From assembly GCA_020891255.1 (NCBI GenBank), contig BQFW01000001.1:434001-498000 (forward strand): a DNA stretch of 64,000 nt. Reading direction: 5' to 3'. The notes under the pieces are model-generated. The model worked only from the letters and a program-made list of their open reading frames with translations. It was not told the origin of the DNA and ran no database searches. Source of the stretch: Entomortierella parvispora E1425 (lineage: Eukaryota > Fungi > Mortierellomycota). Numbering within the stretch: the first letter of the stretch is position 1; each line of letters opens with the position of its first letter. Positions 1 through 64,000 of the stretch are shown here, piece by piece. The position numbers and the translations under genes were made by a program.

Positions 1-3
1 GAA

Positions 4-108
4 ATGATACAGAAGGTGAAGGAACGTAATGATACAGAAGGTAAAGGAATGTAATGATACAGAAGTTGGGATGATGATACAGAAGGTGGGGTGATGATGC
101 CGAAGGAA
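4..108. repeat. Imperfect tandem repeat, core ATGATACAGAAG, period 20-25 bp
   Basis: Core occurs at 4, 29, 54 and 74, with a degenerate fifth copy near 95. Confidence 0.85.
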
Positions 109-211
109 ACAGCAGCATGTGCCCAAAATGACGCGCACAGCAGAAATCAATGTCGCGTCGATGGGTGGCTTAGAATTGGGCACTGTGGGGTTGATCTTGT
201 GACTGCCAAAG

Positions 212-492
212 CTATTTCCGTGGTCGAACAATGTGAAGACCTGAGGTTGTTGTTCGACGAGAACTGGACCCAGATATGTCCCCCGCCCTTGGTCCCACCC
301 TGGTTTTCTCCATTCCTCTGTTTTCTCAAAGAAGATAAAGAGCAAGATAGAGCGCACAAAGTATTTTTATTCAGAATTTTCATTTAGGGGCTTTGAAGTT
401 CGAACGAAAATAAAAGAAGATATACACATACTGTATCCAGTTCTCGTCGAACAACAACCTCAGGTCTTTACATTGTTCGACCACGGAAATAG
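212..492. mobile_element. Candidate MITE / non-autonomous TIR element
   Basis: 57-bp inverted repeats at 212-268 and 436-492 with 1 mismatch. AAAG flanks both sides (208-211, 493-496). No coding capacity. Confidence 0.55.
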
Positions 493-1068
493 AAAGAAAA
501 CAGGACCTTGCTCGCAAGCTTACTCCACGCCCCTGTTGATAATAGAAGGGTGCGATAAATAAAGTGGTCTATAATAAAATTCTAAAATAAATAATTCGAA
601 GTATTAATATCGTTGAACAGGTATATACATGTACAGCAGGATAGCCGTCTTTTCCTGAATCATCGACAAATGATCCATGAACGAATTGCTGGTCCCCTGA
701 CCTGTTTTATTATTTTTTTTGTTCTTACAGCATTGTGCCACAGTCTTTGGCCTGACAACGGCAACCATTGTATGCCATGGACAGCAAACTAGCGCCGATA
801 TCATTTCCGCCATCAGTGGACGCTATGCCGATCTCCATCAACTCGCACACAGTATAACCACCGTATTATAAAAAAAAAAGAATCTGGGCTTAATCTCAGC
901 CGATCGTAGCAAGAAGGCTACTCCACTGCTTACAGCACCATAAGGCTGCTTGTAGATACCTTATCTTAAGTGCGCATACATGGAACGAAGGTGTGAGTGA
1001 AGACAAGTGAAAACTCGTGGTGATGGTGAAGGAAATCATATTGTTGGATGCTAGATATGTACAGCGAC

Positions 1069-3824
1069 CTACCTTGAGCTACTCATGTCTGGGAACTTGA
1101 ATCTCTTCAGCGCAGTCTTGCCCACTCCACGGCCTTTAAGTCTCTTCCTAGAGTCTTCGTAGCTGTCAAACTTCCTCTTGCGTCGTTCCTCCATTATCAG
1201 ATCCGCTTTCTTTTCATCAACGCCTGTCATTCGTTACAGGTCTTTGCGTGTAGCACGGTTGATATCAAGAGCACCTGCTGTTGCGAACACGAATGCTCTG
1301 CCAGCAAACGGCCCAAAATGTTGATCCCAATTGGATCTGTCCACAATACCAGATAGAGGCGGAAGCTCAATATCCGGCTGATCTCCAGCGGTGAACAGCA
1401 TGAAGAAATCCTTGCTAGAAGCCGCCTTTTCTCTCTCCGTTTTGAAGTCGATCATAGTACCATCGGTTATTCGCTTGTATTGGTGGACTTCTGTGCGGAA
1501 CGGCTCTGTATCCAGCCTGATGAAACTATCGCCGAAAGGTGCTGAGGGTCCATTGACAATACAGTGCTCACCTTTGCGGAAATCTGGCGTCCCGTGTTCA
1601 CAGCGAAGGGCGGCGACTTGTCGTAGCTCATCGCTCGTAGACTTGGTATTGACATGATGGGAGGAGAAGGCCAGCTTTAGGTGATGGTTTGTAAATTCGA
1701 TATCACCATTCAAACGCGCCCCTCTGTGAACTGTTCCGATCGATGTGCGACTACCATCATCCAGCACCTTGGATTTGAAGCAGCGAAAGGCTGCAACGAA
1801 ATACTCGAACTGTTGCCAAAACTGAAACGCAGGCAGTGAGTCTGCATTCTGTTTTGACATTAGATCTCCATAGTCACAGAAACGCCATTTCAGAAGGAGA
1901 GGATCGGCACCTGTTCTTGGCGAACATGAAAAGAGCCACAACCAGATGTAAGGAGCGGTGAGGTATCCTCCCGTGCCGAGACCACGGGGTTGCACATATC
2001 GAACTAATCCTGCGATCGCCAGTTCTCCAGGTAATTTCTCGGTTCCTGGAACCGGCTTATTGGGATCCAAGTAAGCTCGGGTCAGTATCGCTCGTGCCAT
2101 AGCGTCAATTGTCGAGGGAAGATTGTAAAGTACTTCTGAGTATCGATTTTCAAGTTTGAGGCGTAGATGGTGCATCAGCGAATCGACGTTATACTCACTG
2201 CCCACCTCTTCGATAACCTGCTCTAAGGCCTCGAGTGCTCTTCCGTGACCGCCACAATCATTCACAAGCACCTTGACGACCTGATCGTTTTCGTCAAAGA
2301 CTGGCTTGGACTCGCCATTCCGAATGAAATGCGGAGGATTCAGCGAAGCAACAGGTAGGACGACACGATTTCGATGAGTCGATGCCAAAGCTTGATCAAC
2401 TGGGGAGGTAGCAGTCGCGGTACAGCATACCATTAGAAATATTTCTCCGACCGCAAGATCCGCGATGTTTGTCAAGGCTTATGGAAAAAGGAGTCTTTGT
2501 TATGGACATCTTGAGGATCTGTCATGAAGGATTGTAGTCCATCGACGACAACAATGACTGAGGCGGATTCCCAATCTTGACCACGGTGCTTGGCGAGAAG
2601 TTTCACAATATCCATCGGATCCACTACATTGTATCTATTCGCGATCCCGTGAATTGTCTCCTCAGGGAGAAGTTGTAGGAGCATTCGATTGCATATGACC
2701 TTGAGTGGAGTAGTTTCCTCTGGCAACGAACTGGTACCGTTCTCGAGACTGACATGAAACACCCAAGAATCCTCGATCCTTTTTTCAACTCCAAATCTTC
2801 CTTCGCAGAGAGGCATGCCACTGCAGAATGGTAAAACTCCTGTGCGTTTCGAGACTTGCCTGTGCCTGTTCCACAAAGAAAGAGATACAGTGGGATGGTC
2901 GTTTTATCGCCCCGTCCTCCATCAAATTCCCTTGCGTGCTCTTTGATATTGCGTCGTAGTAATTCGAAAAGTGTCGGATCAGGCTGATACGTCCAATGCG
3001 AACCCATGGTTCTGAGCAGAGGGCCTGGCGGATTGTAGGGCAGTCCTAATATCGATGGAAGTTAGTCGAGACGACAATAGAGTTAGTCTTGACAATAATA
3101 TTATATCATCCCAGTCAGACACATCATAATCTTTGGTACTTGCCATCGGGGAAAGCATCAGTTAGAATCCGTTTCCCGGTTGCTGCATCTAAAGGAGATG
3201 GACAAATGAATAGATTAATGATCATGCAAAAAATGTGGGCAAATAAAACGAACAAATACAACGGCCTTTCACAAACAAGTTTATGGGAGTGAGAGTGAGG
3301 CCTATTGCATTACCTTGTTTGAGTGGCTGGACAAGGATGTGGATGGGTTTCTCGGGCGGTTGTACTGAAAAGACACGAGAGATCTTGTCGCTCTCATCAA
3401 GCTCCTCCTTCGATGGGACCTTATCGAGCAAGATTTTCCTGCAGTCCTTCTTGGGCAAAAGGGGAATCGAGACCTTCCAGAGCGTGAATTTTTCTGGTGC
3501 AATACCAGGAAACCGAGCTGGCGTGCAGATGAGCTGCTTGAGTTGGTCCACCGTTTTTGTCGACAATATGTCGGCAGAGACTGTGGTTGATCGATCATGA
3601 ACAACACAGCATAGGCTTATTTCCCTGTTAGGAATGAGGCTGCCAGTGTTGTCGGCTATGGTGCTGTCGGGCATGGCGGATAGAGAAATGGCTGGTTGCG
3701 AGGACGAGTCCACTGTGGAAGAACGGCTCGTAGAATTCTGTGGTTGGTTCGTCGAGCTTCGTGATGATCTCTGTAGGAGGTTGCTGCTTGATTTCGCTTT
3801 CGCTTTGCCTTTGTTCTTTGCCAT
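1069..3824 (-). pseudogene. Crinkler (CRN)-type effector: Ubl header, AAA+ NTPase, REase-like region, C-terminal ComEA-like HhH; disrupted
   Basis: Exon 1 (3824-3314) carries ISLCCVV..TVDQLK..TLWKVSIP..IHILVQP (CRN header with HVLVxxP-like end), followed by a GT donor at 3313 and AG acceptor near 3190. Walker A GTGTGKS and Walker B VIVVVDG are present. Frameshifts near 2780 and 2478 plus others near 3050-3150. In-frame TAA at 1234-1236 interrupts INRATRKDL*RMTGVDEKKADLIMEERRKRKF..GVGK (HhH). Confidence 0.8.
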
Positions 3825-3995
3825 TGTGGAGCGAATGGTTCGAGTGAGTGTTTCAAGTGGCGGATAAATGAATCTTTGAGCAACAGGTTGATTGTGATTG
3901 AGAGCGGTGGAGTGATTGAGAGAGACGTGATGGAGGAAGGTGTGATCATCCCAAGAAGGAAGTGGTCACGTGTTTGATTTTCCCAGCCCTGGCCC

Positions 3996-4303
3996 TGTTG
4001 CGTACGGGGGCAGGCTTGAGGGGCGCTGTGCGGGATATGGCAATCCTAGGTGACGAGTGAGAATCAGACTAAGTGTCGCCGTGCTGGCCTCTGTCAGTAT
4101 CGATCAATGTGGAATAAGACGGATCATGTATTGGTAATAATAAATAATGAGAGGGCTGCTCTACCTAAGTGTCGCCGTGCTGGCCTCTGTCAGTATCGAT
4201 CAATGTGGAATAAGACGGATAAAGAGCAGAGGGCCACGCCGTGCGAGCAACTACATATAGTGGTTCTACTTAAGGGTGTATCGTACCGTCCTGGCCATCA
4301 ACA
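3996..4303 (+). mobile_element. Solo LTR, family B (308 bp)
   Basis: TGTTG...CAACA termini, 4-bp TSD GCCC (3992-3995, 4304-4307), internal 56-bp direct repeat (4069-4124, 4165-4220). Near-identical inverted copy at 41862-42169. Strand label is arbitrary. Confidence 0.9.
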
Positions 4304-5526
4304 GCCCCAGGCACACGAAATCACGTTGGTATCTTGCTCTTTTTTCCCTTGGTCCCTCTTCTTCTTCTCTTCCTCTCTTCCTCGCACCCCAACAAACGAG
4401 GATCAACAGGGCACTCAATGATGGACCAGGAGACATTCACCCAATGGAACAATGTCAGGATCATAGGCCGGCCAGAGCTGGACTGATGGCTCATGACTGT
4501 GCATGTACCTCCGTCTTCACTTTTGCAATTCCATCCCGGACAGTGACTACAGGAATGAACTGCGGAGATGATGTCAAAGGCAAATCGATGCAGCCTCATT
4601 CCCATCCCTAATGGTTGAACGTCCTGCAAGGAGACAGTCACCCCTATTTATGACTAAGTACAGCGATACCCAAACAGCATCATCAACAACAACAAGGCTG
4701 GACAGCATCCTGCACGAGCGAAAACGGGCAGCGAGAGTACTGCCACGCCGAAGCGGTATGAGTGGCTAAGGATGCATTCGAGGACTTGGCGGGAACCACG
4801 GCTCCCTCCTTGCGATGCTTTTTTGCTGCAATGAAAAGGAGGATTGTGAACGCGTGACAGCAAGAGGTTCCTCTCGCATCAAACCTCAGGTCCTCTGAAG
4901 CACTTGTACGAGATCCAACTTCCGCCCTATACCTTCCCGTCCTAGGCGAAAAAGAGTGCAGATGAAGCCAGATATGGTGCGAGGATCGAAAGACTCTAGG
5001 AGTCCTTCACCATATCCTCCTCTACAGACTGGTGTGCACTCTTAGCTATTTTTATGGGTTGGATTTGTGTACGAGGGGCTGGTCCCGGCCATTGGTGAGG
5101 TACTTTTTGTTCAAAGATATCACCTTTTGTTTTTTGTCGTCAGCAGATCAATCCTCCTTTCAGTCAGTCATCGGAGCTGCTTGTCGATGAGCAATACCCA
5201 CGGTCCAAGATCAGGTGCCGTCCTCCTCCTCTCTTGCCCACAACCACTCGAGGACATGACACTGCCAACAAGTCCCATTGAGATTGGCCAGATGAGTGCG
5301 AGTTTGATCAAGGTATGGCAGGGGGCACAGCAGGACAAGGCGTCTGCAAGTGCCCATGCGAATTTCAATATGGGTTAGAGGCTTAGATTGGGATTGGAAG
5401 TGGGGTGCAATAGGAGTATCGAGGGTGGAGTGGAGACAAGAAGTGAGTTTTATTATATTGCAAGTTTCTAGCTTTTGTAGGTACACATCGCGTGATGTCA
5501 CCGTATTCCTGTTACACCTTCCCCTT

Positions 5527-8500
5527 TTAAAAAATGATACCGTGCTGCTCTTTGAAGGTTGTGACCAAGTCCATGCAGTTGTCCAAGTTGCTTACTGGGA
5601 GCCATTCGTCAGCTTCTCTGCCGTAGCCTTTGAATGACACTAGGAACTGGTGTTGTCTGCGGTAGAAGCGGTACTTTAAAATTTCGTCCACTTCATACTC
5701 CTCTTCGCCGTCAATTACAGTGGGATCCACGGGGGCAGGAGCTCGAATGCCGAGTGACTCCGGGGACGGCAAATAGGGTCGAAAGGTATCAACGTGGAAG
5801 ACGTCATGGATTTTGTAGAATGGTGGCAGCTCGACGCGGAAGGTGACAGGTGAGTGTTGCTCCAAAAGTGTGAACGGGCCAAGGAATTGAGGTCGAAGTT
5901 TATCGGCTGGTCTGATACTGTCGGCAGGGATGGTGATATTGGTGGCACGCAGCAGGACCTTATCGCCAACCTTGTACTTGTGATCCCGTCGTCGCTTGTT
6001 TGCCTGTTGCTCCTGATGATCCTGAGCACGCTGCAGAGCATCCTGGGCCAGGGCAAGGGTGGTCGCCTGCTCAGTCAGGAAGGTATCGACAGTGGGGACT
6101 GAGCTGCTGGGTTTACCGAGGAGAGCGGTGGGGGAGACGAGGGTGCTGGCCAGAGTTGAGGAAGAACGGCGAGTATCCCGTGGATGCATTGACAGCGTTG
6201 TTATAGGCGAATTCCAGTGACGGAAGGAGCTGGTCCCAGTTAGACTGCTTGTTGTCAATAAACGCTCTCAACATAGTCTTCAGCGTCTTGTTCATAACCT
6301 CTGTCTGCCCATCCGTCTGTGGGTGGTAGGCGGTTGACAGTGCAAGTTTGACATCCATTAGCCTGTGCAACTCTTGCCAGAATCTACTAGTGAATCGAGT
6401 GTCGCGGTCCGAGATGATGGATGTTGGTGTGCCATGCAGCTTAAAGATGTTGTCAAAAAAACTGGTGGGCGACGTCGACGGCTGTGGCAGAGGTAGTACT
6501 GGGGACGAAGTGAGCTTGCTTGGTCAGCTTGTCGACAAACACTGTGATGGCGTCAAAATTTCTAGCTGTGGGCGGAAGAGGGCCGATGAAGTCCATGGTG
6601 ACTACCTCCCAACGTTGCGAAGGAATGGGTAGCGGTTGCAAGAGTCCAGCTGGTCGATCCTGTGAGTCCTTGTTCCTTTGACACTTCTCGCAGGTTGCTA
6701 CATACTGCTGGGTATCCTTGGCGATGTGGGGCCAATATACGAAACGGCGCAGGTTGTCGTAAGTCTTTTGAAAACCAAAGTGTCCAGCAGTGGCAGAGTC
6801 GTGAGCGTCGTGCAAGAGAGTGAGGCGGATCGGGGAGTGCCGAGGGATGGCCAGGGTGGTTGCTCCACGTCGGGTAAAGTAGAGGAGGTTGTTCTGAAAT
6901 GAATATCCATTGGCAACTTTCCCATCCAGGCAATCCTTGTAGATAGGTCCAAGTCGAGGATCGTCGTTGTAGTCCTGGACAAGCTGGTCACGGACGTCCG
7001 GGGACAAGGAGACGCTGAGGTTGTATAGCTCAACAGGGTCAGGCTCGCGGTAGTCCGGTCGTCGGGAGAGAGCGTCTGGGACGATGTTGTCAACTCCTCG
7101 CTTGTACTTGAAGTCAAAGTCGTATTCCTGAAGCAACTCCATCCAGCGAGCCTGTCGACGAGTGAGTTTGGGCTGTGTGGGGAAGTGGCGGAGGGTGGCG
7201 TGGTCGGTGTGGACGCTGAACTTGGTTCCATCGAGGTAGTAGCGCCAAGTGCGGAGTGCATGGATGACAGCCAACAGTTCCTGCTCATGGACAGGGTAGT
7301 TCCGCTCAGCTGACTGCATTTTCCTGGAAGTGAATGCGATGGGATGGGTATTCCCTTCCCGGTCAGTCTGCAGCAGCACTGCACCGATGGCGAAACCGGA
7401 TGCATCTGTTTCGACAAAGGTGAGAGATCAGGGTCGAAGATGCGGAGGACGGGGGCGGAGCAGATGGCGCGTTTGAGCTGAAGGAATGCAGATTGTTGTT
7501 CGTCGGTCCATTTGAAGGGAGTGTTGTTGGCGAGGAGGGAAGAGAGAGGGAGGGCAATCCCTGCAAAGCCCGATACGTACTGTTGATAAAATTGCGCAAG
7601 CCCCAAAAATTGCTGGACGTCCTTTGTGCTCTTGGGGGTGGGCCAGTCACTGATGGCTTTGCTGAGCCCGGCCGATGTTTTGATCCCGTCCTTCGTGATG
7701 GTGTGGCCCAAAAATTCAGTTTCGTCTTGCATGAAGGAGCACTTGCTCAATTTCGCGTACAGACCATTCTTGCGGAGGAGAGCCAGGACGCTTCGGAGAT
7801 GCTGCAGGTGTTCTTTCTTTGTCTTGGAGTAGATCAACAGATCGTCGAGATACACGACAACCCATTTGTCCAAGACTGGATCGAGTACTCGCAACATCAT
7901 ATTGGAGAACGAAGCAGGAGCGTTAGTAAGGCCAAAGGGAACAACATTGAACTCAAAGTGACCATAGCGACAACGGAAGGCAGTCTTGTGTGTGTGTGGT
8001 TCAAAGATACGCTGCTGATGATAACCGGATAACAAGTCCAACTTGGAGTAATAGCGTGCTCCACGGAAGCGGTCAAGTAGCTCGTCGATACGGGGCAACG
8101 GGTGTCTGTTCTTCCTGGTGATCTTGTTGAGGCCACGGTAGTCGACGCACATTCGGAGTGTGCCGTCCTTCTTCCGCACAAAGAGCACGGGGGCGCCATA
8201 GGGAGAGGTACTGGGTTTGATAAAACCTGCTGCTAGCAATTGGTCCAGTTGTTTGCGAAGTTCGTCAAGCTCGGCGATTGAAAGTCTAATGACAGGGCGG
8301 AAGGGTGGGTCGGCTGTCGGGTCGGTCTCGATCTTCATAGCATCACCACGGTCTGGGGGCAGGCCGTCCGGGAGTTTCTCCGGAAAGACATCAGCGAACT
8401 CTTCCATGACAATGGACCGCACCTCTGGGGGTCATATCGGGAATTGTACGCGGTTGGTCAGTTTCTTCAGAGGGCTCTGGGGTGTTGCGAATAAGGGCCA

Positions 8501-9339
8501 GGAACACCTCCGAGCCGGGCAGGGTTGCCATGGAATGAAAGTGCATGTGTGTGAGGAGGAGTCCTTTGGTGCGGCTTTGGATGTGATCGGCCTTGAAGCC
8601 GCGGCAGCTCCATTTGACATCGATTCCATTGTGAGTGAAATGAAGATCGTTGGTGCGCCAATTGATGCAAGGGTTAACTTTGGTGAGCCAGGGTTTGCCA
8701 AGGATGAGGTCGTATTTGTTGAGAGGATAGAGAATAGGGTTGAGCGAATCGGAGTAGTCGCTGCGGTTGAGGGTGATGGGGACGGTGTGTGATGTGAGGG
8801 AGGAAGAGCCATTGGGGAGGAGGATGGGGATGGGCAAGCATTCAGTGCGGAGGAGCTGGTGTCGCTTTTGAAAAGACGAACTGATAATATTACCTTCTGC
8901 ACCACCATCAATCAGGATTCTGGCAGCGTGGCCATTGACAGAACCGATGAAAGTGAGCAGTTGGCTCTCTGCCTTTTGGACAGTGAATTCGTGTAGGCGA
9001 ATCGCACGACGCTTCAACTTCTTCAACTGACTTTTTGGACAGAGGTACACTAGGTGCCGGCGGTACAGCGAGAGGGTCCGGTTCATCTGTATCGGAGGAT
9101 CTAGGTAGAGGAGCGGACAGGGCAACTGGAGCGGGCGAGGCAACAGGTTTTTTGGTTTGGTTTTGGTTTCGGTCCGATAGAACAACCAGAGCATCGTGGA
9201 TGTGAGTTCGCTTGTCATGATTGGAGTCATGTTTCTGAGGTGTAGAATCAAGTGAAGTTTTATTTGAGGTACTTAGCTCAGGGTTGTTGGCTACAGTTTC
9301 GACAACTGGGGTCCGGACCGACCCTAGTTGCCGGAGGCT
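5527..9339 (-). pseudogene. pol: pol of copy 1 (protease, RT, RNase H, integrase, chromodomain) with frameshifts
   Basis: Motifs LIDGGAEG, YLDD, ETDASGFAIGAVL (shifted frame), H..H..CxxC, DDE, GPF and chromodomain YEVDEIL..FLVSFKGY. Shifts near 9034, 8428 and 7423. Confidence 0.92.
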
Positions 9340-9345
9340 TTTCCC
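9300..9345 (-). promoter_or_regulatory. -1 ribosomal frameshift signal (G GGA AAA plus hairpin), copy 1
   Basis: Slippery heptamer in the gag frame, 5-nt spacer, then stem CGGCAACT/AGTTGTCG plus GGGTC/GACCC. The pol leader lies in the -1 frame. Confidence 0.75.
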
Positions 9346-10244
9346 GAATCAGGGGATTCACCCGCGGTTACTTGATTAATTCCTCGGCTGCCGTTGCCGT
9401 ACTTAGGGCAATTGGGACTGATGTGACCCAATTCGCGGCAGCGGAAGCAGCCACCGTTACGTACAAGGTACTCTCGGTCGGCGGCGGTCAGGGGTGCGGG
9501 GCGATCTCGAGAAGGGTTGTTAGTACCGTTGGTGGGGCGGTTCTGTAAGGAGCGGTGAAGGGTGCCGAGTTGCTTGTGGATATTGTTGAGTTGGATATGA
9601 ATATTGTCCACTTCCATTGCGTTGGGGTCGGTGATACCAGCAGAGGATCCCGAGGCAGCCAGTGCTTTGGCACCGAGTGATGGGTCTTCAGTGTGGAAGA
9701 TACGACCGAACTCCTCCGCGGCCTTAAAGAGTCTGGGCAGATCTATGGTGTCGTTGCCTGCATTAACAATGGCCACTTCCAGCATCTGGCGAAGCTGAGT
9801 AGGTGCACCACTGAGAAAGGCAGTACGGATAGTATCGTTAAGAACTGCGTTGTCGGCGTAGTAAGGCTGGAGGAGCAGGTGGTATTCACGGGCTTTGGTA
9901 ATATAGGCCATGACGTTGGAGATGTTCAGTGGCAGTGTCATTTTCATTTGCATTGTGAGGGCGAGAATGTGCTCCTTAAACTTCGCAGGACTGAACTCGG
10001 TGGCAAGGAGCTCGCTGAAATCCGGGAATGAGGTGTCGGATGGCTTGTTTAAGAGTGCCCACCAGCCGATAACCTCATCGCCGGCAAAGGCAAGGGTAAC
10101 CCCGACCTTGCGAGGTTCGGCAATTCCAGCGCCATCGAAGAAAAAGGTCATGCGTTTCAGAAAACCGAGAACAGAGAATCCGTCGCGCTTGCCGTTGAAC
10201 GGTGTTGGATGAGGGAATTTGAATGACGGTGTCGCGGGGTCCAT
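9324..10244 (-). CDS. gag: Gag with CCHC zinc knuckle (copy 1)
   Basis: Starts ATG GAC CCC, runs 306 aa and contains CFRCRELGHISPNC. Confidence 0.92.
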   Translation of the reverse strand: MDPATPSFKFPHPTPFNGKRDGFSVLGFLKRMTFFFDGAGIAEPRKVGVTLAFAGDEVIGWWALLNKPSDTSFPDFSELLATEFSPAKFKEHILALTMQMKMTLPLNISNVMAYITKAREYHLLLQPYYADNAVLNDTIRTAFLSGAPTQLRQMLEVAIVNAGNDTIDLPRLFKAAEEFGRIFHTEDPSLGAKALAASGSSAGITDPNAMEVDNIHIQLNNIHKQLGTLHRSLQNRPTNGTNNPSRDRPAPLTAADREYLVRNGGCFRCRELGHISPNCPKYGNGSRGINQVTAGESPDSGKASGN

Positions 10245-10331
10245 GTTGGGTGAATTGTCGAGGGAGAGTTGATCGAAGAGGGATACGAGGGGGTCCAGGG
10301 TGTGAGTGTGTCGGAGGGTCAGTGGGTCAGT

Positions 10332-10362
10332 GAGGTCAGTGGATCGAAAACCTTTGCTACCA
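10332..10362 (-). promoter_or_regulatory. Primer-binding site, extended complementarity to initiator tRNA-Met
   Basis: TGGTAGCAAAG-GT-TTTCGATCCACTGACCTC directly after the 5' LTR. Same sequence at 12857-12887 and 13843-13873. Confidence 0.85.
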
Positions 10363-10689
10363 TGCAATAGGAGTATCGAGGGTGGAGTGGAGACAAGAAG
10401 TGAGTTTTATTATATTGCAAGTTTCTAGCTTTTGTAGGTACACATCGCGTGATGTCACCGTATTCCTGTTACATGGGGTTTGGTGGTGGTGTGGAATGTT
10501 ATCCAGAGAATCATCTCTGCGGCCATTGTTACGGAAGATCGAGTGGCGCAACAGCGAGCCCACCATATGGAACTCGCAGTTTTGTAGATAGATTTCTTTC
10601 GCTTTCATTAAAATGATGACGAAAAATAACTGAAGAGCATCCTGAAAGAATAAGACTGCACTTACCGTTTGAACATGGAAGATCTCTGT

Positions 10690-12510
10690 AGTAGGCCAAC
10701 ATGTACTTCAGCAATGTTGACCAGTAAAAAGTCTTCCTCTTCACCTGCAGCTGGATTTATTGTGTTCCCCTCGTCGAGGAGCATTGATTCTCGTCGCTTC
10801 ATCAAAGACTCGCCACTTTTGCTCAACTCGTCAAAAAAACCGACAATCCATGGATCTATTTGATTTTTGCGGTCGTCCACCTGTAGTTGGCCAGCAAATT
10901 TGAACAGTAATGTCTACTAATAAAAAGTCATTTCTTTCGCCTGGGACCAAGTGCGTCATGGTCTCCTCGTCTAGAAGGATCGATCTAGCTCATGATATCC
11001 ACGTCTTTCTCTCAACTCGTCAAAAAGCGGACGGTTCATAGATTCACTAGCTTTATCCACTTACGGCTGCCAGTTTTTTTTGACGAGTTGGGCCAAAAGA
11101 AAGGACCCTCGATTTCATAATATGGATCGATTCTCCTCAACGAGGGGAGGACAACCCATTTGGTCCTAGGTGAAGGAGATGACTTTTCACTAGTCGACAT
11201 TGCTGTTCGAAATGTCGGCAGCCTGCTAGAGTAAGCCCACGCTGGGCGTGAGGGCGGATCTGAAGATCGACCGTTTCTTGACGAGTTGGGCATAAATCGC
11301 AAATCGTTGGTGTTATGACATGGATCGACGCTCCTCCACGAGGGGAACACAACGCATTTGGCGCCAGGTGAAGGGGGTGACTTTTTACGAGTCCACATTG
11401 CTGTTCAAAGATCTGCCGGTCAGTGAACTGACCGAACGCAGCATCTGCGATGGAATAAGAAATTCTTCCTATCGCAAATGTTGCGTTGGGTGGTCCAACG
11501 ATGGACGGACGGATCTATGGATTATCGGTTTTTTGACGAGTTGGGCAAAAATAATGAATCCTTGATTTCATGACATGAGTCGATGCTCCTCGACGAGGGG
11601 AACACAGCCTACTTGGTCCCAGGTGAAACGGACGACTTTTTACTAGTCGACATTGCTGTTCAAAGATAGGCCGGGGGTGCAGATTTGGCGACATGTGGAC
11701 CGATAGAGAGAATGAAGCATTTGCGATAGGAAGAAGGAAATTCTTCTTCCTATCGTAAATGTTGCGTCGCGATATGATGCCCACGGACCAAACGAAGCAC
11801 TTGCGATAGGAAGAAGGAAATTCTTCTTCCTATCGCAAATGTTGCGTTGAGTGACCCAGCGATGAACTGAGGGATCTGTGGATTGTCGGTTTTTTGACGA
11901 GTTGGGCAAAAATCTTGAATCCTTAATTTTTCCACATGGACCGATGCTTCTCGACGGGAGGAACAAAACTCACTTGGTCACACATCAAGGAGACAACATT
12001 TTACTAGTCGACATTTGAGGACCAAATGGCCTCCGCTTCGAACAGCAATGTCGACTAATGAAAGCCGGTATCCCACACGCAAGGCCCGGTGCTTTGCAAT
12101 CCTCTTTCCAAGGAGCATCGACTCGTACCATACAACGAAGGATTCGCGATTTTTGTGCAACTCGTCAAAAAACCGACAATCCATAGATCCCTCAGTTCAT
12201 CGCTGGGTCACTCAAGAAGAATTTCCTTCTTCCTATCGCAAGTGCTTCGTTTGGTCTGTGGGCATCATATCGCGACGCAACATTTACGATAGGAAGAAGA
12301 ATTTCCTTCTTCCTATCGCAAATGCTTTATTCTCTCTGTCGGTCCACATGTCGCCAAATCTGCACCCCCGGCCTATCTTTGAACAGCAATGTCGACTAGT
12401 AAAAAGTCGTCCGTTTCACCTGGGACCAAGTGGGCTGTGTTCATCTCGTCGAGGAGCATCGACTCATGTCATGAAATCAAGGATTCATTATTTTTGCCCA
12501 ACTCGTCAAA
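10690..12510. repeat. Modular fold-back island: eight diverged ~160-bp units in alternating orientation plus ~38-bp palindromes
   Basis: Core TTTTTGACGAGTTGGGC or its reverse complement near 10823, 11013, 11077, 11278, 11531, 11891, 12160 and 12499. Segment 11510-11925 is an inverted copy of 12139-12510. Palindrome TTGCGATAGGAAGAAG-GAAATT-CTTCTTCCTATCGCAA at 11801-11838 with related copies. Confidence 0.85.
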
Positions 12511-12974
12511 AAATCGACCGCCCACGGATCCACCCCCATTCTTCATTCGGTCGGCCCATTTGGGAGAGAAAAAAAAAAAAAAAAAAAAAGAGACGGAGCA
12601 ATCCATTTGTGCTCTCATCTTTGTCTTGATCTCCTATTCTGTTTCTTCTACCGCCTCTCACTGAAGACTGTTGGGCTACACTCCTCTGTTGAGGGTTCCA
12701 CTCTGTCGCCATATTTGCAGCTTAGGATCGTAACTCGGAACTTTCTGTAACAGGAATACGGTGACATCACGCGATGTGTACCTACAAAAGCTAGAAACTT
12801 GCAATATAATAAAACTCACTTCTTGTCTCCACTCCACCCTCGATACTCCTATTGCATGGTAGCAAAGGTTTTCGATCCACTGACCTCACTGACCCACTGA
12901 CCCTCCGACACACTCACACCCTGGACCCCCTCGTATCTCTCTTCGATCAACTCTCCCTCGACAATTTACCCAAC

Positions 12975-13731
12975 ATGGACTCCGCGACACCGTCATTCAA
13001 ATTCCCTCATCCAACACCGTTCAACGGCAAGCGCGACGGATTCTCTGTTCTCGGTTTTCTGAAACGCATGACCTTTTTCTTCGATGGCGCTGGAATTGCC
13101 GAATCTCGCAAGGTCGGGGTCACCCTTGCCTTTGCCGGCGATGAGGTTATCGGCTGGTGGGCACTCTTAAACAAGCCATCCGACACCTCATTCCCGGATT
13201 TCAGCGAGCTCCTTGCCGCCGAGTTCAGCCCTGCGAAGTTTAAGGAGCACATTCTCGCCCTCACAATGCAAATGAAAATGACACTGCCACTGAACATCTC
13301 CAACGTCATGGCCTATATTACCAAAGCCCGTGAATACCACCTGCTCCTCCAGTCTTACTACGCCGACAACGCAGTTCTCAACGATACTATCCGTACTGCC
13401 TTTCTCAGTGGTGCACCTACCCAGCTTCGCCAGATGCTGGAAGTGGCCATTGTTAATGCAGGCAACGACACCATAGATCTGCCCAGACTCTTTAAGGCCG
13501 CGGAGGAGTTCGGTCGTATCTTCCACACTGAAGACCCATCACTCGGTGCCAAAGCACTGGCTGCCTCGGGATCCTCTGCTGGTATCACCGACCCCAACGC
13601 AATGGAAGTGGACAATATTCATATCCAACTCAACAATATCCACAAGCAACTCGGCACCCTTCACCGCTCCTTACAGAACCGCCCCACCAACGGTACTAAC
13701 AACCCTTCTCGAGATCGCCCCGCACCCCTGA
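12975..13731 (+). pseudogene. gag: 5' part of outer-copy gag (3' part at 18799-18967)
   Basis: Reads ...RDRPAPL up to the LTR insertion and resumes TAADREYLVRNGGCFRC after 18798. Confidence 0.93.
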
Positions 13732-13960
13732 TGTAACAGGAATACGGTGACATCACGCGATGTGTACCTACAAAAGCTAGAAACTTGCAATATAATAAAA
13801 CTCACTTCTTGTCTCCACTCCACCCTCGATACTCCTATTGCATGGTAGCAAAGGTTTTCGATCCACTGACCTCACTGACCCACTGACCCTCCGACACACT
13901 CACACCCTGGACCCCCTCGTATCCCTCTTCGATCAACTCTCCCTCGACAATTCACCCAAC

Positions 13961-14881
13961 ATGGACCCCGCGACACCGTCATTCAAATTCCCTCATCCAA
14001 CACCGTTCAACGGCAAGCGCGACGGATTCTCTGTTCTCGGTTTTCTGAAACGCATGACCTTTTTCTTCGATGGCGCTGGAATTGCCGAACCTCGCAAGGT
14101 CGGGGTTACCCTTGCCTTTGCCGGCGATGAGGTTATCGGCTGGTGGGCACTCTTAAACAAGCCATCCGACACCTCATTCCCGGATTTCAGCGAGCTCCTT
14201 GCCACCGAGTTCAGTCCTGCGAAGTTTAAGGAGCACATTCTCGCCCTCACAATGCAAATGAAAATGACACTGCCACTGAACATCTCCAACGTCATGGCCT
14301 ATATTACCAAAGCCCGTGAATACCACCTGCTCCTCCAGTCTTACTACGCCGACAACGCAGTTCTCAACGATACTATCCGTACTGCCTTTCTCAGTGGTGC
14401 ACCTACTCAGCTTCGCCAGATGCTGGAAGTGGCCATTGTTAATGCAGGCAACGACACCATAGATCTGCCCAGACTCTTTAAGGCCGCGGAGGAGTTCGGT
14501 CGTATCTTCCACACTGAAGACCCATCACTCGGTGCCAAAGCACTGGCTGCCTCGGGATCCTCTGCTGGTATCACCGACCCCAACGCAATGGAAGTGGACA
14601 ATATTCATATCCAACTCAACAATATCCACAAGCAACTCGGCACCCTTCACCGCTCCTTACAGAACCGCCCCACCAACGGTACTAACAACCCTTCTCGAGA
14701 TCGCCCCGCACCCCTGACCGCCGCCGACCGAGAGTACCTTGTACGTAACGGTGGCTGCTTCCGCTGCCGCGAATTGGGTCACATCAGTCCCAATTGCCCT
14801 AAGTACGGCAACGGCAGCCGAGGAATTAATCAAGTAACCGCGGGTGAATCCCCTGATTCGGGAAAAGCCTCCGGCAACTAG
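13961..14881 (+). CDS. gag: Gag (inner copy)
   Basis: Intact 306-aa ORF with CCHC knuckle. Confidence 0.92.
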   Translation: MDPATPSFKFPHPTPFNGKRDGFSVLGFLKRMTFFFDGAGIAEPRKVGVTLAFAGDEVIGWWALLNKPSDTSFPDFSELLATEFSPAKFKEHILALTMQMKMTLPLNISNVMAYITKAREYHLLLQSYYADNAVLNDTIRTAFLSGAPTQLRQMLEVAIVNAGNDTIDLPRLFKAAEEFGRIFHTEDPSLGAKALAASGSSAGITDPNAMEVDNIHIQLNNIHKQLGTLHRSLQNRPTNGTNNPSRDRPAPLTAADREYLVRNGGCFRCRELGHISPNCPKYGNGSRGINQVTAGESPDSGKASGN

Positions 14882-17800
14882 GGTCGGTCCGGACCCCCAG
14901 TTGTCGAAACTGTAGCCAACAACCCTGAGCTAAGTACCTCAAATAAAACTTCACTTGATTCTACACCTCAGAAACATGACTCCAATCATGACAAGCGAAC
15001 TCACATCCACGATGCTCTGGTTGTTCTATCGGACCGAAACCAAAACCAAACCAAAAAACCTGTTGCCTCGCCCGCTCCAGTTGCCCTGTCCGCTCCTCTA
15101 CCTAGATCCTCCGATACAGATGAACCGGACCCTCTCGCTGTACCGCCGGCACCTAGTGTACCTCTGTCCAAAAGTCAGTTGAAGAAGTTGAAGCGTCGTG
15201 CGATTCGCCTACACGAATTCACTGTCCAAAAGGCAGAGAGCCAACTGCTCACTTTCATCGGTTCTGTCAATGGCCACGCTGCCAGAATCCTGATTGATGG
15301 TGGTGCAGAAGGTAATATTATCAGTTCGTCTTTTCAAAAGCGACACCAGCTCCTCCGCACTGAATGCTTGCCCATCCCCATCCTCCTCCCCAATGGCTCT
15401 TCCTCCCTCACATCACACACCGTCCCCATCACCCTCAACCGCAGCGACTACTCCGATTCGCTCAACCCTATTCTCTATCCTCTCAACAAATACGACCTCA
15501 TCCTTGGCAAACCCTGGCTCACCAAAGTTAACCCTTGCATCAATTGGCGCACCAACGATCTTCATTTCACTCACAATGGAATCGATGTCAAATGGAGCTG
15601 CCGCGGCTTCAAGGCCGATCACATCCAAAGCCGCACCAAAGGACTCCTCCTCACACACATGCACTTTCATTCCATGGCAACCCTGCCCGGCTCGGAGGTG
15701 TTCCTGGCCCTTATTCGCAACACCCCAGAGCCCTCTGAAGAAACTGACCAACCGCGTACAATTCCCGATATGACCCCCAGAGGTGCGGTCCATTGTCATG
15801 GAAGAGTTCGCTGATGTCTTTCCGGAGAAACTCCCGGACGGCCTGCCCCCAGACCGTGGTGATGCTATGAAGATCGAGACCGACCCGACAGCCGACCCAC
15901 CCTTCCGCCCTGTCATTAGACTTTCAATCGCCGAGCTTGACGAACTTCGCAAACAACTGGACCAATTGCTAGCAGCAGGTTTTATCAAACCCAGTACCTC
16001 TCCCTATGGCGCCCCCGTGCTCTTTGTGCGGAAGAAGGACGGCACACTCCGAATGTGCGTCGACTACCGTGGCCTCAACAAGATCACCAGGAAGAACAGA
16101 CACCCGTTGCCCCGTATCGACGAGCTTCTTGACCGCTTCCGTGGAGCACGCTATTACTCCAAGTTGGACTTGTTATCCGGTTATCATCAGCAGCGTATCT
16201 TTGAACCACACACACACAAGACTGCCTTCCGTTGTCGCTATGGTCACTTTGAGTTCAATGTTGTTCCCTTTGGCCTTACTAACGCTCCTGCTTCGTTCTC
16301 CAATATGATGTTGCGAGTGCTCGATCCAGTCTTGGACAAATGGGTTGTCGTGTATCTCGACGATCTGTTGATCTACTCCAAGACAAAGAAAGAACACCTG
16401 CAGCATCTCCGAAGCGTCCTGGCTCTCCTCCGCAAGAACGGTCTGTACGCGAAATTGAGCAAGTGCTCCTTCATGCAAGACGAAACTGAATTTTTGGGCC
16501 ACACCATCACGAAGGACGGGATCAAAACATCGGCCGGGCTCAGCAAAGCCATCAGTGACTGGCCCACCCCCAAGAGCACAAAGGACGTCCAGCAATTTTT
16601 GGGGCTTGCGCAATTTTATCAACAGTACGTATCGGGCTTTGCAGGGATTGCCCTCCCTCTCTCTTCCCTCCTCGCCAACAACACTCCCTTCAAATGGACC
16701 GACGAACAACAATCTGCATTCCTTCAGCTCAAACGCGCCATCTGCTCCGCCCCCGTCCTCCGCATCTTCGACCCTGATCTCTCACCTTTGTCGAAACAGA
16801 TGCATCCGGTTTCGCCATCGGTGCAGTGCTGCTGCAGACTGACCGGGAAGGGAATACCCATCCCATCGCATTCACTTCCAGGAAAAATGCAGTCAGCTGA
16901 GCGGAACTACCCTGTCCATGAGCAGGAACTGTTGGCTGTCATCCATGCGCTCCGCACTTGGCGCTACTACCTCGATGGAACCAAGTTCAGCGTCCACACC
17001 GACCACGCCACCCTCCGCCACTTCCCCACACAGCCCAAACTCACTCGTCGACAGGCTCGCTGGATGGAGTTGCTTCAGGAATACGACTTTGACTTCAAGT
17101 ACAAGCGAGGAGTTGACAACATCGTCCCAGACGCTCTCTCCCGACGACCGGACTACCGCGAGCCTGACCCTGTTGAGCTATACAACCTCAGCGTCTCCCT
17201 GTCCCCGGACGTCCGTGACCAGCTTGTCCAGGACTACAACGACGATCCTCGACTTGGACCCATCTACAAGGATTGCCTGGATGGGAAGGTTGCCAATGGA
17301 TATTCATTCCAGAACAACCTCCTCTACTTTACCCGACGTGGAGCAACCACCCTGGCCATCCCTCGGCACTCCCCGATCCGCCTCACTCTCTTGCACGACG
17401 CTCACGACTCTGCCACTGCTGGACACTTTGGTTTTCAAAAGACTTACGACAACCTGCGCCGTTTCGTATATTGGCCCCACATCGCCAAGGATACCCAGCA
17501 GTATGTAGCAACCTGCGAGAAGTGTCAAAGGAACAAGGACTCACAGGATCGACCAGCTGGACTCTTGCAACCGCTACCCATTCCTTCGCAACGTTGGGAG
17601 GTAGTCACCATGGACTTCATCGGCCCTCTTCCGCCCACAGCTAGAAATTTTGACGCCATCACAGTGTTTGTCGACAAGCTGACCAAGCAAGCTCACTTCG
17701 TCCCCAGTACTACCTCTGCCACAGCCGTCGACGTCGCCCACCAGTTTTTTGACAACATCTTTAAGCTGCATGGCACACCAACATCCATCATCTCGGACCG

Positions 17801-18677
17801 CGACACTCGATTCACTAGTAGATTCTGGCAAGAGTTGCACAGGCTAATGGATGTCAAACTTGCACTGTCAACCGCCTACCACCCACAGACGGATGGGCAG
17901 ACAGAGGTTATGAACAAGACGCTGAAGACTATGTTGAGAGCGTTTATTGACAACAAGCAGTCTAACTGGGACCAGCTCCTTCCGTCACTGGAATTCGCCT
18001 ATAACAACGCTGTCAATGCATCCACGGGATACTCGCCGTTCTTCCTCAACTCTGGCCAGCACCCTCGTCTCCCCACCGCTCTCCTCGGTAAACCCAGCAG
18101 CTCAGTCCCCACTGTCGATACCTTCCTGACTGAGCAGGCGACCACCCTTGCCCTGGCCCAGGATGCTCTGCAGCGTGCTCAGGATCATCAGGAGCAACAG
18201 GCAAACAAGCGACGACGGGATCACAAGTACAAGGTTGGCGATAAGGTCCTGCTGCGTGCCACCAATATCACCATCCCTGCCGACAGTATCAGACCAGCCG
18301 ATAAACTTCGACCTCAATTCCTTGGCCCGTTCACACTTTTGGAGCAACACTCACCTGTCACCTTCCGCGTCGAGCTGCCACCATTCTACAAAATCCATGA
18401 CGTCTTCCACGTTGATACCTTTCGACCCTATTTGCCGTCCCCGGAGTCACTCGGCATTCGAGCTCCTGCCCCCGTGGATCCCACTGTAATTGACGGCGAA
18501 GAGGAGTATGAAGTGGACGAAATTTTAAAGTACCGCTTCTACCGCAGACAACACCAGTTCCTAGTGTCATTCAAAGGCTACGGCAGAGAAGCTGACGAAT
18601 GGCTCCCAGTAAGCAACTTGGACAACTGCATGGACTTGGTCACAACCTTCAAAGAGCAGCACGGTATCATTTTTTAA
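14866..18677 (+). pseudogene. pol: pol of inner copy with indels
   Basis: Extra C at 14894-14898, extra C at the PR/RT junction (15774-15778), 1-nt loss near 16782, and a compensating extra A at 16883-16887. The last two give a 964-aa ORF with a scrambled RNase H catalytic segment. Confidence 0.9.
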
Positions 18678-18951
18678 AAGGGGAAGGTGTAACAGGAATA
18701 CGGTGACATCACGCGATGTGTACCTACAAAAGCTAGAAACTTGCAATATAATAAAACTCACTTCTTGTCTCCACTCCACCCTCGATACTCCTATTGCACC
18801 TGACCGCCGCCGACCGAGAGTACCTTGTACGTAACGGTGGCTGCTTCCGCTGCCGCGAATTGGGTCACATCAGTCCCAATTGCCCTAAGTACGGCAACGG
18901 CAGCCGAGGAATTAATCAAGTAACCGCGGGTGAATCCCCTGATTCGGGAAA

Positions 18952-21900
18952 AGCCTCCGGCAACTAGGGTCGGTCCGGACCCCAGTTGTCGAAACTGTAG
19001 CCAACAACCCTGAGCTAAGTACCTCAAATAAAACTTCACTTGATTCTACACCTCAGAAACATGACTCCAATCATGACAAGCGAACTCACATCCACGATGC
19101 TCTGGTTGTTCTATCGGACCGAAACCAAAACCAAACCAAAAAACCTGTTGCCTCGCCCGCTCCAGTTGCCCTGTCCGCTCCTCTACCTAGATCCTCCGAT
19201 ACAGATGAACCGGACCCTCTCGCTGTACCGCCGGCACCTAGTGTACCTCTGTCCAAAAGTCAGTTGAAGAAGTTGAAGCGTCGTGCGATTCGCCTACACG
19301 AATTCACTGTCCAAAAGGCAGAGAGCCAACTGCTCACTTTCATCGGTTCTGTCAATGGCCACGCTGCCAGAATCCTGATTGATGGTGGTGCAGAAGGTAA
19401 TATTATCAGTTCGTCTTTTCAAAAGCGACACCAGCTCCTCCGCACTGAATGCTTGCCCATCCCCATCCTCCTCCCCAATGGCTCTTCCTCCCTCACATCA
19501 CACACCGTCCCCATCACCCTCAACCGCAGCGACTACTCCGATTCGCTCAACCCTATTCTCTATCCTCTCAACAAATACGACCTCATCCTTGGCAAACCCT
19601 GGCTCACCAAAGTTAACCCTTGCATCAATTGGCGCACCAACGATCTTCATTTCACTCACAATGGAATCGATGTCAAATGGAGCTGCCGCGGCTTCAAGGC
19701 CGATCACATCCAAAGCCGCACCAAAGGACTCCTCCTCACACACATGCACTTTCATTCCATGGCAACCCTGCCCGGCTCGGAGGTGTTCCTGGCCCTTATT
19801 CGCAACACCCCAGAGCCCTCTGAAGAAACTGACCAACCGCGTACAATTCCCGATATGACCCCCAGAGGTGCGGTCCATTGTCATGGAAGAGTTCGCTGAT
19901 GTCTTTCCGGAGAAACTCCCGGACGGCCTGCCCCCAGACCGTGGTGATGCTATGAAGATCGAGACCGACCCGACAGCCGACCCACCCTTCCGCCCTGTCA
20001 TTAGACTTTCAATCGCCGAGCTTGACGAACTTCGCAAACAACTGGACCAATTGCTAGCAGCAGGTTTTATCAAACCCAGTACCTCTCCCTATGGCGCCCC
20101 CGTGCTCTTTGTGCGGAAGAAGGACGGCACACTCCGAATGTGCGTCGACTACCGTGGCCTCAACAAGATCACCAGGAAGAACAGACACCCGTTGCCCCGT
20201 ATCGACGAGCTACTTGACCGCTTCCGTGGAGCACGCTATTACTCCAAGTTGGACTTGTTATCCGGTTATCATCAGCAGCGTATCTTTGAACCACACACAC
20301 ACAAGACTGCCTTCCGTTGTCGCTATGGTCACTTTGAGTTCAATGTTGTTCCCTTTGGCCTTACTAACGCTCCTGCTTCGTTCTCCAATATGATGTTGCG
20401 AGTACTCGATCCAGTCTTGGACAAATGGGTTGTCGTGTATCTCGACGATCTGTTGATCTACTCCAAGACAAAGAAAGAACACCTGCAGCATCTCCGAAGC
20501 GTCCTGGCTCTCCTCCGCAAGAATGGTCTGTACGCGAAATTGAGCAAGTGCTCCTTCATGCAAGACGAAACTGAATTTTTGGGCCACACCATCACGAAGG
20601 ACGGGATCAAAACATCGGCCGGGCTCAGCAAAGCCATCAGTGACTGGCCCACCCCCAAGAGCACAAAGGACGTCCAGCAATTTTTGGGGCTTGCGCAATT
20701 TTATCAACAGTACGTATCGGGCTTTGCAGGGATTGCCCTCCCTCTCTCTTCCCTCCTCGCCAACAACACTCCCTTCAAATGGACCGACGAACAACAATCT
20801 GCATTCCTTCAGCTCAAACGCGCCATCTGCTCCGCCCCCGTCCTCCGCATCTTCGACCCTGATCTCTCACCTTTGTCGAAACAGATGCATCCGGTTTCGC
20901 CATCGGTGCAGTGCTGCTGCAGACTGACCGGGAAGGGAATACCCATCCCATCGCATTCACTTCCAGGAAAATGCAGTCAGCTGAGCGGAACTACCCTGTC
21001 CATGAGCAGGAACTGTTGGCTGTCATCCATGCACTCCGCACTTGGCGCTACTACCTCGATGGAACCAAGTTCAGCGTCCACACCGACCACGCCACCCTCC
21101 GCCACTTCCCCACACAGCCCAAACTCACTCGTCGACAGGCTCGCTGGATGGAGTTGCTTCAGGAATACGACTTTGACTTCAAGTACAAGCGAGGAGTTGA
21201 CAACATCGTCCCAGACGCTCTCTCCCGACGACCGGACTACCGCGAGCCTGACCCTGTTGAGCTATACAACCTCAGCGTCTCCTTGTCCCCGGACGTCCGT
21301 GACCAGCTTGTCCAGGACTACAACGACGATCCTCGACTTGGACCTATCTACAAGGATTGCCTGGATGGGAAAGTTGCCAATGGATATTCATTTCAGAACA
21401 ACCTCCTCTACTTTACCCGACGTGGAGCAACCACCCTGGCCATCCCTCGGCACTCCCCGATCCGCCTCACTCTCTTGCACGACGCTCACGACTCTGCCAC
21501 TGCTGGACACTTTGGTTTTCAAAAGACTTACGACAACCTGCGCCGTTTCGTATATTGGCCCCACATCGCCAAGGATACCCAGCAGTATGTAGCAACCTGC
21601 GAGAAGTGTCAAAGGAACAAGGACTCACAGGATCGACCAGCTGGACTCTTGCAACCGCTACCCATTCCTTCGCAACGTTGGGAGGTAGTCACCATGGACT
21701 TCATCGGCCCTCTTCCGCCCACAGCTAGAAATTTTGACGCCATCACAGTGTTTGTCGACAAGCTGACCAAGCAAGCTCACTTCGTCCCCAGTACTACCTC
21801 TGCCACAGCCGTCGACGTCGCCCACCAGTTTTTTGACAACATCTTTAAGCTGCATGGCACACCAACATCCATCATCTCGGACCGCGACACTCGATTCACT

Positions 21901-22761
21901 AGTAGATTCTGGCAAGAGTTGCACAGGCTAATGGATGTCAAACTTGCACTGTCAACCGCCTACCACCCACAGACGGATGGGCAGACAGAGGTTATGAACA
22001 AGACGCTGAAGATTATGTTGAGAGCGTTTATTGACAACAAACAGTCTAACTGGGACCAGCTCCTTCCGTCGCTGGAATTCGCCTATAACAACGCTGTCAA
22101 TGCATCCACGGGATACTCGCCGTTCTTCCTCAACTCTGGCCAGCACCCTCGTCTCCCCACCGCTCTCCTCGGTAAACCCAGCAGCTCAGTCCCCACTGTC
22201 GATACCTTCCTGACTGAGCAGGCGACCACCCTTGCCCTGGCCCAGGATGCTCTGCAGCGTGCTCAGGATCATCAGAAGCAACAGGCAAACAAGCGACGAC
22301 GGGATCACAAGTACAAGGTTGGCGATAAGGTCCTGCTGCGTGCCACCAATATCACCATCCCTGCCGACAGTATCAGACCAGCCGATAAGCTTCGACCCCA
22401 GTTCCTTGGCCCGTTCACACTTTTGGAGCAACACTCACCTGTCACGTTCCGCGTCGAGCTGCCACCATTCTACAAAATCCATGATGTCTTCCACGTTGAT
22501 ACCTTTCGACCCTACTTGCCGTCCCCGGAGTCACTCGGCATTCGAGCTCCTGCCCCCGTGGATCCCACTGTAATTGACGGCGAAGAGGAGTATGAAGTGG
22601 ACGAAATTTTAAAGTACCGCTTCTACCGCAGACAACACCAGTTCCTAGTGTCATTCAAAGGCTACGGCAGAGAAGCTGACGAATGGCTTCCAGTAAGCAA
22701 CTTGGACAACTGCATGGACTTGGTCACAACCTTCAAAGAGCAGCACGGTATCATTTTTTAA
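18952..22761 (+). pseudogene. pol: pol of outer copy with two frameshifts
   Basis: -1 site GGGAAAA at 18946-18952. Shifts at 19859-19863 and near 20867. The RH-IN-chromodomain ORF is 20911-22761. Confidence 0.9.
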
Positions 22762-23195
22762 AAGGGGAAGGTGTAACAGGAATACGGTGACATCACGCGA
22801 TGTGTACCTACAAAAGCTAGAAACTTGCAATATAATAAAACTCACTTCTTGTCTCCACTCCACCCTCGATACTCCTATTGCACTTTCCGAGAGGCATGAT
22901 CCAGATTGTTGGACCCCACGATTGTTTTCATCAGGCGAAGCACCATGATAACTTGATGGGTATAATAACAGGAAGTAAATTTATTGAGAGTCTCCATTGA
23001 TGGTCATGTTCCTGGCGCTCTCCGCAAGAGCCGCCAGCTTTTTTGTTGATCCCAAGAGCCTTGTCTGTAACCCAGCGAATGATCTGGGGGTGGTAGAAGA
23101 CTCTCACTTTGTCCGATTTGGGCGAGGGTCATTGTCATTTGTAAGACAGGAGAGCGTGTGTGATCAATGCACTGAGACTTTTGAAGTCTAGCATC

Positions 23196-26100
23196 TCAGC
23201 ATCGAGTCGGATTTGTAGAATCCAACGCCCTCTGTTGAACAGCCTTGAAGATTGACGGTATGGGCCCCTGTGTGCTACTACCCTCGGGAACCAGTTGCTG
23301 TTCAAGCTCGCCTTGCTCCGTGTAGAGGCGCAATCCACTATCGTGGGCTTGTAAAGATATGACATTATCGCAGCTGTAAAGAAACAGGTGGTTATTAAAA
23401 AGAGAGTCGATCTCCTCTTCGGACAGCTGTGGGATGGAACTCAACAGTTGGCGGTGGTGGCCTCCAATAAACAACGAGCCGTAATGTCGAACGTTCCTGT
23501 CATTGTCTGTGAGGACGGCAATCATAAACCGGATAGATGATTCCTGCAGGAATGAGGCATGGCCAAATGTTAATACTTCTGCCAGGTCGACATTCTCATG
23601 GAGATTCTTGAGACTCTTGAGAGTGACAGCGATCGAGTCGATGACTGATTCCGGCAAGGGGGAGTACTTTATCAAGGCCGTAATTGCCGAGTGCCTGACG
23701 TGCACATTATCGTCCTGGACTGTTGCGATGAGGGATTGAATTTCTGAATCTCGCAACTCAGGCTGCTCGAACAATACCGAGGATGCCGAGAGCCTGATTT
23801 GATAACGGTGATCCCTGAGTATGGTGATGATTGACTGCATAGCTGATTCCGACAATGGGGATTGCTTGAGTAATACAGATGCCGCTGAAAACCTGACCTC
23901 GTCATCTTCTTCCTTGAGTGCGGCAATGAGGGATTGGATGGCCGGTTCCTGCATCCGAGATTGCTTGAGCAATACTAACGTTGCAGAGTATCTGGCATTT
24001 TCATCACAACCCTTGAGTGTGGTAACAAGCGATTCGATGGCTGCTTCCTGCAACGGGGATTGTTTGAGTAATGTCGTTATTGCCGAGAGTCTGATAACTT
24101 CATCGTCGGCTTTGAAAGCAGCGATGAGGGACAGGATGGATGATTCCTGCAAAGGAGACTGCTCAAGTAACGACGATGCTGTCAAGGACCTGACATCTTT
24201 ATCGTCATCCTTGAGCGTACCGATGAGGGAGTGGACGGCAGATTCCTGTAACGGAGGCTGCTCAAGTAATACCGATACCGCTGAAGACCTGACATTTTTA
24301 TCACCATCCTTGAGAGTGGTGATTAACAACTGGATGGCTGACTCCTGCAACGGAGAATGCTTGAGCAATGCCGATATTGCAGAAGATCTGACGATTTTTT
24401 CATCATCCTTGAGAGAGACAACCAGGGAGAGGATAGCTGATCCCGGCAACGAAGACTGCTTGCTTAATGCCAACACTGCTGAAGACCTGACATCTTTATC
24501 GTAGTCCCTGAGTGTGGCGACAAGAGGCTGAACGACTGACTTCCGCAGCAGAGATTGTCTGCCTAAAGCTGATGCTGCTGAGGCCCTGACATTTTTATCA
24601 TCATCCTTGAGTGTGGCGATGGCGGCCCGGTGAACCGATTCTGGTAACAAAGGATGTTTGCCTAATACCGATATTGCTAGAGACCTGACTTGCCAATCGT
24701 CGTCCTTGAGTGCGGAAAGGAGGGACTGGATAGCTGATTCTGACAACAAGGACTGCATGCCTAATACCGATGCCGCTGACGACCTGACCCTCGTATCATC
24801 GTCCTTGAGTAGGGTGATCAGGTACTGGATGACTGATTCCGATAACAAAAGTTGTTTGCCCAAAGCTGATGCTGCTGCAGTCCTGATGTTTTCGTTGTCG
24901 TCCTTGAATACAGAAATGAGCGCCTGGGTGGCAGATTCTGACAATACAGAGCGTGAGCCCAAAGTATGAATGAGGGAGATCTTGCTCGAATGTGCAGATC
25001 CTATCGCTTCCACCAGAAGATCCTCAGGGAACGACAGTCGGCAGCCTAGCATGCTTCTGCCAAAGTTATTTTGACGCGTGCGCATCTCCAAGTACAGCCA
25101 CCGCATGAGCTCTGATTCCAGTGCCTCTCGGACTGGAGTGTCCAATCGAGCTCGAGCTTCAGTCAGGCAAGAGGCCAGGATCTGCTGATGGCGTCCTCCA
25201 ATCAAATCGCGCGGCTCTCCTTGTAAAAGTCCAAAAAAAGTCGCTCAGTCGCTCTTCTTCCAGCAGACCCGCCATCATGGACCACACGATCTCATATTGG
25301 GGATCATATTTGTGGCGGTGAACAAAGACGGTTAACGCCTCCGTGGTCATCATCCCCGCTGAGAAGTGCGGCTGTTGAGGTTGAAAATGGCGCGCGATCC
25401 ACGTGGCAGCAAAAAATTCCTGGAAAGTCAGGTGTGGAAAATGCCATGCTTGTCGAGAACTGCTGTTTTTGGAGTCCAAGTCTGAGTCTGCTGTGTGCAG
25501 AAACGAAGTCTGCTTCAAGATTTGAAAGAGTTGAGGAGGTGAGAGGTGTTGGTTGTTGTCTGTTTCATCCTCGAGGTCTTCAAATGCACGGAGCAGGTCC
25601 TCTTTGTCAAATTCGATTTGGTGATTGTTGGTCATCCCTTTGAACGCGAGATGGCCAAGGTGCTGCAGCTCAATCGCCATAAGCTTATCGATCCTTTTGG
25701 GTTTTAAATCGACGATCTGTTCTTCTGTCAAATTCATCCCGCCAATGGTCTTCTTGAGGAGAAGCGCGTCTTTGCACCAAAGCTTTCGCACCATCAACTG
25801 ATACAGCTGTGTCATGGTGATCGCCGTGCCATCTTTTGGAAGTGAATCCCAGCTGAAGCAGATCACGTCGAGTTGTACAGGGATGTTGATGAGTCCCTGG
25901 ATCAGCGGTGTTTGTTGAATAAAGTCTTGAACTTTTCTAGCTGGCTCAGGGGCGAGCACCTTGAGTACAAAGTCGTTGACGTTCTGCTGACTGAATCCAA
26001 CAGTTTCAAGCTCCAGATCAATCGATGGTAGTAGCTTGCTGTCCAACCCGGAAGGTCTTGAGGTGATGACAACATGTTGTTGCTGAAGCAGGTTCTTCAA

Positions 26101-28866
26101 GAATGATCTAAAGGCCTTGCCCTCATCTCTCTTCGCATCTGCGCCAATTTCATCTAGGCCATCCAAGATGAAAAGAACTCTGCCTCTCTGAGCGCAGATA
26201 GTGAGAGCATGGGCCAGTGCCTCCTGCTCTTCGTCAAAGTCTTCGGAAATAAAAACCATCTTGCGGAATAGATCTTGCAGACTACGAATCTTGAGTCCCC
26301 TGAGATGACGTAGTGGGATCCAAACCACAGTGTCGAACAGCTCCTTCCACAACCCACTTTGATGTGCATGGACTAGTTTCTTGCACAGTGTCGTTTTGCC
26401 AATGCCTGCTCGTCCTTGGACAAGAATTCTTTCAGGAATGCCTTCCTGTCCATTGCGTAGGTTTCGCTTGTTAAAGAGTTGTTCCAGTGGGATCAGTGAC
26501 TGGGTGTCTGTGTTCTGCACCCTTTCACTGCTGGGCATTCGAAGAAAGACGGCCGCCTGTTCTTTGAGTTTCTCCTTTTCCTTTTGCCGATGCTCTGACG
26601 CTTGGACAATCGCGAGATTGACAAAACACGTTTCCAGATCCAGTTCCTCTCCCGAAACTCTGAAAATAAAAAGATCTGGTGCATGGTAGATCCTCAACGC
26701 ACGGTGAATCCTATCGAGACTAGGAGATAAAATGGGACCTGGAAAGCTCTCTATCTTGGCATGGCGATGATTCCGATCCTGGACAGCCTTGATCAGTGAG
26801 ATATTCGTGCTGTAACGACCAGACGAACTTGCTGACTTGTCATTAATGCAAAACGGCAGTTGCTGATGGGACGTTGAGTTCAGATGTGTGTTCAGTTTCC
26901 TCACTTCTTCCAGTAATGACTTGGCCACTAAAACCGAAACAGAGAGACAAAAAAACGCGTCAGGATCTATACCTGTCGCATGTTTTGATTTTTACATGTG
27001 ATATGGGGTTGGCATATTGTTCGTACATACCTTCAAAGTGCATGTCATTGTTGGATAACACGTTGATAAGCACGTCAAAGACGACCTGATCAATCTTTTC
27101 CTGCCGAATCCAAAGTCCATTGTCCATATAGAGAGCTCCAAGGAAAGAAATTGCATCTTGCCTTGAGTTCAGGCTCCACTGGGTATGGACTGCAAACTGG
27201 CCAAGTAGCTGGCAGATTCCCCATTGAAATATGAACTGGTGTCGGCACGGCGTAGTGGTAACCAGCTCCTTGAACTGCACGAGTCGGCCAGTTTCAATAT
27301 ACCATTCTGCTGTTCGGAGGGCGCGGTACCAAGCACTCTTAAACTTCAACCCTTCCTTCACTGTGAATGTAGAAGTCCCACCGTCCTCGATTGTTCTCAG
27401 AATGCCTTTGAGGTTCCTGACGCCTGCTTTGCCAACGTCATAGAGTCTCTCCAAGCTTTCGAGTATGTCTTTGAGTTCCCTCGGGTCAGGTATTTTGGCC
27501 AATCCTGCGCCGCCTTTAAGCACCAGCCATAGTCGTCTGAATCCTGCATGCCAGATATCATCATCGTCAGACACATTGAGCAATGCCTGGGTAGCGTACT
27601 TGGCTTGGAATGCCAAATAAGGGTTATCACTCGACTCTGACCCTCGAAGAAGTTCTGACAATGGTCCATGAAGGTTGACGCGATCGACATCTCCGACATC
27701 GGCATCCACCATTGCGTCCAGAACCCGCGATGCTGCCAGCAGCAGGATATGGTATTGACGGTCCATAGAGTGGATAGATTGCAGTCGCCTGTGCAGGCAC
27801 CGGAGAATGGTTACAAGGTCGTTTGGTTCCATGGATCCTGGCGCTGCTCCCTGAATCGCCTTAGCCAACCCATCCAGAGAATGCAAATGTAGAATCTCTG
27901 ACTCATTCACGGTGTCGATGAACGTTTTGATGAGAAATCGCGAATGATCTCTGTTGAGCACAGGAGCCAAATGGATAACCTCGGCGATTGCAGTAGCATT
28001 CTTCATAATGTCCTTTGCAAATGACTGAATGACTTGAACGGACAAGCGTTCCAGGCGTTCTTTCTCCTCCGAGTCATTCAAGGTGTTGAGTCGCCACTTG
28101 AGCTCATCTGGCGGAAGCTTGTCCTCTTGAAGTGATGGCTGTAAAAGAGCAAGGCAATAGGCGAGTTGTCGTGTGCTCCCCAATGACTCGCCCTTACTAG
28201 GCAATGGGAAAAAAGGGAACTCAGGAACCACATTATCACTAAAGAATGATGGAGACCCCGAGTCCACAGTTCCAGCCACAATTGAAACAGCTGCCTGAGA
28301 GGAGATTGTGGGCAGGTACTGAGGAGTGGAGGCAGCGCTAGACATAGTTTCAGTGGAGGTGGTGCAAAAAGTGGCAGTAGAGGCAGAGTTGATTGTTGCT
28401 GCTGAGGAGCTCCAGTAGTTGATTCCTGCTTGGGCGATTGCTGTAGAGAATCCTGCCCCCATAAGAGATGGCGCGATGGTGGCTGAATAAAACCTCATTC
28501 TCTCATCGCGCGATTGCCTGGCAGGAATACAAATCCATATGGTCAGTATACAGCGCGGCTTCTCGATGCTGACAAGAGACAAAACCCCTCAACATACCTC
28601 AAAGGATCTGCTTGCAGTCTACACTTGGTAGCCTTTTCCTGAAACTGTTTTCCCGCATGATCAAGTGCCGCGGCGAGGTCTAGGAACGCAACAATCATCT
28701 CCTCCAGATGGGTGGGGTCCGTTCTAATAACATCGACGTTGGCAAGGGCCTTCTTTGCAGCCCGATAGTGCTTCATGACCTCAAACTCAGAACCTCGAGC
28801 TTTTCGAACCCCTTCGGTGTTGGCTTTTGCTTGCATCAAAGCATCCTGTGCAGAAAGATAGGGCAT
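23196..28866 (-). pseudogene. NLR-like gene 1: helical N-terminus / Arm-like region / NACHT / ~15 HEAT repeats; +1 frameshift
   Basis: Exons 28866-28598, 28517-27031 and 26927-23196 with GT-AG introns that join in frame. Walker A GRAGIGKTT, Walker B LFILDGLDE, VITSRP. An A7 run at 25233-25239 shifts the frame before GEPRDLIGGRHQQ. Confidence 0.85.
23460..24908 (-). repeat. Coding array of 99-bp (33-aa) HEAT/PBS-lyase-like repeats, NLR1
   Basis: About 15 units of LKDDDxxVRxxAxxxLxxQSxLxESAIQSLIxT. Confidence 0.9.
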
Positions 28867-31330
28867 GTCGAGCTTTCTACAAAACAGTTCGCAGGGTATA
28901 AAGTACAGCTTAGGAAACTGTTAGTTTAGAGTCTCGTTCAAGCTGTAGACTCTGGACGGTACCTTGGAGGGTGGGTGTTCCCGTCATCAACGAGTGTAGG
29001 TCTGGAAAGCAGTGAGAATGAGTAAAAGATTGTTCAGTACAAAGATCGAATGACGAGTCAGTAAAAGGAGGATGTGCAAAGGGAAGGCAGGAAAAAATCG
29101 TCAGGACCAACTTGTCAGGAAACAAAAGAGATGAGATGCCCGTCCCTCTTGCCCCAGAAATTCTCCAACGACGCCGCTCTGGTCGAATCGATTGTGAGCA
29201 TCTGCGTAATGGACAAGGGAGATTGCTTGTGCGACGCGACAGGGCCTCGTACTTAACCACCTGTTGTTGTTTCGTTGGTTGACTCTGTTGAACTGATGTT
29301 TGGCAGTTGTTGCACTCGTGTCCTGGAAGCAGTGTTGCAAGCATATACCATCGACGGTGACAAGGAAGAGGATGCGACATGGTGAACGGGTGGAAAGGGA
29401 GTGGAGAATGGGGTGATGGAATGAGGGCATGGGATGCAGCCACGCAGGCCCGACTCACCTAGTTGGTGGCTCCAACTTTGACGAGGTGCAAAAGGGCGTG
29501 TCCTTGCGCGGTATCTCTCCAACACAAAGCATGCACTGTGATGGCTCTGTGAGGGTCATGTCTGGTCCGATACAAAGAGCAGAAGGGAAAGGGAAAGTGC
29601 GGGAAGGAAAGCCGTGCAGTTGGAGGTGCAAGCATGTGGGTTGGTGGCAACGACCATCAGGGCGAAAAAAGGAATCACGTGCATTCATCGATGTGTGGCA
29701 CACGCCCCCTGTTCCTGTCGTTCTCTCCCTTCTCTCTTCTCTCTTCTCTCTCCATGTACCATGTCTTTCAACCAGCAGGATACTCGGATGATGGAGCAAC
29801 TGACATGGAACCAGAGGAACGAATGCCCGACAATCAGATGACTGCTCGCTCATGGCAGTGCAAGCATGTTCGCTCCTTCATTCATGTGATTCTTGGATGA
29901 ATGCACTCCTGGACTGGACCACGGGATGGAGCAATGTCACCAAAACGAACTCATTCTGAGGTCGGGCCCCTGCTGGTTGAACGCGCTTCAAAGAGATCAT
30001 AGTCACCATCCCTGTCTGTCGTTGTTTGTTGAAGGTCTCGTGGGTCGTAGCCAGCAGTTGTTGCGCGACGATGCATGTTGGTGCTTGCTTTTTATTTGAA
30101 TTGTTGGACCAGGTACCATACATGCATGTTCGCTGACTGATCTTTTGACTTCTCCTTTGTCCCTTCCTCTGCGTTTTAGAAAATTAACGCAAACAACAAC
30201 TGGATCTTCGCGCTGATCCGTTAATTTCACGAGTAGCCCTTGCTGCGTGAGGGCGACTCGATCCACTTCGGAAGGGTAGAAGGGTAAGTAGACGACAGGA
30301 CCCTTTGCCTTTATCCTACCTTCAGAACTTCTAAAGGAACGTGCGAAGAGCACTGGCAAGGGACCCTTTTGAACAGTCTCAGGTGTTAGGCAGTCATTGC
30401 TGGATGTTTTATCTGATCGCCTTTTTTTTTTTTTTTTTTTTTTTATCAAAATAACTGTAGATGGACCATGCTACCTATGCCAGTCAATTGGTTTCTAAGG
30501 AGGCGTATATCAGCTTCTCCAAGATGGTAAAGTAGGCGGACGTGACGAAGGTGAACGACACTATCTCCAAAGAGATGTTGGGGCAATCGTTGAAGCGTCA
30601 ACCTGGTAGTCGCGATGATGGTGGGCGAAAGAAAAGTCTGGAGGAAAGTGATACACCGCGGAGGCAGGCAAGGAGAGTGAGGGGACAATGACAGTAGCGA
30701 TGATGATCGGAGGCGGAGACTATGTCAAGAAGGATCAACGGCTTGCAGAGATCATTGCTGGGACTGAGCAAGATGAATCCAGAGCAGACGTTGGAGGACA
30801 TTTCTGGCCGTTTGTCTTGATCTGTCTATCACGAGATAGAAAAAAAATACATTGCTCGAACTGATGGCCACTTTCGAACCTCAATCTATCTCTGTCCTCC
30901 GAATTTTCGTTCCTGCCTTGGCCATGGCGATAGACATGGATGCATCCTGGGTTCACCATTGGAGCCGTCCTCTTCCAGACCGATCCATTTAGAACATCGG
31001 AACATCTAGGCCTGTCGCCTTCGCATCCCGTCAACTCGACCCGGCCAACAGCAACTACCCAGTCCGCGCGAGAGAATTAGTCCATGCCCCTCGCACTTGG
31101 CGATACTCTCTCAACGTGTTCCACTCGGACCCAGCCCAACCTTACTGTAGGAGTACAGTTTTCACTTTGGATACAATCGAGGTGAAAAGACATAGTGCCA
31201 GACGCGTGGGACTGAAGCTCTAAATCAAAAAATGAAAAGATAACATAGTTAATAGGCACATTTGTCCATTCGCATTGAAAACATCCTAAATTTAACATCG
31301 ATACCAACAAAAGGGGCCGCGCTGGATAAT

Positions 31331-32400
31331 AACAAGGCGGTGTGGCGCGCCCGGCCATGATATACCCAAGGGGCATAACACATATGCCGGACGGCGCACC
31401 ACGATACTGTACCTTTAACTGCCGGAAGTAGTTCCGGGCGCAGTTATAACGCAAGACCATCATGACATGCAGGAATGGCTACAGATACATCTGGCGCACC
31501 CAGCCATGATATACCGAAAGGGTATGACACATATGCAGGACGGGGCACCACGATACTGTCTCTAACTGCCGGAAGTAGTTCCGGGCGCAGTTATAACCAT
31601 CACGACACGCAGGAATGGCCACAGAGATACATCATGCCGAGAAGCATGGTGATCACACCTCTGCGTTTGCGTAGTGTAGATGTAGAAGAAAAACGGTGCC
31701 AATCGTCACTTCAAAGAGCATTACAAAGAGAAAAAAAAATATAAAGGGACGCCCTGGACACTAAAGGGCGGTGTGGCGCGCCCGGCCATGATATACCCAA
31801 GGGGCATAACACATATGCCGGACGGCGCACCACGATACTATACCTTTAACTGCCGGAAGTAGTTCCGGGCGCAGTTATAATGCAAGACCATCATGACATG
31901 CAGGAATGGCTACAGATACATCTGGCGCACCCAGCCATGACATACCGAAAGGGTATAACACATATGACGGGGCACCATGATACTATCTCTAACTGCCGGA
32001 AGTAGTTCCGGGCGCAGTTATAACCATCATGACACGCAGGAACGGCCACAGAGATACATCATGCCGAGAAGCATGGTGATCACACCTCTGCGTTTGCGTA
32101 GTGTAGATGTAGAAGAAAAACGGTGCCAATCGTCACTTCAAAGAGCATTACAAAGAGAAAAAAAAATATACAAAGGGACGCCCTGGACACTAACAAGGCA
32201 GTGTGGCGCGCCCGGCCATGATATACCCAAGGGGTATAACACATATGCCGGACGGCGCACCACGATACTATACCTTTAACTGCCGGAAGTAGTTCCGGGC
32301 GCAGTTATAACGCAAGACTATCATGACCTGCAGGAATGGCCTATAGAGATACATCTGGAGCGCCTGACCATTATATACCAAAAGGGTACCACACATATGC
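31331..32400. repeat. Higher-order tandem array (~430-bp period, 2.5 units) with five invariant hairpins
   Basis: Units start near 31331, 31762 and 32191. TAACTGCCGGAAGTAGTTCCGGGCGCAGTTA occurs at 31416, 31563, 31847, 31990 and 32277. Confidence 0.9.
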
Positions 32401-33026
32401 AGGACGGACCCTCAGTGGCTCTGATTGCATCGTACGTGTGGGTGATCCAATAGGTGCGGTGGATGTGGTGGTGAATATCACTACTGTATGCAGACACAAT
32501 TAGCATCTTCACTCCACCACATCCTCGACCATGCAAGAGTAATTGAGATCAAAGAATAAAAACATACCTTGGGGCACAATCGCGATACGAGGAAGAGAGT
32601 CTTCGGTATACGGCCCTGAGGCTTCAATCAACGTGCCAGCTGTCCTGATTACTGAAAGTCGAGCTCTTTTGTCCGTCCAATATAACGCCGCTCTGTCATT
32701 TGACTTCCATCGTTCAAATTTGTCCTGGCGTTCGTTTCAAGGGTCCCATGTCTGTACAACATATCTGGATGACCCACCCATATCGACGGTGACCCACCAG
32801 CCTCTCCGTGAGCCTCTCCGTGAGTTTGAAGGCCAAAAAAAAAAGTTTCCGGGGATCTGTCCTCTGGGGTCTTGGCGGACCTGTACCAAGCACCTTCCTG
32901 CACCGTGAGATCGGACATGTCTAATTAGAAGTCAGAAAAAAGGGATTTGCTGTTGAAAATGGCACTGTTTGTTGAGAGTGTAGCGTGAACAATAATAACA
33001 CATATTCAGGTAGACACGAGATGAAA

Positions 33027-33357
33027 ACTAGCGCACGGTGCCAAATGAAGTTTTCAACTCTGGGTTGGTGCCGCATGCCACCGACATGGAGACGCCAAAG
33101 AAGAAAAACCAGTCAAAAGGGTAGGCGTGGTTTTTGGCTGAATGCGCCAGTGATAAAACATCACTGGGCACAGAGCGTTATACATCAAGAAGCCCACGGG
33201 CATGCCGACTAGCGCACGGTGCCAAAAGAAGGTTTCAACTCTGGGTTGGTGCCGCATGCCACTGAATGAGACGCCAAAGAAGAAAAACCAATCAAAAGGG
33301 TAGGCGTGGTTTTTGGCTGAATGCGTCAGTGATAAAACATCACTGGGCACAGAGCGT
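33027..33357. repeat. ~150-bp direct repeat pair, each containing a CAGTGAT-AAAAC-ATCACTG hairpin
   Basis: Copies at 33027-33178 and 33208-33357 with few substitutions. Confidence 0.88.
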
Positions 33358-33807
33358 CCGCACATGTCCAGCTTAATAAAAGCACTGAAAAAAAATCGTC
33401 ATCCTTTGCCATCACACGACCAGCTAAATGTTGAAAGTAATGAGGACCCAGATCATAGAATCATAGTGGAGGAGAGCACTTGCCAGTAAAATGTTATGGC
33501 GGTGTGATGACGAATCGAGACAAACAGAGTGAGAGAGTGAGAGGAAAAAAAAATGTGTGGAGGGGAAGGATGAGAAGGATGAAGGCAAGGGTACAAAGAG
33601 AAGGGCGATGGAGAGAGTAAAGGACAAGACACACACCTCTGCGTTTTGGTGCGCCACAACCTCCAAAACGCGACAATTCAGTGATCACGTGGCGGCGATG
33701 TCAACTGCATCCTGCGCGACCTCTCGGATCCTGCGGGATGTTCCTGTTTTCCTCATCTTTTTTTTTTTCACATGCAGCTGGACCATTCCCCCGTTTTCGA
33801 CTGATCA

Positions 33808-34497
33808 ATGTCCAACACCACGGAAACCAACAATGACGACACTCTTACCCTGGAACAGATGGCAACATTGTTCAAGGCTATGCAGCAACAAAATGCACTC
33901 ATGCAAAAGCGTGTGGCCGAACTTGAGGCAGCAGCCTCAGACGCAGTCCCCAGACCAAACAAGGTCGTCGTCAGGAACGGCAAAGAAGTTCTCCTACATT
34001 ACCCAGAATTGTTGGAGGAGTACCCTGTCATCGCCCAACCCAAGTTTTACGATACCATCCTTGAACCAGACGACCGTTTCATTCAGTGGAATGACTTTTA
34101 CCTCACCGACGGCATGGCTTACACCCCTCCCCCTGTTCTCCAACATGCAGAAGTCAAGCTCTCAGACCCTTCCAGGAAGCATGAGAGTGATCTCATCAAG
34201 ATTCAAGGATTCATCGCCTGTTCAACCCGATTCCTCGACACTTTCGCGGATGAGGTTGTGGACTCCGAGAATCGCACCACGAAACTGGGACAGCGCCTTA
34301 TCGACTTCCTCAGCACGATGCGTGTCTTGGCTAGCAACGACGCCAGCAAGATCAGCAAGATGCGCAAGAAACTCTACACTGACGCGCTTGGACGCCGGGA
34401 AGATGATGGCAAAATAGCGCACCATACCCATACCCTTGACAATGGCATCCACAAAACGTACCGCAAGTATACCAAGGACCACAGCGCCAGGACCTAG
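33808..34497 (+). CDS. Gag-like ORF1, probably from a truncated DIRS/tyrosine-recombinase-type retroelement
   Basis: 229-aa ATG-initiated ORF with an N-terminal coiled coil and DLIKIQGFIACSTRFLD..F..ASKISKMR pattern resembling ORF1 of early-diverging fungal DIRS-like elements (from memory). No RT or YR recognised downstream. Confidence 0.4.
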   Translation: MSNTTETNNDDTLTLEQMATLFKAMQQQNALMQKRVAELEAAASDAVPRPNKVVVRNGKEVLLHYPELLEEYPVIAQPKFYDTILEPDDRFIQWNDFYLTDGMAYTPPPVLQHAEVKLSDPSRKHESDLIKIQGFIACSTRFLDTFADEVVDSENRTTKLGQRLIDFLSTMRVLASNDASKISKMRKKLYTDALGRREDDGKIAHHTHTLDNGIHKTYRKYTKDHSART

Positions 34498-35342
34498 GAC
34501 AAGGATGGAACCAGGAAGTCAACCTCTTAGTCAAGCGACGTACTCCGGATAAAAATGTGGATGTACCAGCAGCGGAGAAGAAGGGCATCATAATACGGAA
34601 ACAGATTGCAAGTCTGAGAGCCCTAAGCCAAAGAAGCCGATCATGGGATGCCCAGCAACGAGAGGATATGGAACACAGACACCCAGTCTTGGAACAGCTC
34701 TTCAATTAACGCAAGTTTGCGTGATGGCAAGGAAAACATTCCATGAAGGATCCTAGTGCACGGAGAATAGGCATTCGTAAATGGGCTCTGTGCAGAAAAC
34801 CTTGCTCGTAGAGTGCAGTGAAGGTTGGACGACCACCAGTTGCTTGGCCCTCTCTGGCCTTTTGCGCTTGATGGCGTTTCTGACCCCCTAACCTATTTTC
34901 CCCAATGCCTTTTTTTTTTTTTTTTCACCATCTGATCAGTCAGTTTATCTATGAAAAGCATTCGTTGACAACTGAGGTGAAAAAAAGCTGACCACTTCCT
35001 CGCACATGGATGCCAATCCCGCTGCCTTGATCTCAAGAAGGAGTATTCTAAAGCACTATTAAAGCAGCAAAGGTTGGTATGAACCCTAGCAGTCGGCACT
35101 GTTCCTCTCTATCATTCTAGTGGCCAAAGAAGATTCAGCACTCCAGAGCCAAGTATCTCAAATAAAGCTTTTCTTGTCCGGAAGAAATTTATTGAAAATC
35201 TCCATTGGTGCAAGTGTTCCTGAACAATCTGCATGAGCCACCTAGTCCTTGGTAATCTGAAGAAGCCTGCTGCCCACGAATGATCCGATTTATGTGTACA
35301 TGAGATCAATGCTCAGTGTGCTTGAGACAAAAAACTGTAGCG

Positions 35343-38300
35343 TCATTTAGAATATGGGTACAACGCCATCTGTTGGACAGCCTTGAAGACTGATGATATT
35401 CTATCCTGATTGTTGCTACCATCTGAAGCAAGTTGGAGTTGCAGCTCGCCTTGCTCAGTGTAGAGACACAATCCATTGTCGCATGCCTGTAAAGACATAA
35501 CATTACTGCAGCTGTAATGAAACAAGTGGTGGTTAAAAAGACAAAATATCTCATCTTCTGATAGGATTGGGAGTAACCTGAACAGCGATGGGCTATGACA
35601 TCCAAGAATCTCTGAAACATAGGATGGAACTTTTTTCTCGTCTTCATTGACCATGGCGACGAGGGAACGGATGGCTGTTGACTCGATTGAAGACTGCCTG
35701 CCTGAAGCTGATACCGCTGCAGATCTGGCAAACATATCATGATCTTTGAGTGCAGAGATGAGGGACTGAACGGCTGATTCTGAAAGCGAAGGCTGATCGC
35801 TTAATATAGATGCCGATAAAGACCTGGCTTCCCAGTCATCATCCTTAAGTCCAGCAATGAGGGCTTGGATAGCTGATTCCGGTAACGAAGGCTGCTTGCC
35901 AAGTGCCAATGCGACTGAAGTCCTGACTTGTTCATTGTCATTCTTGAGAGTGGCGATGAGGAACTGGATGGTTGACTCCGGCAAAGAAGACTGTTTGCCT
36001 AATATTAACGCAGCTGAAGACCTGACTCTTTTATCGTCATCCTTGAGTGTTTCCATGAGGGATTGGATGACTGACTCCGACAAAGATGACTGTTTTCCTA
36101 ATGCCTCTGCTGCTGAAGACCTGACGTCTTTATCATCCTTGAGTGCGGTGACGAGGGCATGGACAGCTGGTTCCGACAATGAAGAATGCCTGCCTAATGC
36201 CCGTACTACTGAAGACCTGACATCGCATTCATCATCCTTGAGTTTAGCGATAAGGGACTGAATGGCTGACTCCGACAAAGAATTATGGTTGCCTAATGCC
36301 GATGCCGCTGAAGACCGGACTCTTTTATCATCATCTTTGAGTGTGGTGACGAGGGACTGTATAGCTGATGCCGACAACGAAGACTGCTTGCCTAATGCCT
36401 CTGCTGCTGAAGACCTGACGTTTTTATCTTTATCCTTGAGTGCTGCAATGAGAGACTCGATCGATGATTTAGGGAGCGAAGACTGGTTGCCTAATGCCGA
36501 TGCTGCTGAAGACCGGACTTTTTTATCATCATCTTTGAGTGCGGTGACGAGGGACTGTATAGCTGATGCCGACAACGAAGACTGCTTGCCTAACGCCGAT
36601 GCTGCTGAAGACCTGACTTTTTTATCTTTATCCTTGAGTGCTGCAATAAGGGACTCGATTGATGATTTAGGGAGCGAAGACTGACCGCGTAATATCAATG
36701 CTGCTGAAGACTTGATATTCCAGTCGTCACCCTTTGTAACGACAGACTCGATATATGATGTCGGCAACGAAGACTGCCTGTCTAATGCCGACGCTGCTGA
36801 AGACCTGACAAATTTCTTGTCGTCCTTGAATGTGGCAATGAGGGACTGTATGGCTGATTCCGGTAATGCAGACTGCTTGCACAAAATTGATACTGCTGAA
36901 GACCTGAAGATTATATCGTCATCCTTGAATTTGGATATGAGGAACTGGATAACTGACTCCGGTAATGAAGAATGATAATCTCTTAATGTCTCTACTGCTG
37001 ACCATTGGATAGTTAGGTTGTCATCGTTGAGTGCGGTGATGAGGGGATGGATAGCCAATTCCGGCAACGGAGACTCGAGGCCTAATTCCTCTACTGCTGA
37101 AGACCTAACGTATTCATCCTCATCGTCATCCTTATGGAGATGAGGGACTGGATGATCGATTCTGACAATATGGAGCGAGACCCTAAAGTGCGTATGAGCG
37201 ACATCTTGTTCCATTTACATCGCGTCGAACGTAATGCTTCAACTAGAAGCGCCTCAGGGAATGACAATTGAATGCCCAGCAAGCTTGGGACCTCTAAATC
37301 TTCACGCACATGTATTTCCAGGTGCAGCCACCGCACGAGCTCGGACTCATATGCAGCTACGACCGCTGAGTCCAATCGTGTCCGCGCCTCATTCAGGCAA
37401 GCAGTCAATATCTGCTGGTGGCGTCCTCCTATCAAATCACGCGGCTCTCCTTGGAGCCGTTCGAAGAAACCAATCAATGGATCTCCTTCCAATAGTCCCG
37501 CCACCATCAACCATACAATCTCATATTGAGGGTTGTATTTGTGGCGGTGAAGAAAGGCTGTCATTTCCTCTGTAGTCATCATTCCAGCGGCAGAACATGG
37601 TTGCTGGGGTTGAAAATGACGGACGATCCACGTTGCTGCAAAAAACTCCTGGAATGTGAGATGCAGGAAATGCCAGGCTTGTCGAGAACTGCGGTTTTTG
37701 AGATCCAAAGTTGAATCCGCTGTATGTAAAAACGATGTTTCTTTCATGGCTTCGACGAGGTGGGTAGGCGAAAGTTGTTGGCTATTTGTTGTAGAGTCCT
37801 TCAGATCTCGAAATGCGGATCGTAGGTCTTTTTCCTCAAACTCGATTTGGTGCTGGTTGGTCATGCCTTTGAAAGCAAGATATCCAAGATGCTGTAGCTC
37901 AGTCGCCATCAACTCATCGATTTCCTCGGGCTCATAATCGTGAATTTGTCGCTCAGTCAGCCCCATGCCACCGGCAGTCTTCTTGAGTCGAAGGGCATCC
38001 TTGCACCAAAGCTTCCGTACCATCAATTGATACAGTCCTGTCATGGTGATGGCCATGCCATCTCCTGGAAGTGAATCCCAGCTGTAACAAATCACGTCGA
38101 GCTGTACCGGAATATTGACAAGTCCCTGGATCAATGGCGTTTGTTGAATGAACTCTTGGACTCTTCTCGCGGGCTCGGGATCCAGTACCTTCAATACAAA
38201 GTCTTTGACATTCTGCTGACTAAACCCCACAGTTTCCAGCTCCAGATCGATTGTCGGCAATAATTTTCTGTCCAAACCAGACGGCCGCGAAGTGATGATG

Positions 38301-41098
38301 ACATGCTGTTGCCCGAGCAACATCTTTAGAAATGGTCTGAAGGTATCGCTTTCATCCCCGCCTGTGTCCGTTACAATCTCATCCAGACCATCCAAGATGA
38401 AAAGAACCTTTCCTTTCTGAGCGCAAAATGCAAGGGCTTTGGCCAGTACAACCTGTTCTTGGTGGAGGTCCTGAGCAATAAAGACTTTCTCGAGGAACAG
38501 TTTCTCTAAGCTGCGACTCTTGAGTCCTTTGAGGTTGCGCAGTGGAAGCCGCAATATGACGTCGAACAGATCTCGCCATAGGCCATTCTGGTGCGCATGA
38601 ACAAGTTTCTTGCACAGCGTTGATTTTCCAATGCCTGCTCGACCTTGGACCAAGATCCTGTTAGGAGTATCTTCCCTGCCGTCGCGTAGTCTGCGCTTGC
38701 TGAAGAGCTGTTCCAATGGGATCAACGACTGGGTATCAGTGTCAAGTACTCTTTCGGTGTTAGTCATCCGATGAAAGGTAGCTGCCTTCTTTTGAAGATC
38801 CTCCTTTTCCTTCTGTCGATGTTCTGGCGCCCCAACAATTGCGAGATTGACAAAGCATGACTCCAGATCCAGTTCGTCTCCTGAAACTCTCAGGATAGAA
38901 AGATCTGGTTCATGATAGATCCTGAGAGCCGAATGAATGTCGCCAAGATTTGGAATTGGAGCATTGTCTGGTAGAGCCCCAATCTTTACATGTCGAACGT
39001 ATCGATCCTGAACGGCTTTTAATAGTCTGGTCGTTGGGTTAGAATCTAGATCCATGAATTTGATCCAAATTGGCGAATGGTGGTCGGCAAATGCCTTTAG
39101 GTTTGTATTCTGCTTTCTGATTTCTTCCAATAGTGTGTTGGCGGCTATACAAAAATCGAGAAAAATCAACAGTGTCAGGACCAGAATACTGTGGTAGGTC
39201 ACTGGTTGGTAATCTTGGGTATAGAAATGCCGCTTATGACTGACATACCTTCAAAGTGCGCGTCGTTGCGAGATGTCACAATAGTGAGCATGTCAAAGAT
39301 GACCTGGTCAACCTCTGTCTTCCGATCCCAAAGTGAAATGTCCTTGTAGAGTACTCCAATGAAGGCAACTGCCTCTTGCCGTACCTCAAAGCCCCATCGG
39401 CTATCAGTCACAAACTGTCCAAGCAGCTGGCAGATTCCCCACTGAAACATAAGATCGTGTCGGCACGGTGCGGTTGTTACCAGAGTCCTGAACTCTACTA
39501 GCCTTCCAGTCTCAATATATGACTCAGCCTTGCGAATAGCCCGGTACCAGGCGCTCCTGAATTTCAGACCCTCCTTCACTGTGAATGTTGGGGTACCATT
39601 TCCTTTGATTGCACTATCCATGGTAGCCTTAAGATTCCCGATACCTGATTTGCCAGCTTTGTAAAGTTTTTCCAGGCTTTCGAGCGTCTCCTTCAGCTCC
39701 TTCGGATCAGGCAGTTTGACCAGTCCTGCTCCAATATTCAATATAAGCCAGAATCGTCGAAATCCCGCGTGCCAAATATCTTCATCGTCAGAAATATTGA
39801 GCAGTGCCTGCGCGGCATACTTGACTTGGAAAGTCAGGTATGGGTGATCACTTGACTCTGAGTCTCGAAGGAATTCTGTCAATGGTCCATGAAGGTTGAT
39901 GCGGTCGATATTTCCGATATGAGCATCCACCATCGCATCCAAAACTCGCGAGGTAGCAAGTAGCAGGGGATATAGATGCTCTGCTGAGCGATTGGGCCGG
40001 AGTCGTTTTTTCAGGCACTGCAGAATTGTCTCAAGGTCATCCGAGTTGATGGATCCTGGGGTAGCTCCGAGAATCGCCTTAGCCAGCCCATACAGTGCAT
40101 CCAAATCCATCATCTCGGACTTGTTCAGAGTGTCGATGAAGGTTTTGATGAGAAATCGCGAGTGGTCTCTGTTGAGCACAGGAGCCAATTGGACAACCTC
40201 GGCCACAGCAGCCGAGTCCTTCCTGGTATCTTCAGAAAACAGCTCTAGGACATGAACAGCCATGGACTCCAAGCGTGTCTTCTCGTCCGAGTTATTCAAG
40301 GTGTCGAGTCGCCACTTGAGTGCCTCTGCAGAGAGATCGTCATCTTCAACTGACGGCTGCAGCAGTGCGAGGCAATAGGCGAGTTGGTGAATGGTTTGTA
40401 ATGGCTCGTCAAGACGAGCAAGCGAGTAGGTGGCGGGTTCAGGTTTCACATTCTTGCTAAAGAACGATGGGCAGCCCAAGGCCGCATTAACCGCCGCAAT
40501 CGAGATAGCTGACTGAGAGGAATGATGCGATGGCTGCCGTGGAGCTAAGGCAGTGTCATCATTTTTTGCGGCAGAAGTGGTGAAAAATGACGAAGGAGCG
40601 GCGGTGCTGCTTTTCGTCGCTGAAGAGTTCCAATGTGCGACTCCTCCTTGAGCGATTGCCGGAGAGAACCCCGGTCCCATAAAAGATGGCGCGATAGTCG
40701 CGTCATGGATTCTCATCCTCTCATCCCTTGCTTGCCTAACGGAAGTACAGCTTGCCTGTTTAGCACAGATAGAGGGACTCACAAGAAGTAGCTACCCAAT
40801 ACTCATAAAAAAATAGAAAATAAACTTACCTCAGAGCGTCAGCTTTCTGTCTGCACTTTATAGCTTTCTCCTGTGGGTTTTTTCCAGAGCTGTCCAGCAC
40901 CATGGCAAGGTCCAGGTACACAACAATCATCTCCTCTAGATCCGTCATGTCTGCTGTCATGGCATTGACTTTGACGAGCGCGTGCTTTGCATTCCGATAG
41001 TGCTTGAGGACCTTGTGTTCAGAGCCTCTAGCTTTTCGAGCCTCCTCAGTACAGGCCTTTGCCTTTTCTATAGCCTCTTGTGCATTGATCCGCAGCAT
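35343..41098 (-). pseudogene. NLR-like gene 2: same architecture, ~16 HEAT repeats; frameshift at first repeat
   Basis: Exons 41098-40830, 40735-39249 and 39144-35343. GRAGIGKST and LFILDGLDE present. Frame changes near 37128-37140 (SLISI / KDDDEDEYVRSSA). Confidence 0.85.
35610..37140 (-). repeat. Coding HEAT repeat array, NLR2
   Basis: About 16 units of ~33 aa. Alternating near-duplicates LKDKDKxVRSSA / LKDDDKxVRSSA. Confidence 0.9.
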
Positions 41099-41861
41099 GC
41101 TGGGCTTCTACTAAGCTGTACGCAGAATGCGATCAGAAGCTGTCCTCACATGTAGACCTCGGTAGTTTGTAGACATAGTGCTGGTACCTTTTGGGCTGCT
41201 GTATAACTCGGTTCCCAATAACTAGACGTTTATGAAACAGCGGCGATGATGAGGTTGTTAAGGTGGAAGGGACAACGTCGATTTTGAAGTGGGTGATGTT
41301 GTGATCGAAGAGTGAAAATGGAAAATGTAGAAAAGAAAGGAAGGAGGAGTCGTCCGTTTCCTTGTCCTTATCTCCCACGACACCGCCTGGTCAGTGGTCG
41401 TGAGCATTCACAATTTGTCCGTGTTGGCAAAGCAAAAGTGGGGGAAACACTTGTGCGACGCGGTCATCCTGCTTTGCCTTTGCTTCGCCATTGTTGTCGT
41501 CGCGGTTGGCTTCTGCAGCGCGATAACAATAAGGGCCTCCGGTGGTCGTTTTCTCTCACGGCCAGGAAACGCGTTTCTGGAATATACTAGGAGACGCCAA
41601 CGATGAAGATGATGGGGCTTGATGAGCGCGCATGGAGTGCATGGGATGCAGTGGGAGAGGGCAGAGTCCAGTTTGGTGGCGTCAATCTGTTGTATGGATA
41701 ACTGATGATGATATCCTTTGGCAAGTATCCCTCCTTTGCACTCCAGATGAGCATGCCAGACATCGATTCCGACAGTGTCGTCTCTCCAGGGTTCCAGCGA
41801 GATCGGCGCAAACAGGGAGAGGCAAGAAGGCGCCGCCAGTGAAGCATGGGTGGCGATCCTT

Positions 41862-42169
41862 TGTTGATGGCCAGGACGGTACGATACACCCTTAAGTAGA
41901 ACCACTATATGTAGTTGCTCGCACGGCGCGGCTCTCTGCTCTTTATCCGTCTTATTCCACATTGATCGATACTGACAGAGGCCAGCACGGCGACCCTTAG
42001 GTAGAGCAGCCATCTCATTATTTATTATTACCAATACATGATCCGTCTTATTCCACATTGATCGATACTGACAGAGGCCAGCACGGCGACCCTTAGTCTG
42101 ATTCTCACTCGTCACCTAGGATTGCCATATCCCGCACAGCGCCCCTCAAGCCTGCCCCCGTACGCAACA
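41862..42169 (-). mobile_element. Solo LTR, family B (second copy)
   Basis: Reverse complement of 3996-4303 with 5 substitutions. 4-bp TSD CCTT (41858-41861, 42170-42173). Confidence 0.9.
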
Positions 42170-42953
42170 CCTTCAAGGATCAGGCGAAATCACGTGTTCA
42201 TCTCGATCGATCTTTGCTTTCGTCCACTTTAATCTCGCGTCCCTCCACTCGCATCACATTGCATCAACGCACTCCCTCCCACTAGCTTCCACTCTTCCTC
42301 TCAATCTCCCTCCACTCGGCCTCCAATCAGTCTCTCCTCCACTCTCGTATGGTCGAACATCAGGACCATCCATGCCCTGGATCTTTCCACGATGTCATGC
42401 CCTTTGCTCCCACCCCGTTGCGCGCATGTCTTCTTCCCTGCATGGCTGTCAATACGCCTGGACTGACACCATCAGATGCACTTGTGCCACTACGCCTCAA
42501 TCCATGCGGTCATTGACCAACAATTTGAGGTCTGCAGCAGACACCAGGACTGCCATTGGCAGCAATCTCAAAGTGCAAACTTCTGGGATGCACCTGATCG
42601 TGTCATTGTCAACGACGCAAAAGGACAGGGCACTGTGATTAGCGCTAGTCCTTTCCTACTTTCGGGACGAATGGCATGGACCGCGGGCGGTTGACAGGCA
42701 TGAATGAAAGTGGATCAACCTCAATGCACCTCGCGACAACATGGACCTGAGGGGATTCGCCTACCTCATGGACCCCCACCGTCACTAGACGAAATGTTGG
42801 CTGCGGTTGCCTCAGCACCGTTGAGTAAAGGCACCATTGGCAGGCATCCCAGCCGGTCAGCTCCCTAGCAATTGAGATATCGGATTTGTGCCCATGTCGG
42901 CTTTCTCCATGCTCTTCCTGCATCCCCAAAGGCTCTTGCTGGGCAAGTTGGAG

Positions 42954-43016
42954 TGCACTCACTGCAAACTCATTCTGACCGACAAAAGTGCCTTTAAGAA
43001 ACACAACTTGGGACAC
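42954..43016 (+). other. Isolated C2H2 zinc-finger motif in a degenerate coding region
   Basis: CTHCKLILTDKSAFKKHNLGH matches C-x2-C-x12-H-x3-H. Surrounding frames are broken. Confidence 0.4.
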
Positions 43017-44879
43017 AAATGTGAAGGGGGTAAGTGGTGGTACTGGACTATGTTGTTTGAATTTGTTGCTTGCTCTTTTTCTAACTGCTCCTGTATGGAT
43101 AGCTTGCCTTTTTCTTCAAAAGGCCGAGAGAATCACTTTTTGATCTTGGAGTTGAACGAGCCTCCATTGGTTTTTGTGCAACTTGACTTGCTGGAAAGCA
43201 GGAAAAAAAAGCTACTCTCCAAAGAGAACCAAAACGTGATTCTCTTTGACAAGCAAGAAAGGAAGCAGGACTATGGTCCTACCACAAAAAGTCGGTTCGG
43301 AAAACGAAGTTCTGGCGCTCGTTGAGCAAGAAAAGCAAGTTGTCAGAAGGTGGCGGGTAAAAAAGCAAAGAGACCCAAATCATCGTCCCCCAGGCAAGTT
43401 GAAGCTGCAGGTAAAGTCCGCCCTTTCCTGCAGAAAGAAAAGAGTCGCCTGTTTTTCTTGTTTGTCATTCTCCTAACCTTCATCCAGCTTTTTTCTAACT
43501 ATACGAGGATCCGTACATGGCCCTTGCAAAGACTTATCTCGCGGAGCAATAGGGAAATGCAGGACAGGCGAACTCACAGATCTATCGAGATCTTCACCAT
43601 GCCCCTCGTTTTCAGAGTCGCCGCAATTCAGGAAGATGGCTGTCGGGGTACGGTGTCAGAGGAAACGAAGCTGCCAAAGTTTCTCTCGCCCCAGTGACAA
43701 TGCCAATCAGCATACCGGCATACCATTCAGATCCCGCATTGGAGCAACAACCAAAAAACGCGATTTTGATGAGGCTGTATGAACTTCGAGAGAAGAGGAT
43801 GTAAAGAGGACAGTCTATGTGAGACTTGCTCTCCTCCTCCCTCTCCAGGTTTGGATACCTCATTGGCAAGGTCACCTTTCGCAGACTTAGTCCAGACACG
43901 GAGGTTATCAGGATCAACGAGTCTGTTTCTGGCCTTTTGAATGAGGGCTGGACCTTTCAACTGCAGTACTGCTTTGCCTGTGTACAAGCCCTTGTCGGTT
44001 CGATTCTTTTCCATTCAGCGGGAGCGTCGCACTGAGTCGTATAATGTATTGGAGACGTCGTCCATTTGTTTGGACATCGGTTCCGAAGGAGGTTCTACCG
44101 TATCATGTCCACTTGATACCGCCGAGGACTCCAATGTAGTTGGAATTTTCCTGGATTCTGAATCGATGGAAGAGGCCGGATTGTTTCTAATCGAAACATT
44201 CTTGGTCATCTGCGACAACCGCGGTCAAAATTTCATGATGCCACCACTTACTACTTGTGTCGAGCCTCTGGATACTTGATTAGGCACCATGTTGCCCAAC
44301 CATGTTCTTGCTTCATCCTCGTCAACTCTGATCAGTCACAGCCTGGAGATGGAGCCGAGTAGTATCCATCTTCAATACCCTCGCCACGGAATGCCATAGG
44401 AATTTTGGGAACAGGGTGGAGACAAGAAGTGATGTTTGTTCCACAGTGCTCAACACTTATTGTCACCATATTACTGTCAAACTACAATAAATCCCGGGCC
44501 TGTGGCTAGCTCGATTGATCCTTTCTGGAGTAGATCAGACACTTCAACACTTTGTCCAGCGTGTCCATGTCCTGTGCTGGATCCCGCGTCGACTTGCATG
44601 TCTGCGTCGATGGTGTAGACAGAAATATGATCTAGTATCCTTCCAGAACGATCTTTAGGATCTCCTTTGGCGCTTGAAGGTTTAGCCAGGAGCCGTATAA
44701 AATCCCACAGACGTTCCCCAACTATCGAGAGTTGTTCCCCTTTCCCCTGTCGACGGTTCTGAGTGCAGTTCCTGCGGTGCTGGTAATGACTAGCTGGGTG
44801 ACCGAGAGGTTTCTCTTCCCCTGGTCCTGTCTTCTTCCCACTTGAGAAAAGAAGACTGAGAATTCCTGTTGTCGCCAGA

Positions 44880-45130
44880 GTTGGAATTGCTGTTGCCTCC
44901 ATTGTTCCTGATTTTTGCATCCAGGAGTTGTTGGAGGACTTGGTTTTTTTTGGTCGTAAGGCCTCGGGGCTGACCAAGGGGCAGGGCACGTCCGTCTTGG
45001 GGAGACTCTTGTCCTGCCTGAGTAGTTGCACTCGTTGACCGTTGATCTGGCCTGCCAGGTCCTCCAACATGGCTCGAGGGGACAGCCACGAGCAAGTTTG
45101 CTAGTTTCAAGAAATGAAATCCGACTTGGA
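44880..45130. repeat. Degenerate dispersed repeat, homologous to ~50240-50480
   Basis: Shared segments such as GCCTGAGTAGTT..CGTTGATCTGG.CTGCCAGGTCC and AAATCCGACTTGGACC.TGCACAA. Product not recognisable. Confidence 0.7.
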
Positions 45131-45239
45131 CCGTGCACAAGAGGACCCCAAAAACAAAAAAAAAAAAAAAAAAACAGCAGCGGGCTCAAATTGGGCGAAG
45201 CACGTATTACCTTGATTTGTCCCGCTGATCCCCCGCTTC

Positions 45240-48200
45240 TGTCTTCATCTCCCCAAGCTGCCATTCCTCCATTCCTCCTCCATGCACCCTTGCCAACATT
45301 CACTCCATCTCATTCAGTCATTGGCTCAATGCATCTCACGAATCACATGCCATGGCGTGTTTGACAGCACTTGCAAAGACCATTCAGATCCAAGACGACT
45401 GATCTCCTTCATAATTACTGCCTTCATTCACATACGAGGTCAACCTCAGTACGCAGCACAATGGATCTGATGCTCATTCATCACCAACTTGTACAGAAGT
45501 AAAAGTAGTTCAATATTTTGTCAAAATAAAGAGAGGAAACAAGATTTTTAATAGATTTCTTTGAAAGGGAGTACTATGGAAGGGAAGAGAGTGCGCTAGA
45601 AGTGGAAAAGAAGAGGAGAAGAGGGTGGTTTGGAAAAGAAAAGGTAAGTTTGAAAGAAAAAGAATGGTTTGTGAAGGGATAAAGTGAGTTGGGGAGAGCA
45701 GTACCAAGTCCCCAATGTTTGTTATAGATGCTGACGACTGCGTGCCATCACCACATCCCATCGGCAACATGGATTTGTGGAAGAAACAAAGAGCAGTACC
45801 AAGTCCCCGATGTTCGCTGACGACTCCAAGCCATCACCTCATCACATCGGCATCATGGATTACCGCCCACTATCCTAACTACACTAGGGCTAAACTAACT
45901 AGTCTAGAAGCGAAGGAAGGGGGGCGGAAGGACAGGTCGTTTTCTCTCTTGATTCTTGATTCTTGTTTCTTGATTCTTGTTTCTTGTTTCTTGGATGGTT
46001 GGCCCTAGACCAAAGAGGGAGCAAGGAGGCAACTGCGTTTGAGAGGCAGGCCAGGCGGTCTGGTGGCCGGAGCAGGTCTTGAGGGCCGAGGGCCATGAGA
46101 AGGCAGACAACTTTGAGGCCGAGGTTTGAGCTTGAAATGGAAGGCAAGTTTGCGGCCAACGACTTGAAAGGGCAGGCAGGTTTGCGGCCAACGACTTGAA
46201 AGGGCAGGCAGGTTTGCGGCCAGAGTCTTGGAAAGGCAGGCAGGTTTGTAGCCAGAATCTTGGAAAGGCAGGAAAGGTGGGCCGGGAGATCAAGACCATT
46301 GGGACCGGGGCCAAGGAGAGCAGGAGGGAAGCTGAAGAGCCAATGTCGTTGGACCGGAGGCACTTGTTGCTGGCCGAGGGGAGGATGGCAGCATGGTGGT
46401 GTGCGCTTTGTGTGCTTTGTGTGCTTTGTGTGCTTTGTGTGCTTTGTGTGCTTTGTGTGCTTTATGTGTGTGGAAAGGGAGTGAAGAGAAAATTGAGGAT
46501 TAGGAGCAAAAAAAAGAGGGGAATCGTGGGGGGTATTTGTATGAAAAGTGGACTGTTCGGATGGATTCTATCTGCTATCGCTTGTCGACTGCGGTCTCAG
46601 ATGCGATAGCAAAGTCGACTGGTCTTCCATGGACTTTGGTCCAAGAAAGATGTGATAGCGAGATAGCGACACCATGACATGAGAAGACAGTCCTTGCTAT
46701 CGGATGAGGGAATAAAGGAACGATACGGTCATTCAGGAAGGAGGGAAGGCGATTGGTCCGCCATCATCAAAGGGAGGAAGAATAAGTAAACAGACGCGTT
46801 GATTTTGGATGAAAGGAGGAAATAAGGGCAATGGATGAAAGCCACATGGACGACGACGCGTTTGTTTTCTTTTTTTTTTGTCAAATTTGAAAAACCAAAA
46901 AAAAAAAATTGGCTGAAATTCACCTTTCATGGCAAAATGTCGCGTCTGTTTTCACTTAACTTCTCTCATCACGATCGCGTCGCATGGGGACCAACCGACT
47001 TCAGTTCACTTATCCCTGTGGGAGAGGCGACTGCTTTTTCATACAAACACCCACCTTGACCCTCCACTTTTGCTCCTCATACTTCTTCCTCCCCTCTCAA
47101 ATACCCTTCCACACACACAAAGCACATAGAGCACACAAAAATACACACCGTCATGCCATCCTCCCCTCGGCCAGCAACAAGTGCCTCCGGTCCAACGACA
47201 TCGGCTCTTCAGCTTCCCTCCTGCCCTCCTTGGCCCCGGTCCCAATGGTCTTGATCTCCCGGCCCAGCTCTCCTGCCCTCCCAAGACTCTGGCGGCAAAC
47301 ATGCCTGCCTTTTCAAGTCTTTGGCCGCAAACGTGCCCGCCCTTTCAAGCTCAAGCCTCGGCCTCAAAGTTGTCTGCCTTCTCATGGCTTGACCTCGGCC
47401 CTCAAGACTGCCTTAGCCACAAGACCGCCTGCTCGCTTGCCCGCTCCGGCCCAAACCTCGGCCTCAAGGTCGTCTAACGTTTTCAGACTTGACCTTGGCC
47501 CTCAAGACTGCCTGGCCTGCCTTTCAAACGCAGTTGCCTCCCTGCCCTCTCTGGTCTTGGGCCCACCATCCAAGAAAAAAGAAACAAGAATCAAGAATCA
47601 AGAGAGAAAACTTCCTTTTCTTCCGTCCCCTTCCTTCGCTTCTAGACTAGTTAGTTTAGCCCTAGTGTAGTTAAGATAGTGGGTGGTAATCCATGATGCC
47701 GATGTGATGAGGTGATGGCTCAGAGTCGTCAGCGAACATCGGGGACTTGGTACTGCTCTTTGTTTCTTCCACAAATCCATGTTGCCGATGGGATGTGGTG
47801 ATGGCACGCAGTCGTCAGCATCTATAACAAACATCGGGAGACTTGGTACGCCAACTCACTTTATCCCTTCCACAAACCATTTCTTTTCTTCGAAACACCT
47901 GTTCTAGTCTTCTTTTCCACTTCCAAATCACTCTCTTCCACTTCCAAAGCACTCTCATCCCTTCCAAAGTACTCTATTCCCTTTCATAGTCTCCCTTTCA
48001 AAGTAATTTATTAAAATTCTTGTTTTCTCTCTTTACTTTTGACCAAAAAAAAAAAAAGAACTTCATAAAAAAGAAAAAAAACGAAAAAACAAGAAAAAAA
48101 AGACAAAGTTGGGGATGAATAAACATCAGATCCTTTGACCCTCTACTAAAGTTGACCTCATGTGTGAATGATATTGTCTGAACGGGAGTAAGGCAGCCAA

Positions 48201-48440
48201 GGCAACCATTTTGAAGTAGATCGGCCCTCTTGGACCTCAGTAGTCTACACAAGTGCTGTTAAAAGCGCCATGGCAAGAGAATGAGAGATGCATCGTGTCA
48301 ATGATTGAGAGATGGAGTGATGGAGTCAGTGCAAGGCAAATGTGCATGCATGCGCATGAATGAATGGTATGCTAGAAGAAGGATGGAGGAATGGAGAGAT
48401 GGAATAGAGGCATGGGGAGAAAGAACACCGAGGTGGACGC
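45240..48440. repeat. Large inverted repeat (arms ~45240-46548 and ~47034-48440) of an unclassified repeat family
   Basis: For example 45715-46000 is the reverse complement of 47560-47835. Arms contain nested 7-, 9- and ~33-bp tandem repeats. Confidence 0.85.
46400..46470. repeat. (TGTGTGCTT)n minisatellite
   Basis: About 7 copies of a 9-bp unit. Confidence 0.9.
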
Positions 48441-50834
48441 GCTTCGCCCAAAGATCAAAGAAAAGAGCCCATTTTTCCCTTTGTTTTTTTTTTTGTCTTC
48501 TTTGTCCTTCTGGTCCTGTGGACCTCTGGCCCTCATTCTTCATAGCCAACGCACCCCATCTCTCATCTCCATAGATCATGAGTGAACATAGTATCTGTCA
48601 TCCTGCTTTCGCCCCCTCTCTAATCCACTATATATTGCCCTTCGTTGTACCACTGGCCTAATCTCCACTAGCTAAGGGCCGACAATTGCCATGTAGATTC
48701 GAGGTGGTCTCTTCCTGTCTTTCACCTATCCATGTCTTTTCTTCTCCCCATACGTGCATAGACCATTTGCCCATGGAAAGCCATTTTCCGTGCAGCCATC
48801 AAATGATATCGTCTCTCGGTTCGCTATGATGGAACGTCGTCTTTGTTATCTTTTCATTCATTCATCTAATGTAGATCTTCCATAAAGCCCTGATGGTTTT
48901 ACCAAATGGCAGGGTACATTAACGCAATTTCTAGGGACGACGAGGGTTTGAAGATTAGAAGGCTCTATGTGGAAACAAAGAGTTGTAGAGACCCCAAAGA
49001 CTCGCTGGAAGATTGCTTTTTTTTTGCAACTCTTTTGTTCTGATCCTTGTTTTCGTTTCTTGTGGGTAGGATGTCCTATCCGAAGAGAGGGCATCCTCCG
49101 TTGTCTTTCTCGACTTTCATTGCGCTTCCGGAATTCAACTGTAGCGGAAACAGCGTTGATACTTGATGAAAAACCTTGCGTTTGTATCTTGTTGTCCCCT
49201 CTGTCTCTGCAGAATGTGAAGATGCTGGCTCTAGGACATGCAGAGATGAAGCCAAGACAACTATAGCGGTGTCCGACCTGGGTATGTCTGGCTATTCCTT
49301 GATGTCTAACGATTGTTGTCGGAGAGCCATTCACAATCGTTTAGAGACAGTGATTGATGCTGCAGATAAAGGTGGTTGACTTCAAAAGCAACCTCTCTCT
49401 TGGAGCGGCACTTCATACCCTGAACGTTCATGATTGTTGATCAGCGATTATAGCAATGGGTCAAGCGATGCCTGTTCATCCCATGTTGAGGTTTAGAGTG
49501 CTGATGTTTGATGTTTGATGTTTGAGTGGCATCCATTATTGAGCTCTTGTATTGCCGGTTCTCGGCTAAGTAGCAATGAGCGGGGACGAGTGATAAGATG
49601 ACGCCCAGATTCCAGCATCCAGAGATGTCGGTCGAATGTATGATGAATGTGCGATTTGTAATATCTGCTGATCGGCTCCCTTACTGGATTTCAAGTCTTG
49701 GTGTTGACAATGTCGAGAAACAAGAGAATCTCAGATTCCGCGTATCCGATGAGGATGAGTGGGTACAGGATGACAGATGACGGAGTGGTATCCGTGGCTG
49801 GGCTTTAACGTTACAAGCTTGAGGTTTTGGTGTTGTTGATGGCAACTGACATATGAATGGCCCGTGGTCCTGTATCTAATTAGGATGGATAGATGCAAGA
49901 TAGCTGGATGGTATCCATTTACGGACTCTCGTCTCTCCGGCCCTTGCATTTGGGTTCTGACATTGACGAGGGGCAGGTTGGATGGATGTAGGATGGTGTC
50001 GGCTGTGGGATCACGCGTCACCTCTGGAGTTCTTGGGTTTTGAAATGGATGATGGGCGAAATGACACTTGTTGATGTTCCTGCGTCCATGAAGCTGGATG
50101 GACAAGAGGAAGGGACAGTATCCATTGCTGAGTTCCCGTCTCGCGGATCTTGCGATCTGGATGATGATGTTGACGAAGGGCAGATTGGTTGGATGCTGCG
50201 GCCAAAGTTGGAATTATTGCCTTCTTTCTTCTGACCAGATCATGACTTCTGGTTCTAGAAGTTGTTGGAAGACGTTTTCTGCGGTCGTAAGCCATAGGGC
50301 TGAGCCAGGGACGGGGTACGTTCTTCTCGGGGAGACACTTGCCCTGCCTGAGTAGTTCCATTCGCTGGCCGTTGATCTGGGCTGCCAGGTCCCCCGACGT
50401 GGATCGAGCGTATAACCAAGGGCAAGCTTGTTGGTTTCCACAAATTAAATCCGACTTGGACCATGCACAAAGACGACAAAAAAACTTCTCAAAGTGGGTA
50501 AAGTACATCCCACGTGGTTTCTCCCCGTTGATCCCCGCTTTCTCCAACAGAATCAATCATTCCCTTGGTCTTTCCAAGAGCCAAGGCCAAGTTGGATGTA
50601 GGTGAATGATCGGAGGGTTTGTGAAAAGCTTCCTCGTTGACCAATGTTTTCTTCATAATATTAATTCTGAAGCCGATGTTTTTGATTCTGCGTATCACGT
50701 GATTATCTCTGCGTATTTTTCGTGGAGTATTTTTCGTGGAGCGTGTTTTTCGTGGAACGTGCTTTTTCATTCTCCAACCTTCTTGACCAAAGCCCATTCT
50801 TCATCCTGTCCACAGCAAGTTTGTAGACTCATAC

Positions 50835-50896
50835 GACTCACTTGACGCAACAATACCACCAACTTTAGACTCACTTGACGTAACAATACCACCAAC
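50835..50896. repeat. Two copies of a ~30-bp unit (33-bp period)
   Basis: GACTCACTTGACG(C/T)AACAATACCACCAAC occurs twice. Confidence 0.85.
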
Positions 50897-51213
50897 ACTC
50901 CAATGCGAATGCCCCAATCCCCTCTGTTGGATTCATCCCGTGCCACGTTGTCTTCACCCCTTTTTACAAGGCATTCATGTCCAAGGCACTCATGACCATG
51001 GCAACGTGCTGCATGTGTGAGCAACACGAGGTAACAACATAAACAGTACTGAAAAAAGTGAAGCATGTTTTGAGAGACGACCTTCTTTCCTTCCCTACCT
51101 TTGACCTCTTGACCCCGCTGCCGTAAGCAAGCAATCTGGAAATGCGGTCCAATATAGAACCATGTGAATTTTGACGAAGCGCAGAGTGAACAGGGGGCAG
51201 GACAAGAGGTCAT

Positions 51214-51319
51214 CAGGAAACGCCGCACATGGTGAACAGCAGGACAACAGGAAACGCGGCACATGGTGAACAGCAGGATAACAGGAAACGCGGCACATGG
51301 TAAATAGCAGGACAACAGG
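51214..51319. repeat. 34-bp tandem repeat, three copies
   Basis: Consensus CAGGAAACGCGGCACATGGTGAACAGCAGGACAA. Confidence 0.85.
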
Positions 51320-52507
51320 TCAAAAGGAAAAAAGGAAAACGCAAGCAAATTTCGATGGAATAATGCGACATCATTCGACAGCAGCCCCACATAGGCGGCG
51401 CACCGACATGTCTTGGACCGACCGCACGACAGTGCAGGTGAGCGATAGCACCGAAAGTAACAAATAGTGGATGCGGCTATAAAGTGAAGCGCCGACAAGG
51501 CTTCCTCGCACCTTCTCCTCTATCTTTATTCATCACAATTCATATTGACACGCCCCGCATTGCCTTCGTTCTATCAACAAAATAACAGGTAACGGAATCT
51601 CCAAGATGCATTCTCCGATGACAAAAGCTCAGAAAAATAGCCGACGAGTGATAACACGTTCGCACGCGGCGTCTCGTCCATGCACCCTCAATACATGTGG
51701 CACTGGCAGCGCCAATCAAGACAAGAGAAAGAGACAGCGAGAGAAGGACGATGACGGTCACGAGGATATGGTTTAGGTCAAACTCGAGAGTATCCGTCCG
51801 CAAAAGGGCCTAAAAGCCGTCGCCACGCCTGCCAGCACTAGCAGCACCTACACAAACAGAACCATCGACTTCAAGAATGCCAAGCTTGGGTCTCCATAAA
51901 AGTCTGCAGACAAAAAGGAGGCCTCAGTTTCAGACACACAGGATGTATGCGGATTGTGTAATGATGCAGGGCACAAATCTGCCGAATGCGAGTAAGTTTT
52001 GCAGACTGTTATATTATTTGTATGTTTGTATCAAGCAAGACCGAAGGTGTCGTGCCTACTAACGACGTCTTCCCTCCGATGCCCATGCGTTAGATATATA
52101 GATCTGTTTGAGACTGGCAACCAACAATTAGGGCTCGTTACGGAATCACTCTCAAAGTCAACACCATTACACTCTCTGGAAGCCAACGCCAACAACGAAG
52201 AGAACCGAATGCCCCTGACGTTGAGAATGGCCTACACTAAGGTTTTGGATTTAGCAAAAAAGGGAGTGCCACTTCCTCGTGATTTCGCAGCTTTCGAGGG
52301 GCTCGGGATCCAAGCATACGAAGCTTTAAAGAACAATAGAGCTCAGGACGTCTCCATTGATGGTGAAGTCATCAGCAAAAGTTATCAGCAATTATCAACT
52401 CTTGCTCAACTTGCGGATGACGGACTTATGGATATTGACACAAGCACCCAGTCATTCTCACCGTTCGAAATACTCAATCTGAATGTCTCAACAACTTCGC
52501 AACGGAA

Positions 52508-53101
52508 ATGTTTTGTCCTGACCAAGAAGCTGCAGTTTGTACAGAAATAGACACCGTTGCCAACGATGATGATGGAGAAGCCAGTCGCGTTATTAGCCAG
52601 AACGATCTCAAGGATTTTGTTCCCCCGGATTTCCCCCCATACGAACTACGACTGAAGCCGGGAATGCCAATCATGTGCATCCGCAACATTGACACCATGA
52701 ATGGCCTCTGTAATGGAACGAGGCTAATTGTCAAGGAAACATATAATCATATCATCATCGCCACTTTCGCAACGGGAGAGAAAGCTGGTCAGCAGGTCAC
52801 CTTCTGCCCGATCTATCACACAACGTTTGAGGACGGCTCTACGCCTGTTCCAATAACACCATTGCAGTTTCCTGTTAAGCCTGCTTTCGCCATGACCATC
52901 AACAAGAGTCTAGGGCAGACTCTCAACCATGTGGCTGTCTTCCTTTCTCAGAGTGTCTTTTCTCACGGTCAGCTGTATGTCGCGCTTTCTCGTTGCACCA
53001 ATCCTGATAACTTGAAGGTTTTTGTAGCAGACGGCGCTGTCAAGGGACAAGAATGCACATACACACGTAACGTAGTATATCGTCAGGTTTTAGAATGGTG
53101 A
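52508..53101 (+). pseudogene. PIF1-family (Helitron RepHel) helicase C-terminal fragment
   Basis: GLCNGTRLIV, FPVKPAFAMTINKSLGQT and VFSHGQLYVALSR. The Walker A region is absent. Confidence 0.9.
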
Positions 53102-53143
53102 ATCAATGGTTGTTCTTGAATAAAGAAACGGGAAAAGAAAAAA

Positions 53144-53176
53144 GCTCGTGGCGATAGCCACGAGCAAATCTGCTAG
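53144..53176 (+). terminator. Helitron 3' terminus: hairpin plus CTAG
   Basis: GCTCGTGGC-GATA-GCCACGAGC, 7-nt spacer, CTAG at 53173-53176, followed by T. Confidence 0.9.
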
Positions 53177-53246
53177 TACTGTATAAGGGTGCTTTCAAAA
53201 GTAAAAAGGGGAGTGTTTGTGACCAATTTGTCCTTTTTTTATTTTT

Positions 53247-56200
53247 TCAAGTGGATTTTGAGACATCCAATGCCTTCTGTTGAGCAGCTTTAAAGACTGT
53301 TGATATAGTATCCATCCTGGAGCTACCATTGGGAGACATCTGTACTTGCAGCGCGCCTTGCTCCGCGCAGCAATGCAATCCGTTATCATATACCTGTAAG
53401 GACATGACATGACTGAGGCTATAGAGAAGCAGGTGGTACTTAAAAAGACGGTATATCTCATCTTCTGATAGGAACAGCAGTGCACTCAATACCGAGGGAC
53501 TATGACTCCCAAGAGTTTCTGAAACATAATTTGTATATCCCGTTTTGTCAACTTCAAGTGCTGCGATAAGAGACCGGATGGCCGATTCCGGCAACGAAGG
53601 CTGCTTGCTTAATCCTGATGCTGCCGAAGACCTGAGACTGCCATCGTCATCCTTGAGTGTGGCTGTGAGGGAAAGAATCGCTGATTCCGGCAACAAAGAC
53701 TGATTGCCTAATGCTGATGCTGCTGATCTCCTGACATAATGAGAGTCATCCTTGAGTGTAGTGATGAGAGACTGGATGGCCGATTCAGGCAACGGGGACT
53801 GCTTGCCTAATGCCTCTGCTGCTGAAGACCTGACATTTCTATCATCATCCTTGAGTGCGGCGGTGAGGGAAAGAATAGCTGGTTCAGGCAATGAAGACTG
53901 CCCGCCTAATGCTGATGCTGCTGAATACCTGACATCGCTATAGTCATCCTTGAGTGCGATGATGAGTGACTGGATGGCTGATTCCAGCAACGAGGACTGC
54001 TTGCCTAGGGCCTTTGCTGCTAATGATCTGACCTTCCAATTGTCATCCTTGAGTGTGGCGATGAGAGACTGGATGGCCGATTCAGGCAACGGGGACTGCT
54101 TGCCTAATGCTGATGCTGCTGAAGACTTAACTTCGTTATCGTCATCCTTGAGTATGGTGATGAGAGACTGGATGGCCGATTCCGGCAACGAAGACTGCTT
54201 GCCTAATGCCTCTGCTGCTGAAAACCGGACACCTTTATCGTCATCCTTGAGTGTAGCGATGAGAGGCTGAATCGCTGATTCCGGCAACAAAGACTGATTG
54301 CCTAATGCAGATGCTGCTGATCTCCTGACATAATGATAGTCATCCTTGAGTGTAGTGATGAGAGACTGGATGACTGATTCCGGCAACGAAGACTGTTTGC
54401 CTAATGCTGATGCTGCTGAATACCTGACATCGCTATAGTCATCCTTGAGTGCGATGATGAGTGACTGGATGGCTGATTCCAGCAACGAGGACTGCTTGCC
54501 TAGGGCCTTTGCTGCTGAAGACCTTACATCGCTATCGTCATCCTTGAGTGCGGTGACGAGAGACTGGATGGCTGATTCTGACAAAGGAGACTGCCTGTCT
54601 AATGCCGTTGCTGCTGAATACCTGACATCTTCATCGTCATCCTTGAGTGCGGCGATGAGCGACTGGACGGCCGATTCCGGCAACGAAGACCGCTCGCCTA
54701 ATGCCTCTGCTGCTGAAAACCTGATATTTTTATTGTCATCCTTGAGCATGGCGATGATAGACTTGATGGCTGATTCCGACAACGAAGGCTGATTGCCTAA
54801 TGCCTCTGCTGCTAAATACGTGGTATACGAATGATCAGCCTTGAGTGTAATGACGAGAGACTGGATTGCGGATTCCGGCAACGGGAACTGCATGTCTAAT
54901 GCCTTTGCTGCTGAAGACCTAACTACGTTATCGTCATCCTTGAGTGTGGTGATGAGAGACTGGATGGCTGATTCCGGCAACGAAGACTGCTTGCCTAATG
55001 CTAACGCTGCTGAAGACTTAACACGACCATCGTCATCCTTGAGTATGGAGATGAGAGACTGGATGGCCGATTCCGGTAATGAGGACCGCTTGCCTAATGC
55101 TACTGCTGCTGAAGACCTGACATCGCCATTGTCATCCTTGAGCATGGCGATGAGAGACTGGATGGCGGATTCAGGCAACGGGGACTGCTTGCCTAATGCT
55201 GATGCTGCTGAAGACTTAACTTCGTTATCGTCATCCTTGAGTATGGTGATGAGAGACTGGATGGCCGATTCCGGCAACGAAGACTGCTTGCCTAATGCTA
55301 ACGCTGCTGAAGACTTAACACGACCATCCTCATCCTTGAGTACGGAGATGAGAGACTGGATGGCTGATTCCGGCAACAAAGACTGATTGCCTAATGCTGA
55401 TGCTGCTGATATCCTTACATAATGATAGTCATCCTTGAGTGTAGTGATGAGAGGCTGGATGGCTGATTCCGGCAACGAAGACTGCTTGGCTAATGCTGAT
55501 GCTGCTGAAGACCTGACACGTCCATCGTCATCCTTGAGTGCGGCAATGAGGGAGTGGACGGCTGATTCCGGCAAAGAAGACTGCTTGCCTAATACTGACG
55601 CTGCTGAAGACCTGACGCTCTAGTTGTTATCCTTGAGTGTGGCGATGAGAGGCAGGATTGCTGATTCCGGCAACAAACACTTCTCGCCTGATACTGGTGC
55701 TCCTCGTAACCTGACAAGCCAACTTTCACCGTTGAGTTTGGAGACGTCATAGTGGATGGCTGATCCTGACAACGAAGACTGCTTGTTTAATGCCCTTAGT
55801 GCTGAAAGCCCGACATTTTCGTCGTCATCCTTGAGTGTGTCGGTGAGAGACTGGATGGCTGATTTCGTCAGCGAAGACTGCTTTCCTAATTCCTCTGCTG
55901 CTGAAAACCTTACATTTTTATCGTTATCCTTCAGCGCGACGACGAGTGACTGGATGGCACATTTCGACAATACAGATCGCGATCCTAAAGTGCGTATGAA
56001 GGAGGCTTTGTTCGAATGCCCGGAACTTATAGCCTCAACTAGAAGTGTCTCAGGGAACGACAGCTGACTCCCTAGAATGCTTCTAGAGAAGATACCATGA
56101 CGCGTACGTATCTCCAATTGCAGCCACCTTGCAAGCTCTGAATCGTACAAAGCCACCACTGTCGGGTCCAATCGAGCTCGCGCCTCGTGAAGGCAAGAGA

Positions 56201-59200
56201 CCAGGATCTGCTGGTGGCGTCCTCCAATCAAATCTCGCGGCTCCCCTTGCAGAAGTTCGAAAAACTTGTCCAACGGGTTTCCGTCTAACAACCCAGCCAC
56301 CATCGACCATACAATCTCGTACTGAGGGTTATATTTGTGTTGGTGAACAAAGGCTGTCATTTCCTCCGTAGTCATCATTCTAGCCGTGGAATAGGGTTGC
56401 TGAGATTGAAAGTGGCGCACTATCCATGTTGCCGCGAAATATTCTTGGAACGTCAGATGCAAAAAATGCCAGCGTTGTCCAGAATTATAGTTTTTGAGAT
56501 CCACTGCCGAGTCAGCCGTGTGTAAAAACGACGTGTCCTTCATCTGCTCAACCAAGTGGGTAGGCGAAAGCTGTTGGCTAGCTGGTGTAGAGCTCTTCAT
56601 ATCTTGACAAGCAGAGCGCATGTCTTTTTCTTCGAACTCGATTTGGTGATGGTTGGTCATTCCTGTGAAGGCGAGATTCCCAAGATGCTGTAGTTCAGTC
56701 GTCATCAACTCGTCCATTTCCACTGGCCCATAACTGTGGATTTGGCGCTCAGTCAGCTTCTTTCCATCAACAGTTTTCTTGAGCCGATGTGCATCCTTAC
56801 AACAGAGTTTGCGCACCATCAATTGATACAACCCCGTCATGGTAATCGTCGTGCCATCTTCTGGAAGCGAATCCCAGCTGAAGCAGATCACGTCGAGTTG
56901 TACTGGAATGTTGACGAGTCCTTGAATCAATGGTGTTCGTTGAATGAATTCTTGGACAGTCCTTGATGGCTCAGGGGCAAGCACCTTGACCACAAATTCC
57001 TTGACATTCTGTTGGCTGAATCCGACAGTTTCGAGCTCCATATCAAGTGGTGGTAGTAGTTTGCTGTCCAACCCGGTGGGCCTGGAGGTGATGACAACTT
57101 GTTGCTGCCCAAGTAACATCTTCAAGAAAGATCTGAAGGTGCTGCTTTCATCCTCAGCCTCTGTAACAATCTCATCCAGACCGTCCAAGATGAATAGAAT
57201 GCTACCATTCTGAGCCCGAGCCGCGAGAGTCTTCGCCAGATCTGCTTGTTCGTGGTCGAGGCATTGAGAGATGAAAATTCTCTCGCGGAAGAGTCCTTCC
57301 AGAGTGCGACTCTTGAGTCCTCTGAGATGACGCAGTGGAATCCAGAGCACAATTTTGAACAGATCCTTCCATTGCCCATTTTGATGTGCGTGAACGAGTT
57401 TCTTGCACAGTGTCGACTTGCCAATGCCCGCTCGTCCTTGAACCAAGATCCTTCTAGGAACATTCACCGTTCCATCACGCAACTTGCGCTTGTTGAAGAG
57501 CTGCTCCAGAGGAATAAGCGACTGGGTGACTGTGTTCCGTACCCTTTCGCCACTGGGCATCCGATGAAATACAGCCGCTTGCTCTTTGAGCTCCTCTTTC
57601 TCCTTCCGTCGGTTTTCAGGTGCCTCCACAATTGCCAAATTGACAAAGCATGTCCCCAGATCCAGCTCCTCTCCTGAAATTCTGAGGATATGCAGGGTGG
57701 GTGCGTGATACCTCTTGAGGGCCGATTGAATGTCACTCAAACTTGCGATTCGAGGGGCGTCTGGTAGGTTCTCAACCTTTGCACGCCGACGGTTTCGATC
57801 CTGAACAGCTTTCAACAGTCTAGCCCTTGGCACTGAATGCCTATCCGGATCCGTGAATTTGAGATTGATCCACACTGGCGAATGTTGATCGGCAAAAGGT
57901 TTTAACTGTGTGTTCTTCCTTGTCATTTCTTCCAATAGCGTCCTGGCGGCTATATATGGAGCAAGAAAAAAAAAGTGGCATCAGGACTGAATATCTTTGG
58001 TATGTTATTCCTGTTATTCCTTGACAATCATGGTGTATAGGTATCTCACCTTCAAACTGTATGACATTTCGGGATTCCACGATAGTGAGTACGTCAAAGA
58101 TAACCTGATCAACCTCCTTCTGGCGATCCCAAAGTGAAGCGTCCTTGTAAAGTGTTTCAATAAAGGCAATTGCCTCTTGTTGTGCCGCAGGACTCCATCG
58201 GCTATCAGTCACAAACTGTCCAAGCAACTGGCAGATCCCCCACTGAAACATGAGTTCGTCTCGGCATGGTGTGATAGTGACCATAGTCTTGAACTCCACT
58301 AGTCTTCCAGTCTCAATATACGACTCGGCCTTGCGTATAGCCCGGTACCAGGCGCTCTTGAACTTCAGACCCTCCTTCACTGTGAATGTTACACTGCCAT
58401 CATGACCTTTGATAGCACCATCCAAGAGTGTCTTGAGATTGCCGATGCCAGCTTTGCCGGCTTTGTAAAGTTTTTCCAGGCTTTCGAGCGTGTCCTTCAG
58501 GTCCGATGGGTCAGGCACATTGGCCAGTCCTGCCCCAACATTCAATAAGAACCAGAATCGTCTGAATCCTGCATGCCAAATATCCTCATCATCAGGCACA
58601 TTGAGTAGTGCCTGCGTGGCATACTCTAATTGGAATGTCAAGTATGGGTGTTCGTTTGGCTCCACATCTCGAAGGAATTCTGTCAATGGTCCGTGAAGGT
58701 TGACACGGTCCACATCTCCGATATTGGCGTCCACCATTGCATCCAAAACCCGCGAGACAGCAAGTAGCAGGGGATATCGATACTCTGGCGAGCGAGTAAG
58801 CTTGAGTCGCTTGAGCAGGCACCGAAGGATACTCTCAAGGTCGTCCACGTTGAGTGTTCCAGGGGTGGCTCCCTGAATTGCCGTTGCCAGACCATTCAAT
58901 GGATGCAACTGCAGCATCTTCGACTCGTTCACAGCGTCGATGAAAGTCGCGATGAGGGACCGAGAGTGCTCTTCGCTGAGCACAGGGGCCAGTTGGACAA
59001 CCTCAGCAACACTAGCCGCATCCTTCATATTGTCCTTGGTAACTGCCTGGATGACATCGTCGACCATAGTCTCCAAGCGATCCCTCTCGCACGAGTCATT
59101 TAAGGTGTCAAGTCGCCACCTGAGATAGTCTTGCGAAAGATCGTTATTTCGTACTGACGGTTGCAAGAGTGCGAGACAACAGGCGAGTTGGAGAGTGGTT

Positions 59201-59899
59201 TCCAGTTGCTCTCCTGGATTTGGCAGCCGATGTATGTTGCGCTTGGGATTAACATTTGCGCCAAAGAACGATGGAGGTCCCAAGGCTGAACTAGCCGCCA
59301 TAACCGAGACAGCTGGTTGAGAGAGACGATGAGACGATTGGTGAGGCGTTGAGGAAGTGTTGACAGCTACTGCGGGGGTAGAGGCGAAAAGCGTTGCATT
59401 GAAGGTGGTGTTGCCTGCCGTTGCTGAGGGGCTCCAATGGGCGACTCCTGCTTGAGCGATTGTCGGGGAGAAGCCTGGCCCCATCAGCGATGGCGCAATA
59501 GCAGCGGCATGGTCCTGCATTCTCTTGTTGAGTTCTTGCCTAGTGGATATACAGTATCATTGTTCAGTATAGGTGCAGTGCCCCCAGCATGCTGTCTCCT
59601 CGATACTAACAAGGAACAAGGGCAAGCTACCTCACAGCACCTGCTTTCTTTCTACACTTGGCAGCTTTTTCCTTTGGCTGTTCTCCCGAGACATCTAACA
59701 CCACGGCAAGGCTCAGGAATGCGACAATCATCTCCTCCAGATCCTTCGAATCGGTCTTCTTGACATCGACTTTGGCGAGGGAGTTCTTTGCGTTCTGATA
59801 ATGCTTGACGACCCTGCGTTCAGAGCCTGTAGCTTTTCGAGCCTCCTCGGTGCTGGCTTTTGCCTGCATTAAAGCCTCTTGCGCTGTGAGATGCGCCAT
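53247..59899 (-). pseudogene. NLR-like gene 3: same architecture, ~24-25 HEAT repeats; in-frame TAG in repeat 4
   Basis: Exons 59899-59631, 59539-58050 and 57949-53247. GRAGIGKST present. TAG at 55622-55620 in LKDNN*SVRSSAASVLGKQ, with the frame otherwise continuous. Confidence 0.87.
53510..55934 (-). repeat. Highly internally conserved 99-bp HEAT repeat array, NLR3
   Basis: About 24 units. Identical blocks at 54079-54209 / 55168-55298 and 53905-54021 / 54400-54516. Confidence 0.93.
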
Positions 59900-61931
59900 G
59901 TTGAGTTTCTACAAAGCTATACAGCAGTATGGTTAAAAGTCGACGTCAGGCTTGGGGCCTGGCAGATGGAAACGAAGTTCTGGTACCTTTAGAATGCTGG
60001 ATACTGTGGTTGTTGGCAGAAGAGGTCTGTAAACAGCGACAATCGCAAAGATGTGGGGACGGGCAAAGGAAGAGGGTGTGTGGTGGAAATGGAAAAGATG
60101 GAAAAAGATGCAAAAGCACCGATGCCCCCTTCCTTCCCAGCGGTGATGAGAGCAAAAAGTGCGAGGGCAAACCTTGTGCGACGCGACCATCTACATTTGC
60201 TTTGCCTTTGCGCCGTAGTTTGTCGTTGCTGTATGTTGTGTTGTCTTCTTCGGTGCAATCGCAGTGAGCGCCTTTGGTGGTCGTTCTCCCTCACTCTCGG
60301 GAAAAAGCTTTCTCCATGCTAGCAAGGAAAGAATGGTGGAATTGGGGCTACACGAGTGCGCGTGGATGGTGCATGGAGATGCAGCAACAGACAACAGACA
60401 GAGAGCCAAATGTCGCGTTTGGTGGCGTGCACATGGTGGTGCGACTGTCCCTCTGTTTCCAGACGAGATGCTATGCTATGGTATTGTTGGACCCGATAGT
60501 AACGCACCTTGTGCACTTGTCCAGGGGTTCCATCGAGGGGTGTCGATCGATGCAGGGACCGGAGGAGGAAGGAAACGGTGTACGTGTGTGTGTGTACGTG
60601 TGTGTGTACGTGCGTGTACGTGTAGTCGTAGTCCAAGTCACGTGCACATGTCGATTAATCGATCGATCGATCAATCGCATACAGACACACAAACACACCT
60701 ATTCCTCTTCCTCTCCCTCTCCAACAAGGCCAACAGAGCACTCACACGATGGACAGGCAGATCATAAGGATCATGGCCCGCTGCAGCAGGACTAGTGGCG
60801 CATGACAGTGCCATCCTCCTCTCTCTTTCTTTTCACCCTTTGCAATTCAAGGACATGCAGGACAATGTCGCGTCATTCTGTACTGGATGGATGGGTTTCA
60901 AGGATACAGTGGCTCCTGTCAATGCCCGGCGACAGCATCGCTGAAAAGTACAAACAACAACAACAACAACAACGTGAAAGTACTATTGTCCATGGACGGA
61001 AATGCATAAGGAGGGCATGACCATGTCGAGGCGCATACCTGGCATTATGGATGCATCTGAGAACATGGATGAATAGATCGTGGCACAGCGTGCTGGTCCA
61101 GATCTGGACCTCATCATGGAGGCAGATGTGATCATAGGCAAGAATTCCACGGATATCTACCTTGGCGGGCCAGAGCTCTGGAGGTGGAGATGTATCCCCA
61201 AGGGCGAGGATGTTTGGCGAGGGTTTTCAGGAGAATCCACTTGGCGGCCAGATACTGGAAGTTGTGCAGAAGGACTGACCGTTTTATTTTTTTATTTTTC
61301 ACCCCCGATAGAACAACCTGCACCAATGGTGGACGAAGAGAGGAGCGGTGGAAAGAGAGGCACCTGCAGGAGGAGGCGAGGCACCAGGGCCAAGGATATG
61401 TGGAGCAAAGATTGTGCCAGTCATTGACTTCTTGTATGTAGACAAACCAGGATACACCAGGACGACTTGTTTGCATCTGCGCAAGTATCGATGTTATCAA
61501 CGAGGCCAGCTCAGGAGGCCCGAGATGGGAGAGACGAAATAGCCCATTATCTTGCAGAGGATGTTCATATCCTGTCGAGCTATTCATAATGTCTATGATG
61601 TCAATGATACCATCGTTTATTGTTGTAAGTTAACTTGTCCTTTTGCTATGACTGTGGTAGTCTACCAAGCGCCATGTTCATCCATCTTTTATTCGCACTC
61701 TGCTGTCTTGTAGATCAAGTCCAAGGCCAAGTGGCAACAACCGGGTTACCTGCAGCAGCCTACTGTTGAGCCAGAGTGTCGTAAGATGAGCACTCATGGT
61801 GACAGTCCGTGGATTATATGATGACCTGAAGTTGTTGATCGCTATATCTTAAAAGTCTCTCTTAGTCACAATCCACAACCCTTGATGAACAGTTCGGGGC
61901 CTCTCACACCAACAATGTAGACAAAGGAGAT

Positions 61932-62210
61932 ATGGCAGCTCTGACAGATCAACTGGACCAGACTCAGATCTACAACGACGATGTAGAGGATGTCAATGAC
62001 GAATATGGATTCCAGGAGCAAGGATTCTTTGGACCAGGAGGGCTGGATGCTGGTGCTAATGAGACGCTGCTTGGTCTTCGGTTTAGACTTGAGAGTCAGG
62101 GCGATGGGAACGACAGTGCCAGTCAACGAGTTTCTGAACCCAAGAGGGTCCAGGCGGTGCATGTCTGTTTCTCCAAGACGGCCAAGAAGATGGACATGAA
62201 GGATCTGAAG
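61932..62210 (+). pseudogene. Condensin kleisin (Brn1/Cnd2/CAP-H)-like fragment
   Basis: Acidic tract followed by EPKRVQAVHVCFSKTAKKMDMKDLK (62136-62210), resembling the CAP-H C-terminal motif EP.KV..I...YAKTAKKMDMK.LK as recalled. Confidence 0.55.
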
Positions 62211-62999
62211 TTACCCACCAGCACTAGAAGTACCCACACACGCAGGTTCTATTCGCAATTTACCACTGACTTCAAGAAAACCAAGGCTGGGTCTCTATGA
62301 AAATCTGCGATGGGCAAAAAGCAGATCTCAGTTGCAGCCACACAGGTTGCTTGCGGACTGTGCTTGGAACAAGACACCGATCTCTCGGTTGCGAGTAAGT
62401 TATGCAATCCATTCTGTTATTTGTATGTTTGTATGAAGCAAGGACAAAGGGTGTCGTGGCCGCCAACAATGCGCTCGCTCTAGTCTCCGAACCGCCAATT
62501 CGTGCCAGATCCAAAAGGTCACCAGGTTTAGGTGAGCGCAGACAAATCGTCATCTCTTGTCAAATAAAACCTCCCCAGAGAGCGGCCAGTGCATCAAGCG
62601 ACAGCCTCCACCGACGGATGTTCGGGCGAGGACAAAGGGCAAGGAGAAAAGCGCCAGTGCTTCCAAGCCCCTCCGCTTCTTCTCCTGAGCCATCTTCCCC
62701 ATCAAATATCTCCTACATTATCATCAAGACCGCGAGCGTGGGCCATGACAAGTTTCCGGCTACTCCGTCTTCGTCTCCTGTTGGGCAGTCCAGTCAGTTT
62801 CAGCGACGTGTAACTGCAGCTCATGCTGGTCCACCTGTAAATAACTCTGCAACCCTTGAACCTGACCAGTGTGCCTCTCTTACACAAATTAAAGATGTTC
62901 GTGATTCACGAGCCCTGCCAGCAGGATGCACGTAATGTAGTATATCTTCATCCGTTCTATGTTGAATAAAGAAGAAAAAAAATTAAAAGAAAGACAGAA
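62211..62999 (+). mobile_element. Second, more degenerate Helitron derivative
   Basis: 62213-62460 aligns with 51830-52050, including the GTAAGT donor. 62900-62995 aligns with the helicase end and 3' UTR (53020-53140). The hairpin/CTAG end is missing. Confidence 0.65.
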
Positions 63000-64000
63000 A
63001 TGAAATCCGACTTGGACCGTGCACAAGGAGCGGGCTCAAAATGGGCGAAGCACGTTCTCCACCTGGTTTTCTCCCCGCTTCTCATCGGGTCATGTCTCCA
63101 TCTCCCCCAAGCTGGCTGTCCTTCATTCCTCCATCCTTCTTTCCAACAGCCCTTCTTCTCTCCTCCATGCACAGTTGCCCACATTCACACCATCTCATTC
63201 GGTCATTTGCTCGCTGCATCTCACGAATCACATGCCATGGCGCTTTTGACAGCACTTGTGAAGACCATTCAGGTCCAAGACGATCTTCATTCACATACAA
63301 GATCAAACTTTGTACGCGGCACAGTGGATATGATGTTCATTCATCACCAACTTGTAAAGTAGTTCCTTTTTTTTTTTTTTGAAGTCCATTTTTTTCGGTC
63401 AGAATATAAGAGAGAGAACAAGAATTTTAATAATAGAGTGCTTTGAACGGGAGTGGAAGTGGAAGAGAGTGCTTTGGTAGTGGGAAGAGAGTGCTTTGGA
63501 AGTGGGAAGAGAGTGCTATGGAAGTAGAAAAGAAAACTAGTAAAGGTAAGTTTCGAAGAAAAAAAATGGTTTGTGGAAGGGATAAAGTGAGTTGGGGTAC
63601 CAATTCCCCCGATGTTTGTTATAGATGCTGACGACTCCGTGCCATCACCACATCCCATCGGCAACATGGATTTGTGGAAGAAACAAAGAGCAGTACCAAG
63701 TCCCCGATGTTCGCTGACGACTCTGAGCCATCACCTCATCACATCGGCATCATGGATTACCGCCCACTATCCTAACTACACTAGGGCTAAACTAACTAGT
63801 CTAGAAGCGAAGGAAAGGGGGCGGAAGGACAGGACGTTTTCTCTCTTGATTCTTGATTCTTGTTTCTTGATTCTTGTTTCTTGTTTCTTGTATGGTTGGC
63901 CCTAGACCAAAGAGGGAGCAGGGAGGCAACTGCGTTTGAGAGGCAGGCCAGGCGGTCTGGTGGCCGAAGCAGGTCTTGAGGGCCGAGGTCAAGCCATGAG
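63000..64000 (+). repeat. Third copy of the 45-48 kb repeat family (runs off the window)
   Basis: Starts TGAAATCCGACTTGGACCGTGCACAAG as at 45116. 63610-63990 is near-identical to 45712-46090. Confidence 0.88.

What the first reader, a model, noticed from the sequence alone, without database searches (positions are those of the whole stretch)
23196..59899. Cluster of three fungal NLR-like receptors whose HEAT repeats resemble natural alphaRep libraries
Seen: three paralogs with the same intron positions and about 15, 16 and 24-25 repeats of 33 aa. The scaffold is constant (LKDD-x-x-x-VR-x-SAA-x-ALG-x-QS.LPESAIQSLI). Variation concentrates at the x sites, e.g. NLR3 DGR/YHY/DNE/NGD/NKN/YSD/NWK, then S/I/Y/F/R, then S/L/V/K/E/T. 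Established: these positions correspond to the randomised binding face of alphaRep HEAT-like proteins, and WD40/TPR/ANK fungal NLRs (e.g. Podospora het-e) diversify the same way. Inference: a HEAT-based diversifying non-self recognition system in an early-diverging fungus, possibly sensing bacteria or endosymbionts. This is the best candidate for an under-described system in the window.
Basis: partly seen in the sequence, partly recalled or inferred. Interest (0 to 1): 0.8.

Follow-up and report, generated by a model that had tools for sequence, protein, structure and literature searches.

The report
Fungal NACHT-HEAT immune-receptor gene cluster
Three neighbouring genes of the soil fungus Entomortierella parvispora encode immune-receptor-like proteins whose repeated tail varies at the sites that protein engineers randomise in alphaRep binders, but this receptor family is already published for this species and each of the three copies carries a disabling mutation.

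Summary
Three minus-strand paralogs (1828, 1852 and 2153 aa) share two homologous introns. Each has a helical N-terminus, an ARM_5 domain, a NAIP-like NACHT, then 15, 16 or 25 HEAT repeats of 33 aa and a conserved C-tail. In NLR3, variation peaks at repeat positions 17, 18, 19, 22, 26 and 30, plus 11 and 12. Five of alphaRep's six randomised positions are among the eight most variable (p = 0.0013), and all top solved-structure matches are alphaReps (E = 3.5e-66).

- **Lesions:** each copy carries one disabling lesion: a frameshift in NLR1, a frameshift in NLR2 and an in-frame TAG in NLR3.
- **Prior publication:** N-NACHT/HEAT NLRs are in print, with 26 counted in this species (PMC12258605). 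The long helical N-domain and its Mycoavidus relatives are also in print (PMC9815663). So is a Podospora NACHT/HEAT gene with repeat-number polymorphism (PMC4986451).
- **Weak selection signal:** omega at the variable sites is 1.0-2.7 depending on the synonymous baseline, so positive selection is suggested, not shown.

Mycoavidus endosymbiont genomes hold dozens of full-length homologs, one with the same variable positions. This scan also noted the family on other DNA of this genome.

Verdict: a real but ordinary new member of a known kind.

The parts
23196..28866 (-). NLR1, conceptual 1828 aa. Exons 28866..28598, 28517..27031 and 26927..23196; introns of 80 and 103 nt.
   Evidence: gene model, alignment with paralogs; ARM_5 E=6.6e-56, NACHT E=8e-23, HEAT_2 E=7.7e-46.
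25233..25236 (-). NLR1 lesion: one extra T in a T7 run shifts the frame inside the conserved ...DFF|GLLQGEPRDLIGG... segment of the NOD module. Not checked against reads.
23460..24944 (-). NLR1 HEAT array: 15 units of 33 aa, diverged (mean 55% DNA identity between units).
35343..41098 (-). NLR2, conceptual 1852 aa. Exons 41098..40830, 40735..39249 and 39144..35343; introns of 94 and 104 nt. GenBank model EMPS_00113 (P0190) deletes 129 aa to bypass the lesion.
37134..37135 (-). NLR2 lesion: frameshift in the first HEAT unit (..QSLIS|KDDDEDEYVR..).
35592..37168 (-). NLR2 HEAT array: 16 units (33 aa; some 31, 32 or 34). It includes a recent two-unit duplication (r6r7 ~ r8r9, 93% DNA identity).
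53247..59899 (-). NLR3, conceptual 2153 aa. Exons 59899..59631, 59539..58050 and 57949..53247; introns of 91 and 100 nt. GenBank model P0159 ('bilin biosynthesis protein', 2128 aa) deletes 25 aa to bypass the stop.
   Evidence: An X2 contig joins 59630 to 59538, which fits removal of intron 1.
55620..55622 (-). NLR3 lesion: in-frame TAG at variable position 18 of HEAT unit 4 (LKDNN*SVRSS).
   Evidence: An X2 contig covering 55604-55920 is identical to the window, TAG included. A second X2 contig reads NNRGVR with no stop.
53496..55970 (-). NLR3 HEAT array: 25 units of exactly 33 aa. For units r4-r24, mean DNA identity is 79% and identity to the consensus is 0.79. Units r8 and r19 are identical.
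   Evidence: AF2 model of a regular two-helix solenoid, pLDDT 82.
55971..57949 (-). NLR3 NOD module: P-loop NACHT at about 56979-57455 with Walker A GRAGIGKS and Walker B LFILDGLDE, followed by winged-helix and helical domains carrying the NAIP-like motif FLHLTFQEYFAA.
   Evidence: best solved NACHT matches are NLRP3, NLRP1 and fish NLR family protein 1; motif definition from PMC12258605.
58090..59124 (-). NLR3 ARM_5 (PF23948) alpha-solenoid N-domain, probably the 'NLR_Helical' domain of PMC9815663.
   Evidence: E=2.7e-50; AF2 model pLDDT 70, about 90 in the core; only generic ARM/HEAT matches in PDB; N-termini of ascomycete NACHT proteins in AFDB.
59631..59899 (-). NLR3 exon 1: a 90-aa helical module with no Pfam match, followed in exon 2 by a low-complexity linker of about 100 aa.
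   Evidence: omega 0.26-0.43 between paralogs.
53250..53495 (-). Conserved C-terminal tail of about 85 aa after the last HEAT unit. It sits at the extreme C-terminus across the family, Mycoavidus homologs included.

Best explanation
The cluster holds three old tandem paralogs of the N-NACHT/HEAT class of fungal NOD-like receptors, a large family in Mortierellaceae. Inferred mechanism, from established STAND/NLR biology: the HEAT solenoid is the sensor, and ligand binds the face of helix B formed by repeat positions 17-19, 22, 26 and 30. Binding releases autoinhibition of the NACHT ATPase. The protein then oligomerises, which brings the N-terminal helical/ARM_5 module together to signal. What that signal is remains unknown. 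New specificities arise by duplication, loss and shuffling of 99-bp units together with substitutions at the exposed sites. In this strain each copy carries one recent disabling lesion. They are therefore null or truncated alleles, or in part assembly errors, of genes that were under purifying selection for most of their history. Shown: architecture, repeat anatomy, position-specific variability, lesions, transcription of NLR3, and family distribution. Inferred: ligand binding, oligomerisation, signalling and any immune role.
For: Architecture: ARM_5, NACHT with weak NLRC4_HD2 and NOD2_WH matches, HEAT_2; NLRP-type NACHT. The NAIP-like motif FLHLTFQE[YF]FAA is present in NLR2 and NLR3, with FPHLTFQEFFAA in NLR1 (definition). 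Sensor face: entropy peaks at 17, 18, 19, 22, 26 and 30. These align with alphaRep positions 18, 19, 22, 26 and 30, which lie on the concave binding face in crystal structures (PMC3754942). DSSP of the AF2 model puts 18-29 in helix B, so 18, 22, 26 and 30 share one helical face. Heterogeneous constraint: the N:S ratio at variable sites is 70:15 against 45:47 at scaffold sites (Fisher p=3e-6), and scaffold omega is 0.3. Unit turnover: r8 and r19 are identical, other pairs are 94-96% identical, NLR2 has a two-unit duplicate, and copy numbers are 15, 16 and 25. Long-term function: omega is 0.13-0.18 in the NOD module and 0.21-0.32 in ARM_5, at dS of 0.55-1.65 between paralogs, with only one lesion per 5.5-6.5 kb of coding sequence. 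Expression: the spliced X2 contig. Family: 898 clusters at E<=1e-30, many annotated paralogs in E. parvispora and across Mortierellaceae, and the same variable positions in paralogs P0001, P0002, P0003 and P0005.
Against: All three copies are interrupted, so none can make the full receptor as the window reads. The NLR3 TAG is confirmed by a second data set of the same sample. Omega at the variable sites is about 1.0 against their own synonymous rate, so neutral drift at exposed sites is not excluded. The N-terminal domain matches no known death, pore-forming or enzymatic domain, so the output is unknown. No allelic or strain data were obtained: other runs under this species label hold next to none of the locus's words, and the one laid (X5) gave only 90-95% matches. 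Concavity was inferred by homology to alphaRep, not measured on the model's coordinates.
Confidence: 0.6

Rival explanations
1. Structural tolerance only. These are ordinary HEAT-like solenoids whose solvent-exposed helix-B positions drift neutrally while the packing scaffold is conserved. The alphaRep-like pattern is then a generic property of this repeat class and does not mark a diversifying recognition surface.
For: AlphaRep's variable positions were themselves taken from natural variation in this repeat family. Omega at the variable sites is about 1.0-1.1 against their own synonymous changes. The same positions vary in distant members, including a bacterial one. Differences between the youngest unit pairs are spread over scaffold and variable sites, and many are synonymous.
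Against: Against the scaffold or pooled synonymous rate, the non-synonymous rate at these sites is 1.8-2.7 times higher. NLR3's units stay homogenised at 82% scaffold identity while the eight variable positions are only 26% identical. This is the signature reported for Podospora WD, ANK and TPR NLRs. Copy number differs strongly among the paralogs.
Confidence: 0.25
2. A decaying pseudogene cluster. The three genes sit in a transposon-rich region, are dead, and the repeat variability is partly post-inactivation decay.
For: Each copy has one lesion. Chromovirus copies lie at 6.4-22.8 kb and a Pif1-helicase fragment at 52508-53101. The intergenic DNA holds no convincing genes. GenBank models had to invent introns to keep the frames open.
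Against: There is only one lesion per gene despite dS of 0.55-1.65 between paralogs. Omega is 0.13-0.43 in all non-repeat parts, and scaffold omega within the NLR3 array is 0.3. NLR3 is transcribed and intron 1 is spliced. The two frameshifts were not checked against reads, and one lies in a homopolymer, so it may be an assembly error. A second, stop-free version of the NLR3 site exists in the RNA-like run.
Confidence: 0.1
3. The family serves the fungus-endobacterium partnership rather than non-self immunity. It would be a shared or exchanged gene family acting in the Mycoavidus symbiosis, either as bacterial proteins acting in the host or as host regulators of the symbiont.
For: Dozens of full-length homologs at 37-45% identity occur in Mycoavidus genomes, including strain B2-EB (P0117, P0246). 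Some Mycoavidus genes also carry the ARM_5-like N-domain and the C-tail. In the trees the Mortierellaceae clade (support 99-100) is sister to, or nested among, Mycoavidus sequences. PMC11291939 and PMC9815663 raise the same possibility.
Against: There is no functional evidence. Related NACHT/HEAT genes occur in Ascomycota that host no Mycoavidus. Conserved spliceosomal introns and the deep divergence between paralogs show long residence and expansion in the fungus. The tree's root and the direction of transfer are unresolved.
Confidence: 0.05

Closest known systems
Fungal N-NACHT/HEAT NLRs (PMC12258605, PLoS Genet 2025), which include 26 genes counted in Entomortierella parvispora
   Same: Same species. 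Same NAIP-like NACHT with the FLHLT[FY]QEYFAA motif, C-terminal HEAT repeats and clustered genomic organisation.
   Different: In Sordariales the only canonical N-domain of this class is sesB-like; here it is a helical module plus ARM_5. As far as I read it, that paper does not analyse per-position repeat variability, the lesions or the alphaRep correspondence.
Podospora anserina Pa_6_7270 (sesB-like/NACHT/HEAT) and the highly conserved WD, ANK and TPR repeat NLRs such as het-e, het-d and het-r (PMC4986451, PMC13449251)
   Same: 33-aa HEAT units with high internal conservation and unit shuffling. In the WD, ANK and TPR cases the variable positions cluster on the binding face of the repeat domain. 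NLR3's identity to its consensus is 0.79, above the 0.7 criterion.
   Different: Different phylum and a different N-terminal domain. Repeat-number polymorphism between strains and incompatibility function are shown there and not here. Only NLR3 reaches the conservation criterion; NLR1 (0.65) does not, and NLR2 was not measured.
alphaRep artificial HEAT-like binders (PDB 6FSQ, 3LTJ, 4JW2; PMC3754942)
   Same: Near-identical repeat consensus: phmmer E=3.5e-66, and all top solved-structure hits are alphaReps. Natural variability falls on alphaRep's randomised positions 18, 19, 22, 26 and 30.
   Different: The unit is 33 aa rather than 31, with two extra residues in the inter-repeat loop. Position 23 is conserved (Ser) here, whereas positions 17, 11 and 12 also vary. 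AlphaRep is an engineered library derived from natural repeats, so the likeness reflects shared ancestry of the scaffold and is not convergence.
'NLR_Helical' N-terminal domain of Pezizomycotina and Mortierellomycetes NLRs, with homologs in Mycoavidus cysteinexigens (PMC9815663)
   Same: An N-terminus of more than 500 aa made of alpha-solenoid stretches. It is detected in some Mycoavidus genes directly upstream of the NACHT (loci L016 and L040) and at the N-termini of ascomycete NACHT proteins in AFDB.
   Different: I could not compare with the paper's own profile. Equating it with Pfam ARM_5 (PF23948) is an inference from length, fold and taxonomic range.
Bacterial NACHT proteins in phage defence (bNACHT; bioRxiv 10.1101/2022.07.19.500537)
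   Same: NACHT NTPase with a C-terminal sensor. Bacterial relatives of this family are numerous.
   Different: No PADLOC NACHT defence model matches the window protein or the Mycoavidus homologs; only HEAT-repeat models hit. No phage-defence context was established, although one Mycoavidus copy sits beside TraI- and TraD-type conjugation genes.

Membership tests
NLR / STAND NTPase with tripartite architecture | [quoted passage not shown] | tested here: met
   PF05729 at E=6e-20 to 8e-23 in all three genes. GRAGIGK[ST] and LFILDGLDE are conserved.
NLR / STAND NTPase with tripartite architecture | N-terminal domain, NOD and C-terminal superstructure-forming repeats in one polypeptide | tested here: met
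   Spliced models give helical module, ARM_5, NACHT and HEAT in one frame, apart from one lesion each. The GenBank models P0159 and P0190 agree outside the lesions.
N-NACHT (NAIP-like) class of PMC12258605 | HETHS motif FhHxxhQE[YF]hxA (fungal consensus FLHLT[FY]QEYFAA) | tested here: met
   FLHLTFQEYFAA in NLR3, FLHLTFQEFFAA in NLR2 and FPHLTFQEFFAA in NLR1; definition.
N-NACHT (NAIP-like) class of PMC12258605 | Exclusive association with HEAT repeats | tested here: met
   HEAT_2 at E=4.7e-107, 1.1e-61 and 7.7e-46.
Fungal NLRs with highly conserved, diversifying repeats (het-e type) | High internal repeat conservation (similarity to consensus of at least 0.7) | tested here: inconclusive
   Identity to consensus is 0.79 for NLR3 r4-r24 and 0.65 for NLR1. 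This is my own proxy, not T-REKS Psim. Mean DNA identity between units is 0.79 for those NLR3 units (0.75 over all 25), 0.65 for NLR2 and 0.55 for NLR1.
Fungal NLRs with highly conserved, diversifying repeats (het-e type) | Positive diversifying selection at sites on the binding face | tested here: inconclusive
   Omega at the variable sites is 1.04-1.12 against their own dS, 1.8 against pooled dS and 2.7 against scaffold dS. The N:S contrast with the scaffold gives p=3e-6. No recombination-aware site test was available.
Fungal NLRs with highly conserved, diversifying repeats (het-e type) | Repeat-number polymorphism between strains | not testable with these tools
   Other runs under this species label hold next to none of the locus's words, and the one laid (X5) gave only 90-95% matches, so alleles cannot be told from paralogs.
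Fungal NLRs with highly conserved, diversifying repeats (het-e type) | Triggers cell death or incompatibility on recognition | not testable with these tools
   No known death domain was found: Pfam, PDB, AFDB, the Atlas and PADLOC give only generic ARM/HEAT matches.
alphaRep-type HEAT-like repeat scaffold | Repeat consensus with variable positions 18, 19, 22, 23, 26 and 30 on helix 2 (the concave face) | tested here: met
   Five of the six are among NLR3's eight most variable positions (hypergeometric p=0.0013). Position 23 is conserved. Alignment; positions and concave face from PMC3754942. Concavity is by homology only.
alphaRep-type HEAT-like repeat scaffold | 31-residue unit | tested here: not met
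   The unit is 33 aa, with a two-residue gap in the alphaRep alignment at the inter-repeat loop.

The most novel reading that the evidence does not exclude
A fungus and its vertically inherited endobacterium both maintain expanded families of the same NACHT-HEAT receptor, each with the same hypervariable helix-B face. This would be a two-sided recognition contest or mimicry system: for example, bacterial copies acting as decoys for, or sensors of, the host's receptors. The TAG versus stop-free versions at a hypervariable codon of NLR3 would then reflect functional on/off allelic variation among nuclei.
Probability: 0.1. Interest if true: 0.75.

Novelty: new member of a known kind. Interest (0 to 1): 0.35.

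Why it matters
If the variable face is truly under diversifying selection, Mortierellaceae carry a large natural library of alphaRep-like binders wired to an NLR switch. That would be useful for comparing how repeat-based immune receptors generate specificity outside Dikarya, and for asking whether such receptors monitor endobacteria. The class, its presence in this species and its link to Mycoavidus are already published, so the increment here is limited. It consists of the per-position variability map, its recurrence in a Mycoavidus homolog, and the finding that these three copies are interrupted and mis-modelled in GenBank.

Tried and rejected
- **ORF breaks as introns:** rejected. Both sides of each break align without a gap to intact paralog sequence.
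- **The 75-nt GT..AG segment 55694-55620 as a real intron** (GenBank's P0159 removes it): not supported. It encodes repeat-homologous sequence, and the X2 contig 55604-55920 retains it. A minor spliced isoform cannot be excluded.
- **Effector function of the N-terminus:** PDB sequence search, ESM Atlas, Foldseek against PDB and AFDB, PADLOC and NCBIfam all gave only generic ARM/HEAT solenoid matches.
- **BLASTP of the ARM_5 exon against two Mycoavidus N-termini (L005, L002):** no similarity. A tblastn over all loci then found ARM_5-like N-domains in five other Mycoavidus loci.
- **Mapping variable sites on the AF2 coordinates:** not possible, because the model file is not exposed to scripts.
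- **Checking the NLR1 and NLR2 frameshifts against reads:** not possible, because the single read-laying run went to NLR3.
- **'Bilin biosynthesis protein' (GenBank name):** rejected. The PBS-lyase and CpcE matches are repeat-level only and far below the curated cut-offs.
- **Direction of fungus-bacterium transfer:** left open. The FastTree and quick IQ-TREE trees disagree on whether Mortierellaceae is sister to or nested in Mycoavidus, and the outgroup branches are very long.
Full report
**What is there.** The region 23196-59899 holds three paralogous genes on the minus strand. Each starts with a 90-aa helical exon, followed by an intron (80, 94 or 91 nt). Next comes an exon encoding a low-complexity linker and a Pfam ARM_5 (PF23948) solenoid, followed by a second intron (103, 104 or 100 nt, always after ..FEG|GT). 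One long exon then encodes the NACHT module, the HEAT array and a conserved tail of about 85 aa. The conceptual products are 1828, 1852 and 2153 aa. A contig of run X2, from the same sample as the assembly, joins 59630 to 59538. That is removal of NLR3 intron 1 within the one-base ambiguity of the splice site, so NLR3 is transcribed and spliced as modelled.

**Repeats.** NLR1 has 15 units and NLR3 has 25 units, all in perfect 33-aa register. NLR2 has 16 units, a few of them 31, 32 or 34 aa. Tandem Repeats Finder reports a 99-nt period with 24.2 copies at 53563-55958.

- In NLR3 units r4-r24 the consensus is LPESAIQSLIATLKDDDGDVRSSAASALGKQSS.
- Entropy is highest at positions 19, 18, 26, 12, 17, 11, 22 and 30.
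- The 25 scaffold positions are 82% identical between units, against 26% for the eight variable positions. Identity to the consensus is 0.79.
- NLR3 shows recent unit turnover. Units r8 and r19 are identical in DNA, and r7/r10, r16/r21 and r6/r17/r23 are 94-96% identical.
- NLR2 has a two-unit duplicate at 93% identity.
- NLR1's units are old (55% mean DNA identity) and vary at nearly all positions.

**The alphaRep comparison.** A 264-aa piece of the NLR3 array finds only alphaRep artificial proteins at the top of the solved-structure list (6FSQ, E=3.5e-66). In that alignment my positions 18, 19, 22, 23, 26 and 30 fall on alphaRep's variable positions of the same numbers. PMC3754942 confirms that these are the randomised positions, that they lie on the concave face used for binding, and that they were chosen from the natural variability of this repeat family. 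Five of the six are among NLR3's eight most variable positions (hypergeometric p=0.0013). Position 23 is a conserved Ser, and positions 17, 11 and 12 vary in addition. The AF2 model of the last 790 residues of NLR3 (most of the HEAT array plus the C-tail) is a regular solenoid (pLDDT 82). Helix A spans positions 3-12 and helix B spans 18-29, so 18, 22, 26 and 30 share one helical face. I could not read the coordinates, so 'concave' rests on homology to alphaRep. The unit is 33 aa rather than 31.

**Selection.** The evidence is suggestive only.

- By Nei-Gojobori over units r4-r24, dN at positions 17, 18, 19, 22 and 26 is 0.84. Scaffold dS is 0.31, but those sites' own dS is 0.75. Scaffold omega is 0.30.
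- By parsimony on a neighbour-joining tree, positions 17, 18, 19, 22, 26 and 30 show 70 non-synonymous and 15 synonymous changes. The scaffold shows 45 and 47 (Fisher p=3e-6).
- Omega at the variable sites is 1.04 against their own synonymous rate and 1.8 against the pooled rate.

Strongly heterogeneous constraint is shown. Positive selection is suggested but not established.

The remaining ORF breaks are not introns.

- NLR1 has an extra T in a T7 run at 25233-25236, inside the conserved DFF|GLLQGEPRD segment.
- NLR2 has a frameshift at 37134-37135 in its first HEAT unit.
- NLR3 has an in-frame TAG at 55620-55622, at variable position 18 of unit 4.
- The GenBank models bypass these breaks by deleting 25 aa (P0159, which is NLR3) and 129 aa of the NOD module (P0190, which is NLR2, EMPS_00113).
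- An X2 contig covering 55604-55920 matches the window exactly, TAG included, and keeps the 75 nt that GenBank removes.
- A second X2 contig of similar depth reads NNRGVR with no stop. Its origin is unresolved.
- The two frameshifts were not checked against reads.

Between paralogs dS is 0.55-1.65. Omega is 0.13-0.18 in the NOD module, 0.21-0.32 in ARM_5 and 0.26-0.43 in exon 1 and the tail. The genes were therefore constrained for most of their history, and the single lesions are recent or, in part, artefacts.

**Identity and relatives.** The NACHT is the NAIP-like type, with the motif FLHLTFQEYFAA and best solved matches to NLRP3 and NLRP1.

The family is very large.

- 898 clusters at 50% identity score E<=1e-30.
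- About twenty annotated paralogs lie on six E. parvispora contigs. One of them, 91% identical to NLR2, is twelve gene numbers away on the same contig.
- Members occur in Mortierella, Linnemannia, Podila, Dissophora, Gryganskiella and Haplosporangium.
- More distant NACHT/HEAT relatives occur in Ascomycota: Apiospora, Conoideocrella, Coleophoma, Exophiala and Trichoglossum.

**Bacterial relatives.** A scan of bacterial genomes found 231 related stretches.

- The best 40 or so are uninterrupted ORFs of 1300-2400 aa in Mycoavidus genomes, at 37-45% identity.
- Named Mycoavidus proteins also appear among the protein hits, including strain B2-EB.
- Weaker relatives (23-29% identity) lie in other, mostly intracellular, bacteria: Holosporaceae, Parachlamydiaceae, Midichloriaceae and Amoebophilaceae.
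- Some Mycoavidus genes also carry an ARM_5-like N-domain directly upstream of the NACHT (loci L016 and L040) and the same C-tail.
- One Mycoavidus gene (L024, 20 units) has its six most variable positions at exactly 17, 18, 19, 22, 26 and 30.
- In trees of the NOD module the Mortierellaceae sequences form one clade with support 99-100. It is sister to Mycoavidus in FastTree and nested within Mycoavidus in the quick IQ-TREE tree (SH-aLRT 92 and 98). A second Mycoavidus clade groups with Ascomycota.
- The direction of transfer is unresolved.

**N-terminus.** The ARM_5 exon folds as an alpha-solenoid (pLDDT about 90 in its core). It matches only generic ARM/HEAT proteins in PDB (TM <= 0.3) and the N-termini of ascomycete NACHT proteins in AFDB (TM 0.51). 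No death, pore-forming or enzymatic domain was recognised. The signalling output is unknown.

**Comparison with the literature.**

- PMC12258605 defines N-NACHT/HEAT NLRs, finds them exclusively paired with HEAT repeats in fungi, and counts 26 in E. parvispora. It also notes that the same architecture has been reported in Rickettsiales.
- PMC9815663 describes a >500-aa helical N-domain shared by Pezizomycotina, Mortierellomycetes and Mycoavidus.
- PMC11291939 argues for NLR exchange between Mycoavidus and Mortierellomycota.
- PMC4986451 and PMC13449251 describe a Podospora NACHT/HEAT gene with conserved 33-aa units and repeat-number polymorphism, and the binding-face hypervariability paradigm for WD, ANK and TPR NLRs.
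- In the papers I read I did not find a per-position variability map for HEAT NLRs, the alphaRep correspondence, its recurrence in a Mycoavidus gene, or the lesions in this cluster.
- This scan had already noted the family elsewhere in this genome.

**Verdict.** This is a real, well-described member of a published receptor class. All three copies are interrupted in this assembly.

Noticed in passing
window 6453-22761: Three Ty3/chromovirus-type retrotransposon copies (RT, RNase H, integrase and chromodomain, with CCHC gag ORFs) lie in both orientations immediately upstream of the NLR cluster. The strong GC-skew flip at about 12 kb follows their orientation.
   Followed up: partly
window 52508-53101 (+): A 197-aa ORF matches the Pif1 2B domain and the helicase C-terminus. 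It is probably a Helitron or Pif1-like helicase remnant and lies 150 bp from the NLR3 stop codon.
   Followed up: partly
window 55617-55623: In the RNA-like run X2, a second contig of similar depth differs from the window by two compensating single-base indels. It reads NNRGVR instead of NN-stop-SVR. This version is found nowhere else in the window or in 247 fetched proteins. It could be a second allele or nucleus, an unannotated paralog or an artefact.
   Followed up: partly
window 55620-55694 and 37134-37520 (approx.): The GenBank gene models for NLR3 (P0159, named 'bilin biosynthesis protein') and NLR2 (EMPS_00113) remove 25 aa and 129 aa as introns to bypass the stop and the frameshift. 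The product name comes from sub-threshold PBS-lyase HEAT repeat matches.
   Followed up: yes
window 45947-45993 / 63844-63890, 47911-47980 / 63454-63525, 46131-46272 / 47275-47349: Matching short tandem arrays recur at 45.9-48 kb and 63.4-63.9 kb: a 21-nt TCTTGAT-based unit, a 21/22-nt unit in reverse complement and a 32-nt unit. They suggest two copies or ends of an uncharacterised repeat element.
   Followed up: no
L005:80-4340: In Mycoavidus BRE-AV005 one NACHT-HEAT homolog lies directly downstream of a TraI_2 relaxase and a TraD/TrwB-type coupling protein, so it is probably on a conjugative element.
   Followed up: no
L006, L011, L013, L017, L030, L032, L038, L039: Several Mycoavidus loci hold two NACHT-HEAT genes within about 10 kb, so the family is clustered in the bacterium as well as in the fungus.
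   Followed up: no
window 33027-33357: A 179-nt unit is duplicated in tandem (1.8 copies, 95% identity) in the gene-poor spacer between NLR1 and NLR2.
   Followed up: no
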